A DNA stretch of 64,000 nucleotides from a virus. The stretch is taken from the IMG/VR virus record IMGVR_UViG_3300046616_000242, positions 9,947-73,946 of that record. One strand, 5' to 3'. Of the stretch, positions 1 through 64,000 are shown piece by piece (within the stretch, counting starts at the first letter, position 1; each line of letters starts with the position of its first letter). Position numbers and translations under genes: made by a program. Under the pieces are notes generated by a model. That model was not told the origin of the DNA and ran no database searches. It was given only the letters and a program-made list of their open reading frames with translations.

Positions 1-81
1 CGCTTCCGCCTTGGGCCTGCTCCAGCCGTGCTGGACCATGTACGCGCGCAGCTCTTCGATGACCTCTTCATCGGTGGCCAT
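1..81 (-). CDS. Hypothetical protein, runs off the left edge (MATDEEVIEELRAY...)
   Basis: ATG at 81 with GAGGAG RBS; open to the window edge; read manually. Confidence 0.6.
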   Translation of the reverse strand, partial: MATDEEVIEELRAYMVQHGWSRPKAEA

Positions 82-94
82 GGTGTGCTACTCC

Positions 95-337
95 TCAGAC
101 TCGGGTGGTGGCGTTGTCAACGCGCGGGCATCCCTGGGCAATGTAGTCCTGCCAACTGACAAGGCTGTTGCGCGTCGCCTGGATGCGGGTCATGAGGATG
201 CGCTGGCGGGCTGCCCTGGACTCCTTGCGCCAGCGGCTCTCCAGGACTTTCAGCGATTTCTCGCGCTGCCTGATCAGCTCGTCGGCGGCCTCCTGGCGCT
301 CGGCCAGCAGTACGGATCGGAACGGACTGCCTGCCAT
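95..337 (-). CDS. Hypothetical early protein, 80 aa
   Basis: ORF with AGGAGG RBS and an upstream TTGACA box. Confidence 0.75.
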   Translation of the reverse strand: MAGSPFRSVLLAERQEAADELIRQREKSLKVLESRWRKESRAARQRILMTRIQATRNSLVSWQDYIAQGCPRVDNATTRV

Positions 338-373
338 CTGCTCCTCCTGGTGTGGGGTGCGTTGTCAGACAAC

Positions 374-402
374 AGTTAAGGGGACCGCTCGACAGTTGTC
401 AA
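374..402 (-). promoter_or_regulatory. Putative sigma70/HrdB-type promoter (TTGACA-17-TTAACT)
   Basis: Perfect -35, imperfect -10; same context as the other early promoters. Confidence 0.5.
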
Positions 403-426
403 GCGATCCCCTCAAAGTGCTTGCGA

Positions 427-669
427 TCAGTAGTCCTCGTCCCAGCGCTCGCCCGCGTACGTCGGGTCGAAGCCGGTCGGCGGGACGTCGGAGAACGGCG
501 CGTACCGGGCGACGATCTCCTCCTGCTTCTTCAGCCGTGCCGACCAGTGGGCGGCGCAGCGCGGGAAGGACTTGCCCGTACCGGACAGCGGGTCACGGAA
601 CTCCACGGGGCCGCTGCACGCGCCCGTGTTGTCCTCCAGGCACTTCAGCTCTTCGGGCTGCTCGGTCAT
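427..669 (-). CDS. Small Cys-containing hypothetical protein (MTEQPEELKC...)
   Basis: Start moved to the ATG following a GAGGAG RBS. Confidence 0.7.
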   Translation of the reverse strand: MTEQPEELKCLEDNTGACSGPVEFRDPLSGTGKSFPRCAAHWSARLKKQEEIVARYAPFSDVPPTGFDPTYAGERWDEDY

Positions 670-686
670 GACGTGCTCCTCGTGGG

Positions 687-1037
687 TCAGACGCTGAGTT
701 CCAGGGAGTCCGGCGAGGTCGGCGCGGGCTCCTTCGGGCGGAAGTGCTCGACGACGTCCCTCACCCACTGCGGGGTGTCGTCGTTCTCCAGGGAGAAGGA
801 GGTCAGGTGCTCAACCTGTCCCGGCGTACCGTCCTGCTTCAGCAGGACCCCGATGACCGGCAGGGACGCGGTCGTCCACTCGCCGTTGCTCGGCCAGTAG
901 GTCAGGTGGAACCGGACGACCTTCATCTCCTTGTCCTTGGCCCGGCCCGAGTAGGCCCCGGTGGGGATGGTCGGACCGTCCTCGACGGGGACGAAGACCT
1001 CGCGGCGGGTGGTCCAGTTGGTGGGGATGATCTTCAT
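687..1037 (-). CDS. Hypothetical protein, 116 aa
   Basis: ORF, AGGAGG RBS, GC3-rich codons. Confidence 0.75.
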   Translation of the reverse strand: MKIIPTNWTTRREVFVPVEDGPTIPTGAYSGRAKDKEMKVVRFHLTYWPSNGEWTTASLPVIGVLLKQDGTPGQVEHLTSFSLENDDTPQWVRDVVEHFRPKEPAPTSPDSLELSV

Positions 1038-1068
1038 GGTGGTGCTCCTCCTGATGCGGGGTGGGTAG

Positions 1069-1197
1069 TCAGTGCTGGGGGGTAGCTGCGTCGTCCGTCG
1101 GGGCCCAGTAGTGGCCCTTGTAGACGTGGGCCGGATAGCCGTCCTGCTCGACCTTCTTGATGTGGCCCTGGTAGGTGGTGGCCCTGCACTTACACAC
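1069..1197 (-). CDS. Small hypothetical protein, 42 aa (MCKCRATTYQGHIK...)
   Basis: Read manually; fills the gap between neighbours, GC3-rich codons. Confidence 0.55.
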   Translation of the reverse strand: MCKCRATTYQGHIKKVEQDGYPAHVYKGHYWAPTDDAATPQH

Positions 1198-1199
1198 GA

Positions 1200-1385
1200 T
1201 CAGCCCTTCTCGGTCCGGGCCAGGATCTCCTCGGCCGGGGTGTAGTCGGTCTGCTCGTCCAGCTCGCGGAAGACGCCCGCGTTGTCCAGCGCCTCGAATG
1301 AGGTGATGGCCCGCTCGCTGTTGTCGCCGTCCCAGCCCTTGCGCAGCCAGGCCAGGGCCTCGATGACCTCGTTGCTGTACGCCAT
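1200..1385 (-). CDS. Hypothetical protein (MAYSNEVIEAL...)
   Basis: ATG just after the upstream stop, GAGGAG RBS. Confidence 0.7.
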   Translation of the reverse strand: MAYSNEVIEALAWLRKGWDGDNSERAITSFEALDNAGVFRELDEQTDYTPAEEILARTEKG

Positions 1386-1387
1386 GA

Positions 1388-1792
1388 TCAGTTCTCCTCG
1401 TCGATGAGTTCGATGATGTCCGTGCTGGACAGCACCTTGGTTGCCGCGTTGTGCTGGGCCAGGGCCTGCGTGCCGTAGGTTCCGGTGTTGGCGTGCCGGG
1501 AGGTGCGCAGCCATTGGGTGATCTCAGCGCGCACCTTGTGTACGGCCTTCAGGAAGTCCTCGTGGCCGACCTCCTCCAGGGGGCCCCCGGCGGTCTCGTG
1601 GATCTCCAACCAGGAGACGGCGACGGCCTCGAAGTCGATGAGGCGGTCCAGGGTGTGCGAGGAGGTGGCTCGGCTGCCCTTCGCCAGGGGCTTGACCAAC
1701 TCCCTGGACAGCTCCGCGCGGACGGCGGTCGCCTCCTTGACGGCGTCGCCGATACGGCGCTCCAGGTACTTCGCGGTGGCCTTGGCGTCCAT
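1388..1792 (-). CDS. Hypothetical protein, 134 aa
   Basis: ORF, AGGAG RBS. Confidence 0.75.
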   Translation of the reverse strand: MDAKATAKYLERRIGDAVKEATAVRAELSRELVKPLAKGSRATSSHTLDRLIDFEAVAVSWLEIHETAGGPLEEVGHEDFLKAVHKVRAEITQWLRTSRHANTGTYGTQALAQHNAATKVLSSTDIIELIDEEN

Positions 1793-1795
1793 GCC

Positions 1796-1942
1796 CTACT
1801 CCTGCTCTCGTATGGCTGCGTGCTTGGCAGTCTTGCGCGTGCGCTGCTTGCGGGGGCGGGAATCGTGGCCTCCGGCCGCTCCGCTGCGCCGACGCTCCTG
1901 GACGGCGCGGACATGCTCGGGGGTCTGCTGCTGGTCGTTCAC
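1796..1942 (-). CDS. Small basic protein, 48 aa (..ERRRSGAAGGHDSRPRKQRTRK..)
   Basis: Read manually; GTG start with GGAGG RBS. Confidence 0.65.
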   Translation of the reverse strand: MNDQQQTPEHVRAVQERRRSGAAGGHDSRPRKQRTRKTAKHAAIREQE

Positions 1943-1974
1943 GGGTGCCTCCGGGGCCGTAGGGAAGATTCCAG

Positions 1975-2012
1975 GTTATGGCTTCTCCCCTACGGCTTCC
2001 GAGTTACGGCTC
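1975..2012. repeat. Three TTACGGCTT-like boxes with a 14-bp period
   Basis: ttatggctt 1976, ctacggctt 1990, ttacggctc 2004. Confidence 0.75.
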
Positions 2013-2869
2013 TACTTGCGGCGGGCCGCGCGCTTCTTGGCCTCGTCGATGACCACCTCGGTGGTCTTGCCCTCCTTGTCCGCGACGGCCTCGGCGACCT
2101 TGTTCACGTCGCGGTGGGTGCCATCGTTGCCCCGCCACGTCTCGTACTGGTCGGCCAGCCAGGAGCGGGCGGCGGCCAGGGTCGCGATGGTCTCGAAGCG
2201 GTCGTGCGCAGGCTCGGTGACGATGCCGCTGCGGGTCTTGCGCTGACGCTCGGGGACGCGCCAGTCGAAGACCTCAAGCGGGGTGCCGTCGGGGTTGGCG
2301 ATGGCCTTGGCGGCTTTCTTCGCGGCTGCCGCTGCCTTCTTGGCCTCACGCTCCAGGCGGGCGGCCTTGCGCTCCGGCGCCTCCAGCTTCGTCTTCTGCT
2401 TGAGGACGTCGACCGGGGCCCACGGGAAGCAGACGGTGCACGACTTCTCGCCCGCCAGGACGACCAGCTCCTCAGCCGACATGCCGGACTGCTCGACCAG
2501 CCACGCGTACCGGGTGGTGGGGAAGCAGGAGGCGCAGTGGGTGTCCTTGTGGACGTGCCCGTTGGTGTTGTCGACCAGGTAGTACCGGGTCCAGCGACGC
2601 TCGTGGTACTGCGCCTCGCAGGGGTACACCTCGGCCTGAAGGATTCCCTGGATGCGCTCTTGGAGCGCTGCGATCTCGCCGACCAGCTTGGCGCGGTTCT
2701 CCGGGGAGTAGGCCGGGAGCATGGACTGGTAGGACCCGGGCTCGGCCTCGTCGATGCGGGACACCGTGGCGGTGAGGCGGTGCTGCTGGCTGGTGAGGTC
2801 GGCGATCTTGCCGTAGGCGTTGGCGAGGACGGTGTCGACCTCGACGGGGGTGGCGGTGGTGAGGTTCAC
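2012..2869 (-). CDS. Hypothetical metal-binding phage protein (HxH..CxxC, CxxCFP), 285 aa
   Basis: ORF, AGGAGG RBS, Cys/His motifs. Confidence 0.8.
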   Translation of the reverse strand: MNLTTATPVEVDTVLANAYGKIADLTSQQHRLTATVSRIDEAEPGSYQSMLPAYSPENRAKLVGEIAALQERIQGILQAEVYPCEAQYHERRWTRYYLVDNTNGHVHKDTHCASCFPTTRYAWLVEQSGMSAEELVVLAGEKSCTVCFPWAPVDVLKQKTKLEAPERKAARLEREAKKAAAAAKKAAKAIANPDGTPLEVFDWRVPERQRKTRSGIVTEPAHDRFETIATLAAARSWLADQYETWRGNDGTHRDVNKVAEAVADKEGKTTEVVIDEAKKRAARRK

Positions 2870-2911
2870 CTGGTGCCTCCTGTTTCGGGGCGGTTGTTGC
2901 TGACAGGTAAG

Positions 2912-2940
2912 ACTCTATGGGGGCGACTACGCCTTGTCAA
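2912..2940 (-). promoter_or_regulatory. Sigma70/HrdB-type promoter TTGACA-17-TAGAGT
   Basis: Consensus boxes with 17-bp spacing upstream of an RBS. Confidence 0.85.
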
Positions 2941-3262
2941 TCGCAATCGGCGAACCGCTTGCGTCGATGTACTGCTCGATGTCGTAGCCCATCTCCAGGG
3001 AGTTGAGGCGCTTCCTGCCGATGGCCTTGATGCGCAGTTCCAGGCGGGTGGACCAGTCGGCCACGTCGGCCGGGGAGAACGGGCCGATCTTGCACTGGCG
3101 CAGCCACAGGATGGGGTCGAAGCGGTCGCCCGTGCCGGTGAGGGCGTCGGCGATGTTGAAGGCGATGTTGCGGCGGGCGTTGATGTCCTGGTCGTCCGAG
3201 TCGGCGATGGCGGCGGACAGGGTCTCGTAGTCGCTGCGGGACATGCTGCGGGGCGCGGGCAT
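2927..3262 (-). CDS. Hypothetical protein, 111 aa
   Basis: ORF, AGGAGG RBS. Confidence 0.75.
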   Translation of the reverse strand: MPAPRSMSRSDYETLSAAIADSDDQDINARRNIAFNIADALTGTGDRFDPILWLRQCKIGPFSPADVADWSTRLELRIKAIGRKRLNSLEMGYDIEQYIDASGSPIAIDKA

Positions 3263-3365
3263 GGCGGGCTCCTCCTGGTACGGGGATGGATGTTCGTGGG
3301 AAGGCTACGGGCCGCCCGGCTCAGGTGTCGAGTCGGACGGCCCGTACGCAGGGGGTGCGTCAGGA

Positions 3366-3596
3366 TCACGCGGCGGGGCGCTCCAGGTAGTACCACAGGC
3401 CGCTGTTCACCTGGACGGTGTAGCGGGCGCCGTCGGTGGACTCGATCAGCCGGGCCTTGGGGTAGGTCGCGAGGGCCTTCCAGGCGCGGTCGGCGTCCAC
3501 GGGTACCATCTCCGTGCCGTTGTAGGCGCGGCAGTTGGTGAAGTCGGCCTTGATGGCCTCGATCTTCTTCGTGGCGGTGCGGGCGATGGTGCGCAT
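3366..3596 (-). CDS. Hypothetical protein, 76 aa
   Basis: ORF, AGGAG RBS. Confidence 0.7.
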   Translation of the reverse strand: MRTIARTATKKIEAIKADFTNCRAYNGTEMVPVDADRAWKALATYPKARLIESTDGARYTVQVNSGLWYYLERPAA

Positions 3597-3616
3597 GCTG
3601 GCGATCTCCTAGGGTC

Positions 3617-4471
3617 TCAGGCGGCGAGGGGGGTGCGCTGGCCGCCGATGGCCTTGGCGCTGCCGAGGCGGGCGGACTGGCCCGCGTTGTCACCGGCCAC
3701 ACGGGCGGTGGTGCTGTACGCGGTGGTGCGGCTGGAGCCCTTCCAGGAGCCCTTGGCGGTGGAGGCCTTCTCGTAGTAGGCGCCGATCTCCTTCTTCTTG
3801 TCGAAGAGGACCAGTTCGGCGGTCACCTCGATCTCGTACTCCACGCCGTTCTCACCCGTGGTGGGCAGGGTGTAGACGTTCCCCTTGGCCGCCTCCAGGG
3901 CCTCCTGGCGGGCCTCCCACAGGCGCGAGGAGATGCGCCGGGTGAAGGCGTCGTAGAAGTTGGCTCGGGCGGTGCGGCCGTCCATCGAGCGCTCCTCCAG
4001 GTCCTTGTAGGTGCCCCAGTCGTCGCGCTTGGTCACCTGCCGCAGGACCTTCTCCTGCTTGTACTCGCCGGTCTTCAGCCAGGAGTTGGCGGCCTCGGTC
4101 ATCTGGTAAAGCAGGGAGGCGTACAGGACCTCGACGACCTCGATGTCCGACGGCATGCCGAAGGCGATGACGAAGGTGGAGTTCATCGCGATGTTGACCT
4201 TGACGTCGTTGTTGTCGGCGATGGCGATGAACAGGTTCACCAAGCGGGCGTTGTTGTTCTTGCGGGGCTGGCCGATGGTGATGTGCTTGTGGGTCGGCTG
4301 CTCGCGCTGCTCACGCTTGGCGGTGTGCTGCCGGGCCACGGCGAGGTCGATGCTGCCGAGGGTGGCCAGGGCCTGCGCCTTCTTCATGTAGGTCGCGGCC
4401 TCCTCGGGGCTGGAGGCGTTCTCGGCCTGGTTGAGGATCTTGGCCAGCTTGTCGAGCATGCGGTCAGCCAT
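3617..4471 (-). CDS. DUF2786-domain protein (Rv0184-like)
   Basis: N-terminal LDKLAKILNQAE..PEEAATYMKKAQAL matches the DUF2786 pattern; adjacent to an HExxH gene. Confidence 0.8.
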   Translation of the reverse strand: MADRMLDKLAKILNQAENASSPEEAATYMKKAQALATLGSIDLAVARQHTAKREQREQPTHKHITIGQPRKNNNARLVNLFIAIADNNDVKVNIAMNSTFVIAFGMPSDIEVVEVLYASLLYQMTEAANSWLKTGEYKQEKVLRQVTKRDDWGTYKDLEERSMDGRTARANFYDAFTRRISSRLWEARQEALEAAKGNVYTLPTTGENGVEYEIEVTAELVLFDKKKEIGAYYEKASTAKGSWKGSSRTTAYSTTARVAGDNAGQSARLGSAKAIGGQRTPLAA

Positions 4472-4510
4472 CGTGGGCTCCTCCTGTTGCGGGGGCGGTT
4501 GATGAGGTAG

Positions 4511-4539
4511 AACTTACGGGTTCACGAAACCCTTGTCAA
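4511..4539 (-). promoter_or_regulatory. Sigma70-type promoter TTGACA-17-TAAGTT
   Basis: Consensus boxes with 17-bp spacing. Confidence 0.85.
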
Positions 4540-4560
4540 GCGATTTCCAGATGTTGCTTG

Positions 4561-5070
4561 CTAGGCCGCGACGAGGGCGCCGAAGGCGACACCGTTGCTG
4601 GCGAAGGCGTCGGTGAGCAGCAGGCCGACCTCGTCGCCGACCAGCTCCTTGACCAGGTGCAGGTAGGTGGAGACGAAATGCACGCCGTGGGACTCTCCGC
4701 CCCGGGCGAGGTGGTGGGCCAGCTCGTGGATGATGACCATCTCGCGCATGGCCCAGGAGATACCCTGCTTGTGGTCGGGCACCGCGATGACCCCGAGGCG
4801 GTAGGTGGCCCAGGAGGCACCCTTGCGGGCGCGGACCGTGACCGGCTGCGCGGCCTGCGTGGGCCAGGTGGCGCGTACCCAGTTCAGGCCGAGGACCTGG
4901 TCGATGTAGCGCTGGACGCCGTCGAGGTTGCCGAACTTACGCTCGTCGGGCAGGACCAGGGTCGAGCCGTAGAAGTCGAAGGTGCGGGCGTCGGTCTTGG
5001 CGACGGTGGCCAGCACGTCCATGACGAGGTTTTCGGCGTTGTAGACCTTGCTCATCTGGTTGTCTCGCAT
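4561..5070 (-). CDS. Putative metallohydrolase, TIGR04338 / Rv0185-like
   Basis: MRDNQMSKVYNAE start, WAMREMVIIHELAHH and HGxxF motifs. Confidence 0.8.
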   Translation of the reverse strand: MRDNQMSKVYNAENLVMDVLATVAKTDARTFDFYGSTLVLPDERKFGNLDGVQRYIDQVLGLNWVRATWPTQAAQPVTVRARKGASWATYRLGVIAVPDHKQGISWAMREMVIIHELAHHLARGGESHGVHFVSTYLHLVKELVGDEVGLLLTDAFASNGVAFGALVAA

Positions 5071-5073
5071 GGC

Positions 5074-5427
5074 TCAGACCTCCTTGCCGGTGAGGGCGGC
5101 GAGGACCTTGCGCTTGGCCTCGGCGAGGCCGTGCTTGAAGCCCTCGGAGCGGATCACGGCACCGATGCGCTCGGCTTCGCGGCGGGCGCTCCTCTCGGAC
5201 ATGCCCCCGTCCTCCAGCCGGACGGCGAGGTCGTTGATCTCCAACTGGGCCGTGCGGCCAGCTACGCCGACGATGGGGCGGCCCTTGTCGCGGCCCGCGT
5301 TGTAGATGTCGTCCAGTGCGCGGCGCAGGTCGTCGATGTTCAGGCCCTCTCCCTGGCCCACGAGGTTGAACACCTCGGTGTACTTCTTCTCCAGGGCGAG
5401 GTAGTCGCGGACGCTGCTGTCGGCCAT
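5074..5427 (-). CDS. Hypothetical protein, 117 aa
   Basis: ORF, AGGAGG RBS. Confidence 0.75.
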   Translation of the reverse strand: MADSSVRDYLALEKKYTEVFNLVGQGEGLNIDDLRRALDDIYNAGRDKGRPIVGVAGRTAQLEINDLAVRLEDGGMSERSARREAERIGAVIRSEGFKHGLAEAKRKVLAALTGKEV

Positions 5428-5472
5428 GGGGTGCTCCTCCTGCTGCGGGGGCGGTTGGTGTTGACAGGGAGA

Positions 5473-5500
5473 ACACTACTCCGAAAGCCGTAATCGTCAA
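5473..5500 (-). promoter_or_regulatory. Sigma70-type promoter TTGACG-16-TAGTGT, overlapped by AAGCCGTAAT boxes
   Basis: Near-consensus boxes. Confidence 0.7.
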
Positions 5501-5537
5501 GCCGTAATCTACATGACGTAACGAAGAAAGCCGTGAG
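5485..5537. repeat. Four AAGCCGTAAT-like boxes, period 14/14/15 bp
   Basis: aagccgtaat 5485 and 5499, atgacgtaac 5513, aagccgtgag 5528. Confidence 0.8.
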
Positions 5538-5564
5538 CTGCATCACATGCGGCTCACGGCTTTC
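5526..5564. terminator. Long hairpin, probable terminator
   Basis: gaaagccgtgagctgcat / atgcggctcacggctttc inverted repeat just after the stop at 5586. Confidence 0.7.
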
Positions 5565-5585
5565 AGGTGTTGACCTTGTGGCGGA

Positions 5586-5969
5586 TTACTTGGTAGACGT
5601 TGGTGTTTCCGTCACCGTCCTCACAGGGCACGGAATCTTGACCTGCACGGAATGCGTATGTGCGAGCCCATATACAGGCGCGTACGGCGTAGCCGTGGAC
5701 GTAGGTGTGACTGCGGGCGAAGGCCCGACCACTATGGACACCTTGCATGTGCCCGTGGTATCCGCCTTTGCTGGCGCCTCCGCGTAGCGGGTTACCGTGG
5801 CGACGGGCTGCGGATTGGAATCCCCCTCGGTTCTGGGAGAATCCGACTGGGAAACTCCGGTATTAAGCCCGGCGGAATGCTGCTCGGGAATCACGGAAAT
5901 TCCGATCGCAGGAATCGCGAGAAATCCGATGGCGATGAGGGCGGCCTTTACTCGGCGGAATCTGTTCAT
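5586..5969 (-). CDS. Membrane-anchored or secreted Thr/Pro-rich protein
   Basis: MNRFRRVK followed by a hydrophobic helix; ATGA overlap with the upstream gene. Confidence 0.65.
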   Translation of the reverse strand: MNRFRRVKAALIAIGFLAIPAIGISVIPEQHSAGLNTGVSQSDSPRTEGDSNPQPVATVTRYAEAPAKADTTGTCKVSIVVGPSPAVTPTSTATPYAPVYGLAHTHSVQVKIPCPVRTVTETPTSTK

Positions 5970-6115
5970 ACCAGCACCGTACCGTAGCCCTCGCAGGGGA
6001 CACAGTCCGCTCCGTCGCGGTCCTCTCCAGTGCCGTAGCACCGCTTGCACTCGACCTCTTCCGCCGCGCTGTCGCCGCCGTCGGCGAAAGACACTGCATG
6101 CACGTGCGCGCTCAT
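5966..6115 (-). CDS. Small zinc-finger protein, 49 aa, with two DnaJ-type CxxCxGxG motifs
   Basis: Read manually: CKRCYGTG..CVPCEGYG; not in the ORF track. Confidence 0.7.
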   Translation of the reverse strand: MSAHVHAVSFADGGDSAAEEVECKRCYGTGEDRDGADCVPCEGYGTVLV

Positions 6116-6127
6116 GAGAAGTACTAA

Positions 6128-7666
6128 CTAACCTTCCTGGTTGTAGAAAGTTGGTACATCGACGATTTCCGCGTCGATGAATCCGCTGCCGGACTCGATC
6201 ATCCGGTCCGCTGATACAGGGCGGTCGAGGGCGGTCATCTGCTCCCCGGCGTCCTTTCCGAACAGGCGACTGATCATACCGGCCTGGGCTCCGTTCCCCT
6301 TAGCCTCCAGTTTCACGGAGAAGGAATCCTGCTCCAGTTCGGTCTTCACCTTCACCAGTTTCTGGAGCCGGTCGATCTCACCGGACAGGTTCGGATCCGC
6401 GTAGCCGCCGGTCATATCCTCGACCATCTTCATGAAGAAGACCCGCTGCGTCTGCATCTCGATGAGCGAATTCTGGAGCGAGGCCATCTGCTGCTTGCTC
6501 TTCACTTCGACCGGAATGTCGTACGCACAGTTCGCGTCCTTGTCGAAGGCCGGGCACTTCTGGGCCAGGAAGCACGCCGAGCACACCCGCATGGACTGCG
6601 AGCGGACGGTCACCAGCGGGACGTCGCGCTCCTTGTTCACGCCGTCGTCGGGGTCGGTGTAGACCTCCTTCTCCTGCACCACGCCGATGACCGGCAAGTT
6701 GGTACGCGCCCGCTCCCTGCGAGGGGTGGGAGTTGTTACGCCGTTGACCAGTTCTCCGGTGGTCGTATCAACTGTGCCCCCCTGCGTTTGAGAGAAAGCG
6801 GAGAGTATCCCTGAAGCGGAAGTAGTAACTGGATCGGCCTCGGGCGCACGGTGTTGCTCGATGGAGGCCGCGAGTTGCTGCCACGACCAGATGGTGAAGC
6901 GCAGTACCTCGTTGTTGTCGCCGTCCTCGATCTTGTCCGGGTCGAAGCCTGCTTCCTGGAAAAGAGTGCGGTGCCGCTTTCGGGCCTGGTCCTTGTATTT
7001 CTTCGGGTACCGCTTCAATTCCCGGCCGGTCCACACGATGGTGTCACCGTACTGCGAGGGGGAAATCCAGGAGGTGGACGCGACGGAATCCCAGGTGACC
7101 GCCGCCATTTCCGCAGGCTTCGTCATTGCGACGCCGTGGAGAAGGGTTCCGTATTTCCGGGTGATCTCGTTTAGAACGGGAGCGAGATTCCGTCCGTCCA
7201 AATCCGTCTGAGTAATTCCGACACGCTTGTAGCGTTGCGCGAGGCGGTCGAGTTCATCGACGCCCCATTCCGCGTGCCAGATAGGAAGGAACTTGTCCTC
7301 CGGCAGGTCCTCCCAGAAATCCTCGCGCCGGGCCTCTATCCATTCCCGTCCGAGAACGACCGCGTCGAACTCGGACACCATATTAAGCGAGTCGATGTTC
7401 TGCTGGACGAAGGCTTCGTAGTGCGCGGCGATTTCCTTGAGTTCACCTATCGAGTACTTGTCGTCCTCGGCCTTGTTCACGGTGTAGGCACCGGAGTCGA
7501 GGAAAACCTTCTGGCCCTCCAGGTAGTGGTCCTCGATGAGCCACGGCCGGGAGAACTTGGTGCGCCTCCGCAGCCCCATGTAGGACAGGGAGACGTTCTC
7601 GACGCCTTCCTCGGCCAGCATCTTGCGCCAGCCGGGGATCTCGGATCCGCCGAAGTACAGTTCCAC
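6128..7666 (-). CDS. TGT/DpdA-like (guanine transglycosylase fold) protein with a C-terminal 4-Cys and helical extension
   Basis: FLDSGAY, EFD, PIWH, LHG and WDSVASTSW motifs; CSAC..C..C near the C-terminus. Confidence 0.7.
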   Translation of the reverse strand: MELYFGGSEIPGWRKMLAEEGVENVSLSYMGLRRRTKFSRPWLIEDHYLEGQKVFLDSGAYTVNKAEDDKYSIGELKEIAAHYEAFVQQNIDSLNMVSEFDAVVLGREWIEARREDFWEDLPEDKFLPIWHAEWGVDELDRLAQRYKRVGITQTDLDGRNLAPVLNEITRKYGTLLHGVAMTKPAEMAAVTWDSVASTSWISPSQYGDTIVWTGRELKRYPKKYKDQARKRHRTLFQEAGFDPDKIEDGDNNEVLRFTIWSWQQLAASIEQHRAPEADPVTTSASGILSAFSQTQGGTVDTTTGELVNGVTTPTPRRERARTNLPVIGVVQEKEVYTDPDDGVNKERDVPLVTVRSQSMRVCSACFLAQKCPAFDKDANCAYDIPVEVKSKQQMASLQNSLIEMQTQRVFFMKMVEDMTGGYADPNLSGEIDRLQKLVKVKTELEQDSFSVKLEAKGNGAQAGMISRLFGKDAGEQMTALDRPVSADRMIESGSGFIDAEIVDVPTFYNQEG

Positions 7667-7696
7667 GGGTTGTTTCTCCGAATCTGAATTGGTGGT

Positions 7697-8671
7697 CTAG
7701 AAGAGCGAGCCCTGGCCGGGGGCCGGGGGCTTCTTCGACTTCTTGCGCTCATTGACGGAGTCGGTGAGCATCGAGTGCCACTCACTCGCCGAAGGAGCCT
7801 TGGGAGCGGCCTTCTTACGCGCCGCGCTCGGCTTGGGCGTCAGGTCGTCGAACGACATCTGGCCCTTGCCTGGCCCCGGCTGGACCGGCTTGTCCTCCCG
7901 CTGCCGGACGGCCTTGACCTTCGGCCCGGACTCGCCCGGGGGGAACAGGCCGCGCTGTACGCCCTTGCCGACACCACCGGCAGAAGGCTGGGGGGCCGCC
8001 TGCACCACAGGGGTGGAGTTCGTACGCGCCGGGCGGGGAGCAGCCTTGGCGGCCGGAGCGAAGTTGCCCTGGCTGAACTGCTGCGGGCTCTGGACCGGGG
8101 ACACCTCGGCGGGCGAGGCACCTCCCGGCTTGGGCCGGATGCCGATCTTGCGGGCGCCGCGCGAGCCGTCGGGGTTGTAGGTCGGGTAGGTGCGGATCTG
8201 GTGACCCTGGCCGTGGTCTCGCCACTCCGCCTGGCCGCCGGGCGCCGGGGACGGGCTGGCGGTCGACTTGGCACCCGCGCCGAAGGTGTCGTTGTAGGCG
8301 GCCCAGCCACCGGACTCCGACGGCTTCTTCTGCGCCTGGATGGCGTCCATGCGCTGGTTGAAGGTGTGCAGCAGGTCGGTCCCAGCGGTGGAGTGCTGCG
8401 CGTGCCAGCCGTAGGAGTCCGAGACGTGGTCCTCGCCGACGCGCTTGATCTCCTCGCGGGCGGCCGGAGACGCCTGCGGGGCGGGCGCCTGGCTCTTCTG
8501 GCCCTTGACGCGGATCTTGATGCGGGAGTTGGCGGGCTGCTGGCCCTGCTTGGCGTTCTCCAGGTCGTCCAGGCGCTGCTCGACGGAGCGGTGGGCGCCG
8601 GGGAACTGGAGCGGGCTCAGCCAGCGCTCCTTGAACTTGCTGGTGATCGCGTGTATGCCATCGACGCTCAT
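7697..8671 (-). CDS. Low-complexity Pro/Gly/Gln/Lys-rich protein with QxxLF-like motifs
   Basis: ATGA-coupled start MSVDGIHAI; QRGLF, QMSF and terminal QGSLF. Confidence 0.75.
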   Translation of the reverse strand: MSVDGIHAITSKFKERWLSPLQFPGAHRSVEQRLDDLENAKQGQQPANSRIKIRVKGQKSQAPAPQASPAAREEIKRVGEDHVSDSYGWHAQHSTAGTDLLHTFNQRMDAIQAQKKPSESGGWAAYNDTFGAGAKSTASPSPAPGGQAEWRDHGQGHQIRTYPTYNPDGSRGARKIGIRPKPGGASPAEVSPVQSPQQFSQGNFAPAAKAAPRPARTNSTPVVQAAPQPSAGGVGKGVQRGLFPPGESGPKVKAVRQREDKPVQPGPGKGQMSFDDLTPKPSAARKKAAPKAPSASEWHSMLTDSVNERKKSKKPPAPGQGSLF

Positions 8672-8958
8672 GGTCGTGTGTCCCTTCGGACGAAGTAGAG
8701 GTAGCGGTGCGCGGCGAGGAGGGAGAAGAGGAAGCCGACGTTGATCCAGGACCGGCCGGACGAGGGCGAGGTCCAGAAGACGGCGCAGAAGACGGCGACG
8801 TTGGCGCTGTAGAGGAACAGGGCGGCGGACAGCCACTTCTCTGCGGCGCCGAGCTGGCGCCAGACGGGGATGGAGGCCCGCAGCAGCAGGGCCGAGAACG
8901 CGGCGCCGACGGCCGCGTTGAGGATGCGGGTAATAGTGATCACCAGGGCGACGGTCAC
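8668..8958 (-). CDS. Small membrane protein (about 3 TM helices)
   Basis: GTGA-coupled start; hydrophobic segments. Confidence 0.7.
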   Translation of the reverse strand: MTVALVITITRILNAAVGAAFSALLLRASIPVWRQLGAAEKWLSAALFLYSANVAVFCAVFWTSPSSGRSWINVGFLFSLLAAHRYLYFVRRDTRP

Positions 8959-9449
8959 AGGATCTCCATGTGTGGTCTCGGGTCTTCTTCGCGTAGTGCT
9001 CGTTGCCGCTCGACCTCGCCGACCAGTTCGGACCAGGGCGTGACGGTGTCGCGGTAGTCCGGCCGGAAGCGCGGGGAGGAGTAGTTGGGGTGCAGGTAGT
9101 TGAGGACCCCGACGCCCTGGGACATGACGTGCGCGGCGATCTGCGGATTGGGTTCGACCAGCAGCTCGACGTTGCATCCGGCCTGCCGAAGGCGTCCGAT
9201 CTGCCGCATGCGGCGCTCGGCGGGGTCCTCGGGGTCCAGGGGGTTGGCGGGGATCAGGTAGGGGTGCTTGTTGAAGCCGTTGACCTTCAGCCAGTACTGG
9301 ACCGGCTCGATGTCCTCGCGGTCGCTGATGAGGGCGACCTTGTAGGACTCCATCAGGCCCCAGTACAGGCGCTGGCCCTGGTGGATGACGGCTTCTCCGA
9401 CCTCGCGGGAGAGCACACCTTCGATGACGATGGCGACGGTTGCAGACAT
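8955..9449 (-). CDS. HAD-fold (PNKP phosphatase-like) protein with degenerate catalytic motifs
   Basis: VAIVIEGVL (motif I-like), LISDR (motif II-like), LLVEPNP (motif IV-like). Confidence 0.6.
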   Translation of the reverse strand: MSATVAIVIEGVLSREVGEAVIHQGQRLYWGLMESYKVALISDREDIEPVQYWLKVNGFNKHPYLIPANPLDPEDPAERRMRQIGRLRQAGCNVELLVEPNPQIAAHVMSQGVGVLNYLHPNYSSPRFRPDYRDTVTPWSELVGEVERQRALREEDPRPHMEIL

Positions 9450-9456
9450 GGCGCCG

Positions 9457-10287
9457 TCACCCGTGCTCGTGCTCGTGGAGGCCGGTTCGGTGCTCGGTCT
9501 CGTGCGTCTGGAAGGCGTTCTTGGCGTTCATGTTCGGGCTGTAGCCGTGGTGCTTGACCAGGTGCTCGACGACGTCCTCGGGTGCCGACTTCTTCTTGAT
9601 CTTCGGCAGTTGCTCGGCCTTGAACTGGTCGAGGTTGAGCACCTGGGCGCCGACGTGGGTGTCTCCCCGGCCGCGCGCTTCAGCGAGCCGGTGGTGTGCG
9701 TCCGCGACGTACGGTGTACCGCCCTGGACGACCACCTTGACGTGCGGGTGGTCGGGATCGAGCGGGCCGGTGATGTAGGAGTGGGAGCCGGTCTCGAACG
9801 CGGTCTGGCCGGTGTGCAGCACCGAGCTGGTGCTGATGCTCTGGAACTTGGCGTGCTTGTTCCAGAACGCCTCGTTGCCGTGGCTCATCTGCGGGCCGTG
9901 CTTCTCGTACCAGCGGTCACCGATCTTGGGGTCGACGACGTTGCCGTGGCCGTCCAGGTGCCCGAACTGCTGCGGGTTGTGCGGCGGGCCCATGACCATC
10001 TGCCCCTCGGACTGGGGGTAGCTGGTGCGCTCCTCGTCGTGGATCAGGTCGTGGTCGCGCGGGGAGCCGATGGCGGTGACCTTGGTGTGCATCCCGCCCG
10101 GGTTGGGGGTGGGATGCGGGATATTAAGCGCGCCGGGTTTGTAGTGCGTTTGAAGGTGCAGCGGGGTGTCGCGCGTCAGGTGGTACTGGGCGCGCAGTGC
10201 GTTCTGCTTCTTCGCCTGCGGGGACTTGGTGTCCAGCGGGACCGGCAGTGCGGTCTGCTCGAACTGCGGCCCGAGGGGGTTGGCCAT
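9457..10287 (-). CDS. His-rich protein with a C-terminal ParB/Srx-like domain
   Basis: VKVVVQGGTPYVADAHHRLAEARGRG resembles the ParB DGHHR motif; TGATG coupling. Confidence 0.65.
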   Translation of the reverse strand: MANPLGPQFEQTALPVPLDTKSPQAKKQNALRAQYHLTRDTPLHLQTHYKPGALNIPHPTPNPGGMHTKVTAIGSPRDHDLIHDEERTSYPQSEGQMVMGPPHNPQQFGHLDGHGNVVDPKIGDRWYEKHGPQMSHGNEAFWNKHAKFQSISTSSVLHTGQTAFETGSHSYITGPLDPDHPHVKVVVQGGTPYVADAHHRLAEARGRGDTHVGAQVLNLDQFKAEQLPKIKKKSAPEDVVEHLVKHHGYSPNMNAKNAFQTHETEHRTGLHEHEHG

Positions 10288-11279
10288 CACGACCTCCGGT
10301 AGGGGGTGTTCCAAAGAGCCGCCTTCGCGAGCGCGGTGGCGGCGTCATCGAGTGGAGCCCCGTAGAGGTCGGTCTCCTGCGCCTTGTGGGCCTCGACGTC
10401 CGTTGTGGCCAGGGAGTTCAGGGCCTGGACCGTGCCTGCCTGCTTGTGTGCCTGCCAGCGGAAGTTGTAGTAGTCGCCGTAGCCGGATCCCCCGGGGCCG
10501 AAGGCTTGCTTGCGGCCGATGTGGATGTCGTCGAAGAGGGCCTTGGCCTGCTCGACGACGATCTTCTGGGAGGCCAGGGAGTTGTGCCACGTGGCCGAGT
10601 TCGGGGAGGCGCTGGAGGCCGTCGAGCGCAGGTGGCTGTAGCGCTCGATCAGCGTGCGGGCGTGGGCCTCTTCCGTCTGCACGGCGTCCCACCAGTGCTT
10701 CGGGTACAGGCTGTGGGGGTCGGTGGGCAGGGACGGCGGCCGGATGTCCCAGCGGTCACGGGTGAGGTTGTAGGCGGCGTAGGGGTTGATGGCCGCGATG
10801 GAATTCGACGTGGTTCCGGGGTTCAGGTAGTACGTGACCTCGTAGACCTGGCCATGAAAATCGGTGATCGCGGTGTGCGGCCACAGGTTCTTCTTCAGGT
10901 CCGAGTTCATCAGGTCGGAGAATTCGGCTTCGGAGATTCCCTGGTAGGTGGGGTTCATCTCGTAGAACTTCGGGAAGTCGATTCCGAATAGGACGTCGAG
11001 GTCGCCGTTTCCACGGTCTCCGGCCCACTGGAAGGAGATGCCGGATCCGGCCAGCCAGGCGGCCAGCCAGGTGCGTACGCCCTGGTAGTGGCCGTCGAGG
11101 TAGGTATTAAGGACGCCGAGGATGTGGTCGCGGACGTCCGGCTTGATGTGGTCGCCGTCGAAGATGTGCGGGTCGAGCCCTGCCTGGGGTGTGCTGAAAT
11201 ACCCGGAGGCGCCCGTGTGAATGTCGGGCTGCTGTCCCTGGGTGATTGCGCGATTGAGGTAGAACTCGTATCCGGCCAT
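10287..11279 (-). CDS. Nucleotidyltransferase (Pol beta superfamily)
   Basis: LAGSGIS....GDLDVLFGID (GS..DxD signature). Confidence 0.75.
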   Translation of the reverse strand: MAGYEFYLNRAITQGQQPDIHTGASGYFSTPQAGLDPHIFDGDHIKPDVRDHILGVLNTYLDGHYQGVRTWLAAWLAGSGISFQWAGDRGNGDLDVLFGIDFPKFYEMNPTYQGISEAEFSDLMNSDLKKNLWPHTAITDFHGQVYEVTYYLNPGTTSNSIAAINPYAAYNLTRDRWDIRPPSLPTDPHSLYPKHWWDAVQTEEAHARTLIERYSHLRSTASSASPNSATWHNSLASQKIVVEQAKALFDDIHIGRKQAFGPGGSGYGDYYNFRWQAHKQAGTVQALNSLATTDVEAHKAQETDLYGAPLDDAATALAKAALWNTPYRRS

Positions 11280-11303
11280 GCCTTCGATTCTAGCTGGAAT
11301 AGG

Positions 11304-11351
11304 GAAAGCCCCCAGAATCCAATCCGATATGGAGGGAGACTGGGGGCTTTC
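11304..11351. terminator. Hairpin, probable terminator
   Basis: gaaagcccccag / ctgggggctttc inverted repeat after the stop at 11367. Confidence 0.55.
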
Positions 11352-11366
11352 TAGTTGCTATTTCGT

Positions 11367-11756
11367 TCAGAGTTTCAGGCGGGAGCGCAGCGCGGCTTCC
11401 TGCTGCTGTTGCTGCATGGCCTGGCCCATCATCATCATCGCCTGCTGGGTCCTGGAGGCGGTCTCCATGACCTCAAGGTCCTTCAGCACGACGGAGGCCG
11501 CACCGTAGATGTCGTCGGGGGTGGCGCCGCGCCGGGGGACGAACTGCTGGGTGAGGTCGGAGGTGGCCACGACCGCACCGTCCAGGCCGACAGCGACGAG
11601 GAACGCCGTGGTGACGGGGGTGCCGATCTCGTCCTCGGAGGGCGGGTTCTCCTCGGCCATCCTGGCCAGGGTCTCGCGCTGCTCGGGGGTGAGGTCGTCG
11701 GTATTAAGCGGCTTGTCGGCGCTGCTGGTCTGGCCGAGGATCGGGATGTTGGGCAT
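11367..11756 (-). CDS. Hypothetical protein, 129 aa
   Basis: ORF, GGAG RBS. Confidence 0.75.
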   Translation of the reverse strand: MPNIPILGQTSSADKPLNTDDLTPEQRETLARMAEENPPSEDEIGTPVTTAFLVAVGLDGAVVATSDLTQQFVPRRGATPDDIYGAASVVLKDLEVMETASRTQQAMMMMGQAMQQQQQEAALRSRLKL

Positions 11757-11785
11757 GTAGTGCTCCAGATGTGGTTCGGGTGGGG

Positions 11786-12271
11786 TTACTTGTACATTCC
11801 GGCCTTGCGGCGCGCGGCAGTTACGACCAGGGAGTGCACGGGGCAGAACTCGCAGAGGTAGCGGTCCTGGGCGCTGCTGTACTTCGGCATACCTGCCGCC
11901 TTGCGCTCTGCGGCGGTGTCCGGCGTGAGCCGCTTGGAGGCGGTCTTGTAGTCGTTGCAGCCGGGGTTGCGCAGGTGCTTCTGCCAGCAGGCGTGGGCGT
12001 CTTCCTGGAAGGTGTTCTTGGCGTTGTAGAACGCCGGGTCGAAGCCGGTGTGTCCCGTGTTCTCGCGGATCTTGGCGATGATCGTGTCGCGGGTGGAGGG
12101 GCTGTCCCAGTGCTTCTTCTCCACGCGCAGCAGCGGGTGGGCGATGTGGTCGGGGTGCTTCTGGACCAGGGCTTCGAGGAGGAAGTCCCTGCGCGGGTCG
12201 CCCTCGTAGTCGGGCAGTTCTTCGAGGCTGCCGCAGGTCTTACAGAGCAGGAGCCGTACGTGCTCGGCCAT
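11786..12271 (-). CDS. Cys/His-rich zinc-binding hypothetical protein (MAEHVRLLLCKTC...)
   Basis: CxxC motifs at both ends; start chosen from the RBS. Confidence 0.75.
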   Translation of the reverse strand: MAEHVRLLLCKTCGSLEELPDYEGDPRRDFLLEALVQKHPDHIAHPLLRVEKKHWDSPSTRDTIIAKIRENTGHTGFDPAFYNAKNTFQEDAHACWQKHLRNPGCNDYKTASKRLTPDTAAERKAAGMPKYSSAQDRYLCEFCPVHSLVVTAARRKAGMYK

Positions 12272-12304
12272 GGTGTCCTTCCTCAAGGGGCTGTTCAGGG
12301 ACCA

Positions 12305-12355
12305 AACATAGCATCCCCACTACGCCTTTGGAAGACGTAATGGGGATGCCGTAAC
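12305..12355 (-). promoter_or_regulatory. Promoter TTCCAA-17-TATGTT overlapped by AAGCCGTAAT-like boxes and a hairpin
   Basis: ctacgcctt 12320, aagacgtaat 12332, atgccgtaac 12346; gcatcccca / tggggatgc arms. Confidence 0.6.
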
Positions 12356-12363
12356 GAAGTGGG

Positions 12364-13341
12364 TTACTTGCCGGTCGCCAGGTAGCGGCCGAGCAGCACG
12401 TAGGAGTCACCGGCCGTGGCGCCCTGGACGGACACCTTCTTGCCGGAGACGGCCACCGTGCCGGATTTCGCGTGCGCGTAGCCGAGGGCTGCATTGGCCG
12501 GACCGCCGACCGCGACGACGACGTCACCGGCAGCCAGAGCGGCCTTGGCCACGTCCAGACGGCCAGTGGCGACGGCACCCTTGGGCTGGAACGCGTCAGT
12601 GGCCGCCGCAGCGGTCATGGAGTCGATGTTCTCGCCGAAGATCACCATCGTGTACGCCTTCGCAGGGGTTGGAGCAGGAGGAGGAGTTGGCTTGGACGGA
12701 GCCGGAGGCGCGGGCGGCGCGGGCGGCTTGACGACCTTGGCCGGGATGGCCAGGGCCTTCCAGGTATTAAGGTCCCCGTTCAGCAGGTTCTGGTCGAGGC
12801 CGCCGACGATGCCGTACTGGTGCACGGTCCACGTCGCCCAGCCCTCGGTCAGCGGGTGCCCGGCCGGGTTGTTCGGGTCGGCTACCCACAGCGGGTAGGA
12901 CCGCAGTTCCTTCTTCTGCGCGTCCGAAGCCACACCGAGCAGGCCGGTGAGGTAGGAGGTGTAGGTGTACAGGAGAGGGGACGCCTTCGTCTGCGCCTTC
13001 ACGTACGCCAGGAACTTCAGGGCGTAGTTCAGACGCTGGCTCCAGGAGCCCTCGGACGCCTCCAGGTCGAGCGCCAGGACCTCGCCCGCCTGGGCGCCCG
13101 CAGCAGACAGGAAGTGCTTGGCCTCGCTCACCGCGTCCTGGGTCGGGTGAGCGAAGTGGTAGTGGCCCAGGGGCTTCTTCGCGGCCCGGGTGGCCTTCAC
13201 GATGCTGGCGTGCCGCGTGTCGCCCGTGTGCTCGCCCTCGGACGCCTTGGCGATGATGAAGGCGTTGTTCTTGCTGGCGATGGCCGACGCGATGTGCGCG
13301 GCGTCGTTGTTGTTGGAGAGGTCGACTCCGTGGAGGGACAT
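12364..13341 (-). CDS. Endolysin: GH25 muramidase, Pro-rich linker and C-terminal cell-wall-binding-like domain
   Basis: GVDLSNN, KASEG, GHYHFA, LALDLE, LWVA, VHQY and LDQN are GH25 motifs. Confidence 0.9.
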   Translation of the reverse strand: MSLHGVDLSNNNDAAHIASAIASKNNAFIIAKASEGEHTGDTRHASIVKATRAAKKPLGHYHFAHPTQDAVSEAKHFLSAAGAQAGEVLALDLEASEGSWSQRLNYALKFLAYVKAQTKASPLLYTYTSYLTGLLGVASDAQKKELRSYPLWVADPNNPAGHPLTEGWATWTVHQYGIVGGLDQNLLNGDLNTWKALAIPAKVVKPPAPPAPPAPSKPTPPPAPTPAKAYTMVIFGENIDSMTAAAATDAFQPKGAVATGRLDVAKAALAAGDVVVAVGGPANAALGYAHAKSGTVAVSGKKVSVQGATAGDSYVLLGRYLATGK

Positions 13342-13346
13342 CAGAC

Positions 13347-13595
13347 TCAGAATCCTGCCTGGCTCGGTGGGGTCTGGACGTAGTTGGGGGTGTGCACGGC
13401 CTTGCCGTCGGGGCGGACCTTGACCTCGTCCTCGTGGCGGCCGTACCAGACGTCGTTGAGGTCGACGCGGTGGCGCACGGTGGCCGAGTTGGCAACACCC
13501 AGGCCGCCACGGTCGACGACGATCTTCTTGTACTTGCCGTCGGTGGCGCCCTCGTTCAGTTCCGCGTTCATCGAACGCGAGGGTGCGTACGCCAT
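13347..13595 (-). CDS. Hypothetical protein, 82 aa
   Basis: ORF, TAATG coupling. Confidence 0.7.
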   Translation of the reverse strand: MAYAPSRSMNAELNEGATDGKYKKIVVDRGGLGVANSATVRHRVDLNDVWYGRHEDEVKVRPDGKAVHTPNYVQTPPSQAGF

Positions 13596-13759
13596 TACTT
13601 CGCTCGCTTTCCGTTGCCGTTCTTACCGTCACGCCGGTCGTTGAAAATCGCCAGCGGCCTGGCGGAACCGGTTGATCCCGCCTGCGCCTTCCAGCGCACG
13701 TTGTCCGACATTCCGGCGCGGCGCTTGTCGTCGGCGCGGTGCGTCTTGTGTTTGGACAT
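13595..13759 (-). CDS. Small basic protein, 54 aa (MSKHKTHRADDKRR...)
   Basis: Read manually; TAATG overlaps at both ends. Confidence 0.65.
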   Translation of the reverse strand: MSKHKTHRADDKRRAGMSDNVRWKAQAGSTGSARPLAIFNDRRDGKNGNGKRAK

Positions 13760-14055
13760 TAAAAGCCCCCGATGGTTGGCCTTGAACTACCAGAGTATCC
13801 GCCTTGAGTTCCCGTATAGGAGTTCGTCGAGGGCGAGGGATACACCTTGTCTACCTGGAGCACGTCCTGAATTCCCAGGGCCGTGTCCCTGTATCCGAAC
13901 CTCGGAGGGAAAAGAGGCCGGACGACCGGGGGCGGTGCGCTCTGGAGTGCGAGCACATCGCCCGGGATGTTTGCGACGGAAAGCGCATCCGTGAGAATCC
14001 GCTCAGGGAGGGAATCCCACGGATGCGTCCTGTCGTAGACGGAATCCGCTGGCAC
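13759..14055 (-). CDS. Hypothetical protein, 98 aa
   Basis: ORF tightly packed between neighbours. Confidence 0.65.
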   Translation of the reverse strand: MPADSVYDRTHPWDSLPERILTDALSVANIPGDVLALQSAPPPVVRPLFPPRFGYRDTALGIQDVLQVDKVYPSPSTNSYTGTQGGYSGSSRPTIGGF

Positions 14056-14056
14056 C

Positions 14057-15412
14057 TCAGTGCTCCGGCAGCGTGAACTGGGTGGCGTTCAACTTGTTCG
14101 GGTACGGATTTCCCCGATCCGCCTTCGGACGGTCGTACCAGCCGCCCTTCGGGGCTTCGTGATCCGGATCCGGGTGTCCGACACCCTGGGTATTAAGCCC
14201 GCTGCCCTTGCCGTAGGTATTAAGCGACGCGTCGTGCTTGTCGCCCCGTCGCCGCTTCTCCTCCGACCACTGCGCGGACTGCATGTTCGTGAGGCTGTTG
14301 AGACCCCGCTCGGACATGACGTTCCGGGCGACGTGGTCGTGGAACGCGTGGATGCCCTTGATGCCCATGTAGGCCTGCTGACTCCCGGGACCCTTCTTGG
14401 CCTCCAGGTGCGGAGCGAAGGCACCACCACCGCTGTGCGTGTCCGACACCCAGAACTGCGAGGAGCCATGGGGGTCGACCCACGAGTTGTGATAGGCCGA
14501 GACCTTCTCACCGGCCGTCGGCTTCCACGCGTTCGACAACTGCTTGCCGTTGAGCACCTGGTGCGTCACGTCGATGGCGAGCGCGTGGTTACGCGGGTAG
14601 CCGTTGACCGGGTAGGCGCGGTTGTCGCCTTCCTTCTTCACCAGTTCCGTGGACTTCTGGCCCGTCTTCGAGGTGACGGTCTTCTCGACCTTGTCCTCGC
14701 GTGGCACGTGGTAGTCCGGGTGGTAGTGGTAGTCGTCGCCGGTCTTGCCGGACTTCGCCCACTGGATCGCGTGGCTGGCCGCCTCGTCGTTGGGGTAGAC
14801 GGCCTTGCCGGTCTCCTTGTCCGGCCGCACGAAGACGTTCTGCGGGGACGTGATCGCGTTCGCAGCGGCCTGGACGCCGAAGGGGACGCCGTTCTCCTTG
14901 GCCGACACCTTCAGGCGCGCACGCGGGCTCAGGGAACCATCGCGGGTGTGGTCCTCGGCCGGGCTGTAGAACGAGTCGTGGTGCCCGCCCTCGTGGGCGT
15001 AGGCGCGGTCGACCTGGGCACCCAGCGCGCGGTGCGCCGAGTCGGGGGTGACGCCGAACTTCGCGGCCGAGCGCAGCACGCGGGCCTGCTCGTGCGGGGA
15101 GTAGTCCTCCCAGCGCCGGTTGACCGGCATCATGTCCTTGACCGGGGCCATGGTGTGCTGCCCGTGCCAGACGTCGGATCCCTCGGGGCCCGCGAGTTCC
15201 ATCTGGCCGTGCAGGTTCGGCGCCTTGTCGGTGTTCCCCATCAGGGAGTACGACTGCCGTGGCGTGCGACCGGCACCGGGCTGGTCCTGGATGGTCTTGA
15301 ACCGCTCGGGGTTGGACGCCTCGAACGTCTCGCGCTTGGTGGTGGCGGCCTTCACTTCGCTGTTGTACTTGCGCGTGTCCGCGCCCTTCTGGGCCGGAGT
15401 CTTTCCTGCCAT
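14057..15412 (-). CDS. HhH-GPD DNA glycosylase-like phage protein (DUF7178-like)
   Basis: AITSPQN, NDEAA, KVSAYHNSW, VSDTHS and MQSAQW motifs in the expected order. Confidence 0.55.
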   Translation of the reverse strand: MAGKTPAQKGADTRKYNSEVKAATTKRETFEASNPERFKTIQDQPGAGRTPRQSYSLMGNTDKAPNLHGQMELAGPEGSDVWHGQHTMAPVKDMMPVNRRWEDYSPHEQARVLRSAAKFGVTPDSAHRALGAQVDRAYAHEGGHHDSFYSPAEDHTRDGSLSPRARLKVSAKENGVPFGVQAAANAITSPQNVFVRPDKETGKAVYPNDEAASHAIQWAKSGKTGDDYHYHPDYHVPREDKVEKTVTSKTGQKSTELVKKEGDNRAYPVNGYPRNHALAIDVTHQVLNGKQLSNAWKPTAGEKVSAYHNSWVDPHGSSQFWVSDTHSGGGAFAPHLEAKKGPGSQQAYMGIKGIHAFHDHVARNVMSERGLNSLTNMQSAQWSEEKRRRGDKHDASLNTYGKGSGLNTQGVGHPDPDHEAPKGGWYDRPKADRGNPYPNKLNATQFTLPEH

Positions 15413-15531
15413 TACGACGAACCTGCTCCCTGGGTCTTCTGCGCGTCGCGTTCGGACTGCGCCGGGCTCTTGGGGGTGGCCTTCTTGATCGCCTGGATCT
15501 GGCCCCGGAACTCCTGAGTGCGCACACTCAC
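15412..15531 (-). CDS. Small basic protein, 39 aa
   Basis: GTGA and TAATG overlaps with both neighbours. Confidence 0.55.
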   Translation of the reverse strand: MSVRTQEFRGQIQAIKKATPKSPAQSERDAQKTQGAGSS

Positions 15532-16085
15532 CTCCACTGGTCGGGCGAGTTGTACGGCGACGCGGACGGCAGCAGCTTCTTCAGCCGCTCGCTGCGGACC
15601 GGGTCGATGTCGGCCATGACCTCGGAGATGCCGTATTTCTGCTGAAGGGCGCCCATCTCGGCCGGGGAGAGCGCCTGGTTCTTGCCCATGTGGGCCAGCC
15701 GCTCGGTGACGTCGCCCTTCTGCGTCCACTTCAGGCCCTGGGCCTCGTAGACGAGACCGGCCTGCGGGTTGACCCCGCCCACGTCCGGCCAGAAGTAGTC
15801 GGAGCGGTCGATGACGTCGCCCTTGTGGACACCGCGCTGATAGCTGCGGTCGGTCAGGCGCTTCTGAACGCCCTCCATGACGCGGTCGCGTCGTCTGTCG
15901 TTGATCGTGCCGAGGTAGCCGTCGGGGTAGTCCGCTGAAGGCGTGCGAGCGCCCATAGCAGCGCGCCGGGCGTCCAGTCCGTCGCGGAAGGAGAGAGCAT
16001 CTGTTCCTGCTCCACCATTCGCGCGCACTGGAGCGCCCGGCTGTCCGATGGCGTACGGCGTGTTGTACGACCAGTTGCTGGACAT
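15528..16085 (-). CDS. Hypothetical protein, 185 aa (YPDGYLGTI motif)
   Basis: ORF, codon bias. Confidence 0.75.
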   Translation of the reverse strand: MSSNWSYNTPYAIGQPGAPVRANGGAGTDALSFRDGLDARRAAMGARTPSADYPDGYLGTINDRRRDRVMEGVQKRLTDRSYQRGVHKGDVIDRSDYFWPDVGGVNPQAGLVYEAQGLKWTQKGDVTERLAHMGKNQALSPAEMGALQQKYGISEVMADIDPVRSERLKKLLPSASPYNSPDQWR

Positions 16086-16096
16086 GGCTGCCTACG

Positions 16097-16435
16097 TCAC
16101 GCGCCCTGTCGGTACTGGCGCCGGAGATAAAAGTCCCGGTTGCCGACGGCGCTCGGGACGGTCACGACGTTGCGCTGGACGACCCCGGACTCAGCCGCGT
16201 TGGCCTGGTACAGGATCGCGGTCGGCCGCAGCGAGGCGCCGTTGCGCTCCATGATGTTGGGACGGTGCGAGGCCGTCGCCGACTCCAGGAAGCCGCCCTT
16301 GGACTGGTTCTTCTTCGGGACGGACCGGCCCTTGATCGGCTTGGCCACGTTGCCGAGACGGGAGGCGTCGGTGCCCATGGTCGGACGCAGCGACGGGTTG
16401 TCCGTCGTCACGATGTTGTCCTTCTTCTTCGCCAC
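16097..16435 (-). CDS. Basic hypothetical protein (MAKKKDNIV...)
   Basis: GTG start after an AAGGAG RBS. Confidence 0.7.
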   Translation of the reverse strand: MAKKKDNIVTTDNPSLRPTMGTDASRLGNVAKPIKGRSVPKKNQSKGGFLESATASHRPNIMERNGASLRPTAILYQANAAESGVVQRNVVTVPSAVGNRDFYLRRQYRQGA

Positions 16436-16449
16436 TGCTGGCTCCTTGG

Positions 16450-16728
16450 TTAGCCGCCGAGGGTGCGGTACGGGTTCTTGTCGATCCACAACCGGCTGTC
16501 GTAGGTCTGCGACGAAGCGCCGTTGAGCGAAGGAGCGAAACCGCCGCCGATGCGCTTTCGGTCGTAGTCCTCAGAGCCCAGACCGTTTGCGGAGCCGCGC
16601 ACCTGCTTCTCGTCGAAGACAGACGTCGGGGTAAAGCGCTGCGTACGGATCGGCTGTGCGGACGGGAACTTTGTTTCCATTGCGCCCGTCGAAAACGAGC
16701 CGTTGCGCCCGTCCGAAACACCATTCAT
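16450..16728 (-). CDS. Hypothetical protein, 92 aa
   Basis: ORF, GGAGG RBS. Confidence 0.7.
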   Translation of the reverse strand: MNGVSDGRNGSFSTGAMETKFPSAQPIRTQRFTPTSVFDEKQVRGSANGLGSEDYDRKRIGGGFAPSLNGASSQTYDSRLWIDKNPYRTLGG

Positions 16729-16784
16729 TTCGCCTCCACTGGATCAAACCCAGTGTAAAGACGGAAAGGCAGCAGATTAGAACT

Positions 16785-17084
16785 TCAGTGGACCAAGATC
16801 CGCAGCAGGATCGCGCTGATTTCCCCGGCATCGGGGGTGTTCACCGTAGTGAACCCAGGCCGAGTATCGAGAACGATTCCCCGGGGCGCGACGAAACTGT
16901 TGGCGATGGCGATTGCCTTGACGCCCTGATTTACGGCTCCGGCGCCGATGGCCCGTAGAGTGACACGCTTGCCGTCGTAGACGGCGTGCGAGATGGCGCT
17001 GGCCACACTGGCGGCGGACGACGAACTCTTGACCCGGAGGATGACCTCGTTACTGGCCTCCTCGCCGTCGTACTGAACTCCCAT
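16785..17084 (-). CDS. spoVS: SpoVS family protein (Alba-like fold)
   Basis: ILRVKSSS..SVASAI..RAIGAGAVNQGVKAIAIA..PGF is the SpoVS signature. Confidence 0.9.
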   Translation of the reverse strand: MGVQYDGEEASNEVILRVKSSSSAASVASAISHAVYDGKRVTLRAIGAGAVNQGVKAIAIANSFVAPRGIVLDTRPGFTTVNTPDAGEISAILLRILVH

Positions 17085-17158
17085 TGGTGACTCCTATGTG
17101 TCCGATTCTCGTCACAATTCGAGAATACGGAGACGCAGGAATCTTGTGTTAATGACAA

Positions 17159-17192
17159 CAGGCCCAGGGGCGTCGTCCTCACCCTGGGCCTG
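17159..17192. terminator. Hairpin, probable terminator
   Basis: caggcccaggg / ccctgggcctg after the stop at 17208. Confidence 0.55.
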
Positions 17193-17207
17193 CCGCGTGC
17201 GGAGTTG

Positions 17208-17546
17208 CTACTCTTTGGGATAGACGAGGTCAAGGAACGCGCCGACAGTCATCGTCGCGTACTGCTCTCTGGGGTCCGTAGTACCCCTCTTCTTGTGGAA
17301 GACGACTCCGTGCGGGACTCCCGCATTGGTGGCCTCGGTGGCGGCTTCCTTCAGCCAGCCGGATAGGCCCATCTCCTTGTGGTTCTTCGCCTCGATGACG
17401 AAGCGGTCCTCACCGGGGATGTAGAAGTCGCCCTTGTCCTGCTTGCCTTCCAGGGCGCGGCGCTCGGCCAGCGGCTGCTTTTCCTTGATGGCCGGGAGGA
17501 CGGAGGACTCGAAACTCGTCCCCTTCTGCTTCGACCGGTTCGTCAT
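17208..17546 (-). CDS. Holliday junction resolvase-like PD-(D/E)xK nuclease
   Basis: SKQKGTSFE, DKGD, VIEAKN motifs. Confidence 0.8.
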   Translation of the reverse strand: MTNRSKQKGTSFESSVLPAIKEKQPLAERRALEGKQDKGDFYIPGEDRFVIEAKNHKEMGLSGWLKEAATEATNAGVPHGVVFHKKRGTTDPREQYATMTVGAFLDLVYPKE

Positions 17547-18145
17547 GCGAGCCTCAGGATCTCGCGGACCTTGGTATTAAGGTCCTCGATCGTGCCGTCG
17601 TTGACGATCGAGGCGTCGAACCACTGGTCCGGCAGTCCCTTGTCGCTCTTGTGGTCGTTGACGGGGCCGACGCCGGGCCGGTCTATCTTGACCAGCAGGC
17701 CGAGGCGGCTGTCGATGGCCTGGTGCTCGTTGACGAAGCGAACGTCGGTGAAGACGTACTTCTTGTCCTCTTCGAGGGCCTTGAAGACGGAGTTGACCCA
17801 CACGTTCTGGTCGATCATCTCCCGGCCGACCTCGGTGCCCAGGACCTGGAGCAGCCTGCGAACCTCGGGGGAGTTCCGCTTGACGGAGTCCCACCCGTAC
17901 TTGTCCACGAGGTACTGGACGCGGTACTCGACGCCGCCGTATCCCTCCTCGACGAGGGGGTTGAGGACGTACAGGGCCTCGCGCAACTTGTCGCCGAACG
18001 CGACGCGGGTGTAGCCGTACTTCTCCAGGATCTTGGCGACGGTGTCCTTACCGGCCCCGGCGAAGCCATGGAGGCCGATGTACTGCGGGAGCCAGGATTC
18101 GACGATCTCGGTGTCGTCGTCAACGGGGGCGGTGGTGGTGTTCAC
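17543..18145 (-). CDS. Deoxynucleoside monophosphate kinase
   Basis: GLHGFAGAGKDT P-loop, RRLLQVLGTEVGR, TDVRFVNE; GTGA-coupled start. Confidence 0.9.
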   Translation of the reverse strand: MNTTTAPVDDDTEIVESWLPQYIGLHGFAGAGKDTVAKILEKYGYTRVAFGDKLREALYVLNPLVEEGYGGVEYRVQYLVDKYGWDSVKRNSPEVRRLLQVLGTEVGREMIDQNVWVNSVFKALEEDKKYVFTDVRFVNEHQAIDSRLGLLVKIDRPGVGPVNDHKSDKGLPDQWFDASIVNDGTIEDLNTKVREILRLA

Positions 18146-18501
18146 TTGGTATCTCCGGAGAAGTTGGTGTGGGTGGCTATGTGGTCGCGGACGAGGGGGA
18201 TGTCCCACAGGGCCCGGCGGGCCTCGACGACCTTGACGTTGCGGTTGGCCTCCAGGCGCTGGAGGGTGTTGAACTGGCCATGCCAGCGGCCGGTCATCCA
18301 GTCGGTCTGCTCGATCAGCGGGGTGACCTTCTCGACGAGCGCGAGGGCCTGCTTCTCGGTCCTGCGGCGCCGCTCGCGCTCCATGGCGAGTTCGTCGATC
18401 TTGCGGTCGAGTTGGGTGCGGAGGTTGATCAGGGCCCAGGCCATGAACATCATGAGGCCGACCCAGACCACGATGATCGCGAGGACGAGGGCTGTGTTCA
18501 T
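18142..18501 (-). CDS. Membrane protein with a coiled coil
   Basis: N-terminal TM helix MNTALVLAIIVV; ATGA coupling. Confidence 0.7.
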   Translation of the reverse strand: MNTALVLAIIVVWVGLMMFMAWALINLRTQLDRKIDELAMERERRRRTEKQALALVEKVTPLIEQTDWMTGRWHGQFNTLQRLEANRNVKVVEARRALWDIPLVRDHIATHTNFSGDTK

Positions 18502-18659
18502 CGGTGCATCAGGCACCGCGCGGGCGCCTCTCCGGCCGTAGCGAACTTCCAGAGGCCGCAGGGAGCGGATGTCCATGACCAGAAGGACAGGCTGATCAGC
18601 AGGGCCAGGAGGGTGAGGGCCACGATCGTCGTGGGCCGGTCATCGTTGCGTCTGGTCAC
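18498..18659 (-). CDS. Small single-TM protein, 53 aa
   Basis: Read manually; overlaps both neighbours by 4 nt. Confidence 0.65.
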   Translation of the reverse strand: MTRRNDDRPTTIVALTLLALLISLSFWSWTSAPCGLWKFATAGEAPARCLMHR

Positions 18660-19390
18660 GGGGCGACCCTTCCGTTGTCGAGGAACGCTTCCCAGGTGAG
18701 CGGAAAGTGCTCGGCGAAAGCGGCTTCCATGTACATGGCCACCCGCTCGATCTCCTCCTGGGGGAAGGAGGGGAACGTGGCGAACTCGCTCTGTGTGCGC
18801 AGGCCCAGGAAGTGCATCAGGGACCGGGGGTTGCAGGTGGCGTAGAACGAGGTGTACATGCCGACCGGAAGGACGCTGCGGGCGACCTCGCGGGCGACTC
18901 CGTCCTTCAGCATCTGCTGGTAGTGGCTGTAGGCGGCGCGGTAGATGACGCCGAAGGAGTGCTCGACGGACAGGTACTGCTCCTGGGTGCCGTGCTCGAA
19001 GCGATAACGACCCGGCTTGCCTGTCTGAGTCAGCGGGCGGTGCGCCGAAGGCATGTAGAAGACCGGCTCCAACTCCCTGTACCTGCCACTGGTTTCGTTA
19101 TAAGACCAGCCGACCCTGTGGCGCATGAACTCGCGGGCGACGAAGATCGGGGCCTCCACGAGGAAGGACAACTGCCCGTGCTCGAAGGGGCTGCCGTGGC
19201 GGTCCCGCATCAGGTAGTTGATCAGGCCCTTGGCCTCCTTGGTTTCCGCCGCAGCCGTCCCGACGGTGGAGACGCGGGCTGCCTGGCAGATCTTCGCGTC
19301 GGACCCGGCGAGGTTGTCCACGTCGAGCGTCGCGGTGATCTCGGAGCGGAGGGTGACGTCCGTGATGGTCGCCTCGGTATTAAGCGTCAT
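18656..19390 (-). CDS. thyX: FAD-dependent thymidylate synthase
   Basis: HGSPFEH and RHRVGWSYNETSGRY motifs. Confidence 0.95.
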   Translation of the reverse strand: MTLNTEATITDVTLRSEITATLDVDNLAGSDAKICQAARVSTVGTAAAETKEAKGLINYLMRDRHGSPFEHGQLSFLVEAPIFVAREFMRHRVGWSYNETSGRYRELEPVFYMPSAHRPLTQTGKPGRYRFEHGTQEQYLSVEHSFGVIYRAAYSHYQQMLKDGVAREVARSVLPVGMYTSFYATCNPRSLMHFLGLRTQSEFATFPSFPQEEIERVAMYMEAAFAEHFPLTWEAFLDNGRVAP

Positions 19391-19398
19391 GGTGGTGG

Positions 19399-19824
19399 TC
19401 AGTCCCCTTCGTAGGACGAGTAAGCGCTGAGTGGGATTCCGAAGCGGGGGCCGTCGGGGGTATCAACCTCTCCTCCGGCCGCCAGCGCTTCCTTCTTGGA
19501 GATACGAAACACCATCTCTCGATGGTTGTCAACGTACTCAATCCAATCCGTTGACAACCTGATTAGGGGTATCTCGTAATCCAGGTCATACAGGACGTAG
19601 CCATCCCACCGGACGGACTTCTCCGAGACGCCGACGTGCTGGTACAGCCTCAGCATCCAGTCGAACTGGCCGACCTTGAAGACGTGCTCACCGCTGCGGA
19701 TGTAGACCGGGTCCCGGTAGGAAGACAGGCACGTGCGGGGCGCCCCGGCCCGGAAGGAGGGTCGCCACTCCCACGGCGGCCGGGGCTGCTCCATGCGCGT
19801 CACCTTGCGGCGTACGGTCCTCAC
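19399..19824 (-). CDS. Hypothetical protein (lower GC than neighbours)
   Basis: ORF, GTGA coupling. Confidence 0.6.
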   Translation of the reverse strand: MRTVRRKVTRMEQPRPPWEWRPSFRAGAPRTCLSSYRDPVYIRSGEHVFKVGQFDWMLRLYQHVGVSEKSVRWDGYVLYDLDYEIPLIRLSTDWIEYVDNHREMVFRISKKEALAAGGEVDTPDGPRFGIPLSAYSSYEGD

Positions 19825-20330
19825 GCGCTCATCCGTCCGGCACGGGCCTCGCGGTCACCACGGCCGACCCGGCGGGTCAGTTCACGGCTCAGCAGGGTGT
19901 TGCGCAGTTCGGCGGAGGAGTGCAGGGCCTGGACCATCTTGCGGTAGGCGTAGGCGGCCGTCTTGGCCTCCTGGGCCTCGATGTACTCCGGGTCCTCGTA
20001 CGCCTTCGCCTTTGCCTGCGTCACTGTCTTCTGGCCCGCATTGCGGACGGCGGATAGGGCCTTATGTGCTTCGAGTGTGTCGACGCACGACTTTTCGTCC
20101 ACCTCCGCCGCTGCCAGTCGGCTGCCCGTGTACTCCACCCACGCCGTTGTCCTGGCGAACAAACTCATCAGTTCGCTGTCGTCGAGTTCGGTGGGATCCG
20201 CTGGCAGTTCGGGCGCGTCGCCCTCCGGCTTCGGAGGCAGGTACAGGTCGTCCCGCTCCAGCCGTCGTACTGCCTTCTGGCTCGGGGTCTGGACTGCTTC
20301 CCAGCCCCTCCGTGCTACCGCTCTGCTCAT
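19821..20330 (-). CDS. Helical hypothetical protein, possibly a UvsY-like recombination mediator
   Basis: Coiled-coil pattern and location near recA and the exonuclease; function is inference. Confidence 0.6.
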   Translation of the reverse strand: MSRAVARRGWEAVQTPSQKAVRRLERDDLYLPPKPEGDAPELPADPTELDDSELMSLFARTTAWVEYTGSRLAAAEVDEKSCVDTLEAHKALSAVRNAGQKTVTQAKAKAYEDPEYIEAQEAKTAAYAYRKMVQALHSSAELRNTLLSRELTRRVGRGDREARAGRMSA

Positions 20331-21240
20331 CGGTGGTGGTCTCCCAGCAGGTATTGAAGAAGGGACACTCTTTACAGGTCTTCTTGTCCTGGCCGCAGAA
20401 TTCCGGCCGGGGTGGTGGCTTGCCCTTCTTCAGGGCGTATTTGATGTCGAGCGCGGTCTCGAACAGCGGCTCGGCGATCTCCGGGTTGTACTTGACGACG
20501 AATTCCTTGTGGGCCTGCGTCGCCTTGTACTCGTAGAGGAAGATGACCTTGTCGAACGGCAGGCCCATCTCCTGGCAGAGCCGCAGGTATATCTGGGTCT
20601 GCCGTATGTGGCTGCCGAACGGGCGCCGGAGCCCCTTCCACAGGCCGTCCAGGTCGATGACTGTCTTGCCGTCCAGGGTCTTCACCGTGTATTCGCGCAG
20701 CAGCTCGGGCTGATCGAAACGCACGGTGCCGATGCCGATGGACTTGATCTCCACCAGGGCGCTCAGGTCCTCGATGGCGCCGTCCTCGTGCCCGGCGATC
20801 AGGAACTCGGACTCGGCGTGCACCGGCACCTCGGCGTACTCCAGGTAGACCGGGTAGCCCGCGCTGTCGGTGCGGTTGCGGCACGACTGGCAGGTCTTGC
20901 GTCCGCCCGTGCCCATCTCCCAGTAGTCGCACACCGGGCACTTCCACTTGCCCCACAGCCGGTCCATGTCCTGGAGCCACTTCTGCCACTTCGCGTGGAT
21001 CATGTGGCCCTCGGCGAAGACGCCCTCCAGTTGGGCGGAGAACGAGCGGCCCTTCTCGGGGGAAGCCCCCGCCAGCCTGTAGTAGGTCTGACGGGGGCAC
21101 CAGTCGCTCTTGGCCATCTCGCTGGGGTGGATGATGTCCTGCCGCCGGTCGGTCGGCTTGTCGTGCTGGTCGAGCAAGTGCTTGTGGATGTCGCCGAGGA
21201 GGACGGACTTACTCTTCTTCGCCTCCGCCAGCGCTGCCAT
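20062..21240 (-). CDS. Cas4-like PD-(D/E)xK exonuclease with an inserted zinc ribbon (start may be 21324)
   Basis: HPSE..WCPR, GHEDG..VEIKS, QTQIY and CKECPFFNTC motifs; CPVC..CQSC insert. Confidence 0.85.
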   Translation of the reverse strand: MAALAEAKKSKSVLLGDIHKHLLDQHDKPTDRRQDIIHPSEMAKSDWCPRQTYYRLAGASPEKGRSFSAQLEGVFAEGHMIHAKWQKWLQDMDRLWGKWKCPVCDYWEMGTGGRKTCQSCRNRTDSAGYPVYLEYAEVPVHAESEFLIAGHEDGAIEDLSALVEIKSIGIGTVRFDQPELLREYTVKTLDGKTVIDLDGLWKGLRRPFGSHIRQTQIYLRLCQEMGLPFDKVIFLYEYKATQAHKEFVVKYNPEIAEPLFETALDIKYALKKGKPPPRPEFCGQDKKTCKECPFFNTCWETTTDEQSGSTEGLGSSPDPEPEGSTTAGAGRPVPASEAGGRRARTASGSHRTRRQRTDEFVRQDNGVGGVHGQPTGSGGGGRKVVRRHTRST

Positions 21241-21634
21241 CTTCCCCGTCGTCTTCGTCGTCGAGGTCTTCCGGCGCGACCCGGTCCGGCCAGACGCGGA
21301 GGAGGTCTTCGCGGGTCGGGGCATTCTCGAAACTCCAGTCTTCCTTGGGGACGAACCTCCTGATGTAGGCCCGCTCCAGGACGGTGAGTCCGCCCCAGAC
21401 GCCGTAGTGCTCGTTGTTGACCAGAGCGAATTGGAGACACTGTTCGCGCAGCGGGCACACCTGGTCGGTATAGGTGCCGTTGCATATGTGCTTCGCCTCG
21501 GACTCCTCTCCGGTACCGTCTCCGAAGAAGTCGTCATGTTCTCTGGTCGGCCGGAACTTCCGGCAGGAGGCTTCCTTGTCCGGATTCCCTCCGCCGTCCC
21601 ATTCGGGGGCGTTGATCCGCAGGTGCATTACCAC
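21209..21634 (-). CDS. whiB: WhiB family transcription factor
   Basis: C..FF..AKHIC..CPLREQCLQFAL..GVWGGLT..ER. Confidence 0.9.
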   Translation of the reverse strand: MVMHLRINAPEWDGGGNPDKEASCRKFRPTREHDDFFGDGTGEESEAKHICNGTYTDQVCPLREQCLQFALVNNEHYGVWGGLTVLERAYIRRFVPKEDWSFENAPTREDLLRVWPDRVAPEDLDDEDDGEDGSAGGGEEE

Positions 21635-21972
21635 GACAGCACCTCGTCGGGGTCGACCTCCGGGAACGCCTTGGTATTAAGCGTGAGGAAAGTTTCCTCG
21701 GACATCACGATCCAGGTCCTTCCGCTGTCCATCTGGATCCCGAAGAGCATTTCCCTGCCGTCGAGGAGGGCCTGTTTCTCTGCGGTCTGGAGTTCTGCGT
21801 CTTTGAGGGCGTACTGCTTCTTGCCGGTGACCTTGTATTCGACGGAGTACTCCGGGGTCCGTACGTCGTTCTTCCGGACCCAGCCGTTTCCACTACCCGC
21901 GTTCACCGTCCCGCCGAGGAGTTCCGCCCCCCGCCTCTCCTGCTTCTGGGACTTCTTCAGCATGTCCGCCAT
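21628..21972 (-). CDS. Second resolvase-like PD-(D/E)xK nuclease
   Basis: SQKQERR..GSGNG..KNDV..VEYK motifs. Confidence 0.75.
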   Translation of the reverse strand: MADMLKKSQKQERRGAELLGGTVNAGSGNGWVRKNDVRTPEYSVEYKVTGKKQYALKDAELQTAEKQALLDGREMLFGIQMDSGRTWIVMSEETFLTLNTKAFPEVDPDEVLSW

Positions 21973-22105
21973 AGGACTTCTCCAGGAGGTAGGTGAGGAC
22001 GAGGAACTTGCGGTGGGCGCGGCCCTGGCGCCGGGAGTACCGGGCGCCGAGGACCACGATGTAGAGGGCTGCTACAGCCAGGAGTGTCGAGAGCAGGGCC
22101 ACCAT
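21893..22105 (-). CDS. Small single-TM protein
   Basis: TGATG coupling to recA; hydrophobic N-terminus. Confidence 0.55.
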   Translation of the reverse strand: MVALLSTLLAVAALYIVVLGARYSRRQGRAHRKFLVLTYLLEKSYGGHAEEVPEAGEAGGGTPRRDGERG

Positions 22106-23307
22106 CAGGCGGCCTCGGTATTAAGCGCCTCGTCCTCGGCCTTGGGCCGTCGGCTGACCTTCTTGGTCCCGGCCGTCTCGGCGGCGTCCAGGTCCTCTTC
22201 GGAGATGGACCGCTCGTCGACCTTCTTGGAGGCGATGAGGATCTTCTCGTACAGGGACTCCTGGAGGTCCAGGTCCTGGCGGACGTGGTCGAGCATGGGG
22301 TCCTTGCCCTGCCAGCGCAGGACCGGCTTGCCCTTGTCGTCGTACTCCCCGTTGTCGATCTGGAAGTAGGCGCCCTTGCGCTGGATGACGTCGAAGAGGA
22401 TCCCCATGATCATGATCTCCTTCACGGTGTCGAAGTCACCGCGAGCGAAGTTCAGGAACGGGGCGGAGCGGAAGTAGAAGTCGATGGTGGCGGTCTGCTG
22501 CGGGGCGGCCGACTTGTTCTTGATGGTCTTGACCTTGATGACCTGGCCGACGTTGACCTTGCCCTTGCCGGGCCGGGCCTCCTGGATCCACTCGTCGCGC
22601 CGGACCTCGACGCGGGTGTAGAACGCGTAGTTCTTGGCGTTGCCGCCCGGGGTCGTGGTCGGGGTGCCGTGCGGGGAGAACTTGCCGATGGCGTCGCGGT
22701 ACTGGTTGATCACGATGCCGAGCAGCGGCCGGTCGTCGGTGTCCGTCATGGATCGCTTGGTGGCCGCCCCGCTCTTGCGGAAGAACTTGCCGGTGAGGCG
22801 GGCACCGAGTGCCATGACGGCCTCGTCCATGTCCTTCTCCGACTCCTCGTCGGCGATGAGCGCCGGGTAGGAGTCGAGGACGATCATGTCGACGGACCGG
22901 CTGGCGGCGAAGTCGAGCATGGTCTGGTAGGCGAACTCCATGGCCTGGGTGGGGACGACCAGGACGCGCTCGTTGTCGACGCCGAGGGCTTCGGCCTGGT
23001 CGACGTCGTAGTGCTCTGCGGCGATCCACAGGCAGGTGAAGTTCGGGTCCTTCTTCTGGTTGGCCGAGAGGGTCTTGTAGACGATGGCGGTCTTGCCGTG
23101 GGACTCGCGGCCGATGACCTCGACCCACTGGTTGCCCGGCCAGCCGCCGCCGAGGGCGATGTCCAGGCTCAGGGAGCCGGAGGTGAACCGCTTGGGGATG
23201 CGCATCTCGGAGGCGAAACAGACTGCGCCCGGGTGTTCCTTGTTGATCTTTGCGATGAGCGCGAGGGCTTCCTTGTCGGGGCCGCCCGCGCAGGTATTAA
23301 GTGCCAT
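22105..23307 (-). CDS. recA: RecA recombinase
   Basis: SGSLSLDIALGGG, GRESHGKT, IVLDS, INQYR and TTPGG motifs. Confidence 0.95.
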   Translation of the reverse strand: MALNTCAGGPDKEALALIAKINKEHPGAVCFASEMRIPKRFTSGSLSLDIALGGGWPGNQWVEVIGRESHGKTAIVYKTLSANQKKDPNFTCLWIAAEHYDVDQAEALGVDNERVLVVPTQAMEFAYQTMLDFAASRSVDMIVLDSYPALIADEESEKDMDEAVMALGARLTGKFFRKSGAATKRSMTDTDDRPLLGIVINQYRDAIGKFSPHGTPTTTPGGNAKNYAFYTRVEVRRDEWIQEARPGKGKVNVGQVIKVKTIKNKSAAPQQTATIDFYFRSAPFLNFARGDFDTVKEIMIMGILFDVIQRKGAYFQIDNGEYDDKGKPVLRWQGKDPMLDHVRQDLDLQESLYEKILIASKKVDERSISEEDLDAAETAGTKKVSRRPKAEDEALNTEAA

Positions 23308-23324
23308 GTGTGGTGTGTCTTCCA

Positions 23325-23376
23325 ATCCCGTAATGCCGAAGCCGTAAAGCAGAACCGGTAGTCCCAATACCGTAAT
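23325..23376. repeat. Four AAGCCGTAAT-like boxes with an exact 14-bp period upstream of recA
   Basis: atcccgtaat 23325, aagccgtaaa 23339, aaccggtagt 23353, ataccgtaat 23367. Confidence 0.75.
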
Positions 23377-23394
23377 CGGTGAGGGACTACCGGT
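23354..23394. terminator. Hairpin between nrdJ and recA
   Basis: accggtagtccc / gggactaccggt inverted repeat. Confidence 0.65.
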
Positions 23395-23438
23395 CCAGCT
23401 ACGTATCAACTAGTCAGAGCAAGATCTTTTGATGAATT

Positions 23439-25397
23439 TCAGGTGGTCACGAGGTCGACGACCTCACACACGCCCGCGACGCAGGCCAGTTCCTGCGACC
23501 CCACGGTCTGGTCGTATGTCTCGTAGAACGCCAGGTCCGACCACTCCACGCGGTGCTCCTTGGACGCCAGAGCCTCGTACTCCTCCTGCGTGATCTCCTC
23601 GTACGGCGCCTGGACGTACGTGTGCTCGCTGAAGGGCAGGAAGGAGACACCAGAGATCTCGGCCAGGTGCTCCCACACCCACTCGCCGACCTGCTCCCAC
23701 TCGTGCTCGCGGACGCTGATGGTCACCGACGGCTTGTGCTCGCACCAGTGCCTCTGGAAGGCCAACCACAATTCCAGGTGCTCGATGGCGCTCACGTCGT
23801 CACGTACCAGGGCGTCCTCGCCTGCCTTCTGCGGGAAGGTGAACACCCACGCGGCGGCGTTGTAGGAGTCCTCCTCGTACGGCAGGCCCGAGTCGATGAG
23901 CACGAACGCGATCGGGTCCTTCTTGTCCACCCGCACCCGCCGCTTGTAGAACTTCGCGTGCTTCTGGTGCAGGCCGGACTCACAGTCGACCAACTGGGAG
24001 ACCGTGCCGGACGGCTTGACGCAGGTGGTCGCAGCCGACGCCTGGATGCCGATGCGTGCAGCCTCGGCCGCGTTGGCCTCCACCACACTCCCGCGCAGGT
24101 CTGCCAGCAGCACCTCGGTCGTCTTCAGGTTGACCGTGCCGTTGGTCCAGCGGTTGCCGTAGACCCCGGTGAGGGAGACACCCAGCAGGCGCTCCTCTTC
24201 CGCGTTCTTACGCCACTCCTCGCGCAGGTAGGGATAGTCGGTCAGCGTGCTCTGCCAGGTGCCCAGGACGGACGCCAGGCGCACCTTGCGGTACAAGTCC
24301 TCGGGGGTGTCCTCCGGCCGCACGACGACCTCGGAGAGATTGCAGAACGAGAACGGCCGCAGAATGATCTCGCTACAGGGGTTGGTCCCGTAGTCGGTGT
24401 CCTCCTCCCGGCGCCCGAACTTCGCGGCCTGCCTCTGCGCCGCCCCACGGTGGAAGATGCCGCGCTCGCCCGAGCCGCTGGCTACGAGGGAGTCCCACTC
24501 GGTGTGGAAGTCCTCGTAGCGCATGCCGTCGGTGTAGACGGCCGAGTTGTTCGCCAGGGCGCGGTAGGGGTGCTCGACCCACCACTCCCCGCTCTTGGCC
24601 TCGGCCATCTCGCGGTCGTCCAGGTCGGACAGGGAGATCATCGCCGACCGGCGGACACCACCGACGACCACTACGGACGCGATCTTGCAGGCGATGTCGT
24701 GGACCTCGATCGGCCGGAAGTTGCGACCGGCGGCCTCGTGGAACTTCTGCACGGTGAAGGTGAACAGGTCGTCCAGCGGACCCGGGCCGGAGGCTCGCCC
24801 TCCGAAGGTATTAAGACGTGCGCCCGCCGGTCGCACCTGGGACAGGTCCCAGTGACGCACCTCGCCCTGCCACAGGCCCTCCAGCAGGGACCGGAACGCG
24901 TAACCCCAGCCCTCCTTGGAGTCCTCGACCACGATCACGTCAGCAGCCGCACGCAGGACGGCCGGAACGGCAGGCAACTGGTCGGTGTACTGCTTCTCGA
25001 CCGAGTAACCCACGCCCGTGCCGTTCATGAGGACGTACAGCAGCTCGTCCAGAGCGCGGGCGTCCTTCAGCGGGAGGTACGAACAGTTGAAGCCCGCGAT
25101 GTTCGAGCGGTCCAGGGCGGGCCCGGCCGTCATAACGGCGCGCATGGACGGCATGACCTCGTGGTTGAGGATGGCCGCGTGGATCTCGTCGACCACGGCC
25201 GGGTCGGGGGTGTAGTCGTGCTTGTCCTTCAACTGGCCGAGCATGAACGTCACGTAGCGGGCGACGGTCTCGGACCAGGTCTCGCGCCGGTTGTCCTCTT
25301 CGATCCACCTGGAGTATCGCGACTTTGCGATGAAGGAGCGGTAAGGGTCGGCAAGGTCACCGGCGGGGGTGAGCAGGGAGGTCACCAGTAATTCCAT
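23439..25397 (-). CDS. nrdJ: Class II (adenosylcobalamin-dependent) ribonucleotide reductase
   Basis: PSMR, FNCSY, GGVRRSA, TNPCSEI, CNLSE, TCVKPSGT and C-terminal CxxGxC. Confidence 0.92.
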   Translation of the reverse strand: MELLVTSLLTPAGDLADPYRSFIAKSRYSRWIEEDNRRETWSETVARYVTFMLGQLKDKHDYTPDPAVVDEIHAAILNHEVMPSMRAVMTAGPALDRSNIAGFNCSYLPLKDARALDELLYVLMNGTGVGYSVEKQYTDQLPAVPAVLRAAADVIVVEDSKEGWGYAFRSLLEGLWQGEVRHWDLSQVRPAGARLNTFGGRASGPGPLDDLFTFTVQKFHEAAGRNFRPIEVHDIACKIASVVVVGGVRRSAMISLSDLDDREMAEAKSGEWWVEHPYRALANNSAVYTDGMRYEDFHTEWDSLVASGSGERGIFHRGAAQRQAAKFGRREEDTDYGTNPCSEIILRPFSFCNLSEVVVRPEDTPEDLYRKVRLASVLGTWQSTLTDYPYLREEWRKNAEEERLLGVSLTGVYGNRWTNGTVNLKTTEVLLADLRGSVVEANAAEAARIGIQASAATTCVKPSGTVSQLVDCESGLHQKHAKFYKRRVRVDKKDPIAFVLIDSGLPYEEDSYNAAAWVFTFPQKAGEDALVRDDVSAIEHLELWLAFQRHWCEHKPSVTISVREHEWEQVGEWVWEHLAEISGVSFLPFSEHTYVQAPYEEITQEEYEALASKEHRVEWSDLAFYETYDQTVGSQELACVAGVCEVVDLVTT

Positions 25398-25428
25398 TCA
25401 GTAGTGATGCGTCAGGGAGGAGTGGGCG

Positions 25429-25875
25429 CTAGACCGAGCCGTCGGCCCTGATGATGGCGCCCGGGTTGTAGTTGCTCCGGCCTCCCAGACCGCCGGACGC
25501 GATCTGCTTGGCTGGGGTGGCGGGACCGTCTCCTCCGCTGCCGGACGGCAGTCCGGCGGTGCTCTGCTGGAAGCGCGGGTTGTAGCCGCACTCGTAGCAC
25601 TGAGCCATCGCGTTCATCATTCCCACGGGGCGGAAGTAGTTCGTGCCTTGGCACTCCGGGCAGTGGGTGTCCTGCTTGGCCACCATCGCGCGGGCCGGAG
25701 CCTTCTGCTGTGGTTCTGGCACTGTCTGCTGGACTACCTGCTGCGGGGGGTAGGGCTGCTGTTGCGGGGTGGCCCACCACGGGCCGCCGACCTGCTGCTG
25801 CTGGACCGGCGCCGGGGCCGGGGCCGGGGCGGCCGGTCGGGCCGCCCCCAGTTTGTTAGCCCAGAAGTTGGTCAC
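25429..25875 (-). CDS. Zinc-ribbon protein with a Pro/Gln-rich N-terminus
   Basis: CPECQG..CYECGY. Confidence 0.7.
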   Translation of the reverse strand: MTNFWANKLGAARPAAPAPAPAPVQQQQVGGPWWATPQQQPYPPQQVVQQTVPEPQQKAPARAMVAKQDTHCPECQGTNYFRPVGMMNAMAQCYECGYNPRFQQSTAGLPSGSGGDGPATPAKQIASGGLGGRSNYNPGAIIRADGSV

Positions 25876-26323
25876 CGAACTGCACTCCATCCGCGTAACT
25901 GATGATTCCCATATCGAGGAGATTGGCGAGGACCGCCACTACTCCGGCGCGGACGACTACGGAATGATGCCGCTGGAGAACTGCTGCGGTTTCCTCGTCC
26001 ATGGAATTGCCAGAGTTAACCAGCATAGCCGAGGCAGTAATGCCAGAAACTAGCGGGATGAGCAGCGCTAGCATTTCCCTCAGCGGTGTGAGTTGGTCGA
26101 TTCGGTCGTGACTGGCCTGGTGCTCCATTTCGGAGACGTCCTGGCTGTCCGGGGTGAGGTTCATGAGCGGGATCAGTGCCTCGACCTGGCTGCACGGGAC
26201 GATGTCCCAGAGCAGCCGCTTGGTCAGCATTTGCGGGGTGTAGAGGTCGACCTGGAGGTCTTCCTCCTCGGTATTAAGCCCGTCGGGCACTTCGTCGTCC
26301 TTCTTCCAACTGAAGAGTCCCAT
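25856..26323 (-). CDS. Hypothetical protein (MGLFSWKK...)
   Basis: TAATG coupling to polA. Confidence 0.7.
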   Translation of the reverse strand: MGLFSWKKDDEVPDGLNTEEEDLQVDLYTPQMLTKRLLWDIVPCSQVEALIPLMNLTPDSQDVSEMEHQASHDRIDQLTPLREMLALLIPLVSGITASAMLVNSGNSMDEETAAVLQRHHSVVVRAGVVAVLANLLDMGIISYADGVQFGDQLLG

Positions 26324-28302
26324 TACTTTGCCTCCGACCAGCGGTCCACGATCTTCACGTCCGAAGAGAGCGGAACCTTGAGCAGTTTCTGGATTCCTTC
26401 GCCCAGCATGGCTTCCTTCACCAGCGCGGCACATTCCTCGGCCCGGTCCTCCGGCGCGAGCGTCACGAGTTCGTCGTGCACGGAGAGGATCAGGCGCATA
26501 TCGTCCGGCAGGGCGTTGTTCAGCCGGATCATCGCCAACTTGATCAGGTCGGCCGCGCTCCCCTGGATCAGGGAGTTCACCGCCTGGCGCTCGGCACCCA
26601 TCCGCAGGCCGTTGTTCTGGCTGAGGATGAGCGGCAGGCGCCGCTTGCGGCCGAGCAGGGTGCGGATGTGCGGAGGCCGACGCGACCGGCAGACCCGTAC
26701 CACTTCCTCCTTGAAGCGGTAGACCTCCGGGAACATCTTCTGGTGCATCTCCATGAAGCGCTTGGCTTCCTTCACGGTGATGCCTGCCATCGAGGCGACC
26801 TTGTCCGGGCCCGCGCCGTACACGACGGCGAAGTTGATGCCCTTGGCGACCTGGCGGAAGTCGATACAGGTGCGGTCGCCTTCCTTGACCCGCCGCATGA
26901 ACTCCTGCGGGTCCACGCCCATGAGCGCGGCGGCCGTCGCCGAGTGCGGGTCGACTCCGTTGTGGAACCCCTTGTAGAGGTCACCACGACCGATGAAGTG
27001 CGCGAGCACGACGAGTTCGATCTGCCCGTAGTCCGCGACGACCAGCTTGTAGCCGGGCGGTGCGACGAACAGGCCACGGATCCGCTTACCGAGGTCGGTG
27101 TCGGGTCGGGGGATGTTCTGGAGGTTGGGTTCGCGGCAGGAGAACCGGCCGGTCACCGTTCCGTACTGGACGAAGTCGGCGTGGATCCGGCCGTCGAAGA
27201 TCCGGCACGGCTTCTTCGGGTCGCCCTCCACACCGAGGTACGCGATGGGGTAGTCGAGCAGCTTGCTGACTTCCGCGTACTCCAGCAGCTTCTTGACGAC
27301 CGCGTTGTTCTCGTGCTTCTCCAGGCTGTCGGAGTCGGTGCTGAAGTCCTTCCACTCCAGCGCCTGGCCCGTGTCCCGCTTCTTCTTCCCACCGTCGGTG
27401 GGCTTCATCGGCTTGAGGCCCTGACCGCCCTCGCTCTTGGGGGCGTACAGCACCTCGGCCTTCTGCGCCGGGGCGTTGAGGTTGAACTGCTTGCCTGCGG
27501 CCCGGTAGATGTCCGCCTCGATGTCGACCAGCCGGGCGGACATGTCCGTGACCAGCTCGCGCATCGCGGCCTCGTCGACCGGCGCCCCGGTGATGCCCAT
27601 GTCGAGCAGCACCCCCAGGACGTCCTCCTCCAGCCGCCGGACGTGGGTCAGGCCCTGCTCCTGGATCTGCCGCTGGAACCGCTTCCACAGCAGCCAGGTG
27701 TACTTGGCGTCCATGTAGGCGTAGTGCGCGACCTTGGAGAACGGGTGGGCCTCGACCTGCTTGCCGACGTTCTCGGTGTCGTAGTCGACCTTGTAGTAGC
27801 GCTTGACGAGTTCCTTGAGGCCCTTCTGCTTCATGTTCTCGTCGCACAACCACTGAAGGACGATCGTGTCGGAGTACTCCGGCGGTGCGATCTCGCCCCA
27901 GTACTTCGCCGTGGAGATCAGGTCGAATGTGGCGTTGTGCGCGATCTTGATCTTGTCTTCGGCGAAGAACAGCGGCTTGAGGATGCTGAACACTTCGGAC
28001 GGGAGCATCTGCTCCGGCGGGGCGTCGTAGACGGCCGGGATGGCGTCGAACTTGCCTGTCAGCCGGTTCTTCTTGCGGGTGGCCTTGCTCACCAGGACGT
28101 CGCCGTTGGGGTGGCCGAAGGGGATGGCGTAGGCCATGCCGTCGGCGGCCAGGGAGACCCAGTTGGCGACGTTCTGCGTCGGGACGTTCCGGAAGGCGCC
28201 GAACGTCTCGATGTCGAAGGTGAAGGCCGGGCGCTCCATGAAGCGCTCGACCACGGTATTAAGCCGGTCGGGGGTGAGGATGACGGAGTTGCGGATCTGC
28301 AC
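26323..28302 (-). CDS. polA: Family A DNA polymerase with 3'-5' exonuclease
   Basis: FDIET, HNATFD, TGRFSCREPNLQNIP, DYGQIEL, AKGINFAVVYG and VHDE motifs. Confidence 0.97.
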   Translation of the reverse strand: MQIRNSVILTPDRLNTVVERFMERPAFTFDIETFGAFRNVPTQNVANWVSLAADGMAYAIPFGHPNGDVLVSKATRKKNRLTGKFDAIPAVYDAPPEQMLPSEVFSILKPLFFAEDKIKIAHNATFDLISTAKYWGEIAPPEYSDTIVLQWLCDENMKQKGLKELVKRYYKVDYDTENVGKQVEAHPFSKVAHYAYMDAKYTWLLWKRFQRQIQEQGLTHVRRLEEDVLGVLLDMGITGAPVDEAAMRELVTDMSARLVDIEADIYRAAGKQFNLNAPAQKAEVLYAPKSEGGQGLKPMKPTDGGKKKRDTGQALEWKDFSTDSDSLEKHENNAVVKKLLEYAEVSKLLDYPIAYLGVEGDPKKPCRIFDGRIHADFVQYGTVTGRFSCREPNLQNIPRPDTDLGKRIRGLFVAPPGYKLVVADYGQIELVVLAHFIGRGDLYKGFHNGVDPHSATAAALMGVDPQEFMRRVKEGDRTCIDFRQVAKGINFAVVYGAGPDKVASMAGITVKEAKRFMEMHQKMFPEVYRFKEEVVRVCRSRRPPHIRTLLGRKRRLPLILSQNNGLRMGAERQAVNSLIQGSAADLIKLAMIRLNNALPDDMRLILSVHDELVTLAPEDRAEECAALVKEAMLGEGIQKLLKVPLSSDVKIVDRWSEAK

Positions 28303-28337
28303 GGCGGGCTCCGGTGGTGGTGGATGGGAAAGCTGAG

Positions 28338-28368
28338 GGGAGGCCCCAGCGCGGTGCTGGAACCTCCC
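28338..28368. terminator. Imperfect hairpin between SSB and polA
   Basis: gggaggccccagc / gctggaacctccc. Confidence 0.45.
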
Positions 28369-28381
28369 CGTGGGAGGCAGG

Positions 28382-29194
28382 TCAGTCGTTCAGGATTTCC
28401 CGGACGATGGTCTTGAGTTCGCTGCGACGGGTGACCTGGAGGATGTCCGCGTCGTACGCCTTGGCGTCGAACGTCTCCAGGTCCTCCTCGGTCAGGGGCT
28501 CGATGTCCCAGTCGTCGAGGAGGTCACGTTCCTTGACCGGCGTGATGTAGTAGTTGGTCTTCTTGTTCTTGGTCTCCTTGCGGACGGAGAAGTAGAGGTC
28601 GTCCCGGTTGATCGGGGCGGTCTTCTTGTCCTTGGAGTAGTTCTTCAGGATGTCCGCGACCATCGGGCCGACCTGCCAGACCTTGACCTGCGGGTCCTCG
28701 GGGTCGGTGAAGTCGATGACGTTGAAGGAGATCTGCTGGCTGGGCTTATCACCCGCGTCGTCGCACAGCGGGCACTTGCTCTCCAGGCAGGTGAAGGACT
28801 TCTTGCCCGAGCGCTCGATCCAGTGCTGGAGGAAGACCAGGAACGGTTCCTCGTCCAGGATCTTCACGATCACGGACTCGCTGCCCGCCTTGAAGTTGTC
28901 CGGGAAGCCGGAGGACGCCTGCTTGGTCTTCTCGTACGAGCCCCAGCCACGGCCGCCGACCTTCGGCGCGGGCTCGTCGTCCTCGTCGTCGTCCTCGTCA
29001 CGCGAGGCACGGCGCGAGCGTCGGGAGGTGTCGGCCTCCTCGGTATTAAGCGACCGGCGCGAGCCACGGCGGGAGCCACGGGCCGGAGCCTCGTCCTCTT
29101 CCTCCGCGTAGCCCTTCTCGTCCTCCGGCTCGTCGGCCGGGGAGTACGCCTCGGTGTCGCGGGCGGTGCGGCGGCGGGTAAGGGTGCGGGGCAT
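28382..29194 (-). CDS. Single-stranded DNA-binding protein (gp32-like) with a charged N-terminal extension
   Basis: QHWIE..FTCLESKCPLCD..FNVID..Y.ITP pattern; position beside polA. Confidence 0.7.
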   Translation of the reverse strand: MPRTLTRRRTARDTEAYSPADEPEDEKGYAEEEDEAPARGSRRGSRRSLNTEEADTSRRSRRASRDEDDDEDDEPAPKVGGRGWGSYEKTKQASSGFPDNFKAGSESVIVKILDEEPFLVFLQHWIERSGKKSFTCLESKCPLCDDAGDKPSQQISFNVIDFTDPEDPQVKVWQVGPMVADILKNYSKDKKTAPINRDDLYFSVRKETKNKKTNYYITPVKERDLLDDWDIEPLTEEDLETFDAKAYDADILQVTRRSELKTIVREILND

Positions 29195-29431
29195 TCAGTT
29201 CTCCTGCTGGTAGAGATGGACGTACGAGGATGCTTCGCCCGTGTTCAGCCGGGCTTCCTCGATGTCGGCCGCGAGGGCCTTGGTGATCTGGTCGGTGGCG
29301 ACCTTGTCCAGGTCGTCGAGGGTGCGTGCCTTGGGGAAGTCGTCGGTGGAGATGTCGACCTCGTAGCCGAACTCCACCCACTCGAAGTTCCCCATGGACA
29401 CGTGGTGCTTCTGGCTCTTGACGATCCTCAC
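29195..29431 (-). CDS. Hypothetical protein, 78 aa (MRIVKSQKHHVSMGNFEW...)
   Basis: GTGA-coupled start. Confidence 0.7.
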   Translation of the reverse strand: MRIVKSQKHHVSMGNFEWVEFGYEVDISTDDFPKARTLDDLDKVATDQITKALAADIEEARLNTGEASSYVHLYQQEN

Positions 29432-29898
29432 TCGTCGCCCGCCAGGACCTTGAAGAGGTCGACGATGCGCTCGGTGAAGCGGGTGCCCTTGATCGGCTTC
29501 TGGTGGGAGACGAGGACGCCTTCCTCGTAGGCGATGCGCACCATGCCCTCGACCTGCTGGCGGGTGTACAGGCGGCGTCGGCCGCGTACATCTCCGTCCT
29601 TGCCCGGCGACTGGTAGGTGGACTTGGGGATGACCCCTTCCCGTTCCCACTTCCGGATCGTCACAGGCTGCCGTCCCAGCGCCTTGGCGAGGTCGCCGAC
29701 GGTGAAGAACTCCGTCTCGACTCCGGCCACGACGTACTTACGGGGCTTGGCGTCCCATGATCCGGGATCGGCCGCCGACGGGGCGGCCTCGGTATTAAGC
29801 CGGTTGCGGTGACGTACCAGGGGGCGCGTCGATCCGGGGTAGAACTGCTCACCGATCTCGGCGAAGGCCTTGTCGATGGTGTCGGCGATGGTGTTCAT
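29428..29898 (-). CDS. MerR-type HTH DNA-binding protein
   Basis: FTVGDLAKALGRQPVTIRKWEREGVIP..RRLYTRQQV. Confidence 0.85.
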   Translation of the reverse strand: MNTIADTIDKAFAEIGEQFYPGSTRPLVRHRNRLNTEAAPSAADPGSWDAKPRKYVVAGVETEFFTVGDLAKALGRQPVTIRKWEREGVIPKSTYQSPGKDGDVRGRRRLYTRQQVEGMVRIAYEEGVLVSHQKPIKGTRFTERIVDLFKVLAGDE

Positions 29899-29913
29899 GT
29901 GGTGGTGCTCCTA

Positions 29914-30390
29914 TCAGCCACGGATGGGCTTGAACGCGAAGGACTCGGTCTCGACGAACAGGCCGTCCAGTTCCTCGTCGCTGAGGACGCCTTCCTGGTT
30001 GAGGACGTACAACTCGTCCTGGTCCAGGACCTCGGTGGTGACTTCCTTGAAGACCCGGTCGCGGATGCCCTTGGCGACGGCCAGTTCCTCGGCCTTCTCG
30101 GCGTCCAGGCTCACGCTGACGCGGCGCTCGCGCTTGACCTCGGTGAACTTCTGGCCGTTGACCTCGATGGGAGGGTCCAACTTCCAGAACTTGCTGCCCT
30201 TCTCGTCGATGTCGCCGTTGGCGTCCACGTGGACGCTGACCTCGTCGCGCAACTTGTTCTTGCGGGTGACGATCTCGGTCTCCTGGAACTTCAGGGCCAG
30301 GAACTGGCGGGTCTTCTCCCAGGGCGCGGACTGGGTGAGGGAGATAGGGCGCTCGATGCGCTGGGTTGCTCGTCTCTGCACGGTAGCCAT
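29914..30390 (-). CDS. Hypothetical protein, 158 aa
   Basis: ORF, codon bias. Confidence 0.75.
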   Translation of the reverse strand: MATVQRRATQRIERPISLTQSAPWEKTRQFLALKFQETEIVTRKNKLRDEVSVHVDANGDIDEKGSKFWKLDPPIEVNGQKFTEVKRERRVSVSLDAEKAEELAVAKGIRDRVFKEVTTEVLDQDELYVLNQEGVLSDEELDGLFVETESFAFKPIRG

Positions 30391-30439
30391 AGAGCGGGGC
30401 TCTCTTTCTACGGAGTAGTAGGTCGGTTGAGCAGGTCCG

Positions 30440-30498
30440 ACTCTACATTACGTCTTCGAGATTGTCCATATTGGATTACGTCTTCTTGAAGCCGTTAC
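30440..30498 (-). promoter_or_regulatory. Promoter TGGACA-17-TAGAGT with ATTACGTCTT boxes
   Basis: -10 at 30440-30445, -35 at 30463-30468; boxes at 30447 and 30475 (28 bp apart), inverted box at 30489. Confidence 0.75.
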
Positions 30499-30842
30499 TT
30501 GCAGCCGAGACCGGAGTGGCCCTTGGCGTAGCGCTGCGCGTCGGCGTCGGTCTGGTCGGTGCGGAGAGTGGTCTCGGCGACGTCCTGGTAGACGGTGATG
30601 ACGCGGTGGTCGGCCGGGTCGACGACGGCGACGATGTCGCCTCGGACGTGGCGCCACTGGCCGGGGAACCGGCTGGACGGGGAGGTGTGCTGCGGCCGGT
30701 CGGCGGCCTCCAGGACCTGCGCGCTGCTCCAGCCCTTCAGGGCGGCCTGCTTCTGCGCGTGGTAGGTCAGCCGGTACTCCGGGGAGTCGGTGGCTCTGTT
30801 GCTCCCCCAGGTGATGCCGAGCGCTTCCGCGATGGTGGTCAC
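30495..30842 (-). CDS. DUF4258-like protein (RelE/BECR-type fold)
   Basis: LTYHAQKQA..VAVVD..VITVY pattern. Confidence 0.65.
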   Translation of the reverse strand: MTTIAEALGITWGSNRATDSPEYRLTYHAQKQAALKGWSSAQVLEAADRPQHTSPSSRFPGQWRHVRGDIVAVVDPADHRVITVYQDVAETTLRTDQTDADAQRYAKGHSGLGCK

Positions 30843-30897
30843 GATGTCCTCCTGCGAGCTGTTCGATCCTTCGTTCGATTAACGCTTCGTGAGGACG

Positions 30898-30926
30898 ACT
30901 CTACGTTTGGCATATGCGGATGTCAA
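30898..30926 (-). promoter_or_regulatory. Sigma70-type promoter TTGACA-17-TAGAGT
   Basis: Consensus boxes followed by an AGGAGG RBS. Confidence 0.85.
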
Positions 30927-30953
30927 CAGATTCCGCCGAACTGCTTTACAAGG

Positions 30954-31088
30954 TCACCAGCGGTCGGCTGGGGCACCTCGGAGCGCCAGGCGGACGGGGG
31001 TCAGATCCCAGTCCTCTCGCTCCTCGGGTGGGCTTATGACGTCCCCAATCCCCTCACGGAGCAGGACGTCGAGTGGTTCTTCTCGCAT
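30954..31088 (-). CDS. Possible small protein, 44 aa (MREEPLDVLL...)
   Basis: Fills a gap; ATTACGGCTT box 20 bp upstream (31108); no RBS. Confidence 0.4.
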   Translation of the reverse strand: MREEPLDVLLREGIGDVISPPEEREDWDLTPVRLALRGAPADRW

Positions 31089-31153
31089 GCCTTGATGGTG
31101 CCATGCGATTACGGCTTTAGAACCACTCGACGTCCGTCGTGCGATCCTGGAAG

Positions 31154-32794
31154 TTACGCCTCCAGGCACTGCGTCAGGGTCTGGACGTCGTTCTCGATCC
31201 GACCCTTCTCGTCGGCCCCGCGCCCGTCTGTGATGGCGCTGCCCACCCTCCGCTTGTGCGCCAGCATCGCTAGCTTGCGCGGCTCGGTGGTGCCCTGGGT
31301 GACGGCGTTCAGGATGTAGATGTCCTTGAACTGGCTGCTCGCGCGGTTGTGCCGGGCGTTGATCTGGTCCTGCTTCCCGGCCGACCAGGCGAGGTCGTAG
31401 TTGATCAAGTAATTGGCCATGTACAGGTCGGTGCCGAACGCCCCCGCGTGGGAGGACAGGAACACCTGACACTGTCCGTCGGTCTCGAACCGCTGGGCGG
31501 CATAGGCCTTGGCTGCCGAGGACATCCGGCCGGTGTAGGTGACGAACGAGCCCTCCGGCAGCCGGTCACCGAGCAGGTCCAGCATGTCGGGGTTGACGCT
31601 GAACACGATGATCTTGTTGCCGGGCACCGCCATGATGTCCTCGACCGCTGCCGCCACGGCGTCCAGTTTCGGGGCCGTGGTGACGTCATCGAGCAGGCCG
31701 GACTGCCACACCTCGTAGGCGTACTTCGAGCCCGGCCACACCTTCTTCTCGGCGCCGCGCGAGCGTGCCTCCTGGCTCTCCTCGTAACTCTGCCCGGACA
31801 TGACGATCAGGTCCGGGTGGTTCAGCAGCATGTCGAGCGCCTGCATGCGGCTCATGATCTTGCCCTGCTGGCTGTTCTCGTTGGCCGCCTCTCCCCCGTG
31901 GTAGTGCGCGAACAGATCGAAGTCACCCATCGTCGGCCCGGCTGCCCGCAGCTCGGCGAGCAGGTCGGCCGCGATGGCCCGGTACGCCTTCTTCGTCTTC
32001 GCGTCCAGGACGACCGGGATGACGGACTCCTGCACCTCGGGCAGGTACGGCCGGACGTCTTCGTCCAGCCGCGTCTTGCGGACCATGACGTCGGCCAGCT
32101 TGGCGTGCAGCACCGGCAGGTTCCTGTAGTTCTGCACCCCGCCGAAGCGGTTGCGCACGATGTACGTCTTGTCGAACAGGTCGAAACGGCCCAGGACCTG
32201 GTCGTCGACCCACTGCATGATCGAGAACAGTTCCTCGGGCTTCCCGTTCTCGACCGGGGTGCCGGTCATGCCGAAGCGGAACGGCGCCGTGAGCCTCTTG
32301 ATCTTCCGCGTGCGCTGGGCCCGGAAGGTCTTGATGGCCGTGCACTCGTCCAGGACGATGCACTCCGGCTTGATCCTCCTGACGTAGTTCCAGTCGTTGA
32401 CGACGTTCTCGTAGCCGAGGATCACGTAGTCCGGCCGGAGCGTCTTGACCTTGGCGTACAGCCCGGCTCGCTTCTTCGCGTCGCCGTCGATCAGGACGCA
32501 GTACTCCTCCGTCGGGACGGTGATCTCCTGCTTCAGCCCGTCCTCGCGCACCGTGACCACGCGGGTCGGCACGTCGGTGAGGCGGGCGAGGGACTTGGCC
32601 CACTGGTACTTCAGGTTGGCCGGGACCACGATGACGGCGGTCTCGACCTCCCCCTTCTCCAGCAGCTCCTCAATGGCGGCCAGGGCGATGACGGTCTTGC
32701 CCAGGCCCATCTCGTACGCGATCAGGAGAGAGCCGCGCTCCACAGCGCGGTCGACCGCCGACTCCTGATAGCCGTGCAGGTCGACCGTCAGCAC
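31154..32794 (-). CDS. SNF2-family helicase
   Basis: EMGLGKT, VLDEC, MTGTPVEN and QINARHNR motifs. Confidence 0.92.
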   Translation of the reverse strand: MLTVDLHGYQESAVDRAVERGSLLIAYEMGLGKTVIALAAIEELLEKGEVETAVIVVPANLKYQWAKSLARLTDVPTRVVTVREDGLKQEITVPTEEYCVLIDGDAKKRAGLYAKVKTLRPDYVILGYENVVNDWNYVRRIKPECIVLDECTAIKTFRAQRTRKIKRLTAPFRFGMTGTPVENGKPEELFSIMQWVDDQVLGRFDLFDKTYIVRNRFGGVQNYRNLPVLHAKLADVMVRKTRLDEDVRPYLPEVQESVIPVVLDAKTKKAYRAIAADLLAELRAAGPTMGDFDLFAHYHGGEAANENSQQGKIMSRMQALDMLLNHPDLIVMSGQSYEESQEARSRGAEKKVWPGSKYAYEVWQSGLLDDVTTAPKLDAVAAAVEDIMAVPGNKIIVFSVNPDMLDLLGDRLPEGSFVTYTGRMSSAAKAYAAQRFETDGQCQVFLSSHAGAFGTDLYMANYLINYDLAWSAGKQDQINARHNRASSQFKDIYILNAVTQGTTEPRKLAMLAHKRRVGSAITDGRGADEKGRIENDVQTLTQCLEA

Positions 32795-33084
32795 TGTGAG
32801 TACTGCCGAGCGAACTGACTCCGCGACCGGGGGCGCCGGGCGTACGGCGTCCCCATGTCGAAGTGCCCGTCCTGGATGTGGTCCGGGTTGGCACACATCC
32901 GGCGCCTGCACGCGCGGTGCTTCTGTCGGCCGTCCCCGCCGGTCAGGAAGGACAGCAGGGTCTTGCCCTGGTAGTACGGGCGCGTCGCGGTGGACTGGAA
33001 GATGAGGCAGTCGGTGTCCGGGTCCGGCTCGACGCGGGCCCAGAAGTCCTCACCCAGGTGCTCGTAGCCCTCGGGTGCCTTCAT
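32788..33084 (-). CDS. HNH-endonuclease-like protein (degenerate)
   Basis: FWARV..DCLIF..HRAC..MCANPDHI. Confidence 0.6.
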   Translation of the reverse strand: MKAPEGYEHLGEDFWARVEPDPDTDCLIFQSTATRPYYQGKTLLSFLTGGDGRQKHRACRRRMCANPDHIQDGHFDMGTPYARRPRSRSQFARQYSQC

Positions 33085-33134
33085 CGGTGGTCCCCCTTGC
33101 GGGGGCAGGTATTAAGCCGGGTCATGGTGATCTC

Positions 33135-34100
33135 CTAGAAGCGAGCGAGGATGGACGAGTAGGCGCCGCGTACAGCGGCCTTGATCTGGTCAGCGTTCAT
33201 GTCGCCGGGGTCCTTGGCGTGAGGGGCCACGGAGTAGTCGAGGAACTTCAGGGTCAGGCCCCGGCCGGTCCACTCCTCCAGCAGCCGCTTGCACGCCTCC
33301 GCCCCGGCGTCGTCGTTGTCGAGGGCGATGATCACGGTGTCGAAGTGGTCGCGGATCAGGGACATCTGCGAGTCAGAAACTCCGGCGCCGTAGGAGGCCA
33401 GCCCTCCCCGGATCCCGCAGGTCCACAGACGGGCCACGTCCAGCGGCGACTCGACCAGCACGGCCACGTCGTCGTCGTAGGTGTGCAGGCCGAAGAGCGT
33501 CTTGGACTTGGCCATGCCCGGCGGCCGGTTGCGGAAGTAGCGGGCGTTCTTCTCCTGCCAGCCCCACAGCATCCCGGTGTCCGGGTCGCGCACCGGAACG
33601 ATCCACATGTCCCGGGCCGGATCCCACAGCACCCCGCACGCCTCAGCGTCCTCCGGCATGAAGAACCGCTCGGCGCAGGCGCTCAGCGGCGGCACGGTGT
33701 ACAGGGCCAGCGACGCCTCATTTATCTGCTTGGTCGTGTCGACCTTGTCGGGGCGCTGCTCCTTCTTCTTCTCCAGGTACTTCCGTACCCGCTCCGCTCC
33801 TCCCCTGCGCCGGACCCAGTTCTTGGCCTCCGCGTCGGTGGCCTCCTGGATGTCCCGTACGAGGACCCAGAAAGCCCCTCGGTATCCGCAGGAGAAGCAG
33901 TTGAAATAGCCCTCGTCGAAGTTTATAGAGAAGGATGGGTGTGCGTCTTTCTTTCCGGTGCGCTGCTCGTGCATGGGGCACGGCATATGTATTTCGTCTC
34001 CCTGGACCTTGTAGTCAAGGCCGAGCGTGTCCAGGCACGCGGTCACGTTTCCAGGGACGGGGTTTCCGATTGCGTCCCATCCGGCTTTTGCTCGGGGCAC
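33135..34100 (-). CDS. dnaG: DNA primase (CHC2 zinc finger + Toprim)
   Basis: CPMH..CFSC, LVESPLD and ALDNDDAG motifs. Confidence 0.9.
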   Translation of the reverse strand: MPRAKAGWDAIGNPVPGNVTACLDTLGLDYKVQGDEIHMPCPMHEQRTGKKDAHPSFSINFDEGYFNCFSCGYRGAFWVLVRDIQEATDAEAKNWVRRRGGAERVRKYLEKKKEQRPDKVDTTKQINEASLALYTVPPLSACAERFFMPEDAEACGVLWDPARDMWIVPVRDPDTGMLWGWQEKNARYFRNRPPGMAKSKTLFGLHTYDDDVAVLVESPLDVARLWTCGIRGGLASYGAGVSDSQMSLIRDHFDTVIIALDNDDAGAEACKRLLEEWTGRGLTLKFLDYSVAPHAKDPGDMNADQIKAAVRGAYSSILARF

Positions 34101-34345
34101 TGGTATCTCCTCTCCAGGTATGTCAGGTAACTCTTCATTTCCCAGGCGTCGCGGCGCCAGTACCAAGTTCCGTACGTTATGAATCGGACTGGCCCGAGGC
34201 CGCGCAGCCGGTGCATTTCGCTGGCGTAGATCAGATTCCGGTCACGGGGATTGCGGTTGTTCTCCCGGCACCAGAACTGGAACTCCCGGAAGTTCCCGGC
34301 GAGGACCACCAGCCGGGGCTCAGAAGGAGGAGCCGACATAGCCAT
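34043..34345 (-). CDS. Hypothetical protein
   Basis: ORF between dnaB and primase, overlapping both. Confidence 0.55.
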   Translation of the reverse strand: MAMSAPPSEPRLVVLAGNFREFQFWCRENNRNPRDRNLIYASEMHRLRGLGPVRFITYGTWYWRRDAWEMKSYLTYLERRYQCPEQKPDGTQSETPSLET

Positions 34346-35588
34346 CGGTGTTCACCTCGTCCATGGCGAACGGGTCCTCGTTCAGTTCCTCGAACTTGCC
34401 CGTCTCCCAGTCCCACTGGCAGTACGTCTCGATGGGCGGGCAGTTACGGGCCAGGACGACCTTGATCTTGTTGATGTTCGCGTCGTCCGTGGACTCGACA
34501 CCGAGAATCACGTCGGAGTCCTGGGCGAAGGAGGACGAATATCCGATGGAGTCGGAGGTGATGCCCTTCTTCTTGTTCATCTTCCATTCCAGGACCTGCG
34601 TGGAAATGACGATCGGGAGTTGCAGGTTCTTCGCCATGCGCTTGAACCCTCGGGTGAGGTTCGTAAGCGCCTGGCTGGATCCCTGAGCCTCGCCGAGTTC
34701 GTCCTGCATCATGTAGATGCCGTCCACGAATACGATCGTCGGCCGGATGTGGTCGATCTTCGACTGCACACCGGTAAGCGTCGTCGCATTCATGGAGTCC
34801 GAGGACAGGAAGAACGAAGGCATAGCCTCCAGTTCCCGCAGGGCCCTTTCGAGTTTGTCCCACTCGGCCTTCTTGAGTGTTCCGTTTCTCAGCCGGGCGT
34901 GGGAAATCCCCGCGCGGATGGCGTCGAAACGTTCCTCCTGCTCCTCATTGCTCATCTCGAAGCCAATAAAAAGCGGACGCTCCCCGTGCAGGTGGGCGGC
35001 CATGGCAGCGAGCAACAACAGCGTCGACTTACCGGCCTTCGGCGGGCCGACGAAGGTGACCAGTTGCTCTTTCTGGAGGCCCTGGGTGGCCCTGTCGATC
35101 GTCGTGAAGCCGGTTGGTATGCCCCGGAGCCCGTCGGGCAGGTCCTTGAGCGTGAGGTACCGCGCGAGGCGTTCGTGGCCCGTCTCGGTCAGGTCGGTGT
35201 CGCGGGCGTTGGGAACCGCCGAGGCGATGTCCGCGAGGGTCTTGTGTAGCGCTGCCATGGCGGCCAGCGCGTTGCCCTCCTCGTGGGCGTCGACCGAGTC
35301 GGCCAGGCCCTGCTCCAGCAGGTCCAGGGTGTGCTGCTCGCGGAGCCGGTCGGTCAGCACCAGCATGCTGTCCTCGACCTTGACGAACTTGTACGTGGGG
35401 AAGTCGGTCTTGATGGTGGCGAGGCTGGGGATCTCGCCGTACGTGGCCTTGTGCCGCAGGATGGCCTTGAAGACGGCCTTGTTGTCCGGGTCGCCGAAGA
35501 ACTCGGCGGTGATGCCCGCTTCCGCGACGTCGTTCAGGTCCTTGTCCTGGATGACGCGGGACACGAGCAAGCGCTCGAAGTCAGCCAC
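34320..35588 (-). CDS. dnaB: Replicative DNA helicase
   Basis: GIPTGF, GPPKAGKS, FEMS, VFVDG and QDSDV motifs. Confidence 0.93.
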   Translation of the reverse strand: MADFERLLVSRVIQDKDLNDVAEAGITAEFFGDPDNKAVFKAILRHKATYGEIPSLATIKTDFPTYKFVKVEDSMLVLTDRLREQHTLDLLEQGLADSVDAHEEGNALAAMAALHKTLADIASAVPNARDTDLTETGHERLARYLTLKDLPDGLRGIPTGFTTIDRATQGLQKEQLVTFVGPPKAGKSTLLLLAAMAAHLHGERPLFIGFEMSNEEQEERFDAIRAGISHARLRNGTLKKAEWDKLERALRELEAMPSFFLSSDSMNATTLTGVQSKIDHIRPTIVFVDGIYMMQDELGEAQGSSQALTNLTRGFKRMAKNLQLPIVISTQVLEWKMNKKKGITSDSIGYSSSFAQDSDVILGVESTDDANINKIKVVLARNCPPIETYCQWDWETGKFEELNEDPFAMDEVNTDGYVGSSF

Positions 35589-36047
35589 TTACAGTGCTCC
35601 GATCAAGGTGGTGGGAGCAGCGGGCAGAGAGCGTCCCTTGCTGCCGAAGATCAGGTGGTGTTCGTTGTCGAAGATCGCGGCTACGTCCGGCATGTAGGGC
35701 AGGCGTCTGGCCAGCCGCTCCGGGGTCGTGGACCACACCCGGCCGATGGGAAGTCCCTCGGCGTCCAGGCGGGCCTCCAGGGGCTCGACAGCGTCGTCCC
35801 CGAGGTAGGTGACGACGTCGACCGAGTACTTGAAGCGCCAGACGGTGTCCCAGATGACCCGGGCCAGCGCGTCGTTGATCTCGTACGCGTCCACGGTCCG
35901 CTTGGCCATGCGAGCGCGGCGCCCGAACTTGCGGGCAACCAGCTCGTGCACGTATCCATCGGGCTTCTCCGGCAGGACGCCGAGCATGCCCTCGTAGGCG
36001 ATGACCAAGCGGGGGACGACCTCGTTGGAGATGTCGCCGCCCTGCAT
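35589..36047 (-). CDS. Second degenerate HAD-fold-like protein
   Basis: LVIAYEGML, VDVVTY and AAIFD motifs, with a layout like 8955..9449. Confidence 0.5.
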   Translation of the reverse strand: MQGGDISNEVVPRLVIAYEGMLGVLPEKPDGYVHELVARKFGRRARMAKRTVDAYEINDALARVIWDTVWRFKYSVDVVTYLGDDAVEPLEARLDAEGLPIGRVWSTTPERLARRLPYMPDVAAIFDNEHHLIFGSKGRSLPAAPTTLIGAL

Positions 36048-36280
36048 CAGGTGCGCTCCGCTTCCGCGCGGAGCGAGATATTAAGCGTGTCGCCCTCCCA
36101 CTTCTGGAACCGGCGGGTGCGCACGAGGTCGAAGCCGAGGTGCTTAGCGCGGCTGCGGACGGTCCACTCCAGGGAGGCCCAGTGCTCGGGGAGGCGATGG
36201 TCCGGCACTTCCCGTTTGTAGAGAATCACCAAAACCTCGTCCTCGAACGGGAGGGGCGTCTGCTCGTATTCAGGCTGCAC
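36047..36280 (-). CDS. Hypothetical protein, 77 aa
   Basis: ORF, TGATG coupling. Confidence 0.65.
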   Translation of the reverse strand: MQPEYEQTPLPFEDEVLVILYKREVPDHRLPEHWASLEWTVRSRAKHLGFDLVRTRRFQKWEGDTLNISLRAEAERT

Positions 36281-36929
36281 GGCGGTCCTCTCCGATCAAC
36301 TTGACGTGTGTGAAGGCCTGCTGGATGAAGGAGCCCATCGTGGGGTTGTAGACGGCGCCCCACTCCCGGGGCGGGAGGTTCGAGGTGACGATCGTGGGCC
36401 GGGCCTCGCGGTGACGCTGGCGCAGCAGGGTGTCCAGCAGTCCCTCGGCGTAGCCGGTCTTGGTCCGGTGCTCCTTGCCGACGTCGTCCAGGACGAGGAC
36501 GGGGGCCTTCTCGGCCGCCACGATCTTGTCCTGGATGTCCCACCACCGGGCGACGGCTTCGGGCTCGGCCCGGTCCTGAAGGCCCATCTTCTCGATGGAG
36601 TCCTTCACGAAGTCGGCGTAGGCCAGCCAGTGCACCGGGAGGCGGTGGGCGTAGTAGACCTCCAGCAGGGTGGCCGTGGCGAGGGTCGTCTTGCCGGTCC
36701 CGGGCGGGCCGACGAGCAGCAGGCCCTTACCGATCTGGGACCAGTCCTCGGGGTACTCCGTGAGGGGCCGCTTGTCGGTGACGTAGTGGTCGCGCAGTTC
36801 GTCGAGCCAGGTACGGCAGGCGGCGGACTCATCGGTGTCCGCCACGGTATTAAGCCGCAGGTGACGGTAGTGCGCGGGGATGCCGTACTCCTTGAGCCGC
36901 AAGGCGTGGACCCGGGGGTCTGTCGCCAC
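36270..36929 (-). CDS. DnaC/IstB-like AAA+ helicase loader
   Basis: GPPGTGKT, LVLDDVGKE, TIVTSN; GTG start after AAGGAGG. Confidence 0.9.
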   Translation of the reverse strand: MATDPRVHALRLKEYGIPAHYRHLRLNTVADTDESAACRTWLDELRDHYVTDKRPLTEYPEDWSQIGKGLLLVGPPGTGKTTLATATLLEVYYAHRLPVHWLAYADFVKDSIEKMGLQDRAEPEAVARWWDIQDKIVAAEKAPVLVLDDVGKEHRTKTGYAEGLLDTLLRQRHREARPTIVTSNLPPREWGAVYNPTMGSFIQQAFTHVKLIGEDRRAA

Positions 36930-36966
36930 GGTTGCCTCCTTGTGTGGTGGTGGTTCAACGCTCAGG

Positions 36967-37016
36967 AGGCTACCACAGATTACGGCTTTCTGAATACGCC
37001 TTTGGGAAAACGTAAG
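36967..37016 (-). promoter_or_regulatory. Putative promoter (-10 TAGCCT) with three 14-bp-spaced boxes
   Basis: attacggctt 36979, aatacgcctt 36993, inverted aaaacgtaag 37007. Confidence 0.65.
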
Positions 37017-37051
37017 GGGCGGACCGCCGTAGCAGCCCGCCCCTGGTGGCA

Positions 37052-38065
37052 TCAGTCCCAGAAGGACTCGTCGTGCCGGTGCTTCTCCATCGTGTTGTCG
37101 ACCTTGCCCAGCCGCTCCGTCAGCAGCCCACGGGCGCCGAGGAAGTCCTTCCAGGCCGGGTGGTTCTCCGACCGGTTCCAGGAGGACGACCAGTAGGTGA
37201 TGATCATCTGCCGGATGGTCTCCCGTTCCAGGCCCTGGGCCATCCACCGGCCGAAGTTCCCGTAGAGGGCGCTGAGGTTGGTGGCGCCGGGTACCGGGTG
37301 GCCTACCTCCTCGGCCCGCTTCCCGAAGAACTCGGCCAGTTCCTCCGACGGCCTCTTGGAGCGCTTCTCACGAGGTCGCCGGACCGGAGGGGCCAGGTCG
37401 TCGTCCGAAGCCGGGAGACGGCCAGCGGGGCTGCTTCCTGGATCTTCCTCGCCGAGGGTCTGGGCCACGACGTACGCCGGGTCGAGTTCCTTCTCCGCCA
37501 GGGCGGCCTCCTCCGCCTGCTGCTTCCGGGTCTTCTTCCGACCGCCACGCTTGGGAGCCGCAACCGCATTCCAGCCCCGAGCACCCGGCCTCACAGGGAT
37601 CTCCTCGGCCTCGCCGGGATTGGACCGTGCCGACCGGCGCGGTGGAAGAAACGTAGTTTCTTCTATATCTCTAACTTCTAGTTGGTTATTGGGGTTGGGT
37701 GAAAACTTCGACACCTGTGCGGATTCTGCACCCTCAGAGAGGGGTGCGGATTCTGCACCCTTGGAAGGCTCCGGGAGCCATTCCGATACCGGAAGTACCC
37801 GGCGCACCACGGACTTGTACCGCTCGGCCTCGGCAGGCTTCTCCGCGTCCGGGACGTGCTCGACGACGCGGCGTTCCTCCAGGGTCGCCAGCGCGGTGAA
37901 CACCTGGCGCCGCGAGACTCTGGCCTTGGCCGCGATGGTGTCGACGGACTCCCAGCACATGCGGTGGGAGTCGTTGGCGGCGTCCGCCAGCGCGAGCAGA
38001 ACCAGGCGCGTGGCCAGGCGGGTGTCGGACTGCGTGAAGACTTCCGACATGATCATGATGCTCAC
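37052..38065 (-). CDS. Phage replication initiator with an N-terminal winged HTH
   Basis: RLVLLALADAAND..CWESVDTIAAKARVSRRQV; lies upstream of the loader and helicase. Confidence 0.8.
   Translation of the reverse strand: MSIMIMSEVFTQSDTRLATRLVLLALADAANDSHRMCWESVDTIAAKARVSRRQVFTALATLEERRVVEHVPDAEKPAEAERYKSVVRRVLPVSEWLPEPSKGAESAPLSEGAESAQVSKFSPNPNNQLEVRDIEETTFLPPRRSARSNPGEAEEIPVRPGARGWNAVAAPKRGGRKKTRKQQAEEAALAEKELDPAYVVAQTLGEEDPGSSPAGRLPASDDDLAPPVRRPREKRSKRPSEELAEFFGKRAEEVGHPVPGATNLSALYGNFGRWMAQGLERETIRQMIITYWSSSWNRSENHPAWKDFLGARGLLTERLGKVDNTMEKHRHDESFWD
37717..37761. repeat. Two 18-bp near-palindromic direct repeats GTGCGGATTCTGCACCCT (iteron-like)
   Basis: 37717-37734 and 37744-37761, next to an AT-rich tract at about 37648-37710. 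Confidence 0.8.
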
Positions 38066-38159
38066 TCGGCGGCTCCGAATCCGCCGTTGATATTAAGTCG
38101 GCTCGACATGTTAGGTTCTTCCCATCTCGGGGTTTGTGGTGGGCCTCGGGGTGTGGTGG

Positions 38160-38218
38160 GCAAAAGCCCCCGGCAGTGAATTGAGGTCTCGAACCTCTTC
38201 AGCGCCGGGGGCTTTTGC
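38160..38218. terminator. Long hairpin, probably a bidirectional terminator
   Basis: gcaaaagcccccggc / gccgggggcttttgc with an inner gaggt / acctc stem. Confidence 0.8.
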
Positions 38219-38223
38219 GTTAC

Positions 38224-39453
38224 TCACTCCGAGTCGAGTTCGAGGCCCTTCTCCTCGATCTCCGCCCGGGTCAGGTGTACGACGGTCTGTCCGGCCGGGA
38301 TACGGCCACGGCCGCGACGGCTGTAGTTGCCCTCGTCGTCGACCAGGAAGGCGAACGTCTTGCTCTCGTCGCGCGGACGTCCACGGCGACGGCGTCCGGA
38401 GGTCTGCTCCTCCTCCGGCTCCTCGGCCTTCTTCTCGGCCGGGCGCTCCTGCTCCTCGGCCTCCTTGTCGTGGACCGAGTCGGCCACGATATTAAGCGCC
38501 TTGGCCAGCAGTTCGGTCAGCGGCCGGAGGCGTACCTCGGCCTGGTTGATGACCGCGTTGCGCTCGTCCTCCAGGCGGAAGGCGTTGTAGGCACCCTCCA
38601 AAGCGTTGCCGATGAGGATGAGGTCGATCTCCTTGTCGGGGACCGGGGTGGCCTCACGCTGGATCTTCTGCGCGGCGCGGTTGACCTCCTGCTCCAGGTC
38701 CTCCTGCTGCTCCTGGATGTCCTGCTCGACCGGGTGCTCCTCGGGCTCCGGCTCGACCTTGCGACCGCGACGGCCGCGCTTCGGCTCCTCCTGCTTGGGC
38801 TCCTCCGGCGCGTCCTCCTCGGTCAGCGGCTCCTCCTCCGGCTCGGCCTCCTCGGGCTCGGAGCGGCGGCCACGACGGCGACCGCGCTTGGGGGCCTCCG
38901 GCTCGGGCTCCGGCTCGGGTTCCGGCTGGGGCTCCTCCTCGGGCTCCTCGGCCTGCGGCTGCTCGCCGAAGGAGATGTCGTCGAGTCCGGCGGTGAGGTC
39001 CTTGGCCTTGAAGCCCGCCTGGTCGGCGGCGTCCAGGAGGAGTTCGGCCTGCTCGCTGCCCTCGTCGCCCCACAGGAGGATGACGTGGACCTCGTCGCCC
39101 ACACTGTCGGCCTTCTTCAGCAGGTCGACCACACCGGCCGTGACGTTGGCGACGTGGACGGTCTCCTCGGCGTCCTTGAGGATCTGCTCGGTGGCGCGGC
39201 TGCGCTTGTTGTCGGCCACGGCGACGTAGGGGAGGTCGGCCTTCTCGGCCCAGCCGAGGACCGCTTCCAGGCCGTCGGACAGGTGCTCCCGGGTGACCGG
39301 GAAGATGAGGTTGATCTCGCGGTCGCTCGGCTCGAAGAAGCCGTCCTTGTCCTCGTCGCCGAAGCCGAGCCAGTCGTTGAGCAGGTCCTTGACGTTCTCG
39401 GGGTCGATGTCGGCGGAACCAGCGAAGGCCAGGGTGATGGGCTGCTTGCTCAA
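38224..39453 (-). CDS. Highly acidic protein with several RGR / AT-hook-like motifs
   Basis: TTG start placed downstream of the promoter; PKRGRR twice, RRGRPR, RGRGRIPA. Confidence 0.75.
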   Translation of the reverse strand: MSKQPITLAFAGSADIDPENVKDLLNDWLGFGDEDKDGFFEPSDREINLIFPVTREHLSDGLEAVLGWAEKADLPYVAVADNKRSRATEQILKDAEETVHVANVTAGVVDLLKKADSVGDEVHVILLWGDEGSEQAELLLDAADQAGFKAKDLTAGLDDISFGEQPQAEEPEEEPQPEPEPEPEPEAPKRGRRRGRRSEPEEAEPEEEPLTEEDAPEEPKQEEPKRGRRGRKVEPEPEEHPVEQDIQEQQEDLEQEVNRAAQKIQREATPVPDKEIDLILIGNALEGAYNAFRLEDERNAVINQAEVRLRPLTELLAKALNIVADSVHDKEAEEQERPAEKKAEEPEEEQTSGRRRRGRPRDESKTFAFLVDDEGNYSRRGRGRIPAGQTVVHLTRAEIEEKGLELDSE

Positions 39454-39502
39454 GTCTGCTCCAGTGTTGTGGTGGTCGCTGCCGTGGTTGGCAACAAGGA
39501 AG

Positions 39503-39531
39503 ACCTTAGCCATTACGGCTTCTAAAAGCAA
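39503..39531 (-). promoter_or_regulatory. Promoter TTGCTT-17-TAAGGT with an AAGCCGTAAT box in the spacer
   Basis: Box at 39512-39521. Confidence 0.75.
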
Positions 39532-39532
39532 G

Positions 39533-39559
39533 AAAACCCCGCTTGTCTAGCGGGGTTTT
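39533..39559. terminator. Intrinsic terminator ending the structural operon
   Basis: aaaaccccgct / agcggggtttt. Confidence 0.8.
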
Positions 39560-39574
39560 GCTTGTGCTTGACAA

Positions 39575-39862
39575 TCAGGGGAGGTCGGGGACTCTCCGCC
39601 CGGTGTTCGGGTGCCTGCGCGGCAGGCGCAGAGAGGTCGTCTCAGCCCCGCTGCCCCGTACCTGCGCGTGCAGTACCGCCACGACTCCAGCAGCCGCCCC
39701 AGCGGCCAGCCACGGGCCGGGAACACGCTGCACCTCGTAGGCCAGCCCCACGACCACGGGCGGCTGAAGGGCGGCCGGGATAGCGACAGGCAGGACGTCG
39801 CGCAGCCACTCCCACGCGGTGAAGGTGGCGAAGGCGATCAGCAGCAGCCGGAACCAGTCCAT
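39575..39862 (-). CDS. Small membrane protein (possible holin accessory)
   Basis: Hydrophobic segments, basic C-terminus. Confidence 0.6.
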   Translation of the reverse strand: MDWFRLLLIAFATFTAWEWLRDVLPVAIPAALQPPVVVGLAYEVQRVPGPWLAAGAAAGVVAVLHAQVRGSGAETTSLRLPRRHPNTGRRVPDLP

Positions 39863-39864
39863 GG

Positions 39865-40476
39865 TCAGATCGCCCTCGGACCCAGGCCGCCAGGCTGCAC
39901 AGCGACGGCAGGTGTGGAGTTCTCGACGACCGGCGCCGCGACCGCCTCCACGGCCGTAACGATGGCCGGGACCGCGACCGTCTCGAAGCGCTGGACGACC
40001 GTGCCGACGACGGGGATCTCCTCGGCCGCCTTGACGGCCTCCTCCACGCCGGACTGAACCACGTCGGTGCTCAAGGGGAAGTCGTTGGTGATGCCCTGTG
40101 CGTCCTCGGCCAGCTCGGCCGCCTGCGCCACCTCGAAGTACCGCTCGACGTCGGCGCCGTGGGTATTAAGACGGCTCTCGACCTCGGACACGAACAGGTT
40201 CTGGAGCGCACCGAACCAGGAGTACTTCTTCAGCAGGGAGTGGTAGAACGCGGTGCCGGACAGCCAGGCCAGGAACGCGGCGATCACAGCGGGCGCCCAC
40301 ACGAAGTTCGACGGGTCGGCCTTGTAGGTGGCCAGGGAGCCGGTGGCGAGGGCCAGGACGGCGTGCGCGAAGCCCTTGACGGTGGGGTTGGTCGACGGCT
40401 TGGTGAACACCGCCACGATGGCGGGCAGGACCAGGCCGACGGCGAGGGCCGCCACGTCGGCGTAGTTGGTAAGCAT
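39865..40476 (-). CDS. Holin-like membrane protein
   Basis: Three N-terminal TM segments; follows the tail genes. Confidence 0.6.
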   Translation of the reverse strand: MLTNYADVAALAVGLVLPAIVAVFTKPSTNPTVKGFAHAVLALATGSLATYKADPSNFVWAPAVIAAFLAWLSGTAFYHSLLKKYSWFGALQNLFVSEVESRLNTHGADVERYFEVAQAAELAEDAQGITNDFPLSTDVVQSGVEEAVKAAEEIPVVGTVVQRFETVAVPAIVTAVEAVAAPVVENSTPAVAVQPGGLGPRAI

Positions 40477-40497
40477 GGGGATCCTTACGGGTCGTGG

Positions 40498-41724
40498 TTA
40501 CTGGGTCGGCAGAACGGCGTACTGAGGTACGGCCGCCGTGATTCCCAGAGGAACATTCTCTTCGAGCAGGGTGCGGATCAGGTAACTGCGCTCGACGTAG
40601 TTCTCGTAGAAGTACGAGCGGGCCAGGTTGGGGCTGCCCCCCTGCTCCCACAGGTAGTCCGATCCCATCGAGCCGTCGAAGTAGTCGCGGACGGAGGTAC
40701 CTTCCTCGACCAGGACGCCGTCGGCCCAGAAGATGCTCGCCGTGCCCGGGGTCATGGTGGGCTTCAGGACGTTCATGCCGACGTACAGCGAGGACGACGG
40801 CGTCGTGAAGGTGACGTACAGCGTGCGCCACCGCTTCTGGGCCGGGTCCCTGCGGTTGGCTGCCTGCGTCCACTTCACCGCGTCCAACTGCACTGCCCCC
40901 GCGCCGGACCAGGGGGCGATGTCCCCGCAGCCCTGGGCGATGGCCACGCGGGCGCTCATGGTGTACGTACGGCCAGGGATCATGCCGGACACCTGGAAGG
41001 ACAGGCCGCTGTCCTGTGTGGCCGTGGTGGGCACGGTGACCTTGAGAGCCTGGGTGCCCCGCCAGGAGAAGGAGTCCAGCGCATGGGTGGCCTGGCCGGT
41101 CGGACCGTAGCCGGTCAGCCCGCTCTCGAAGTTGGGGTTGGTCGCGTAGTTCAGCCGGGACGGCTTGATGATGGCCTGGATCTCGCGGGCGTTCTGGTAT
41201 GTGCTGGGGCCGGTTGAGCCCACCGGCAGCGCCTCGAACTGGACCGCATCCAAAATCTGGTGTTTGTTCGCCGACATGCTCGCGAACTTGAACCCGACAG
41301 AGGCGTACGCGGCCCGCTTCCAGGCGTAGCCGCCACCGGATACCGGGTAGTCCACCGGGCCGGTGAACGCGGCGTAGGCGCGGCTGTAGGAGCCAGCGGG
41401 AGCCGACTGAAGCGCGCCGGAGTTGATACCGGTCCACGCCATGGCCGGGTCGACGCCCGCGTACGGGTAGTGGGCGAAGTCCTTGAACGCTGCGGCGGGC
41501 GCCTTGATTCCGGCCGAGAGGTGACCCTGGAAGGAGATCTGCCCGGCCTCGGGGGCTAGCGGCTGCGGGCGTGGGATCTTGATGGCCAGCGTGCCGTCGA
41601 GGGTGACCTGGCCGCCGAGCGTGGGACCGAACACCCTGAACCGGCGGCCGACGATGCTGCCGGAGAAGGAGACGACCGGGGCGAAGTCGTCGTCGTTGAC
41701 GAAGGTGAGGTTGTGCGTGGTCAT
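40498..41724 (-). CDS. Minor tail protein with a carbohydrate-binding-like domain
   Basis: NYATNPNFES..YTMSA..ADGVLVEEG..YFDG pattern. Confidence 0.7.
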   Translation of the reverse strand: MTTHNLTFVNDDDFAPVVSFSGSIVGRRFRVFGPTLGGQVTLDGTLAIKIPRPQPLAPEAGQISFQGHLSAGIKAPAAAFKDFAHYPYAGVDPAMAWTGINSGALQSAPAGSYSRAYAAFTGPVDYPVSGGGYAWKRAAYASVGFKFASMSANKHQILDAVQFEALPVGSTGPSTYQNAREIQAIIKPSRLNYATNPNFESGLTGYGPTGQATHALDSFSWRGTQALKVTVPTTATQDSGLSFQVSGMIPGRTYTMSARVAIAQGCGDIAPWSGAGAVQLDAVKWTQAANRRDPAQKRWRTLYVTFTTPSSSLYVGMNVLKPTMTPGTASIFWADGVLVEEGTSVRDYFDGSMGSDYLWEQGGSPNLARSYFYENYVERSYLIRTLLEENVPLGITAAVPQYAVLPTQ

Positions 41725-43706
41725 CAGGTCACCACCATTCCGACCTTGGTGGCCGTGCTGAACGTCGAGTTAGTAAGGGTGAGCACCTGGGTTCCGTTCC
41801 TCTGCACGGTGATGTTGCTCCCGGAGAAGGCGACCGTGATGCGGTCCCCGTCCAGGAAGGTCTGGGAGTAGGCGTAGGTGGCGACCCAGGATCCGGCCTC
41901 GATGCGGTGGAGTCCTGTGCGGCCCGCTCGCCAGTAGTTGGAGGCGTCCTGGAGCCGGAACACCACTCCCTGCCGCAGGGTGTTCGACGGGCTGGTGAGG
42001 AACGTTGCTGCCACTGTCCCGTCGGCGTGGCCGGGAACGGTGGCGATGGACGCCGTGGCGCCTACCGGGTAGGCCGATCCTCCTGCGTAGCCGCCGGAGG
42101 TCCACTGGCCCAGCGTCTCGGTCCAGGAGGCGCCGCCCAGGTCCGTGGTGCGGGTGGTCCAGTCGACCCAGCCCTGGCTGAAGGAGTCGAGCACGGTGTA
42201 GGCCGGGACGGTGTCGGAGTACAGAGAGGTGATCAGCGCGCCGTGGGCGTCGTAGTACTCGACGAACGGGTACACGTTGACCTGCTCGCCGGAGTACGCC
42301 TGCGCGTAGCCGGACAGGCACATCTGCACACGGTCGTCGTAACCCAGCGGCGTCCACTGGGCGTTGGCCGTCGGGGTGGTCGGTGGTGAGACGTTCAGGG
42401 ACGCGGTGAGCGCCTGGTAGATGCGGCCGTGGAAGACGACCATGTCACCGGGCTGGTAGTCGGTGTTGTTGTCCCACGCCTGCCAGGTGTACGGGATGGG
42501 GACGCCGAACAGGACTGGCTGCTGCGGGTCCATCGTCGACTGGCCGGACAGGCGGCCGACGGAGCGCACACCCATCGTGGCGACCGAGCCGCCGGAGTTG
42601 GTGTTGCGCACCCACAGCGCGTTGCCCGCCTTGTCGTTGGGGTCGGTCGGGTTCTGCACGCCGATGCCCACCAGGACGCCGTTGGTGCCTGGGGTGACGC
42701 CTGCGGTGAAGGAGATCTCTTCCCAGCCCGCCACGTGTCCGTTGGCGTCGACCAGGGTGGAGTCGGTGCCGTACGAGACGACGGTCCAGTACGCGTTGGA
42801 GGCGTTGGTGCCGGTGGGTGCCTGGGCCTGTCCGTACGCACCGGAGGAGCCTGCCTGGTACAGGTACGAGCCGAACTCCACCTTCTCCCCGGAGGCGTAG
42901 TTCACACCCGAGTCCCACTGCGGGAACGTCGGGTGGTCGAAGTCGGCCTGGTCGTCGGAGAGCATCAGGTTGTCGCCGATGCTCAGGTCGGCGTCGTATC
43001 CGGTGGTCTCGGAGATGATCGAGCGGATCTGCTCCAGGGTGCCCTTCTGGCGGCCGAGAGTGGCCGCGTCCCGCACGCGCTGGCGGAAGAGGTAGGCCGG
43101 GGCGCTGGCCTCGTACTGGATCCCGAACTGGTTGGCCAACTGGGCGATGTTGTCGAAGCGCGTGCGCATCGCGTCGTTGGTGTACCGGTTGGAGTCGTAG
43201 TAGCTCTTCACGATGTCGAACCCGAACCCGAAGATCGACAGGAACGGGGTCAGGTAGGGGTTGAGCGTGTTGGAGTCGTCGGTGACGTTGTTGCCCGGCT
43301 GGACGTCGACCTTGTACTGGTCGGGGATCAGGTCGTACAGCAGCTCGGTGTAGCCGTTGTTCTTCGGCATCAGGCACGAGATGGTTCCCGCCCGGGACCA
43401 CTGGCCGGACGCGGAGATGAAGATCGTGTAGTACAGCCAGTGCCCGCCGACCACGCCCTTGTCGGAGAACGAGGTCGCGGCGTGGGTCTGGTCGAGCAGG
43501 ATCTCGCCATCGTTCTCGTTGACCGCCCAGCCGTACCGGTTGCGGATCAGCCGCAGGGAGTCCCACGTACCCGCCGGGGCCTTCCAGTCCAGCAGCACGG
43601 TGGAGTAGTCCACGGGCGTGGCTGTGAACGGGCTGACGTCGAAGTCGGGATGGATGTCCGTCCCGTATTTCGACAGCCCGTACAGGGAAACGCCGTACGT
43701 TCCCAC
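41724..43706 (-). CDS. Baseplate/tail protein (P2 gpI-like) with two CBM5/12-like repeats
   Basis: RQKGTLEQI motif; WDSGVNYASGEKV..YQA and WDNNTDYQPGDMV..YQA. Confidence 0.75.
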   Translation of the reverse strand: MGTYGVSLYGLSKYGTDIHPDFDVSPFTATPVDYSTVLLDWKAPAGTWDSLRLIRNRYGWAVNENDGEILLDQTHAATSFSDKGVVGGHWLYYTIFISASGQWSRAGTISCLMPKNNGYTELLYDLIPDQYKVDVQPGNNVTDDSNTLNPYLTPFLSIFGFGFDIVKSYYDSNRYTNDAMRTRFDNIAQLANQFGIQYEASAPAYLFRQRVRDAATLGRQKGTLEQIRSIISETTGYDADLSIGDNLMLSDDQADFDHPTFPQWDSGVNYASGEKVEFGSYLYQAGSSGAYGQAQAPTGTNASNAYWTVVSYGTDSTLVDANGHVAGWEEISFTAGVTPGTNGVLVGIGVQNPTDPNDKAGNALWVRNTNSGGSVATMGVRSVGRLSGQSTMDPQQPVLFGVPIPYTWQAWDNNTDYQPGDMVVFHGRIYQALTASLNVSPPTTPTANAQWTPLGYDDRVQMCLSGYAQAYSGEQVNVYPFVEYYDAHGALITSLYSDTVPAYTVLDSFSQGWVDWTTRTTDLGGASWTETLGQWTSGGYAGGSAYPVGATASIATVPGHADGTVAATFLTSPSNTLRQGVVFRLQDASNYWRAGRTGLHRIEAGSWVATYAYSQTFLDGDRITVAFSGSNITVQRNGTQVLTLTNSTFSTATKVGMVVT

Positions 43707-43707
43707 C

Positions 43708-44343
43708 TCACGCCTCCCGGATCATGACCGCGCTCAGGTGCAGGTTCTGGAGTTGCAGGGTCTTGGTGGCCAGCGGGTGGTAGAGGGTGAGGTCGATGGC
43801 CTTGCCTGCGGTGACCCATCCCTGCCAGCCGATGTGCATGTGGGAGTTTCCGTCGGTGATCGGTTGGAGGTCCTGGGACATCACCTGACCGCCGCCGACT
43901 GCGATGTTGATCTGCCGGTCGGCGCCCGTGGCGTTCGAGCCGGTGGCGTTGGCCCACATGACTCGGCCGAAGACGATCCACCAGCCGGTGCGGTTGGCCG
44001 TGATCGAGTGCCCGTTGAACAGTCCCTCGGGGTCCTGGGCCGCCGACGGCCGGGAGAAGGAGATCGTCTTGGTCGCGCCTCCCTTGACGGTGTCAGACGT
44101 CTTGGACACGTAGCACGCGGGTATGCCGTGGCCGCGCTGGATGGCGTCGAGCCGGGCCGCGACGGAGGCGTAGGTGTTGGTCTTCATCTTCAGGCCGGTG
44201 TCCTGGTGCGGCAGGATGCCCAGGGTCTGCTGAAGGGCCAGCACCTCGTCCTGGAGGTTGTTGACGTGGGATGCGTCGATGTCCTCCACCAGGTTCTTGT
44301 GCACGGTGAAGGACTTGTACTGCTTCGGGTAGACGGCGGCCAT
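43708..44343 (-). CDS. Minor tail protein (MAAVYPKQY...)
   Basis: TGATG coupling; HVNNLQDEVLALQQTLG. Confidence 0.7.
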   Translation of the reverse strand: MAAVYPKQYKSFTVHKNLVEDIDASHVNNLQDEVLALQQTLGILPHQDTGLKMKTNTYASVAARLDAIQRGHGIPACYVSKTSDTVKGGATKTISFSRPSAAQDPEGLFNGHSITANRTGWWIVFGRVMWANATGSNATGADRQINIAVGGGQVMSQDLQPITDGNSHMHIGWQGWVTAGKAIDLTLYHPLATKTLQLQNLHLSAVMIREA

Positions 44344-45815
44344 CAGCCGATACCTCCGGTCATGGTGATGTTGGCGATGTTGCCGACCGTGGGGATTTCC
44401 CAGGCGCGCATGACGATGTCGGCGGTCCCGGTCTGGGCCGCGTCGGCGCGGGCAATCAGGGGGATGTCGACGTAGCGGACTCCCTCCACGTCCAGGATCG
44501 TTTTGTAGAAGTCGGAGAGGGTCAGGCGCATGCCGAAGTCGACGTTCGCGAAGGAGAGCATCGTCTTCAGCGCCTGCTGCACGTCGTAGAGGACGGAGGC
44601 CCGGGAGTAGCGGGGCCAGCACTCGACGGTGATCGGGTTCGAGGAGTTGCCCACGTTCACCTTGACCGTGGTCGGGCCGGACACAGTGACCGTGGTGCCT
44701 GCCAGGGCCTTGGCCTGGAGGCTGGTTTGCACGTTCTGGAGGGTGGTCGTGCTCGGGGTTCCTCCGGCGGAGCCGATGACGAACACCGAGATCGAGGTGT
44801 AGGTCGACGCGATGGCGTTGGCCCGGACGATGCCGGGGATGGTCAGCGCGAGGTCGGAGAAGTCGGCCAGGGTGACGCAGCGGTCCTGGGTGCGGAAGAT
44901 GCGCGGGGCGTTGGCGCGGATCTGGTCGTTGGTCTCCGGGTCAGCCCCGCCGGTCATGACGGAAGAGATCGCATTGCCGCTGGAGTCCTGCGAGAAGGTG
45001 ACACCAGGCAGGGTGGAGTCCGCGATGGCGTTGACCACGCCCGCGTTCACGTTGCCGACCGTCCCGCCGCCCACTCGGTAGGTGGCGTAGATGGTCAGGT
45101 TGGTGGTCGGGATGGCGCCGTTGATGTTGTCGCCGAAGCGGATCCACGTGGCACCCGCCTCGTCCAGGTAGGTGCTGAAGACGCGGTCGCTCGGGTCGGC
45201 GTCCACGATGTAGTCGATGTACGTCCACTCGGTGAGGGTGTCGACGTCGTCCACGTACACGCGGACCGTGCCGCCGATGACAGGCACGTCGGGCAGCCGG
45301 AACTCCTGCACCGGCAGGCCCGAGCTGGTGCCGACGTTGACCTGGGTGCGGGTGACTCCCTGGGTGACGGAGACAGTCGCGGTGCCACCGTTCTTGGGCA
45401 CGGTGACGTCCGTGTCGGTCTCGTACGTGATCGGCGAGTCGATGGTGTCGATGTAGTCGGTGACGACCTGGGTGCCCGCAGGCACGGTGACGGCCGGGCC
45501 CGGGTTGGACGTCTGGAAGGTGACAGTTCCGGTAGCCGGTACGCCGTTGGACGGCTGGTAGCCGAGCAGGTCGGAGATCTGGAGCAGGGACAGCCGCTGC
45601 GTCGCGGTGGGCAGGAAGGACTCCTGCTGGAGCCGGTCGCCGTAGTAGGAGAGGCTGTCCCCGAGGTAGGAGAACAGCTCGACCAGGAGCACGCCGAAGT
45701 CGCCCTCGGAGGAGGGCACCCACTGGGGGAAGGCACGCGAGGCGAAGTCGAGCAGGGACGACTTGAAGCCCTCGTAGTCGCGTGAGGTGTAGTCGATCGC
45801 GGGAACGTCAGCCAC
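44343..45815 (-). CDS. Baseplate J / gp6-like wedge protein
   Basis: IDYTSRDYE, DFGVLLVELF, RFGDN and GGADPET..RCVTLADF motifs. Confidence 0.92.
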   Translation of the reverse strand: MADVPAIDYTSRDYEGFKSSLLDFASRAFPQWVPSSEGDFGVLLVELFSYLGDSLSYYGDRLQQESFLPTATQRLSLLQISDLLGYQPSNGVPATGTVTFQTSNPGPAVTVPAGTQVVTDYIDTIDSPITYETDTDVTVPKNGGTATVSVTQGVTRTQVNVGTSSGLPVQEFRLPDVPVIGGTVRVYVDDVDTLTEWTYIDYIVDADPSDRVFSTYLDEAGATWIRFGDNINGAIPTTNLTIYATYRVGGGTVGNVNAGVVNAIADSTLPGVTFSQDSSGNAISSVMTGGADPETNDQIRANAPRIFRTQDRCVTLADFSDLALTIPGIVRANAIASTYTSISVFVIGSAGGTPSTTTLQNVQTSLQAKALAGTTVTVSGPTTVKVNVGNSSNPITVECWPRYSRASVLYDVQQALKTMLSFANVDFGMRLTLSDFYKTILDVEGVRYVDIPLIARADAAQTGTADIVMRAWEIPTVGNIANITMTGGIG

Positions 45816-46227
45816 TGATGACCTCGCTTACGGTGCCGCCGACCCGGACGACTGCTGTGTTGGACTGGAGAGCCAGGCTGGAAGGGGACGCCCCGTCCTC
45901 GCGGCGGATGTAGTCGACCTCGATACGAGCGAGGGACATCTGCGTGGAGTCCGGGATAGGGGTCGCCTTCTGGAGGACCACACCGGGCTCGTACGTATTG
46001 AAAGCCGTGGTTACGGCACGGCTGATCTCCTGCGCGACAAAGGACGCGTCAGGGTCGAACAGCAGATCAGCCACGGGAACCCCGTAATCCGGGAGCATGA
46101 CCCGCTCCCCCGGCTGCGTGCCGATGAGCGCATTCACATGCTGGGCGATCTGCCTGTCCGGATTCGTCTCGACGGCGATAGTGCCGTCGGACGCTAGGCG
46201 AAACGGAAATGCAATCTCGGTAGGCAT
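45808..46227 (-). CDS. Baseplate wedge protein, gp25/GPW-like
   Basis: TQPGERVMLPDYG..YEP motifs. Confidence 0.92.
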   Translation of the reverse strand: MPTEIAFPFRLASDGTIAVETNPDRQIAQHVNALIGTQPGERVMLPDYGVPVADLLFDPDASFVAQEISRAVTTAFNTYEPGVVLQKATPIPDSTQMSLARIEVDYIRREDGASPSSLALQSNTAVVRVGGTVSEVISG

Positions 46228-46277
46228 GCTTGCATTCTCCCAGGAATGCCTACCGAGATTGCACTTACGGTTCTACG

Positions 46278-46580
46278 TCAGATTCCGGGGAACGCGACCT
46301 GGGAATCCGCGAGGACCTGGTTGTTCTGCGCCTGGATGTCGGCGTCGACCGCCTGCCGTGCGACGTTGTAGTCCTCGGCGACCTGGTTGTAGCGCGGAGC
46401 CCCAGCGTTCGAGTTAGTCGCCTGCTCGGTGCTGACCCAGATGTCTCGGATGTAGGACTTGGCGGCCAACTGAACGAGGTCCACGTCCGGAGTGTCGACG
46501 TTGTTCGGGTAGCAGACGTGGAACGCGGCAGCGACGCGCGGCCAGACGTCGTCAGGAACCGTGACGGTAATGTCAGGCAT
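46278..46580 (-). CDS. Hypothetical protein (possible fibre chaperone)
   Basis: ORF following the spike/fibre gene. Confidence 0.6.
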   Translation of the reverse strand: MPDITVTVPDDVWPRVAAAFHVCYPNNVDTPDVDLVQLAAKSYIRDIWVSTEQATNSNAGAPRYNQVAEDYNVARQAVDADIQAQNNQVLADSQVAFPGI

Positions 46581-46592
46581 TAAGTGACTTCC

Positions 46593-49500
46593 TCACTTGG
46601 TGTACGTGATCTTAAGTTGCGGAGGGTGGGAATCCCCGACACCGGAAAAGTACCCGTAGTAGGTCTTGTCGGTGCTGGATCCAAGATCCGCACCTAGCGT
46701 AATTCCACGATACGGGGTGGTCGCGTTCCAAGTTGAATTCCAGGACGACGGCAGGGTTACCCACTTTCCGGCGCCAACGGGCCACGAGGAAACGGTGAGG
46801 TTCACTCCGCTACCACCGAAAGACGTCGGCTCGGTGGTTCCGGTGAATGCACCGATGTGCGCCGTGCCACCCCCGTTGTAGTACCAGTGGTTGTTGTAGA
46901 GGTAGATCTCGACCTTGGAGACCTTCGCCGTGGAACCCATGTCTGTGAAGGGCTGGGTGCCGAAGTAGATCATCGACTTCTGCGTGCCCCAGGTGCTGGA
47001 GTAGTAGCCCTGGTACACGGTGCCGTCGGTGTATCCGGCGTTGCCGTACCGGCGGGACCACACCGCGTTGTACGTCTTGGTGTACGTCTTGGTGGCCGTC
47101 ACGGCCGCGCCACCCGTGTTGTACACACCGTTCTCGGGCACGGCCGGACCGATGTCCTCGACGTAAAAGTCCGAGGATTGCGCGGGGATGTAGTTGCGCA
47201 ATCCCCAGCCGGTGGCGTTGCCTGCGTGCTGCGTCGCAGTCCAGAGGAGCCTGTGGTCGCCTGGCGCCAGTGCCGTGGTGCTGCTGTACAGGCCGCCCGC
47301 GTCGGAGGAGCAGACGATGATGCCTTCCACGGCGGTGGTGCCGTCGGTCCCTCCGCCGTCGTAGTACATCCCGAAGCAGCGGGCGATGATCTGGTCCGTC
47401 ACCCTTGGGCTGGCACCGGTCGGGTTCATTAGCGTGCACCCGTTGACGGACGTCGTCGTGGCGGCGACGTTGATGCGGTTCTCCAATACTTGGTTACCTG
47501 TACCGCCGTTGAAGTCGAACTGGGATCGGGCCACGATGCGGTACATGCGGCCCTCGACGGCTGTGAAGGCCAACTCGATGAGTCCGGTTTCGGTGGTGTA
47601 GTAAGTCGACGAGGTCGGCTTGTTCGTCCAGCCGCGCTCGTAGGTGACCATGCCCCACGGCATGTTCCACAGCAGCGCTCCCAGTTCCTGTCCCTGGTAC
47701 CAGATCTGTCCGGTCGGGTCATCGGAGGGTGCCCCCGCCGGGCGCTGCGGGGTGAAGATCGACTTGAAGGTGCCCACGCCGTTGGGGTCGATGCTCGCTG
47801 CTCCGCCCGCGAAGGTGGCGTAGGCGTTGGACGTGGTCAGTTCCGTGCCGAGTGATCCGTCCGGCCCGAACAGCCGGACACCGGCGGCCGAGATGTCCGT
47901 GGCGCCGTAGCCCTCGCGCATGACGAGGACGTCGTCCACGCAGATGTAGGAGAACGACGAGGTGGACAGCCCATACGAGCCGGGGTTCAACTGCTGGAAG
48001 GTGACCCGGCCCCATAGTGCCCCGGTGGGCGCCGTCATCTCGAAGATGTCCTCGGTGTACGCCGCAGCGTTGTAGGTGACGTCGTTGACCCCAGCCATCT
48101 GGTCGGTCCAGGTGACCTTGTCCGGGCTGGTCTCGAAGGTGACGTGCAGGTGCCCGATGCCGTAGTACCAGTACCGGAACATGTACGTCTGCCCGGCGAC
48201 GACTGGGAAGGGGTCGCTGGTCGCGGTAGCGGTGCCGGTGTTGTTGACCCCCAGGGTCGCCTTGCCCTGACCGGAGCGTGCCGGGTACCCGCCTTGAGCG
48301 ATCTCGATCTTGGCGACCGTTGTGGCCAGCGTGCTGTCGCTCTGGGTCAGGGTCCAGCCGACGCGGGAGGCATCCTCGAAGCCCGGGTTGGTGACCATGT
48401 TGCCGGTCACGGAACCCAGGGAGAGGTGCGAGGCGTTGACGTTGCCGAGGTTGATGTTGGCCGAGTTGACCTGGCCGGTCTCGACGACCTCGATGGTGAA
48501 CATGTCCATCTCGGCCGCACCGGATCCGCCGTTGTAGTTCATGTAGAGGCAGGGGCTGATGTACTTCACGTTCTGGTGCAGCGTGGCCGGGGCGGTCGGG
48601 TTGTTGGCCGGGTTGCCTCCCGTGGGGGTGGCGGAGGATCCCTTGATGTAGCCGGTGTAGGTGACCCATGCACCACCAGTGGTGAGAGGCACTCCCTTGG
48701 CCGCGACGTAGTGCTGGTTGGAGACGGCGTTGGCTCCGGTGGTGCTGACCAGGGTCACGCCGTCGGACGCGATGCCGGTGACGCCCGCGTAGAAGTTCTG
48801 GTTGGTGCCTGGGGTGGAGTTGTCAGAGACCTGGCGGACCCGGCAGGTCACGCGGTAGGTGACGGTCGGGTCGAAGGGTATGAGCAGGTCCGGGCGGTAA
48901 GCGCCCTGGACGTACCCGGCGCAGCGCATGACGAAGCCTCCGGAGGCCGCGTCGGTCTTGGATACCGAGGTTATGGTGCCGCCCGCACCTGCGGCGTTAA
49001 GCCACTTCGAGGCGCTGGTGCCGAAGTCGTAGAACTTCTGGCCCACCAGACCCTGAAGACCTGCGGAGAACTTGTCGACGGTAAGCGTTCCGGCCTTGAT
49101 GCTGCTGGCGTCCAGGTTGGTGATGCTGGCCAGGCTCGCGTCGATCGTGCCTGTCTTGATCGAGCCACCGTTGATCGTGGTCGTGGTCGGGATGGTGCCG
49201 TTGCTCAACTGCCCGGCGGGGACGCTGACGCTCGCGCCGATGGAGCCGGTGACTGTGGTAGCGCTGCCTGCGGAGGTCGCCGAGGTAGCCGTGGTCGCGG
49301 TTGTGGCGCTGGATACTGTTCCAGTGACCTGTGCGCCGGGGACGGCGACGCCCGCGCCGAGGGATCCCGTGACGGTCCCTGCGCTGCCCGCTGAAGTTGC
49401 GCTGCCTGCCGTGGTAGCGCTCGCGACCGTACCGCTCACGTTGCCGCCACCGATGACCAAATTGGTGGCGTCGATCTGGGTTGCAGTCAACTTGCCGACG

Positions 49501-50969
49501 GTGATCTTGCTGGCGTCGATGCTGGCGATGACACCGCTCTGGGCCGTGATCGTTCCGGCCGCCATCTGGTTGGCTGTGATCGTGTTCGCCGCGATCTGGT
49601 TGGCGGTGATGGTGTTGGCTGCGAGCCGGTCGCCCGTGATCGAGCCCGCCAGGATCTGGGTAGCCGTCAACGTCCCGGCGGTGATCTTCGAGGCGTCCAG
49701 CGATCCGGCTGCGATGCGCGCGGCGTTGAGCGTGCCGACGTTGATCTTGCCCGCGTCGAGGTCGGCGATCTTGGCGTTGTTGATGGCCGCGTCGGCGATC
49801 TGTGCGTTGCCGATGGCGCCGTTGATGATCTTCGCCGAGCCGATCGTGGCGTCGGCGAGCTGCGTGCCGGTGACCGCGTTGTTGGCGATGTTCGTGGTGC
49901 CGACGGCCAGGGCCGCCAGCTTGCCTGCCTCGACAGCCCCGTTGGCTATGTTCGCGGCCAGGACGGCGTTCGCCGCCAGCTTGGTGTTGTCGATGGCGCC
50001 GACTGCGATCTTCGCCGCCGACAGTGAGCCGTCGAGGATGTCCTGGGCGACGGCCTGCTTGGGGGTGTCCGAGTTCGAGCCGGACGGGGCCGAGGCGATG
50101 CCGACCTTGGAGTATGCGACCAGCCGGTAGTAGTAGGCGCTGGCGTAGTTCTGGATGGAGTCGTACAGGAAGTCCGGGCCGGGCAGCGTGCCGATCACGA
50201 CAGGGTTGGAGAACGCCGAGGTGGTGTCCCGCTGCACCTGCACGTGGGAGAAGATCGCAGGCATTGCCGTGCCGGTGTTGTCCTTGCCGTCCCAGGTGAC
50301 CCGCAGGCCGCCGAGTACCCCGAGGACCCCCGGCGCGGAGGGCACCGGAGGCGGGGTGGAAGCGGACGCCGTGGTGAGGTTGGCGCTCGCCCACAGGGAG
50401 GTGTTGTTGCTGGTGTCGAAGGCCGCGACCCTCACGTAGAGGGCCACGCCGGTATTAAGTCCGTCGAGGAGGACCAGGTCCTCCGTGGTGACGAAGCCGC
50501 CGCTCCAGTTGCTGTTGTCGTAGGAGGTCTGGAGCAGGTAGTGGGACAGGTCGGTGAGGGCGGTCCCGTCCTGGTTCTCCGTGGGCGGGGTCCAGCTCGC
50601 TGTCACGCGGGCCCGGGTGGCGCCCTCGGCGGTGACGTACTGCACCGTGGTGAGGGTGAGGGCGGTGGGCTCCTTCGGCGGAAGGACATCGAGCGTCTCT
50701 CCGCTGGGCAGGTCGTCGACCTGGTCCTGAACGGCCTTGATGCCGAGCGGGGAGTAGACCGGCTTGGTGATGTCACCGCCGGAGAACTGCACCCACAGCG
50801 TCTGGCCGACCGGCGGGATCGTGTTGGTCGGGGAAGCGGGGGCGGCCCAGGCGCTTTCGGCGTTTCCGAGTACCTGCGGAATGAGCAGCGTGACGCGGGC
50901 TTCATTCAGCGGGTCCTGGTTATTGGCAACGCTCGCCCGGTACATTCCCAGCACCGGATCAGCCGACAT
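46593..50969 (-). CDS. Gp5/VgrG-type OB-fold spike fused to FN3 domains, a repeat stalk and receptor-binding-like domains, 1458 aa
   Basis: YRASVANNQDP..RV..IPQVLG..WA.P..PPVGQTLWVQFSGGD..PVY; pentapeptide-periodic repeats (ITANQ/IAAGS). Confidence 0.8.
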   Translation of the reverse strand: MSADPVLGMYRASVANNQDPLNEARVTLLIPQVLGNAESAWAAPASPTNTIPPVGQTLWVQFSGGDITKPVYSPLGIKAVQDQVDDLPSGETLDVLPPKEPTALTLTTVQYVTAEGATRARVTASWTPPTENQDGTALTDLSHYLLQTSYDNSNWSGGFVTTEDLVLLDGLNTGVALYVRVAAFDTSNNTSLWASANLTTASASTPPPVPSAPGVLGVLGGLRVTWDGKDNTGTAMPAIFSHVQVQRDTTSAFSNPVVIGTLPGPDFLYDSIQNYASAYYYRLVAYSKVGIASAPSGSNSDTPKQAVAQDILDGSLSAAKIAVGAIDNTKLAANAVLAANIANGAVEAGKLAALAVGTTNIANNAVTGTQLADATIGSAKIINGAIGNAQIADAAINNAKIADLDAGKINVGTLNAARIAAGSLDASKITAGTLTATQILAGSITGDRLAANTITANQIAANTITANQMAAGTITAQSGVIASIDASKITVGKLTATQIDATNLVIGGGNVSGTVASATTAGSATSAGSAGTVTGSLGAGVAVPGAQVTGTVSSATTATTATSATSAGSATTVTGSIGASVSVPAGQLSNGTIPTTTTINGGSIKTGTIDASLASITNLDASSIKAGTLTVDKFSAGLQGLVGQKFYDFGTSASKWLNAAGAGGTITSVSKTDAASGGFVMRCAGYVQGAYRPDLLIPFDPTVTYRVTCRVRQVSDNSTPGTNQNFYAGVTGIASDGVTLVSTTGANAVSNQHYVAAKGVPLTTGGAWVTYTGYIKGSSATPTGGNPANNPTAPATLHQNVKYISPCLYMNYNGGSGAAEMDMFTIEVVETGQVNSANINLGNVNASHLSLGSVTGNMVTNPGFEDASRVGWTLTQSDSTLATTVAKIEIAQGGYPARSGQGKATLGVNNTGTATATSDPFPVVAGQTYMFRYWYYGIGHLHVTFETSPDKVTWTDQMAGVNDVTYNAAAYTEDIFEMTAPTGALWGRVTFQQLNPGSYGLSTSSFSYICVDDVLVMREGYGATDISAAGVRLFGPDGSLGTELTTSNAYATFAGGAASIDPNGVGTFKSIFTPQRPAGAPSDDPTGQIWYQGQELGALLWNMPWGMVTYERGWTNKPTSSTYYTTETGLIELAFTAVEGRMYRIVARSQFDFNGGTGNQVLENRINVAATTTSVNGCTLMNPTGASPRVTDQIIARCFGMYYDGGGTDGTTAVEGIIVCSSDAGGLYSSTTALAPGDHRLLWTATQHAGNATGWGLRNYIPAQSSDFYVEDIGPAVPENGVYNTGGAAVTATKTYTKTYNAVWSRRYGNAGYTDGTVYQGYYSSTWGTQKSMIYFGTQPFTDMGSTAKVSKVEIYLYNNHWYYNGGGTAHIGAFTGTTEPTSFGGSGVNLTVSSWPVGAGKWVTLPSSWNSTWNATTPYRGITLGADLGSSTDKTYYGYFSGVGDSHPPQLKITYTK

Positions 50970-52110
50970 TGATGTCCTCCAGAAGACTCGATTCCCAGAA
51001 CTGCCTGTTCCTCAGCACAGCCGGGACGGTGTCGAACTTGAAACGCTTGTTCGCATCGCTTCGGAATGTTACCGCGTAGGGCTGGTCCCTTTCCGCATCG
51101 ACGGTCGTGGTGAACATCAGGCCCTTGTTGTTCTTGTCCCGGTTGATAACGTGCTTGGTGCTCGTCACCATCCACCGGCCCTTGTTGTCCGACGAAACGG
51201 AACTGCCGGAGATTCCGACCAGCGTTCCAGGAGTCACTTTCGCCGTCCCGTAAATCGTGGCCTGCATGGTGATCCATCCACGGGACGCGAGAGTGCGTGC
51301 TTCCATAAGGGCCTGCGCGTCGGCGTAGTTGTCCACGGCGCGGGCGGTGGATATGGAATTCAGGAACGTGCCGATTCCGGTGTCCGAGGTAGAGGACGCC
51401 TTGATGACCTTCCCGGTCTTCGCATCCAGGCCGGAAATCACCGAGGTGCTGGCCGCCCCATTGCTGCGGGGAATCATCGTGCCGGTGAGAATGGAAAGGC
51501 TCTGGAGGGTGTCGTAAAGCCCAGGGGTCTGGTTCTTGGAGAACACCGGGATGTCCTGGGCCTTCTGCCCGAGCAGGAGAATGCGCGGGTCGAGGAAGTA
51601 CAGGGTGGCGCCCTCCACCCAGAAGCGGAAACCGGTCTCGGCCGCGAGGTCGTTGACCAGCTTGAAGTCGCTCCCGCCGGTCTGGGCCCAGTAGGTCAGG
51701 CGCCGGGCGGACGGGGAGATGACGGTGCGCAGGCCGTTCTCCCGGCCCACTTGCCGCACGATCGACGTCGGCGAGACGTTCTTCCACGACCGGGTGCGCT
51801 GGGTGTTCATAGGCAGCGTGGTCCCGATGCAGATGTACCGCACCGTGATGTGGAGGGTGTCGGAGGAGGCGAGCGCGCTGGAGTGGTGCACGTAGCCGTT
51901 CCAGCGGACCAGGTCGTTCGGTGCGCGGCCGTAGTCGAGCACGACGGGCGTCAGTTCGCCGTAGGGGTTCTTGGACGTGGGAGGGGTGGTCACGTCGATG
52001 ATGACCATCGAGTGAACGCCGTAGCCCTCGCGGACCTCCACTCGCGTGATGTAGTCCGTGATGCGGTCGGTGCCCATCGTCAGACGGGTGACCGGTGCTT
52101 GTTCAGACAC
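50959..52110 (-). CDS. Baseplate hub (gp27 / late control D-like)
   Basis: QTGGSDFKLVNDLAAETGF motif; synteny. Confidence 0.8.
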   Translation of the reverse strand: MSEQAPVTRLTMGTDRITDYITRVEVREGYGVHSMVIIDVTTPPTSKNPYGELTPVVLDYGRAPNDLVRWNGYVHHSSALASSDTLHITVRYICIGTTLPMNTQRTRSWKNVSPTSIVRQVGRENGLRTVISPSARRLTYWAQTGGSDFKLVNDLAAETGFRFWVEGATLYFLDPRILLLGQKAQDIPVFSKNQTPGLYDTLQSLSILTGTMIPRSNGAASTSVISGLDAKTGKVIKASSTSDTGIGTFLNSISTARAVDNYADAQALMEARTLASRGWITMQATIYGTAKVTPGTLVGISGSSVSSDNKGRWMVTSTKHVINRDKNNKGLMFTTTVDAERDQPYAVTFRSDANKRFKFDTVPAVLRNRQFWESSLLEDINVG

Positions 52111-52375
52111 TGGGGATCCTGATGATCTGGCCGGGGGTGAGGGCAGTCCAGTCCATGACCTCGGGGTTGGCGTCGGCGATGTGCCACCACAGGCGTGCGT
52201 CGCCGTAGAACTGGGTGGCGACCAGGTCGATGCGGTCGGCCGAGGTCCACTGGTGGTAGGTGAACTGGAAGGACCACTCGCGTTGCTGGCCCGGCACGAT
52301 GGTGAGGTTGGTGCCTCGGCCGGAGGAGACGAGCGCGAGGGTGGAGTCCGCGTAGCGGGAGTTCGAGGAGATCAT
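52103..52375 (-). CDS. LysM / tail-X-like baseplate protein
   Basis: DRIDLVATQFYGD..WWHIADANP..GQIIRIP. Confidence 0.85.
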   Translation of the reverse strand: MISSNSRYADSTLALVSSGRGTNLTIVPGQQREWSFQFTYHQWTSADRIDLVATQFYGDARLWWHIADANPEVMDWTALTPGQIIRIPSV

Positions 52376-53154
52376 CGCCCAGCCTTTCCGTTCTTGCCCA
52401 ACTGCTCGGACGTCGACAGCGGGTCCCCGGAGTTAGGCAGCCGTGGGCCGATGATCGGTGCGTACTTGTTGCCGCCCTGCGGGGTCGGCAGCAGCGTCAC
52501 GGTCAACTGGACCACGCAGCGCTGGGGGATCATCTGCTGAGTCCAGTGGGTGTACCGGACGTCCAACTGCTGGATAACGCCGTAGAAGGACAGCGTCGAC
52601 CCGATGACGACGTACACCGGGGTGTAGATCATCGGGCCTGCCGGGCCGGTCGAGAAGGAGCCCTTCCGGAAGTTGTCGATGGCGGACTGCTTGTCCGTCT
52701 CCTGGTTGCCCGAGACGGTCATCGGAGTCGCAATGCCCGTGATCTTGTACAGCGACAGGATGTCGTAAGCCACTCCGAACTCCGGAACCCATGTGAGGGC
52801 ATCCCCGAACAACTTGCTGGAGTCCCACAACTCGTATGTCCGGTCGAATTGCAGGTTGAACTGCAACGTCTGCTGGAGGGGCAGGATGAACTGCCCCGCC
52901 GTGACGTCGTTCTTCAATGCTGAATTCGGGTCGGTAAGGACACCCGAGTCGATACCGTGGGAGATGTCGAGTTCGCTAGGGTTGTACAGGAAGTTGCAGC
53001 GGTAGCGCACGCCGTTGATTGGCTTCTCCATGATGATGAAGCCGCGCGTCAACTTCTTGGTGGTGTCGAAACTGTGCCCGTCCTTCTGGAGAAACGGGAT
53101 GCTCGCTATCCGGGGGTCGAAAGGACCGTTGTCTTCGATCTTGCTGGCTGCCAT
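52372..53154 (-). CDS. Tail tube initiator-like protein
   Basis: FLYNPSEL..LQFDRT pattern; synteny after the tape measure gene. Confidence 0.7.
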   Translation of the reverse strand: MAASKIEDNGPFDPRIASIPFLQKDGHSFDTTKKLTRGFIIMEKPINGVRYRCNFLYNPSELDISHGIDSGVLTDPNSALKNDVTAGQFILPLQQTLQFNLQFDRTYELWDSSKLFGDALTWVPEFGVAYDILSLYKITGIATPMTVSGNQETDKQSAIDNFRKGSFSTGPAGPMIYTPVYVVIGSTLSFYGVIQQLDVRYTHWTQQMIPQRCVVQLTVTLLPTPQGGNKYAPIIGPRLPNSGDPLSTSEQLGKNGKAGR

Positions 53155-56100
53155 TAGTTCCCTGCCGCGATGAGATTGATCCGGCTGTCTTCGGCGAGTG
53201 CGGTCATGAACTGCGTCGCCGCATCCCGTGCGGACGTCTGATCCATGGCGCCCTGCACCTGAACCACGACGGCCCCGGAGTGGAAGTTGAGGGTGGCCTT
53301 ACCACCCGAGGTATTAAGCCCGCCAATTCCGCCCGTGAGCGGGGTATTACTCGACAGCGCCTTTCGGATGGCGTCGGCCTGGTGCGCCGGGATAATCATT
53401 TCGCCCTTGTGGATGCGGGCGGTCTGGTCCACGTCGATATTCGTGGAGCCGACTGCGTATCCCTTATAGCCTCCGCCGTTCGACATCGACTTGATACCCG
53501 GCACATTCGCCAGGGAGCCATAGCGCGAATCCGCATACCGCACACCGGCAATAATGTTGTCGACCGGGTTCCAAATGTTCTTGTGACCCGCCAGCGAATA
53601 CGCGTTGAACGTCGAGTCGATCGTCTGGAGAATGCCCTTGGACGGGTGCCCGGCCTTGGCATTGCTGTCCCAGTTGTTCTGCGCGCGGGGGTTACCGCCG
53701 GACTCGTGCATGGCCATCGTGTTGACGTACCGCTCGTTGGAGGCGGTGTCCTTGTGCAGGATCCCGAGCGCCGACTTGATCCACGTCTTCAGGCTTCCGG
53801 AGGGCAGGGCACCGGCCGCGTTGTTGCCGTTGTCGGTGGTCTGCGACGAACCCTGTCCGGCGCCGACTCCGGAGCCCACGTTGGCCGCACCGATCGAGGA
53901 GACCCCGGCCGCGATGGCGTCGACTTCTTCGGTGGAGCCGTACGAGCCGACGTCACCGCCGAAGCCCATGGTGGACAGTCGGTTGGAGTCGGAACCCGCA
54001 GTGTCGGAGTTGTCGTTGGTGAAGTCGCCGACGTTGCCGACCGCGCCAAGGATCCGGACAGCGTTGGTGAACTCGCCTGGCTTGTAGGACCGGACGCGCA
54101 CCGAGGACCCTGTGTGCGGAGCCTCGATGACCCTGCCGTTGCCTATGCACATCACGACGTGGTGAGCGGGGTTGCCGTTGAAGAGCAGGTCACCCGCGCG
54201 CTCCTGGCCGAGCTTGACCGCCTTACCGGCCTTCTGCTGCTGCGCGGCCGTACGGGGCAGCGAGACACCGATCTGCTTGAAGGAGTACTGAAGCAAGCCG
54301 GAGCAGTCGAAGCCCTTCGGTGAGGCCCCACCCCAGACGTATTTCACGCCCAGGTACTTCATGGCGACCTTGATGACGGCAGCGGCCGTCTTACCCGCGC
54401 CCTGCGTACCTGTGGCCACCGCGCCGGACTTGCCCGAACCGGTGGCGGCCGAGGCGTTGCTCTCTCCAGCGCCACCGAAGATGCCGACACCCGCACCGAT
54501 TGCACCACCAACCAGCGCGCCGACCCCGGTACCGATGACGGGGACGACGGAACCGACGGCAGCACCAGTCAGAGCGCCGGTCGCCGCGTCCACGCCGATG
54601 TGACCGGCCTTGTTGGCCTTCTTGCCGTGGACGTACTTGTCGACCAACTTCGAGCCGAAGTGGTGCGTGAGGTAGGCGCCGACGCCAAAGCCGCCAGCAG
54701 CGCCCAGGGCAGCCCCGGAAAGGTCCAGGGCACCTCCGAGCGCGCCGAAGCCAGCAGCCGGTCCTGTACCGCCTCCCAGGGCCGCGCGAGCAGCACCGAG
54801 CATGCCCCCGCCACCCCCACCTCCGAAGCCGCCGAGGCGGGCGACGCTGCCCAGGCCGCGCATCATGCCGTAGGTGCCCATGGCAGAACCGGCAGCGGAG
54901 CCGACCATGGAACCGGCACCACCGGCCCAGCCGATCGGGGTGTCCAGGTGGGAACTCTTGAGGAAGGACTGGACGGCGGTGCTGAACTTGTCCAGGTAGT
55001 TGGTCGCGGTCTTCAGTCCATCGTTGAAGGGCTGGAGTGTGTTGACGTCCTGATTGCGCAGCGTTCCGGCCCGGTCCTGGAGGGCCTGCGCGTCGGAGTC
55101 GCCGATGTTCCACTTCTTCAACAGGGCCCTGGCACTCTTGTTGCCGGTGTTGGCCTTGGTCATCGTGGAGTCGTACTGCTTCTCGGACGCGCCGTTGATC
55201 TGGGCGCTGAGTATCCCCGTCAGTTCGCCCTTGACCTGCTGGAGGGTGCCCGCAGGCATGGTGCGAGCCAGCGACTGCATTACTGCGGAGCCGTCGCTGA
55301 GGGTGTCGTGGATCTGGTCCTTGTTCTTGATGCTTTTCAGCGACGACCAGCGCTGCATGACCTGCTGGGCGATCTGCCGGGGGTCCTGACGCTGCCCGTT
55401 CTTGATCGTCTGGATGCCGATGGCCTGGTTGGCGTAGTAGGACCCGGCCGTCCACGCACCCGTCATACCCTGGACGCGCTGTGCCTCCGAGACACCTGGG
55501 TTGAGGAATCCGGAGGACTTGGCGTAGTTCCACGCCGTGTTGAAGTTCGAGGAGCCTGGAGAGCCTGCCGTGGACTGCGCGAGGGTCTGATAGGCGAGTC
55601 CCGCGTCCGTCGTGGACTGGGCGCCGAAGTTGTTGGTGAACGCCTGCTTCGCGGTCGCGCCGTAGGACTGCGAGGAGATCTGGCCCGTCTGGTAGGTGAC
55701 GCTGTCCATGAGGACCTTGTCGGGCATCTGCTTGGTGGCCCAGGCATAGGCGTCCTTGAGGCCGCCCTTGAGCGAGTAGGGGCTCTTGCGCTGGCCGCCG
55801 TTGTTCCCGGCACCCCCGCCCAGGCGCGGAGTGTTGGTGCCCGAGCCACCTGATCCGCCGGAGCCACCAGAGCCGCCGTTGTTGGCCGCACCGCCGCCCT
55901 GGTTGGTCTGCCCGGAGAACGTGGCCCCACCGCCGTTGGAGGACGTCGTCATGCGCTGCTGGGTGCCCGCGCGGGGCGCGGTGGCCGGAGCGCTCGCACC
56001 GCCGTTGGGACGGCCGTGTGCGTAGTTGCTGGTGCCGTTCCAGACGTCGTTGGCGAGCATGCCGAAGCCCCGGGCGCCACTGGTGGACCCGGAGCCGTGA

Positions 56101-56279
56101 CTGTTCCATCCCTGATAGAGACCGGCAGCTCCCCCGCCGACCGTCTTGAACTTGGCGGCAGCCGTCTCCAAGCCCTTGTTCAGGGACTCGACGTTCTTCG
56201 CCAGTTTCGAGATCGCATCCTGGGCTTTGTTCCAGCCCAGGAGCGGTCCCTGTCCTGCCACCGTGCCTTCGTCAGCCAT
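53154..56279 (-). CDS. Tape measure protein with NlpC/P60 peptidase and lytic transglycosylase domains
   Basis: YVWGG..FDCSGL..HHV; HESGGNPRAQN..SKGILQ..NPVDNI..RYG. Confidence 0.9.
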   Translation of the reverse strand: MADEGTVAGQGPLLGWNKAQDAISKLAKNVESLNKGLETAAAKFKTVGGGAAGLYQGWNSHGSGSTSGARGFGMLANDVWNGTSNYAHGRPNGGASAPATAPRAGTQQRMTTSSNGGGATFSGQTNQGGGAANNGGSGGSGGSGGSGTNTPRLGGGAGNNGGQRKSPYSLKGGLKDAYAWATKQMPDKVLMDSVTYQTGQISSQSYGATAKQAFTNNFGAQSTTDAGLAYQTLAQSTAGSPGSSNFNTAWNYAKSSGFLNPGVSEAQRVQGMTGAWTAGSYYANQAIGIQTIKNGQRQDPRQIAQQVMQRWSSLKSIKNKDQIHDTLSDGSAVMQSLARTMPAGTLQQVKGELTGILSAQINGASEKQYDSTMTKANTGNKSARALLKKWNIGDSDAQALQDRAGTLRNQDVNTLQPFNDGLKTATNYLDKFSTAVQSFLKSSHLDTPIGWAGGAGSMVGSAAGSAMGTYGMMRGLGSVARLGGFGGGGGGGMLGAARAALGGGTGPAAGFGALGGALDLSGAALGAAGGFGVGAYLTHHFGSKLVDKYVHGKKANKAGHIGVDAATGALTGAAVGSVVPVIGTGVGALVGGAIGAGVGIFGGAGESNASAATGSGKSGAVATGTQGAGKTAAAVIKVAMKYLGVKYVWGGASPKGFDCSGLLQYSFKQIGVSLPRTAAQQQKAGKAVKLGQERAGDLLFNGNPAHHVVMCIGNGRVIEAPHTGSSVRVRSYKPGEFTNAVRILGAVGNVGDFTNDNSDTAGSDSNRLSTMGFGGDVGSYGSTEEVDAIAAGVSSIGAANVGSGVGAGQGSSQTTDNGNNAAGALPSGSLKTWIKSALGILHKDTASNERYVNTMAMHESGGNPRAQNNWDSNAKAGHPSKGILQTIDSTFNAYSLAGHKNIWNPVDNIIAGVRYADSRYGSLANVPGIKSMSNGGGYKGYAVGSTNIDVDQTARIHKGEMIIPAHQADAIRKALSSNTPLTGGIGGLNTSGGKATLNFHSGAVVVQVQGAMDQTSARDAATQFMTALAEDSRINLIAAGN

Positions 56280-56446
56280 TGTCCGCCTCAGCAGTTCGCC
56301 TATTACGTTGCGCCTTGAACCACTTCACCCAGTGCAGGCGCTCTCGTACGGTCAACCGGCGAATTTCGCTGAGGCTCCAAGCCGGGGATAGCTCGACTAG
56401 TTGCTCGTATTCGAAGTACGTGTCGAAGTAGTTACAGGCCCTGAAA
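56272..56446 (-). CDS. Start-less tail assembly chaperone extension (GT-type), reached by a frameshift
   Basis: +1 frame reads NYFDTYFEYEQLVELSPAWSLSEIRRLTVRERLHWVKWF..; no ATG/GTG/TTG at its beginning. Confidence 0.65.
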
Positions 56447-57298
56447 CAGGTCCCCCACCTTGATGTAGAGGGGGACCTCCTTTCCGCACGAATCGTGCAG
56501 GAACTTCACATCATTGTATTGCGGGCCTGGCTGGTTCTTCTCAATTGCATCTAGGATCGACTGGCGGTCCATGATGCCGAGAGCGCGGGCGAAGTCGGGA
56601 TTACCGGTGACGGCATTCTCGGAGCCGTCCGCTTCGACCACGGAAATAAGAACCCGGGAGAGCAGGAGGGTGTTCTGCTCGGAGTCGGTGGCGCGGTCGA
56701 TGACGGCCAGGAGCGCTTCCTGGTCGCTGCCGACAGGCAGGCGTACGAACGCCTTGCGCCCCTTGCGCAGGGGTACCTCGAAGATGCGGGAGGAGGGGTC
56801 CTCCAGGCGCCGCACGGGGATCTCGTCCAGGGTGACCGTCAGGCGGAACTCCTCGCCGCACCACGGGCAGGAGTACTGGTCCCAGGTGATCTCGTCGCCG
56901 TAGGTCGCACGCCGGATCTCCATGAGGAGCATGTCGCGGTCGCCGAGCAGGAGGTTGGACAGCAGGGGGGCGCTGGTCTTCTCGTCGCCCACGGAGACGG
57001 TGCCTGCCGTGAGCAGGGTGGAGATGTACTTGCCGATACCACTCTGGCGGGCCTTGGTCAGGGCCTCCTCGTCGGCGCCGGTCAGTTCGCGGACCTCGGC
57101 GTCGTAGCGGACGGATGCGTAGTCGCTGCCCAGAACGTAGCCTCCCGGCAGGCTGAAATTGCCACCTGCCGGGAGGGTGATCTCGGGCTTGGCGACCTGT
57201 GCCCCGGCGTCGTTCAGAAGCGCCGTAATGGCGGCATTCGCTGCACCGGGGTTGGAGAGGGGGTTGGTGTACCCCTCGGTATTAAGGTCGTTAGCCAC
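56432..57298 (-). CDS. Tail assembly chaperone / baseplate hub assembly protein
   Basis: VRELTGADEE, GDRDMLLMEIRRATYG, CPWC; between tube and tape measure. Confidence 0.8.
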   Translation of the reverse strand: MANDLNTEGYTNPLSNPGAANAAITALLNDAGAQVAKPEITLPAGGNFSLPGGYVLGSDYASVRYDAEVRELTGADEEALTKARQSGIGKYISTLLTAGTVSVGDEKTSAPLLSNLLLGDRDMLLMEIRRATYGDEITWDQYSCPWCGEEFRLTVTLDEIPVRRLEDPSSRIFEVPLRKGRKAFVRLPVGSDQEALLAVIDRATDSEQNTLLLSRVLISVVEADGSENAVTGNPDFARALGIMDRQSILDAIEKNQPGPQYNDVKFLHDSCGKEVPLYIKVGDLFQGL

Positions 57299-57334
57299 TG
57301 GTTATGCTCCTAGTCGAGTCTCGGGAATCCGCTA

Positions 57335-57886
57335 TTAGAAACTAACGGAAGACGACCCGACACTGTTAGCCAACTTGAACTCGAAGCCCTCGTGGGCGAG
57401 GGTCATTTGCTGGACGACGATCGCGTTGGCGCCAGCGTCGAGGTCCGAGAAGGCGACCGCCGTAGGCCACGCGTTGTAGACGCGGAATGCGGCCTTGGCC
57501 GGAGTGGTGCCGGAAGTCACCGGGTGGTCGAGCACCTTGATGTCGACCATGTGCCGGAATTCGGCACCCGCCTTGCCGGAGCCGGTGCCCTGGATGACGG
57601 TGAACAACTGGCGCATCCAGTCCATCATCTGGCTGTCGCCGACCGCGAGGCCCTTGGACAACGTAATAGGGGCGAAGTCGGACTGTCCGGGCATCTTCTG
57701 CGTTGTCGTGTTCATTCCACCCTCACGGTATGGAATGACCTCAGTCGTGACGTTCAGTCCCGAAACGGACATGAAGCCCATGCGGGCGAAGCCCTTGATG
57801 CCGGGGTGCTGGATCTGGACCTGGAACTTGAAGTTCCGCAACGGGTCCGTTGCGATGTGCCCCACGGTCGAAGTGGTCGTAGCCAT
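57335..57886 (-). CDS. Tail tube protein (T4 gp19-like)
   Basis: DPLRNFKF, YREGG, ITLSKG, NAWP and LAHEG motifs. Confidence 0.95.
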   Translation of the reverse strand: MATTTSTVGHIATDPLRNFKFQVQIQHPGIKGFARMGFMSVSGLNVTTEVIPYREGGMNTTTQKMPGQSDFAPITLSKGLAVGDSQMMDWMRQLFTVIQGTGSGKAGAEFRHMVDIKVLDHPVTSGTTPAKAAFRVYNAWPTAVAFSDLDAGANAIVVQQMTLAHEGFEFKLANSVGSSSVSF

Positions 57887-57900
57887 CAGTCAGTTACCTC

Positions 57901-59445
57901 TCAGGAAGTGGCCGTCGAGTCGGTCGCGGAGGACCCACCCGAGTACTGGCCGATCTGGATCACGATGAATTCGGCCGGGGTCTGGAGCGCCACACCGACG
58001 GAGATGTTCACGACGCCGTTGGCCACCGAGGCAGCCGTGTTGTTCGAGGAGTCGCAGGTGATGAAGTACGCCTGGTCCGGGGTGGTCCCGGCCAGCACGC
58101 CGGTCTGCATCAGCGTCAGCAGGTACTGCGTGATGACCGCGTTGACCTGGTCCCACAGGATCTGGTCGTTGGGCTCGAAGACCGCGAAGCGAGTCGCGTC
58201 GAGGATGCCCTTCTTGATCAGCATCAGCGAGCGGCGGATGGAGACGTACCGGTCCGGCATGCCGGTGGACAGCGTCCGGGCGCCGTAGATGACAAAGCCC
58301 GTGCCCGGCAGCGACTTCAACACGTTGATGCCCGCGACGTTCAGCGCGTCCTGGTCGTCGTTGGAGAACCGGAACTCCGTGTCGAGCACACCCTTGAGGA
58401 CGGTGTCGATACCGGCCGGAGGCTTCTGCACACCGCGCGAGGCGTCCGTACGGGAGTACTGACCGAGGACCGCACCGCCCGGGGGCAGCAGACGCGCCGA
58501 GCCGGAAGCCGTGGTGGCCGGGTCGTTGACGATCAGCCACGGGCCGTAGACGGCCGCGTACGAGGACGCCGACAGCGCGGAGCCGCCCGTGGACATGTTC
58601 TGGAGCGACAGCGCGTAGGAGTGGGCGTTGTCGGCCGAGGTCGACTTCACGCCGTCCACGACGACGAACACGTTGCCCTGGTCCTCGGCCCACGCGATGA
58701 TCGGGTTGAGGACGGTCGCGTCGGTGACGCCCGGGACGTTGAGGATCAGGTTCGCCTCGACGGTCTCCAGCCGCTCCGTCGCGGTCGCCAGGTCCACGGC
58801 CGCAACACCGTCCGAGCCGCCAGCCAGGGGGATGCCGGTCGCTATGGCCGGGGCGTGGTTCGGGGCCCACGTGGTATTAAGCAGGCTCTGGACCTGGATG
58901 AAGGACGAGCCGGTGACCGGGGAGTTGATCAGGGCCTGCGCGTTGCGGGAGTCGGCCGGATCCAACGAGACGTCGGTGAAGCGTTCCTTGAGGAAGGCCG
59001 CAGTGTCACCGCCGACGTAGACGAACAGGTCGAAGCGACCACCACCGGAGGACGCCGCCGTGACGTCGAGGTAGACACTGTTCCCCCACACGCCCGGGGA
59101 GATCGCCTTGACCTTGAGGGTGTCCTTCGCGGTCGTCTCGGTGTCCTGAAGAGTGACGGAGGCCGCGACCGCGTCGGAGGCCGCCGCACGCACGATGTAC
59201 GCCGCGTTGCCGCCGTTGTTGAAGTAGGAGTAGACGGCGAACGGGAGCAAGTCCGAGGTGTCGCCGAAGGCGCCGAAGGTGGCCACGTACTGCGACCAGG
59301 ACGACACCAGCGTGGGAGCCAGCGGGCCGCCCTGCTTGTTCTTGCCGACGAAGGCCGCAACGGACTCGCCCGGCGTGTTTACGGTCTGGCTGAGCGGGGC
59401 CAGAGTCTCACTGATGTAGACACCCGGCCGCTTGTAGACAGTCAT
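57901..59445 (-). CDS. Contractile tail sheath protein
   Basis: RPGVYISE, KPPAG, YGARTL, FEPND and PAEFI motifs. Confidence 0.95.
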   Translation of the reverse strand: MTVYKRPGVYISETLAPLSQTVNTPGESVAAFVGKNKQGGPLAPTLVSSWSQYVATFGAFGDTSDLLPFAVYSYFNNGGNAAYIVRAAASDAVAASVTLQDTETTAKDTLKVKAISPGVWGNSVYLDVTAASSGGGRFDLFVYVGGDTAAFLKERFTDVSLDPADSRNAQALINSPVTGSSFIQVQSLLNTTWAPNHAPAIATGIPLAGGSDGVAAVDLATATERLETVEANLILNVPGVTDATVLNPIIAWAEDQGNVFVVVDGVKSTSADNAHSYALSLQNMSTGGSALSASSYAAVYGPWLIVNDPATTASGSARLLPPGGAVLGQYSRTDASRGVQKPPAGIDTVLKGVLDTEFRFSNDDQDALNVAGINVLKSLPGTGFVIYGARTLSTGMPDRYVSIRRSLMLIKKGILDATRFAVFEPNDQILWDQVNAVITQYLLTLMQTGVLAGTTPDQAYFITCDSSNNTAASVANGVVNISVGVALQTPAEFIVIQIGQYSGGSSATDSTATS

Positions 59446-59497
59446 CTGTTTCTCCTGGGTAAAGGGAATTCCTGGGGTTACGAATCCTGGGTCCGGA

Positions 59498-60133
59498 TCA
59501 TGGGCGGATTACGTGGTCCGTGAAGTACTCGAAGCCCAGCGCGACGCTGGTCGCCTTGACATACGCGTCGGCGACAGACGGAAGCATTTCGCTGGAGACA
59601 GAGATCAGGTATTCACGACGGAACAGACGCTTTCCGTTCTCGTCGCGGGTGTCGGCCAGCTCGGGGCCGCCGAGAAGATCCAGGCGCCGTACCGTTCCGT
59701 CCTCGGGAATCTCCAGAAACCCGAACCGCGCAGGAAGCCGGTCGCGCTGCATCATCAAGGACGCCAGCGCAATGTCGTGCTCCGCGAGCCGGGTGAAGAC
59801 CATGACGCGGTACCGCAGGTCGAAAGGGATCGGGTACTCGACGAGGTACGGGGACTGCGTGACGTCGTAGGAGGTGTCCCCCTCCGCCCACCAGCCGGTA
59901 GCACCCTCGGGGGCGTACGGCAGGTAGACAGGGCCACGGTGCTCACGCTCGTCGGCCTTCTCCATCCCCGCGTGCTCGATGACCACCAGGGGGAAGGTCT
60001 GCTTGGCCAGCTCCACCTCGGGAATGCGGTAACGCACCGGAACGGGTCGACCGTCCGGTGCATTCGCGTCGGTGACAGAGAGGCCCTGGAGTTTCGCCTT
60101 AACGGCGCGGTCCTCGTTGATGAGCCATGGCAA
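59498..60133 (-). CDS. Tail terminator / completion protein
   Basis: Synteny before the sheath; TTG start at (M)PWLINED. Confidence 0.65.
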   Translation of the reverse strand: MPWLINEDRAVKAKLQGLSVTDANAPDGRPVPVRYRIPEVELAKQTFPLVVIEHAGMEKADEREHRGPVYLPYAPEGATGWWAEGDTSYDVTQSPYLVEYPIPFDLRYRVMVFTRLAEHDIALASLMMQRDRLPARFGFLEIPEDGTVRRLDLLGGPELADTRDENGKRLFRREYLISVSSEMLPSVADAYVKATSVALGFEYFTDHVIRP

Positions 60134-60209
60134 AGCGGGCCTCACGGGTCTCGAATAGCAGAAAGTCTTCCGCCATTCAGGATCCCAAGAAAGCCGGAGA
60201 AGTTTATAG

Positions 60210-60728
60210 TCAGACCGTCTGGGACCAGTGCGCGAACTGCGCATCGTTGACCAGCTCGTCCGGCTTCATCTGTACGCACTCGATACCGACGATGATGTCC
60301 CGGTTCTGAATCTGGCCCAGAACAGAAATGGACGTGACGCGGAAAACCGAGTTGTCGTAGACGATCCGGTCGACCAGGTACTTGCCGTGGTCGATGTCTT
60401 GGTCGGTGAACCCCATCTTCCGCAGACTGTCGAACGACGCGGTGACGGAGATGTTGTCGACGGTGTACAGACCCTGCGGGGTGTCCTGCGAGGCGCCCTG
60501 GCTGTGGATGACGTGCAGGGCCGGGATCCGGTAGGGGCCGATGAACGTCTTCCCCTGCCCCGTCGCCTCGTCGTACAGGTCGTCCCCCGCCGGGTCGGTG
60601 TGGGAGTAGCGGTAGTACTGGACCATCTCGCCGACCTCGTGCTGGCGCCCCCGCAGGGACGCCATGATCTCGGTGGTCTCGTAGTTGGCGTTGAACCGCC
60701 CCGACCGCTTCCAGTCCAGGCGGCCCAT
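60210..60728 (-). CDS. Head closure / neck protein
   Basis: Synteny, beta-rich sequence, TGATG coupling. Confidence 0.65.
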   Translation of the reverse strand: MGRLDWKRSGRFNANYETTEIMASLRGRQHEVGEMVQYYRYSHTDPAGDDLYDEATGQGKTFIGPYRIPALHVIHSQGASQDTPQGLYTVDNISVTASFDSLRKMGFTDQDIDHGKYLVDRIVYDNSVFRVTSISVLGQIQNRDIIVGIECVQMKPDELVNDAQFAHWSQTV

Positions 60729-61537
60729 CAGAAGTACCCGCCCCAGGTCTGAGAGGGGATACCGGACTCGTCGTCGTTCTGGTGGCCCGGCCCGATCGGC
60801 GGCAGGATCCGCTGCGGCAGCGCGTAGTCGTCGTACTCCCGCTCACGGAAGATCGGCACGAGACGGCCGGTCGTACGGGAGACGCGCCGCAGGTTGGTGA
60901 CCTCGATCGCGTACAGGCCGACGCCCATCTTCTCGCACAGCATCTTGTAGCGGTCCGTGAGCAGTTCGATCTGCTTCTGGATCTGCGCGAACCGCTGGCC
61001 CCGGTCGACCGAGGTGCCGTCAGCGGTCTGGACGTTGATGTCGGTCGCCGCGTCGGTGGCCAGCGCCCACATCGCCTCTGTGCACGCCAGCATGACGATC
61101 ATGACGTCCTCCTCCGGTGGGAGGGTGGCGAAGTCGACGGGCTCCTCGCTGTAGCGGATGAACCCGTTGTCGTCGCGGTACCGGGCGGAGATCGTCCGTC
61201 CCCGGTTGTGCTGGGCGAACGCGTCGCCCAGGTAGACGTCCAGCTCGTCGTCGGCGAACAGGCTGTAGGACTGCCCGGACACGAGCAGCAGCGCGTCCAG
61301 AGGAAGCGCAGCGTTCAGGGTGAGGATGCCGTTCAGCGCGTCCAGGACGTAGTCGCTGGCGGTGAGTACCGTCTGCGTGGTGCCGACGACCTGGACAGCC
61401 TCCAGGCCGGTGACGTTGTTCGCACTCAGTTCGTACTCGGCGACGTCCCCCGTTCCCCGGATGGTGTCGCGGAACGGCGTGAGCCGGTCGCCCAGCTCGT
61501 TGCGTACCCGCGACCGCAGGTCCTCAAGGGTGGCCAT
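60728..61537 (-). CDS. Head-tail adaptor / neck protein
   Basis: Synteny; LRRVSRTTGRLVPIF motif. Confidence 0.65.
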   Translation of the reverse strand: MATLEDLRSRVRNELGDRLTPFRDTIRGTGDVAEYELSANNVTGLEAVQVVGTTQTVLTASDYVLDALNGILTLNAALPLDALLLVSGQSYSLFADDELDVYLGDAFAQHNRGRTISARYRDDNGFIRYSEEPVDFATLPPEEDVMIVMLACTEAMWALATDAATDINVQTADGTSVDRGQRFAQIQKQIELLTDRYKMLCEKMGVGLYAIEVTNLRRVSRTTGRLVPIFREREYDDYALPQRILPPIGPGHQNDDESGIPSQTWGGYF

Positions 61538-61550
61538 TCCGCGACTCCGA

Positions 61551-61970
61551 TCAGGTATTAAGGGTCAGCGCGCCAGCGGCGATCTGAAGGGACTCGTTCG
61601 TCGCCGCCTGAAGCGGGCTGTCGATCGGCCACGCGTAGATGACGGTGCCGGTCGTGCCGGACACGGAGGTGACCAGGGCGGCGTAGGTGGCCGCGTCGGT
61701 CATGTCAGCGGTGAACGGACCGAAGAACAGCAGCGCGTTGTTGCCGGTGGTCATCGGGGCGCCGGACGGCGCGGTCCATACGACCTGCTGCCGGGCATAG
61801 CCGGGCGTGGAGACCTCCGGGAGGGAGGTCATGCTGTAGGTGCCGTCCTCCTGCGTCGGGTCGGCAATCAGCAGGGCCAGGTAGGTCGTACGCGGCGCCG
61901 CGAGGGCGATGGCCCGGCCGGTGAGCATGTCCAGGGCGTTACCGGCCCAGACGGGGTTCGTACCGGCCAT
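61551..61970 (-). CDS. Virion structural protein
   Basis: YLALLIADP..EV..GYARQ pattern typical of small phage tail proteins. Confidence 0.65.
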   Translation of the reverse strand: MAGTNPVWAGNALDMLTGRAIALAAPRTTYLALLIADPTQEDGTYSMTSLPEVSTPGYARQQVVWTAPSGAPMTTGNNALLFFGPFTADMTDAATYAALVTSVSGTTGTVIYAWPIDSPLQAATNESLQIAAGALTLNT

Positions 61971-62275
61971 CAGGCATCAACCTTCTTGAACAGTCGCGTG
62001 AAGTCGGACAGGTGCAGGGAGAAGTGCCGGACGGACTTGCCCGGCGCGTGGTCGCCCTCGTCGGTGATGACGTGCGTGTCGTGGACGTGCGCGAGCAGGA
62101 CGGAATCCTCGCCCGCGTGGCCGACGCCAGCGGTACCTGCCGGGTGTACGTCGACCACGACGACCGTGGAGCCGGTGGGAAGGTGTCCCAGTCCGGCTCC
62201 GTGGCCCTCGGCGTTCTCCAGCACGTACGACTCACCCGGTGCGGGCGCGGTCTTCACGAGTGAAGTGGTCTTCAT
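61970..62275 (-). CDS. Hypothetical protein, 101 aa
   Basis: ORF, AAGGAG RBS. Confidence 0.7.
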   Translation of the reverse strand: MKTTSLVKTAPAPGESYVLENAEGHGAGLGHLPTGSTVVVVDVHPAGTAGVGHAGEDSVLLAHVHDTHVITDEGDHAPGKSVRHFSLHLSDFTRLFKKVDA

Positions 62276-62296
62276 GAGTTAGGTCTCCTTGGACCG

Positions 62297-62671
62297 TCAG
62301 TGCCAGATGTAGCCGAGCGAGTCCAGGTGGTCGTAGAGAGGCTTCGGCGCCTTGTAGCGCTGCCCCTCTACGAAGTCGTAGTGCTGACCGTGGCCGAAGG
62401 TCATGTTCTCGATGGGGGTGTTCACGCGGAACTCGCGGTGCGGGGTCTCCACCTCGACGGCCTCGGCGACCTCGATGACGGTCTCGACGACCGGCTCCGG
62501 GGTCTTCGGCCGGGCCTCGACGACGGTGTCCGACTTCTCGGAAGCCGCAGCCGCGTTGATGAGAGAGATCTCCCTCTCGCGGGCCGCCAGTTCGTCGGCG
62601 TGCTCCTTGGTGAGGGCGGCCTTGTTACGGCCGGTCAGGTCACCGGGACGAGCGACATTGCGTGCAGGCAT
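62297..62671 (-). CDS. Hypothetical capsid-region protein, 124 aa
   Basis: ORF, GGAG RBS. Confidence 0.75.
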   Translation of the reverse strand: MPARNVARPGDLTGRNKAALTKEHADELAAREREISLINAAAASEKSDTVVEARPKTPEPVVETVIEVAEAVEVETPHREFRVNTPIENMTFGHGQHYDFVEGQRYKAPKPLYDHLDSLGYIWH

Positions 62672-62726
62672 TTGTTTCTCCGGGTTCGGGACTCAGGTAT
62701 GTGAGGCGGTACTACTTTAACGAGGA

Positions 62727-62763
62727 AGGGGAGCGGTCCTGGTAATCCAGAAACCGCTCCCCT
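62727..62763. terminator. Hairpin after the major capsid gene
   Basis: aggggagcggt / accgctcccct. Confidence 0.7.
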
Positions 62764-62820
62764 AACCTTCAGGATCGCGCGACCGCGAATACCAACTAAG
62801 CCATCAGACGGGCTGAGAGA

Positions 62821-63807
62821 TTAGTTGGTCTCCGCGATCAGAACGGCCTGGTCCGTGATCAAGCCGAGGCCCCAGATCGCGTACCACGCGAGCGCGTGCT
62901 CTCGTCCGAAGTCGAGAATGCCGCCGTCGCGCAATTCCACCGGAAGCGAGATCGCGTGGCCGAACGCATTGTCGCCCAGGAAGATCGACTGGTAGACAGT
63001 CTTGCCGCCCGCATTGGTGACCTGCTTGACCTGCGTGGTCTCGATGAACACCGTGTCCGCGATCCGGCCGATCTCACCCAAAAGGAAGTTCCCCGGGGCC
63101 GCGTACTTGGTCACCTCTATGAATTCGGGATCATCACGCAACTTGCGGGACTGGTGCGGGTGAATGAAGCAGACGTAGGTCTCGCCGAGACGCGGGACAT
63201 TCTTCGTCGCCAACGTTTCGACCGCGTCCTTTACCAGGGCCGTGGTGAAGTCGTAGGTGCCGTCCAGAGCGTCCGTGGAAGTCACGGTGGTGCCGTGGCC
63301 GTAGACGCCCATGCCGCTCATCGCGGACGCAGTGGCGTACTTGTTGTAGCCCCAGATCTTACTAGTTGCCTGAAGCAACGTGTCTCGGGCTGACTGGTCG
63401 AGGTAGAGAGCCATGTTGCGTCCGAGCAGGCGCGATGCGCTCGCCATGACGTCGTCGAACGAGGCGTTCAACAGCAACTCGGAGACCGCGACGGCGTAGC
63501 CGTGCTCGGCGACGGTGATGGAGAACTGCGAGGCCGAAAGGGCGTTGGTCTGCATCCGGACGCCTTCAACCAACTGGCTGGCGGCACCCAGGTTGTTGTA
63601 GCGCATGAAGTTGATCGTCAGACCAGGCTGAACGCCCAATTCGGTCTTCTTCACCGCAAACTGCTCGAACCGAAGAATCGGCATCGACTGGAACAAAATT
63701 TCCTTGCTCCAGATGGTCTGAATGGCCGCACCGAGAGTGCTGTTGGCGCCCGAGTAGTTCGTCGGGGAGGCCGACAGGTTCGGGGTACCAGTGATCGCGC
63801 TTGGCAT
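62821..63807 (-). CDS. Major capsid protein (N4-gp56-like family)
   Basis: LRFEQFA..GLTINFMRY..L.EG, EHG, HPHQ..LRDD, GEIG and DFGR motifs. Confidence 0.92.
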   Translation of the reverse strand: MPSAITGTPNLSASPTNYSGANSTLGAAIQTIWSKEILFQSMPILRFEQFAVKKTELGVQPGLTINFMRYNNLGAASQLVEGVRMQTNALSASQFSITVAEHGYAVAVSELLLNASFDDVMASASRLLGRNMALYLDQSARDTLLQATSKIWGYNKYATASAMSGMGVYGHGTTVTSTDALDGTYDFTTALVKDAVETLATKNVPRLGETYVCFIHPHQSRKLRDDPEFIEVTKYAAPGNFLLGEIGRIADTVFIETTQVKQVTNAGGKTVYQSIFLGDNAFGHAISLPVELRDGGILDFGREHALAWYAIWGLGLITDQAVLIAETN

Positions 63808-63842
63808 ACTTGGATTTCCTTAGTTACGGGTACTCGACCGAA

Positions 63843-64000
63843 TTACGAGTACAGTCCACGCTGGTTCTGGGCTGCCTGACCGACGCCCAACTGGCCCCGA
63901 ATCTTGGCGTACTCCGACATCGGCATGTCGCGGAGGTCAGAAAGGGAGTACGACTTAGTGCCCGGATCGGTGTCCATTGGTCCCGTGGTGGAATAGCCCG
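63843..64000 (-). CDS. Capsid scaffolding protein, C-terminal part (partial)
   Basis: ..DLRDMPMSEYAKIRGQLG..GLYS* immediately upstream of the capsid gene. Confidence 0.7.
   Translation of the reverse strand, partial: GYSTTGPMDTDPGTKSYSLSDLRDMPMSEYAKIRGQLGVGQAAQNQRGLYS

Follow-up and report, generated by a model that had tools for sequence, protein, structure and literature searches.

The box-bearing phage and its relatives

The analyzed window comprises 64,000 nt of the contig G000, which stems from a Streptomyces-type phage from soil, and all genes of the window are encoded on the minus strand. The stretch was present in at least 22 metagenome runs. A search of the phage database did not retrieve a close relative and yielded only distant DNA-polymerase matches. 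Contigs from the RNA libraries of two root metatranscriptome runs had a likeness of 90–95% to the region of 20–40 kb; they carry no information about transcript starts, ends, or strand, and might be due to DNA carry-over. Comparisons with Pfam and PHROGs left nearly all small open reading frames without a name, and Rfam and tRNA scans gave zero matches.

The boxes were compared in G000 and five relatives with nucleotide identities of 75–92%, a set that is only moderately discriminating for conservation. In addition, complete genomes were available, i.e., the box-bearing relative G001 and the two box-free sister genomes G409 and G410. G409 and the phage analyzed here are collinear over 20–40 kb of the window and throughout the replication block, with a nucleotide identity of about 78%.

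An asymmetric box in the intergenic regions

The box is asymmetric, has a length of 10 bp, and has the consensus AAG[C/A/G]CGTAAT. When up to two mismatches to AAGCCGTAAT were allowed, 45 matches were found, compared to 17.7 ± 4.3 in shuffled sequences, and none of 100 shuffles reached 45. An unbiased count of intergenic heptamers yielded AAGCCGT, GCCGTAA, AGCCGTA, and ATTACGG as the top words, which were 9–34-fold enriched over coding DNA, and in this count the heptamers of the box ranked as high as the ribosome-binding word CAGGAGG. A 10-bp weight matrix yielded 36 sites, 28 of which turned out to be intergenic, while non-coding DNA makes up 8% of the contig. These results bear out the preliminary description, which had placed the box mainly in intergenic DNA.

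The sites of G000 are evenly split between the two orientations (18 forward, 18 reverse). All intergenic sites are located below position 39521, and the structural half (39.6–64 kb) contains only two weak matches, both of them in coding DNA. The boxes occur at at least 12 separate loci, each of which precedes an operon, and the last box is mostly found 50–75 bp ahead of the next start codon. In G001, a strong box is also present ahead of the terminase gene. An iterated weight matrix was discarded because it had drifted to coding-like GACGTC words. As a side observation, (AAGCCGT)n heptamer microsatellites were encountered in Halomonas and in three Streptomyces, which swamped a tandem-pair scan and made it uninformative.

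Spacing of the boxes

G000 contains 12 pairs of boxes with the same orientation within 45 bp, and each of these pairs has a distance of 14, 28, or 42 bp. In six genomes, exactly these distances were observed for 56 of 56 such pairs, and thus the spacing statistics substantiate the tandem arrays with a 14-bp period that had been reported initially. In opposite pairs, a reverse box is located upstream of a forward box at a distance of 13–14 or 27–28 bp, with one weak exception. An independent repeat search recovered 5485/5499 (spacing 14) and 30447/30475 (spacing 28). The spacing rule fits protein–protein contacts, but neither chance nor simple duplication, and the strict register would imply cooperative binding of a protein.

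The initial list of boxes was right to within one base with respect to the coordinates, but the element at 5528 is out of register, and the boxes at 30489 and 37007 are inverted, as is the partner at 12319. The array at 23325 was confirmed as four boxes in a 14-bp register, but the box at 23353 is weak. Because all genes are on the minus strand, the arrays 5485–5522, 12332–12355, and 23325–23376 read ATTACGGCTT along transcription; the remaining arrays read AAGCCGTAAT.

Location of the boxes at predicted promoters and hairpins

Most operons of the non-structural half have boxes at their predicted promoters, which are of the sigma-70 type, and the overlap concerns the −35, the −10, or the spacer between them. 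For 2912 and 30440, the originally proposed location of a box in the spacer or on the −10 was verified with a promoter scan (2940–2912 and 30468–30440). The overlaps proposed for 4511, 5473, 12305, 36967, and 39503 were seen by eye, and the promoters were called with a Streptomyces-type TAnnnT −10.

Single boxes are present at several promoters. The box at 2926..2935 (minus strand) lies directly 3′ of the −35 of the scanned promoter TTGACA-17-TAGAGT (2940–2912). Another box, at 4513..4522 (minus strand), overlaps the −10 (TAAGTT) of a TTGACA-17 promoter, and it is invariant in six genomes, whereas the remaining spacer is variable. The first promoter of the non-structural block, TTGCTT-17-TAAGGT, contains a single perfect box in its spacer (39512..39521, minus strand), just past a terminator (39559–39533).

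Other promoters carry arrays. At 36979..37016, just past a terminator (37044–37015), two direct boxes (36979–36988 and 36993–37002, minus strand) and a divergent box (37007–37016, plus strand) cover the −35 and the spacer of TTCAGA-16-TAGCCT. The site at 30447..30498, which was also found in about 25 IMG/VR loci, consists of two minus-strand boxes 28 bp apart (30447–30456 and 30475–30484) and an inverted box (30489–30498, plus strand). The box 30447–30456 abuts the −10 of TGGACA-17-TAGAGT (30468–30440), the promoter of the operon with a MerR-like gene. The 5074–5427 operon has a promoter with three direct boxes (5485, 5499, and 5513) at 5485..5522 on the plus strand, which are inverted with respect to transcription and extend over its −35 (TTGACG), its spacer, and its −45 region. 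The element at 5528..5562 is a terminator hairpin with box-like arms (AAGCCGTGAG), which is outside of the 14-bp register.

In orthologous alignments, the boxes are kept, whereas neighboring spacer bases and the DNA between the boxes drift. In the box-free control promoter TTGACA-17-TAGAGT (30898..30926, minus strand), the hexamers are invariant and the spacer varies freely among the relatives.

Several box pairs are arms or loops of conserved hairpins (12350–12310, 1950–1998, 23390, and 31120). At 1975..2012 (minus strand), three direct boxes with a 14-bp period (2012–2003, 1998–1989, and 1984–1975) follow a stop codon and precede the next ribosome-binding site, and the array has been kept in five genomes despite a different upstream gene. 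The middle box serves as 5′ arm in the hairpin 1950–1998, which is supported by a compensatory stem change from GAGA/TCTT in G000 to GACA/TGTT in G002. At 12319..12355, the direct boxes 12346 and 12332 (plus strand) and the divergent box 12319–12328 (minus strand) overlap the promoter TTCCAA-17-TATGTT and are embedded in a hairpin with a 19-bp stem (12350–12310). In the box-free G409, this hairpin has been retained through paired changes although the boxes are gone, and thus, part of the conservation is structural. Upstream of recA, the likely promoter is followed by four boxes in a 14-bp register (23325..23376, plus strand), and the end of the last box is 18 nt away from the ATG. A hairpin contains the first box in its loop and the weak second box in its 3′ arm. 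The recA site of G409 is shorter by precisely one unit of 14 bp, and the boxes that remain there are degenerate. Downstream of the SNF2 helicase gene, a long hairpin has a single perfect box (31108..31117, minus strand) in its loop.

Proposed function of the boxes

We favor, with moderate confidence, the explanation that the boxes are operators for one sequence-specific putative protein, most likely encoded by the phage, which would repress many promoters. One subunit would bind to each asymmetric 10-bp box, and neighboring subunits would touch only in a fixed register, i.e., 14 bp for head-to-tail and 13–14 bp for divergent neighbors. As 14 bp equal 1.33 helical turns, three subunits would span four turns, and an array of bound subunits would coil around the promoter. 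The direction of regulation was judged from the position of the boxes, and repression by occlusion or roadblock appears to be most likely because otherwise good promoters have boxes on a hexamer or in the spacer, and the recA boxes are placed between the likely promoter and the gene. In this way, about a dozen non-structural operons could be controlled in a coordinated manner. A single regulator of early, replication, and recombination promoters had already been postulated in the preliminary description, and the recurrence of a maintained box on many promoters supports a regulon of this kind. Possible uses would be prophage-type silencing or temporal shut-off. A role in silencing is plausible because G410 has been classed as a provirus and because relatives encode a tyrosine integrase as well as, on the reverse strand, a WhiJ-like/DUF397 pair.

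The collinear G409 is boxless and lacks one 14-bp unit at recA, which suggests that the regulatory layer has been gained or lost as a whole. A more far-reaching version, which we put forward only tentatively, is that the putative phage protein polymerizes at the 14-bp register, with a filament growing outward from a divergent central pair. The wrapped filament would be a clade-specific master switch, and sisters that still have about 78% identity would differ by the joint gain or loss of the complete operator layer, with at least 30 sites, and its reader.

An unlikely alternative to repression is that the boxes recruit an activator or anti-silencer, which turns on middle or replication promoters. 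Several box promoters have a weak −35 (TTCAGA, TTGCTT, TTCCAA, TGGACA, and TAGACA), and the upstream boxes at about −45 to −55 (5513 and 30475) are at positions typical for class I activators. However, many boxes occupy the spacer or the −10 in promoters that have TTGACA as a perfect −35 (2940 and 4536), and a protein bound at these positions normally occludes RNA polymerase. Furthermore, the orientation of the boxes relative to the promoter is not fixed, and the recA boxes are downstream of the likely promoter.

Candidate readers of the boxes

The boxes could also be read by a host (Streptomyces) regulator, to which the promoters of the phage clade would have adapted. This would agree with the observations that none of the tested phage genes co-distributes with the boxes and that homologues of the MerR-like protein occur in Streptomyces assemblies. 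However, a search that covered tandems did not detect a 14-bp-spaced pair in any of 401 Streptomyces genomes (about one per species), which makes a host regulon based on these tandems less likely, and sister phages of the same habitat have no boxes. A host factor is thus quite improbable.

The product of the MerR-like winged-helix gene (29428..29898, minus strand, 156 aa) had been named as the best candidate in the preliminary description, in analogy to MerR-family proteins and BldC. Canonical MerR proteins dimerize via a long C-terminal coiled coil. In the structural model of the candidate (pLDDT 80), a winged helix is formed by residues 67–126, the C-terminal helix comprises only 15 residues, and a weak similarity to the fold of MerR proteins is confined to the winged-helix part. 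The protein is a genuine MerR-type winged helix-turn-helix protein without the long dimerization coiled coil. It could be envisaged that it reads the boxes as BldC- or Xis-like oligomers and autoregulates its expression from the 30440 promoter. The promoter of its operon indeed bears boxes, but this is not specific evidence because about a dozen operons do so.

The distribution of the boxes did not agree with this candidate. The recognition helix (VTIRKWEREG) and the wing (RGRRRLYTR) are almost invariant in the family down to 45% identity, and yet the gene does not co-distribute with the boxes, which are restricted to one clade. Exact boxes are confined to loci with an orthologue of at least 76% identity, while about 45 viral loci with orthologues of 40–69% identity are devoid of boxes, the only exceptions being L131 and L152 with a single stray box each. 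The complete genomes of G409 and G410 encode an orthologue and contain zero boxes; in G409, the collinearity over 20–40 kb shows that the counterparts of the genes in this region have been kept, yet without boxes. A possible variant box, CGSGTAAC, is not enriched in G409. The cultured syntenic phage GiJojo, with an orthologue of 46% identity, has neither box enrichment nor 14-bp arrays. From these comparisons, the MerR-like protein is probably not the regulator of the boxes, and the chance that it reads them appears to be small.

The proposed analogies also turned out not to hold. MerR-type activation operates with a palindromic operator in an over-long −35/−10 spacer of 19–20 bp. In contrast, the spacers of the box promoters are 16–18 bp long, and the boxes are asymmetric and mostly direct repeats. 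Streptomyces BldC forms cooperative multimers on a variable number of direct repeats over promoters (PMC5859096), which the putative binding to the boxes would resemble. However, BldC protomers bind to AT-rich repeats of about 9 bp, AATTxxxx(C), exclusively head-to-tail (PMC5859096), whereas the box AAGCCGTAAT has a mixed composition and a 14-bp period, and the common divergent pairs at 13–14 bp do not fit a pure head-to-tail filament. A small MerR/Xis-like phage protein, Gp36 of mycobacteriophage D29, binds direct repeats cooperatively and represses downstream genes (PMC12266134), and the putative binding here would be similar. Unlike the 10-bp box with its 14-bp spacing at at least a dozen loci, Gp36 recognizes a 5-bp GCGGC core, 15–19 nt apart, at two loci (PMC12266134).

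Every named DNA-binding gene that was tested (MerR-like, HTH_36, and WhiJ-like) is also present in box-free relatives. WhiB does not track the boxes either, as its gene is within the stretch that is collinear with the box-free G409. The WhiJ-like gene is also present in G409; the G000 contig does not include the region in which it is found in relatives. The HTH_36 'initiator' is present in G409 and is equally similar in G409 and G001, and in the box-bearing G003 the HTH-containing N-terminus of the protein does not match. A zinc-ribbon protein (11786–12271) is 86% identical in G409. For a 559-aa protein encoded upstream of the window, G409 and GiJojo have no counterpart, whereas the box-free G410 has one with 46% identity. 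The genes that are missing from G409 at the DNA level (window 427–1792, 3366–3596, and 9457–10287) did not show a DNA-binding signature. Iterons at replication origins are repeats that are clustered at one locus beside or within the initiator gene. The boxes do not fit this description, as they occupy separate loci ahead of operons, and the unmatched HTH_36 N-terminus in G003 also speaks against iterons.

It is very unlikely that the boxes have no dedicated reader and were left over from duplicated promoter/terminator cassettes and from hairpin arms, with an effect at the level of RNA or DNA structure. Box-like words do form arms and loops of conserved hairpins, and a common leader among promoters suggests cassette duplication. 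However, hairpins cannot explain exact 14/28/42 bp direct repeats with unrelated spacers, nor why boxes of either orientation occupy the same positions in promoters, nor why G409 dropped the boxes and retained the hairpins. Furthermore, Rfam revealed no known RNA family.

Comparison with known systems and implications

Operators of a phage-encoded repressor, as favored here, would have precedents in the dispersed operators of actinophages and in small phage repressors that bind to direct repeats (PMC10276819, PMC6550527, PMC12266134). By analogy, the box system is best read as a phased variant of the stoperator-type control of actinophages. Like the stoperators of mycobacteriophage L5 and cluster A and of the Streptomyces phages R4 and phiJoe (PMC6550527, PMC10276819), the box is a short asymmetric site with many dispersed intergenic copies, one regulator would silence many transcription units, and the specificity differs between close relatives. 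However, stoperators are single, one-way roadblocks with one orientation relative to transcription, whereas the boxes form tandem and divergent arrays of 2–4 in a strict 14-bp register, are equally frequent in both orientations, and are mostly located on promoter hexamers; here, the repressor is putative, and lysogeny would be a possible trait of this phage.

A further parallel is found in a plasmid system. The Omega repressor of pSM19035 and other ribbon-helix-helix proteins bind to heptad arrays with a 7-bp period and one dimer per heptad. The short box of the Omega system occurs as direct and inverted copies in contiguous arrays at several promoters, and, due to the register of non-integral turns, the protein winds around the DNA. 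The boxes described here are similar in that the same short box is present in both orientations over several promoters in a non-integral helical register. They differ in that they reside in a phage genome and have a 14-bp period, and a ribbon-helix-helix gene was not identified in this phage.

A 14-bp register with both direct and divergent neighbors is unusual among bacterial regulators, and therefore, the binding geometry is worth solving. With the boxes, gene control in Streptomyces-type phages of the rhizosphere, a widespread group with genomes of roughly 100 kb, can be described by a cis-code that is precise and testable. As a natural experiment, the box-bearing and box-free sister genomes could help to find the reader and to follow the turnover of a whole operator network, and the box promoters are possible switchable parts for Streptomyces engineering.

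Enrichment and spacing of the boxes

The preliminary description had proposed that a short box recurs mainly between genes, in tandem arrays with a 14-bp period, and both points were borne out. The consensus, with at most two mismatches, had 45 matches, compared with 17.7 ± 4.3 in shuffles. A count of intergenic 7-mers that was independent of the motif first described was headed by AAGCCGT, GCCGTAA, AGCCGTA and ATTACGG. These box-type words were 9- to 34-fold enriched versus coding DNA and stood out as strongly as the ribosome-binding word. A weight matrix derived from 22 window sites retrieved 36 sites in G000, the contig that holds the window; 28 of these are intergenic, with intergenic DNA making up 8% of the contig, and all intergenic box sites lie in its non-structural half. 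The spacing was the strongest result. In G000, each of the 12 pairs that share an orientation and lie within 45 bp was spaced by 14, 28 or 42 bp, and a blind repeat search recovered two of them. One listed site, 5528, is a terminator arm and lies outside the 14-bp register.

The box core AAGCCGT is also the unit of intergenic heptamer microsatellites in unrelated bacteria (L159, L188 and L213 from Streptomyces, and many Halomonas loci), yet their period is 7 bp rather than 14 bp, and the likeness is probably a coincidence.

A pattern scan of IMG/VR turned up seven high-GC contigs with these arrays, and five whole records (G001–G005; nucleotide identity 75–92%) were fetched, including the complete 107-kb genome G001 with terminal repeats. 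In the six genomes, all 56 same-orientation pairs were spaced at multiples of 14 bp without exception. In opposite-orientation pairs, the reverse box lies upstream of the forward box at 13–14 or 27–28 bp, with one weak exception, which gives arrays the appearance of <<<, <<>, <>> or >>>, growing away from a centre. Alignments of orthologous sites showed that the boxes (consensus AAG(C/A/G)CGTAAT) were kept, while box position 4, the four inter-box bases and the surrounding spacer bases were all variable. A box-free promoter (30926–30898) served as internal control: its hexamers were invariant, and its 17-bp spacer diverged freely among the relatives.

Genomic context and position of the boxes

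The window comprises bases 9947–73946 of G000, a 73.9-kb IMG/VR viral contig with an estimated completeness of 74%. Third-position GC analysis placed every gene on the minus strand. Structural genes occupy 39.6–64 kb of the window, and the region below 39.5 kb contains replication, nucleotide-metabolism, recombination and lysis genes together with many small unknown genes. Named genes of this region encode an HTH_36 protein, a DnaC-like loader, DnaB, primase, an SNF2 helicase, a MerR-like winged helix, PolA, a ribonucleotide reductase, RecA, WhiB, Cas4, ThyX, SpoVS and a GH25 lysin. The closest cultured phages, BRock, GiJojo and Alone3, are distant Streptomyces phages that have the gene order of the replication module in common.

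When the minus strand is read, most arrays are seen to overlap promoters of the sigma-70 type, with spacers of 16–18 bp. A promoter scan confirmed the proposed overlap for TTGACA-17-TAGAGT (2940–2912, minus strand) and TGGACA-17-TAGAGT (30468–30440, minus strand); the remaining box promoters were assigned by eye from TAnnnT -10 hexamers. The promoters at 5501, 12334 and 36994 have a common layout, with one box right after the -35, one on the -35 and one 27–28 bp upstream of the first, and differ in box orientation despite this equal layout. At 4522 and at one site upstream of the window, a box overlaps the -10. Four boxes precede recA, the last ending 18 nt short of the ATG. Terminators directly precede three arrays, the inverted pair 12319–12341 caps a 19-bp stem, and the boxes at 23367 and 31108 lie within hairpin loops. 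The middle box 1989–1998 is an arm of a hairpin with a compensatory change. This hairpin (1950–1998) has a 13-bp stem directly before a ribosome-binding site, no T-run, and a G:C to C:G change in the relative G002; it may serve as an element for translation or RNA stability.

At least six operons have a common 5′ leader, CAACCGCCCC(C)G.A.CAGGAGG, between promoter and start codon (2870–2912, 4472–4510, 5428–5472 and sites upstream of the window). Relatives preserve this leader, and it suggests either a shared signal for translation or RNA stability or the duplication of a cassette. Within coding DNA (14184–14225), the AT-rich word GGTATTAAGC is present in two copies 27 bp apart.

The boxes are separable from the underlying architecture

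G409 is a complete sister genome that is collinear with window 20–40 kb at 75–80% nucleotide identity. Like G410, a second complete sister, it has no exact boxes and no 14-bp arrays. Downstream of the G409 lysin gene, a long hairpin is preserved by paired substitutions and the box words are gone. At recA, an upstream 28-nt element and a hairpin are retained, the boxes are degenerate, and exactly one 14-bp unit is missing. The boxes thus constitute a layer that can be separated from the older promoter and terminator architecture beneath it and that is present in one clade only.

The 28-nt element, AAAAGATCTTGCTCTGACTAGTTGATAC (23400–23430), is invariant in five aligned genomes, differs by only two bases in G409, and resembles neither a canonical promoter nor a LexA box. 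For three blocks of small genes (427–1792, 3366–3596 and 9457–10287), G409, though collinear elsewhere, offers no counterpart at the DNA level; the blocks represent mosaic insertions or deletions situated at box or promoter junctions.

The MerR-like protein as candidate regulator

The MerR-like protein (29428–29898, minus strand) had been proposed as the best candidate for the regulator. It is a 156-aa protein with a real MerR-type winged helix, and its structure model predicts no long coiled coil. Down to 45% identity, the 89 homologues in its family show hardly any change in the recognition helix and wing. The comparison took in 80 IMG/VR loci that code for relatives, each with 10 kb of flanking sequence per side. 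The exact core AAGNCGTAA was found only in loci with a MerR-like protein at least 76% identical. It was absent from about 45 loci at 40–69% identity, which had been found via the same helix peptide TIRKWE, apart from one stray match each in L131 and L152; mismatch-tolerant counts at these loci were near chance, with zero matches at 0–1 mismatch. The collinearity of G409 means that this box-free genome retains the genes for the MerR-like protein, WhiB and HTH_36, along with those next to them. GiJojo carries a MerR-like orthologue (46% identity) in the corresponding position, yet shows neither box enrichment nor arrays. This distribution is the opposite of that predicted for a cognate pair of protein and site, and the MerR-like protein is probably not the reader of the boxes.

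The suggested analogy to MerR and BldC also fails on geometry. The spacers of the box promoters are of normal length, in contrast to MerR-type control, and BldC has a repeat of about 9 bp, whereas the phage boxes have a 14-bp register and frequent divergent pairs.

Two box-free distant relatives contain three copies of 20–22-bp direct repeats with a period of 22–24 bp (L118:4159–4224 and L122:3213–3278); the repeats resemble iterons and are possible origins.

Host genomes, possible lifestyle and putative function

The 14-bp-spaced pair was found in none of 401 Streptomyces genomes (about one per species); therefore, this sample gives no sign of such a host regulon or of a prophage copy. Among the genes compared across box-bearing and box-free genomes, none was found that tracks the boxes. 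One promoter upstream of the window has a perfect divergent box pair and precedes the gene of a 559-aa protein with no family assigned (L280:6163–7842, G000 bases 6163–7842). This protein is conserved in the box-bearing G001 and G002; G409 and GiJojo lack it, and G410 has a counterpart of 46% identity.

Relatives (coordinates from G001, locus L044) encode a tyrosine integrase (L044:7002–8078, minus strand) and a reverse-strand WhiJ-like HTH_31/DUF5753 gene with a DUF397 (BldB-like) partner (L044:16730–17778, plus strand), all located in the region missing from G000. They hint at lysogeny or interference with host development. G410 is a provirus by classification, and MerR-like homologues occur on Streptomyces assembly contigs of 100–350 kb. 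A temperate or carrier lifestyle is plausible for this phage. Almost the whole of 29000–38900 (90–97% of the sampled words) was present in 22 metagenome runs that come from many rhizosphere studies; in this habitat the phage group is common.

Taken together, the most economical reading is that the boxes form a dispersed operator network for one putative protein; both the binding and the reader's identity are inferences, as is the direction of regulation. The network is akin to the stoperator control of actinophages (PMC6550527, PMC10276819) and to D29 Gp36, a small phage repressor on direct repeats (PMC12266134), but differs from both by its phased arrays, dual orientation and register. One subunit of the putative protein would bind per box, cooperativity between subunits would be fixed at 14 bp, and the bound protein would mainly occlude promoters.

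What the first reader, a model, noticed from the sequence alone, without database searches (positions are those of the whole stretch)
5859..61563. Strand-polarised AT-rich word G(G/A)TATTAAG written into coding sequence across the genome
Seen: at least 29 copies by manual scan (24 GGTATTAAG, 4 GATATTAAG, 1 CATATTAAG), all in one orientation; I found no reverse copy. A rough composition estimate at about 68% GC gives under one TATTAAG per strand, and most TTAA tetramers in the window belong to this word. Inside genes it always reads CTT-AAT-AC/AT (Leu-Asn-Thr/Ile/Met), using two codons disfavoured in GC-rich genes. That is the one frame that avoids both a TAA stop and the bldA-dependent TTA codon. 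Many copies sit in tolerant protein termini (MTLNTE in ThyX, MALNTC and ALNTEAA* in RecA, MANDLNTE, TLNT*), and one is intergenic (33108). An LNT near 29240 uses ordinary codons (CTG AAC ACG). Inference: selection acts on the DNA, giving a directional cis-signal about every 2 kb that would be very rare in a GC-rich host. Known analogues are strand-specific programmed nicks (T5, LUZ24-like phages), oriented stoperators (mycobacteriophage L5), Chi/KOPS-type translocase signals and short phage late promoters. It could act as a self-marker for packaging, ejection, protection or modification. I do not recognise it as a described element.
Basis: partly seen in the sequence, partly recalled or inferred. 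Interest (0 to 1): 0.92.

Follow-up and report, generated by a model that had tools for sequence, protein, structure and literature searches.

The report
Gene-oriented 9-letter word in Streptomyces phages
A lineage of temperate Streptomyces phages writes an exact 9-letter word, always on the sense strand and in frame, about 25-40 times into its genes, and close relatives have switched one letter at nearly every site, which implies an unidentified phage-encoded reader of a kind not described before.

Summary
The window has 28 GRTATTAAG copies plus one CATATTAAG on the + strand and none on the other (0.1-0.2 expected). All genes lie on the - strand, so the sense word is CTTAATAYC. All 26 genic copies read CTT-AAT-AC/AT, against 0.6 expected after synonymous-codon shuffling.

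Relatives carry CTTCATAYC instead. It sits at homologous positions with the same polarity, so about half the sites in two complete genomes switched A to C in concert. A distant relative uses a third word, CTTCTAGVC, at non-homologous positions.

Each genome has one flipped copy, inside a flipped gene. The word therefore follows gene orientation.

In a Streptomyces genome carrying such a prophage, the word is over 100-fold denser in the prophage than in the host. Word-less relatives (BRock, G005) have no recombinase.

The XRE repressor-like gene and a tRNA-His are excluded as readers. The best candidate is an orphan HicA-like (RNase-fold) gene, the strongest between-type divergence island. This is correlative.

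Most likely reading (about 0.3): target sites on phage transcripts for that allele-specific protein. The main rival is a DNA-level stoperator-like roadblock.

The scan also noted this word in another window of the same genome.

The parts
5859..5867 (-). word copy, sense CTTAATACC
   Evidence: Outside my GC3 gene calls, but in frame in ORF 5586-6050(-). Last copy before the word-free block of small genes.
7379..7387 (-). variant copy, sense CTTAATATG (core only)
   Evidence: In frame in gene 6128-7666. Position 9 is G, so it is probably decayed or non-functional.
10120..10128 (-). word copy, sense CTTAATATC
   Evidence: Frame 0 in gene 9457-10314.
11103..11111 (-). word copy, sense CTTAATACC
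   Evidence: Frame 0 in gene 10287-11279.
11700..11708 (-). word copy, sense CTTAATACC
   Evidence: Frame 0, 48 nt into gene 11367-11756.
12763..12771 (-). word copy, sense CTTAATACC
   Evidence: Frame 0 in the GH25 lysin gene 12364-13341 (Pfam).
14189..14197 (-). word copy, sense CTTAATACC
   Evidence: Frame 0 near the 3' end of gene 14057-15412. One of a pair 27 nt apart.
14216..14224 (-). word copy, sense CTTAATACC
   Evidence: Second copy of the pair in gene 14057-15412.
17573..17581 (-). word copy, sense CTTAATACC
   Evidence: Frame 0, 32 nt before the stop of the dNMP kinase gene (Pfam). Homologous CTTCATACC in CAT-type relatives.
19376..19384 (-). word copy, sense CTTAATACC
   Evidence: Codons 3-5 of ThyX (Pfam Thy1).
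21673..21681 (-). word copy, sense CTTAATACC
   Evidence: Frame 0 near the 3' end of gene 21628-21972. Switched or decayed in CAT-type relatives.
22117..22125 (-). word copy, sense CTTAATACC
   Evidence: Last codons of RecA (Pfam). CTTCATACC at the same place in CAT-type genomes.
23293..23301 (-). word copy, sense CTTAATACC
   Evidence: N-terminus of RecA. Switched in CAT-type genomes.
24807..24815 (-). word copy, sense CTTAATACC
   Evidence: Mid-gene in the ribonucleotide reductase (Pfam). Switched in L026, L021 and G015; decayed to CTTCGTACC in G004.
26270..26278 (-). word copy, sense CTTAATACC
   Evidence: Frame 0, 45 nt into gene 25856-26323.
28255..28263 (-). word copy, sense CTTAATACC
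   Evidence: Codon 14 of DNA polymerase A (Pfam). Switched in CAT-type genomes.
29042..29050 (-). word copy, sense CTTAATACC
   Evidence: Frame 0 in gene 28382-29194. Switched in CAT-type genomes.
29791..29799 (-). word copy, sense CTTAATACC
   Evidence: Frame 0 in the MerR-like gene 29428-29898 (Pfam). Switched in CAT-type genomes.
33108..33116 (-). word copy, sense CTTAATACC, in a mini-ORF
   Evidence: In frame in a 14-codon ORF whose stop overlaps the start of gene 32788-33084.
36077..36085 (-). word copy, sense CTTAATATC
   Evidence: Frame 0, 32 nt before the stop of gene 36047-36280. CTTCATATC in CAT-type genomes.
36846..36854 (-). word copy, sense CTTAATACC
   Evidence: Frame 0 in the IstB/DnaC-like gene 36270-36929 (Pfam).
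38089..38097 (-). word copy, sense CTTAATATC, in a mini-ORF
   Evidence: In frame in a 15-codon ORF just upstream of the HTH_36 gene 37052-38065.
38488..38496 (-). word copy, sense CTTAATATC
   Evidence: Frame 0 in gene 38224-39513.
40162..40170 (-). word copy, sense CTTAATACC
   Evidence: Frame 0 in gene 39865-40476.
50451..50459 (-). word copy, sense CTTAATACC
   Evidence: Frame 0 in the 1458-aa baseplate-spike-like gene (Pfam Phage_base_V). Switched in G004.
53310..53318 (-). word copy, sense CTTAATACC
   Evidence: Frame 0 near the 3' end of the 1041-aa NlpC/P60+SLT gene.
57278..57286 (-). word copy, sense CTTAATACC
   Evidence: Codons 5-7 of gene 56432-57298. Switched in G004 and G015.
58873..58881 (-). 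word copy, sense CTTAATACC
   Evidence: Frame 0 in the tail sheath gene (Pfam).
61554..61562 (-). word copy, sense CTTAATACC
   Evidence: Last three codons of gene 61551-61970.

Best explanation
The word is a cis-acting recognition site for a phage-encoded, allele-specific reader that acts in the direction of gene expression. I think the most likely version is that it is read on the phage's own transcripts (CUUAAUAYC, CUUCAUAYC or CUUCUAGVC). The proposed reader is a small orphan HicA-like protein with an RNase / RNA-binding fold, encoded in the regulatory region of complete genomes. That region is missing from this 74%-complete contig. One trans-acting protein could then cut or bind every word-bearing transcription unit of the phage, and of any superinfecting phage with the same allele. 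The host's transcripts would be spared because the word is almost absent from the host. This would be post-transcriptional control or immunity with the logic of stoperators.

Shown: the word is real and selected at the nucleotide level. It follows gene orientation. What is selected is its density, not its position. It has at least three alleles that changed genome-wide. It is confined to the temperate branch of the group.

For: Nucleotide-level selection:
- Synonymous-codon shuffles expect 0.5-1.1 copies. Observed are 26 (window), 35 (G001), 30 (G004), 29 (G015) and 23 (G018), with none antisense inside genes.

Gene-oriented polarity:
- Every genome checked has exactly one flipped copy.
- In G001, G004 and G015 it lies in frame in a small minus-strand gene upstream of the integrase, and it carries that genome's allele.
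- Antisense placement would be codable as GGT-ATT-AAG or GGT-ATG-AAG, yet none occurs.

Co-evolving reader:
- 19 of 39 G001 sites align to switched sites in G004.
- The tree fits a single switch.
- G018 has a third allele: 27 sense copies, 0 antisense.

Density matters, not position:
- G018 sites sit on pre-existing LL[DAG] tripeptides and are not homologous to the family's sites.
- New sites arise by synonymous recoding of LNT or LHT.

Phage-specific marker:
- About 39 one-strand copies lie in the prophage of Streptomyces sp. NPDC002088, against about 32 on both strands in the other 10.6 Mb.

Temperate link:
- G001 and G018 have recombinases. Word-less BRock and G005 have none.
- The exact G001 HicA-like protein is on record for Streptomyces sp. 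BK022 on a 951 kb contig, which fits IMG/VR's 'provirus' label for G001.

HicA-like candidate:
- Of the G001 gene families with enough orthologues to score, it shows the largest gap between types: 78% identity within a type, 49% between. Its neighbours recombine between types; the XRE gene reaches 93.6% between types.
- Its form tracks the word in 25 loci.
- tblastn finds no homologue in the fetched parts of the word-less relatives G005 and G009, nor in any cultured phage record, BRock included.
- The model has an alpha-beta-beta-beta-alpha fold, with HicA toxins at VIA ranks 1, 3 and 4 (Z 4.9, 4.7, 4.4).
- Homologues carry PF07927 hits or JGI's HicA-like name.
- It has its own terminator and promoter, and no HicB partner.
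- An RNA reader explains sense-strand-only sites directly.
Against: - The link to the HicA-like gene is correlative and confounded by phylogeny, which amounts to about three independent lineages.
- Other genes also split by word type: primase, a 151-aa protein, the Tyr recombinase and PNKP.
- More distant phages with HicA-like genes show no clear polar word. G021, G022 and G023 show none; G019 has only a weak 8-mer.
- HicA proteins have no known sequence specificity (PMC11594946), and 80-97 residues is small for reading 9 nt.
- The fold match is weak in absolute terms (Z below 5). Pfam gives 15.5 bits against a cut-off of 27.
- The 14-residue insertion that separates the two forms in metagenomes also occurs in a CAT-type prophage, so it is not the specificity determinant.
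- No data show RNA ends, or any physical reading, at the word.
Confidence: 0.3

Rival explanations
1. DNA-level stoperator-type silencing. A phage DNA-binding protein expressed in the lysogen binds the asymmetric 9-bp site on duplex DNA and blocks elongating RNA polymerase in one direction. This keeps lytic genes silent and gives immunity to phages with the same allele. The A/C switch would create a heteroimmune lineage.
For: The word shares the published hallmarks of stoperators: 20-30 asymmetric sites per genome, oriented with transcription, in temperate actinophages, with consensus sequences that co-vary with repressor specificity (PMC6550527). Here there are 25-40 sites per genome. Polarity follows genes, including the flipped copy. 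The alleles are discrete. The lineage is temperate and its word-less relatives lack recombinases.
Against: No reader has been identified. The XRE/DUF5753 repressor-like gene and its DUF397 partner conflict with word type: three label changes on the tree and a between-type pair at 93.6% identity. The same holds for the HTH_17/DUF2637 and SpoVS-like proteins. Sites are 9 bp and about 85-90% intragenic, whereas stoperators are longer asymmetric sites (13 bp in L5, by my recollection). A separate operator-like repeat (ATTACGGCTT) already sits at the host-type promoters. A DNA-level reader does not explain the strict single reading frame of the CAT allele.
Confidence: 0.25
2. Strand-specific programmed nicks, as in T5 or LUZ24-like phages. 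A phage nickase or a topoisomerase-like Tyr recombinase cuts one strand at the word. Polarity with genes would arise because nicks are tolerated only in the non-template strand.
For: The word is exact, short and strand-specific. A Tyr-recombinase-family gene beside the flipped copy is present in G001 and G018 and absent from the word-less BRock and G005. Its tree agrees with word type.
Against: No nicking enzyme has been identified. Assembly breakpoints in four runs do not coincide with the sites, but contigs are poor evidence here. The strong purifying selection and concerted allele switching seen here seem more than dispensable nicks would explain; that T5 nicks are dispensable is my recollection, not checked here.
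Confidence: 0.12
3. A positive expression signal. The word would be a phage-specific promoter element, or a reloading site for an antitermination or processivity factor (ops/RfaH or nut-like logic), needed across the long middle and late operons.
For: The word is oriented with genes. It is absent from the 15 kb block of small genes that has host-type promoters. In the window, 13 of 29 copies lie between -35 and +100 of a gene start. Concerted allele change resembles T7/T3 promoter-polymerase co-evolution (from my own knowledge).
Against: There is no fixed spacing to start codons. Many conserved copies lie deep inside long genes. G018 sites sit wherever LL[DAG] occurs. Host-type promoters and terminators lie inside the word-bearing region. 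No RNA polymerase, sigma or NusG-like protein was found among about 100 proteins scanned. Enrichment at both protein termini fits tolerance of substitution better than a promoter role.
Confidence: 0.1
4. A genome-polarity signal for replication, recombination or translocation: Chi-like, KOPS/SRS-like, or primase start sites on the lagging-strand template.
For: The word is an over-represented polar oligomer at a spacing of 1.5-4 kb. The DnaG-type primase splits by word type (75% identity between types, 85-91% within). The sense strand would be the lagging-strand template if replication runs co-directionally with transcription.
Against: The flipped copy follows gene orientation and is maintained and allele-switched in every genome. 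A host-encoded reader is unlikely because the host has only about 32 unbiased copies in 10.6 Mb. Primase recognition sites are, as far as I know, trinucleotides.
Confidence: 0.06
5. A translation-level signal: three specific in-frame codons, the first two non-preferred, read by particular tRNAs to pause or recode the ribosome.
For: The word always occupies exactly three codons in frame, even in the CAT allele, where the other frames are open. The phages encode tRNA-Asn. One CAT subclade also has an unusual tRNA(GUG). In the CAT genomes the word makes up about a third of all CAT codons, which number 92-96 against 33 in G001.
Against: tRNA-His is missing from two CAT-type lineages that keep the word. 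Position 8 varies between Thr and Ile codons, or between Asp, Ala and Gly codons in G018. Different tRNAs are therefore used at the third codon. If slow codons alone were the point, the word would not need to be exact.
Confidence: 0.04

Closest known systems
Stoperators of cluster A mycobacteriophages (L5, Bxb1)
   Same: Tens of asymmetric sites per genome, oriented with transcription, in temperate actinophages. Related phages have distinct consensus sequences matched to their reader (PMC6550527). The count, the polarity, the temperate lifestyle and the discrete alleles all match.
   Different: This word is an exact 9-mer. About 85-90% of copies lie inside genes, always in one reading frame and using non-preferred codons, and they change some 30 tripeptides in the proteome (LNT to LHT). 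A second, operator-like repeat is present. The phage is a ~105 kb Streptomyces myovirus.
T4 RegB endoribonuclease and its GGAG targets (from my own knowledge)
   Same: A phage-encoded, sequence-specific RNase that cuts the phage's own mRNAs to reprogramme expression. This is the closest precedent for the favoured RNA-level reading.
   Different: RegB recognises 4 nt in Shine-Dalgarno regions of early mRNAs, needs a host cofactor, and is unrelated to HicA. Here the word is 9 nt, lies inside coding sequence, is missing from the early block, and has alleles.
HicA toxins (type II toxin-antitoxin RNases)
   Same: The candidate reader has the same size (79-97 aa), an alpha-beta-beta-beta-alpha dsRBD-like model and an invariant GGNH motif. 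HicA structures are the top VIA matches. Homologues carry PF07927.
   Different: It has no HicB partner, has its own promoter and is phage-borne. Known HicA proteins have no defined recognition motif (PMC11594946). A 9-nt specificity would be new for the family.
Chi and KOPS/SRS polar oligomers
   Same: Short, exact, strand-polar, over-represented words read by a moving machine.
   Different: Those are host-encoded systems. Their words are abundant in the host chromosome and oriented with replication. This word is nearly absent from the host and follows gene orientation.
Programmed single-strand nicks of T5 and LUZ24/tf-like phages (from my own knowledge)
   Same: Short consensus sites confined to one strand of a phage genome.
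   Different: No nicks have been shown here. No alleles or concerted switching have been reported for nick sites, as far as I know.
T7/T3/SP6 promoter-polymerase co-evolution (from my own knowledge)
   Same: Many one-orientation sites in a genome change together with the specificity of a phage-encoded reader.
   Different: Those promoters are about 20 bp, lie upstream of genes and need a phage RNA polymerase. None was found here.

Membership tests
Stoperator system | [quoted passage not shown] | tested here: met
   25-40 sense copies per genome. The only antisense-strand copy lies in a minus-strand gene.
Stoperator system | Sites are bound by the phage immunity repressor | tested here: inconclusive
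   Binding cannot be tested with these tools. The only recognisable repressor-like gene (XRE/DUF5753) conflicts with word type. No other repressor was identified.
   Three discrete alleles with genome-wide switching. Immunity itself was not tested.
Stoperator system | Longer asymmetric sites (13 bp in L5, by my recollection), mostly outside coding sequence | tested here: not met
   Exact 9-mer. 26 of 29 copies (window) and 34 of 39 (G001) lie inside called genes.
Chi / KOPS-type polar signals | Orientation follows replication or translocation polarity, not gene orientation | tested here: not met
   The flipped copy in the flipped gene is conserved and allele-switched. This rests on one locus per genome.
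Chi / KOPS-type polar signals | The word is frequent and skewed in the host chromosome | tested here: not met
   About 32 copies (18 forward, 14 reverse) in roughly 10.6 Mb outside the prophage of Streptomyces sp. NPDC002088.
Programmed nick sites (T5 / LUZ24-like) | Physical single-strand breaks at the consensus in virion DNA | not testable with these tools
   Only assembled contigs were available.
Phage-specific promoters (T7-like, T4 late) | Sites lie upstream of genes at a constrained distance, with a phage RNA polymerase or sigma factor | tested here: not met
   Positions are scattered within genes. G018 sites sit on LL[DAG] tripeptides. No polymerase or sigma factor was found among the proteins scanned, which does not prove absence.
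HicA family (candidate reader) | Small single-domain protein with a dsRBD-like alpha-beta-beta-beta-alpha fold | tested here: met
   79-97 aa. Model pLDDT 80 with H-E-E-(H)-E-H topology. VIA Z 4.9, 4.7 and 4.4 to 5yrz_D, 6g26_E and 4p78_D at rmsd 2.4-2.8 A over 55-61 residues. The Z values are low and unrelated folds score similarly.
HicA family (candidate reader) | Pfam HicA_toxin (PF07927) match above the gathering score | tested here: not met
   Best score 15.5 bits (E 0.018) against a cut-off of 27, and only for the CAT form. More distant homologues do carry precomputed PF07927 hits.
HicA family (candidate reader) | Conserved catalytic histidine | tested here: inconclusive
   GGNH is invariant in the 9-sequence alignment A1, and N and H are invariant in the 15-sequence alignment A2. 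That this His matches the catalytic His of characterised HicA proteins is my reading, not a residue-level structural alignment.
HicA family (candidate reader) | Adjacent HicB antitoxin gene | tested here: not met
   The downstream gene encodes a protein with a hydrophobic, apparently transmembrane segment. The upstream gene is separated by a terminator.

The most novel reading that the evidence does not exclude
A temperate phage lineage marks its own messages with an exact in-frame 9-nt word. A tiny orphan HicA-like RNase has evolved allele-specific recognition of that word. This would be the first HicA with a defined long recognition sequence and the first RNA-level counterpart of stoperators.
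Probability: 0.25. Interest if true: 0.95.

Novelty: new variant of a known kind. Interest (0 to 1): 0.85.

Why it matters
The word shows how strongly a regulatory or immunity signal can override protein coding. About 30 tripeptides per genome, including sites in RecA, DNA polymerase, ribonucleotide reductase and ThyX, are fixed as Leu-Asn-Thr in one lineage and Leu-His-Thr in its sister, purely to spell a nucleotide word. The discrete alleles (A, C, and a third word in a distant relative) offer a natural system for studying how a reader and dozens of dispersed targets change specificity together. That is the open question behind the origin of new phage immunity groups.

The word is also a practical marker. 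It picks out these prophages in Streptomyces genomes at more than 100-fold contrast.

Tried and rejected
- Read laying: only assembled contigs were on offer. RNA contigs from two root metatranscriptomes match at 90-95% identity and say nothing about ends. DNA contig breakpoints do not coincide with the sites. No conclusion drawn.
Two CAT-type lineages lack it, so it is rejected.
- A guide RNA: the only main-strand complement is the flipped copy, and that lies in a real, conserved protein-coding gene. G018 tolerates A, C or G but not T at position 8, which does not fit base pairing. Rejected.
- A hairpin or anticodon-loop-like structure around the word: flanking complementarity equals the shuffled expectation. 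Rejected.
Not pursued.
- The acidic 429-aa protein: no Pfam or PHROGs hit, and only modest divergence by word type.
- Gene-by-gene concordance near the polymerase: too confounded to be useful. Replaced by the whole-genome scan.
- A profile search of the HicA-like alignment against PDB sequences found nothing meaningful. Foldseek found nothing significant.
- An IMG/VR scan with a tRNA-Asn pattern mostly returned unrelated phages.
Most distant HicA-like homologues could therefore not be placed in their genomes.
- P0057 was not found in IMG/VR. Alignment A2 was too diverse for the genome scan.
- BRock and G005 show no polar word. G009 shows none that is convincing.

Full report
**1. The observation**

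The window holds 24 GGTATTAAG, 4 GATATTAAG and 1 CATATTAAG, all on the + strand, and no TATTAAG on the other strand. Dinucleotide shuffles expect 0.08-0.21. All 82 genes called from third-position GC lie on the - strand, so the sense-strand word is CTTAATAYC.

All 26 genic copies are read CTT-AAT-AC/AT. Shuffling synonymous codons within genes, which keeps every protein unchanged, gives 0.58 copies. Shuffling codon order gives 0.13. Of 23 Leu-Asn-Thr tripeptides, 22 use exactly these non-preferred codons.

The word is sharply bounded. No flank is conserved within 30 nt, and one-mismatch variants are at chance level. No flanking hairpin exists. The window is part of a 73.9 kb IMG/VR contig rated 74% complete. 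The first 15.8 kb of that contig have no copy.

**2. What the genome is**

Pfam identifies tail sheath, tail tube, baseplate J, capsid, family A DNA polymerase, DnaB, a DnaG-type primase, an SNF2 helicase, RecA, ThyX and a ribonucleotide reductase.

Complete relatives are about 105 kb. Their 127-bp terminal repeats (measured in G004) look like a product of circular assembly. They also encode:
- a large serine recombinase and a Tyr recombinase;
- a WhiJ/BldB-type XRE-DUF5753 + DUF397 pair;
- an Lsr2-like protein;
- an RlaP-Rnl1-PNKP RNA-repair set;
- 4-5 tRNAs.

The exact HicA-like protein of G001 is on record for Streptomyces sp. BK022 on a 951 kb contig, which fits IMG/VR's 'provirus' label for G001. 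A relative lies integrated in Streptomyces sp. NPDC002088. The nearest cultured phages are the Streptomyces myoviruses BRock, LuckySocke, Alone3, GiJojo and pSt2308, with capsids about 72% identical.

**3. Alleles of the word**

Thirty-nine IMG/VR loci around the polymerase fall into two classes. Those with at least 92% polymerase identity carry CTTAATAYC. A sister group at 85-91% has essentially none, and carries CTTCATAYC at the same density and polarity.

The sites are positionally homologous. 19 of 39 G001 sites align to switched sites in G004. The rest are lineage-specific gains, or decaying copies such as CTTCATACT and CTTCGTACC. Several gains are plain synonymous recodings of an existing tripeptide: CTG AAC ACC versus CTT AAT ACC, and TTG CAC ACC versus CTT CAT ACC.

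A tree of a conserved 412-aa protein needs only one switch. The direction is unresolved because the root lies on a very long branch.

The proteome follows the word. G001 has 36 LNT and 3 LHT. CAT-type genomes have 6-7 LNT and 29-34 LHT, and three times as many CAT codons.

A much more distant relative, G018 (100 kb, 60% GC, median 46% protein identity), has a third word, CTTCTAG[ACG]C. It occurs 27 times in sense and never in antisense. Counting all 32 copies of the CTTCTAG core, 27 lie in called genes and 26 of those read CTT-CTA-GNC. Its sites are not homologous to the family's. They sit wherever the protein already reads Leu-Leu-(Asp/Ala/Gly), for instance in the capsid protein, DnaB and the polymerase, where G001 uses ordinary codons for the same residues.

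Codon-preserving shuffles confirm the enrichment in all four complete genomes. Selection therefore acts on the number, density and polarity of the word, not on its exact place.

**4. Polarity is relative to genes**

Each genome checked has exactly one copy on the other strand. In G001, G004 and G015 this copy lies in frame near the N-terminus of a small, conserved minus-strand gene upstream of the integrase. It carries that genome's allele, so it is a working site in a flipped gene.

Coding constraints do not explain the polarity. The antisense orientation could be encoded as GGT-ATT-AAG or GGT-ATG-AAG, yet no such copy exists in plus-strand genes.

The strict single frame persists in the CAT allele, which has no stop in any frame. 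I treat this as suggestive only, because the other frames would need the very rare ATA or TCA codons.

**5. Host contrast and lifestyle**

In the 10.7 Mb genome of Streptomyces sp. NPDC002088, 40 of the 72 copies of CTTMATAYC lie on contig 18, 39 on one strand and one flipped. About 38 of them span roughly 93 kb of the prophage. The remaining 10.6 Mb holds 32 copies, 18 forward and 14 reverse. That is more than a 100-fold contrast, with no host strand bias.

BRock and G005, which have no polar word, also have no serine or tyrosine recombinase. G001 and G018 do. The word therefore goes with the temperate branch of this phage group.

**6. What it is not**

- Not a promoter. Host-type promoters (TTGACA-N17-TAGAGT, next to ATTACGGCTT boxes) and strong terminators already divide the word-bearing region into units. 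Spacing to start codons is not fixed. G018 sites are mid-gene. No RNA polymerase, sigma or NusG-like protein was found among about 100 proteins scanned.
- Not a Chi or KOPS-type signal, given the gene-relative polarity and the rarity in the host.
- Not a tRNA-linked signal. An unusual tRNA(GUG) with a long variable arm correlated with the CAT allele in six genomes, but two CAT lineages lack it.
- Not guided by an RNA.
- Nicks cannot be tested with contigs.

**7.

I compared the orthologues of every G001 gene across six AAT-type and six CAT-type genomes. Several candidates conflict with word type and are excluded as specificity determinants:
- the XRE/DUF5753 gene (a between-type pair is 93.6% identical);
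- DUF397;
- the serine integrase;
- DnaB and the DnaC-like loader;
- the SpoVS-like and HTH_17 proteins.

The strongest island of between-type divergence is a 79-97 aa gene in the regulatory region (G001 102903-103196). Identity is 78% within a type and 49% between types, while neighbouring genes recombine freely. Its form tracks the word in 25 loci. It is present in G018. tblastn finds no homologue in the fetched parts of G005 and G009, nor in any cultured phage record.

Its AlphaFold model (pLDDT 80) is alpha-beta-beta-beta-alpha. In an all-against-PDB structural search, HicA toxins rank 1, 3 and 4 (Z 4.9, 4.7, 4.4; rmsd 2.4-2.8 A; 55-61 residues). These values are low in absolute terms, and unrelated folds score similarly. 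Pfam gives a sub-threshold HicA_toxin hit. Database homologues carry PF07927 or JGI's 'HicA-like mRNA interferase' name.

The gene has its own terminator and promoter. The next gene encodes a small membrane protein, not HicB. HicA proteins are ribosome-independent RNases whose recognition motifs are unknown (PMC11594946).

Four caveats apply:
- The evidence is correlative and rests on about three lineages.
- A CAT-type prophage has the insertion that otherwise marks the AAT form.
- More distant phages with HicA-like genes show no clear word.
- Other genes (primase, a 151-aa protein, the Tyr recombinase, PNKP) also split by word type.

**8. Verdict**

The finding is real and strongly selected, and I found no description of it. 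The established facts fit a cis-word for a phage-encoded, allele-specific reader that acts in the direction of gene expression in a temperate lineage.

I favour reading on RNA by the orphan HicA-like protein (about 0.3), ahead of:
- a DNA-level stoperator-type roadblock (0.25);
- strand-specific nicks (0.12);
- positive expression signals (0.1);
- replication or recombination polarity signals (0.06);
- translation-level signals (0.04).

The remainder is left for something not considered. The closest described system is the stoperator network of cluster A mycobacteriophages (PMC6550527). This word differs from it in length, in exactness, in being written in frame into coding sequence, and in not being tied to the recognisable repressor.

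Noticed in passing
L054:9573-9658 (G004); also in G002, G003, G008: A phage tRNA with anticodon GUG has His identity marks (an extra 5' G opposite C73) but a type-II long variable arm. It is 86 nt and sits directly after tRNA-Asn. It occurs in only one subclade of the CAT-type phages.
   Followed up: partly
L052:15912-16051 (G001): A c-di-AMP (ydaO-type) riboswitch, 59.6 bits against a gathering score of 38. It lies inside the phage, directly upstream of a LysM + NlpC/P60 cell-wall hydrolase gene (L052:16052-16678) and next to the tRNA cluster.
   Followed up: no
L052:9487-13448 (G001): An RNA-repair set: an RlaP-type nucleotidyltransferase, an Rnl1-type RNA ligase and a PNKP kinase-phosphatase. 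This suggests defence against host tRNA or RNA nucleases. The ligase and PNKP each carry a word copy.
   Followed up: no
window 5485-5508, 30447-30484, 31108-31117, 36979-36988, 39512-39521: A second repeat, AAGCCGTAAT / ATTACGGCTT: 10 copies at up to 1 mismatch against 0.8 expected, on both strands. Copies lie next to TTGACA-N17-TAGAGT promoters and terminators, so these are probably operator sites.
   Followed up: partly
L053:445-1498 (G001): A WhiJ/BldB-type pair, XRE HTH_31 + DUF5753 and DUF397, typical of Streptomyces developmental loci. It sits on the minus strand of the phage regulatory region and recombines freely between word types.
   Followed up: partly
L048:1-2082 (G001) versus G004: The large serine recombinase is only 29% identical between G001 and G004, though one between-type pair reaches 94.5%. 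In G001 it has a C-terminal DUF4096 (IS4/5 transposase-like) segment. Integrases are evidently swapped among these phages.
   Followed up: no
window 33075-33125 and 38050-38110: Two 14-15-codon mini-ORFs each hold a word copy. Each ends at or just before the start of the next gene (a 98-aa gene and the HTH_36 initiator-like gene), like leader peptides.
   Followed up: no
L288 (G019) 3509-18597: A distant phage with a HicA-like gene has AGGCAGTG 9 times on one strand and once on the other (0.6 expected). Most copies read xAG-GCA-GTG. This may be another word of the same kind, but the evidence is weak.
   Followed up: partly
window 16785-17084; L052:14869-15297: The phage encodes a SpoVS-like protein (Pfam E 2e-21) and an Lsr2-like protein. 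Both belong to families of host nucleoid or developmental proteins.
   Followed up: no
L048:6546-8753 (G001): A 735-aa gene with collagen repeats and a pectate-lyase-like domain lies next to the terminase in G001 only. It carries a word copy 60 nt from its start.
   Followed up: no
G011 (L031) 8175-8183; G016 27986-27994; G024 C18:136147: Single copies of the other allele occur in otherwise pure genomes, for example an AAT copy at the end of RecA in a CAT-type genome. These are probably traces of recombination between types.
   Followed up: no
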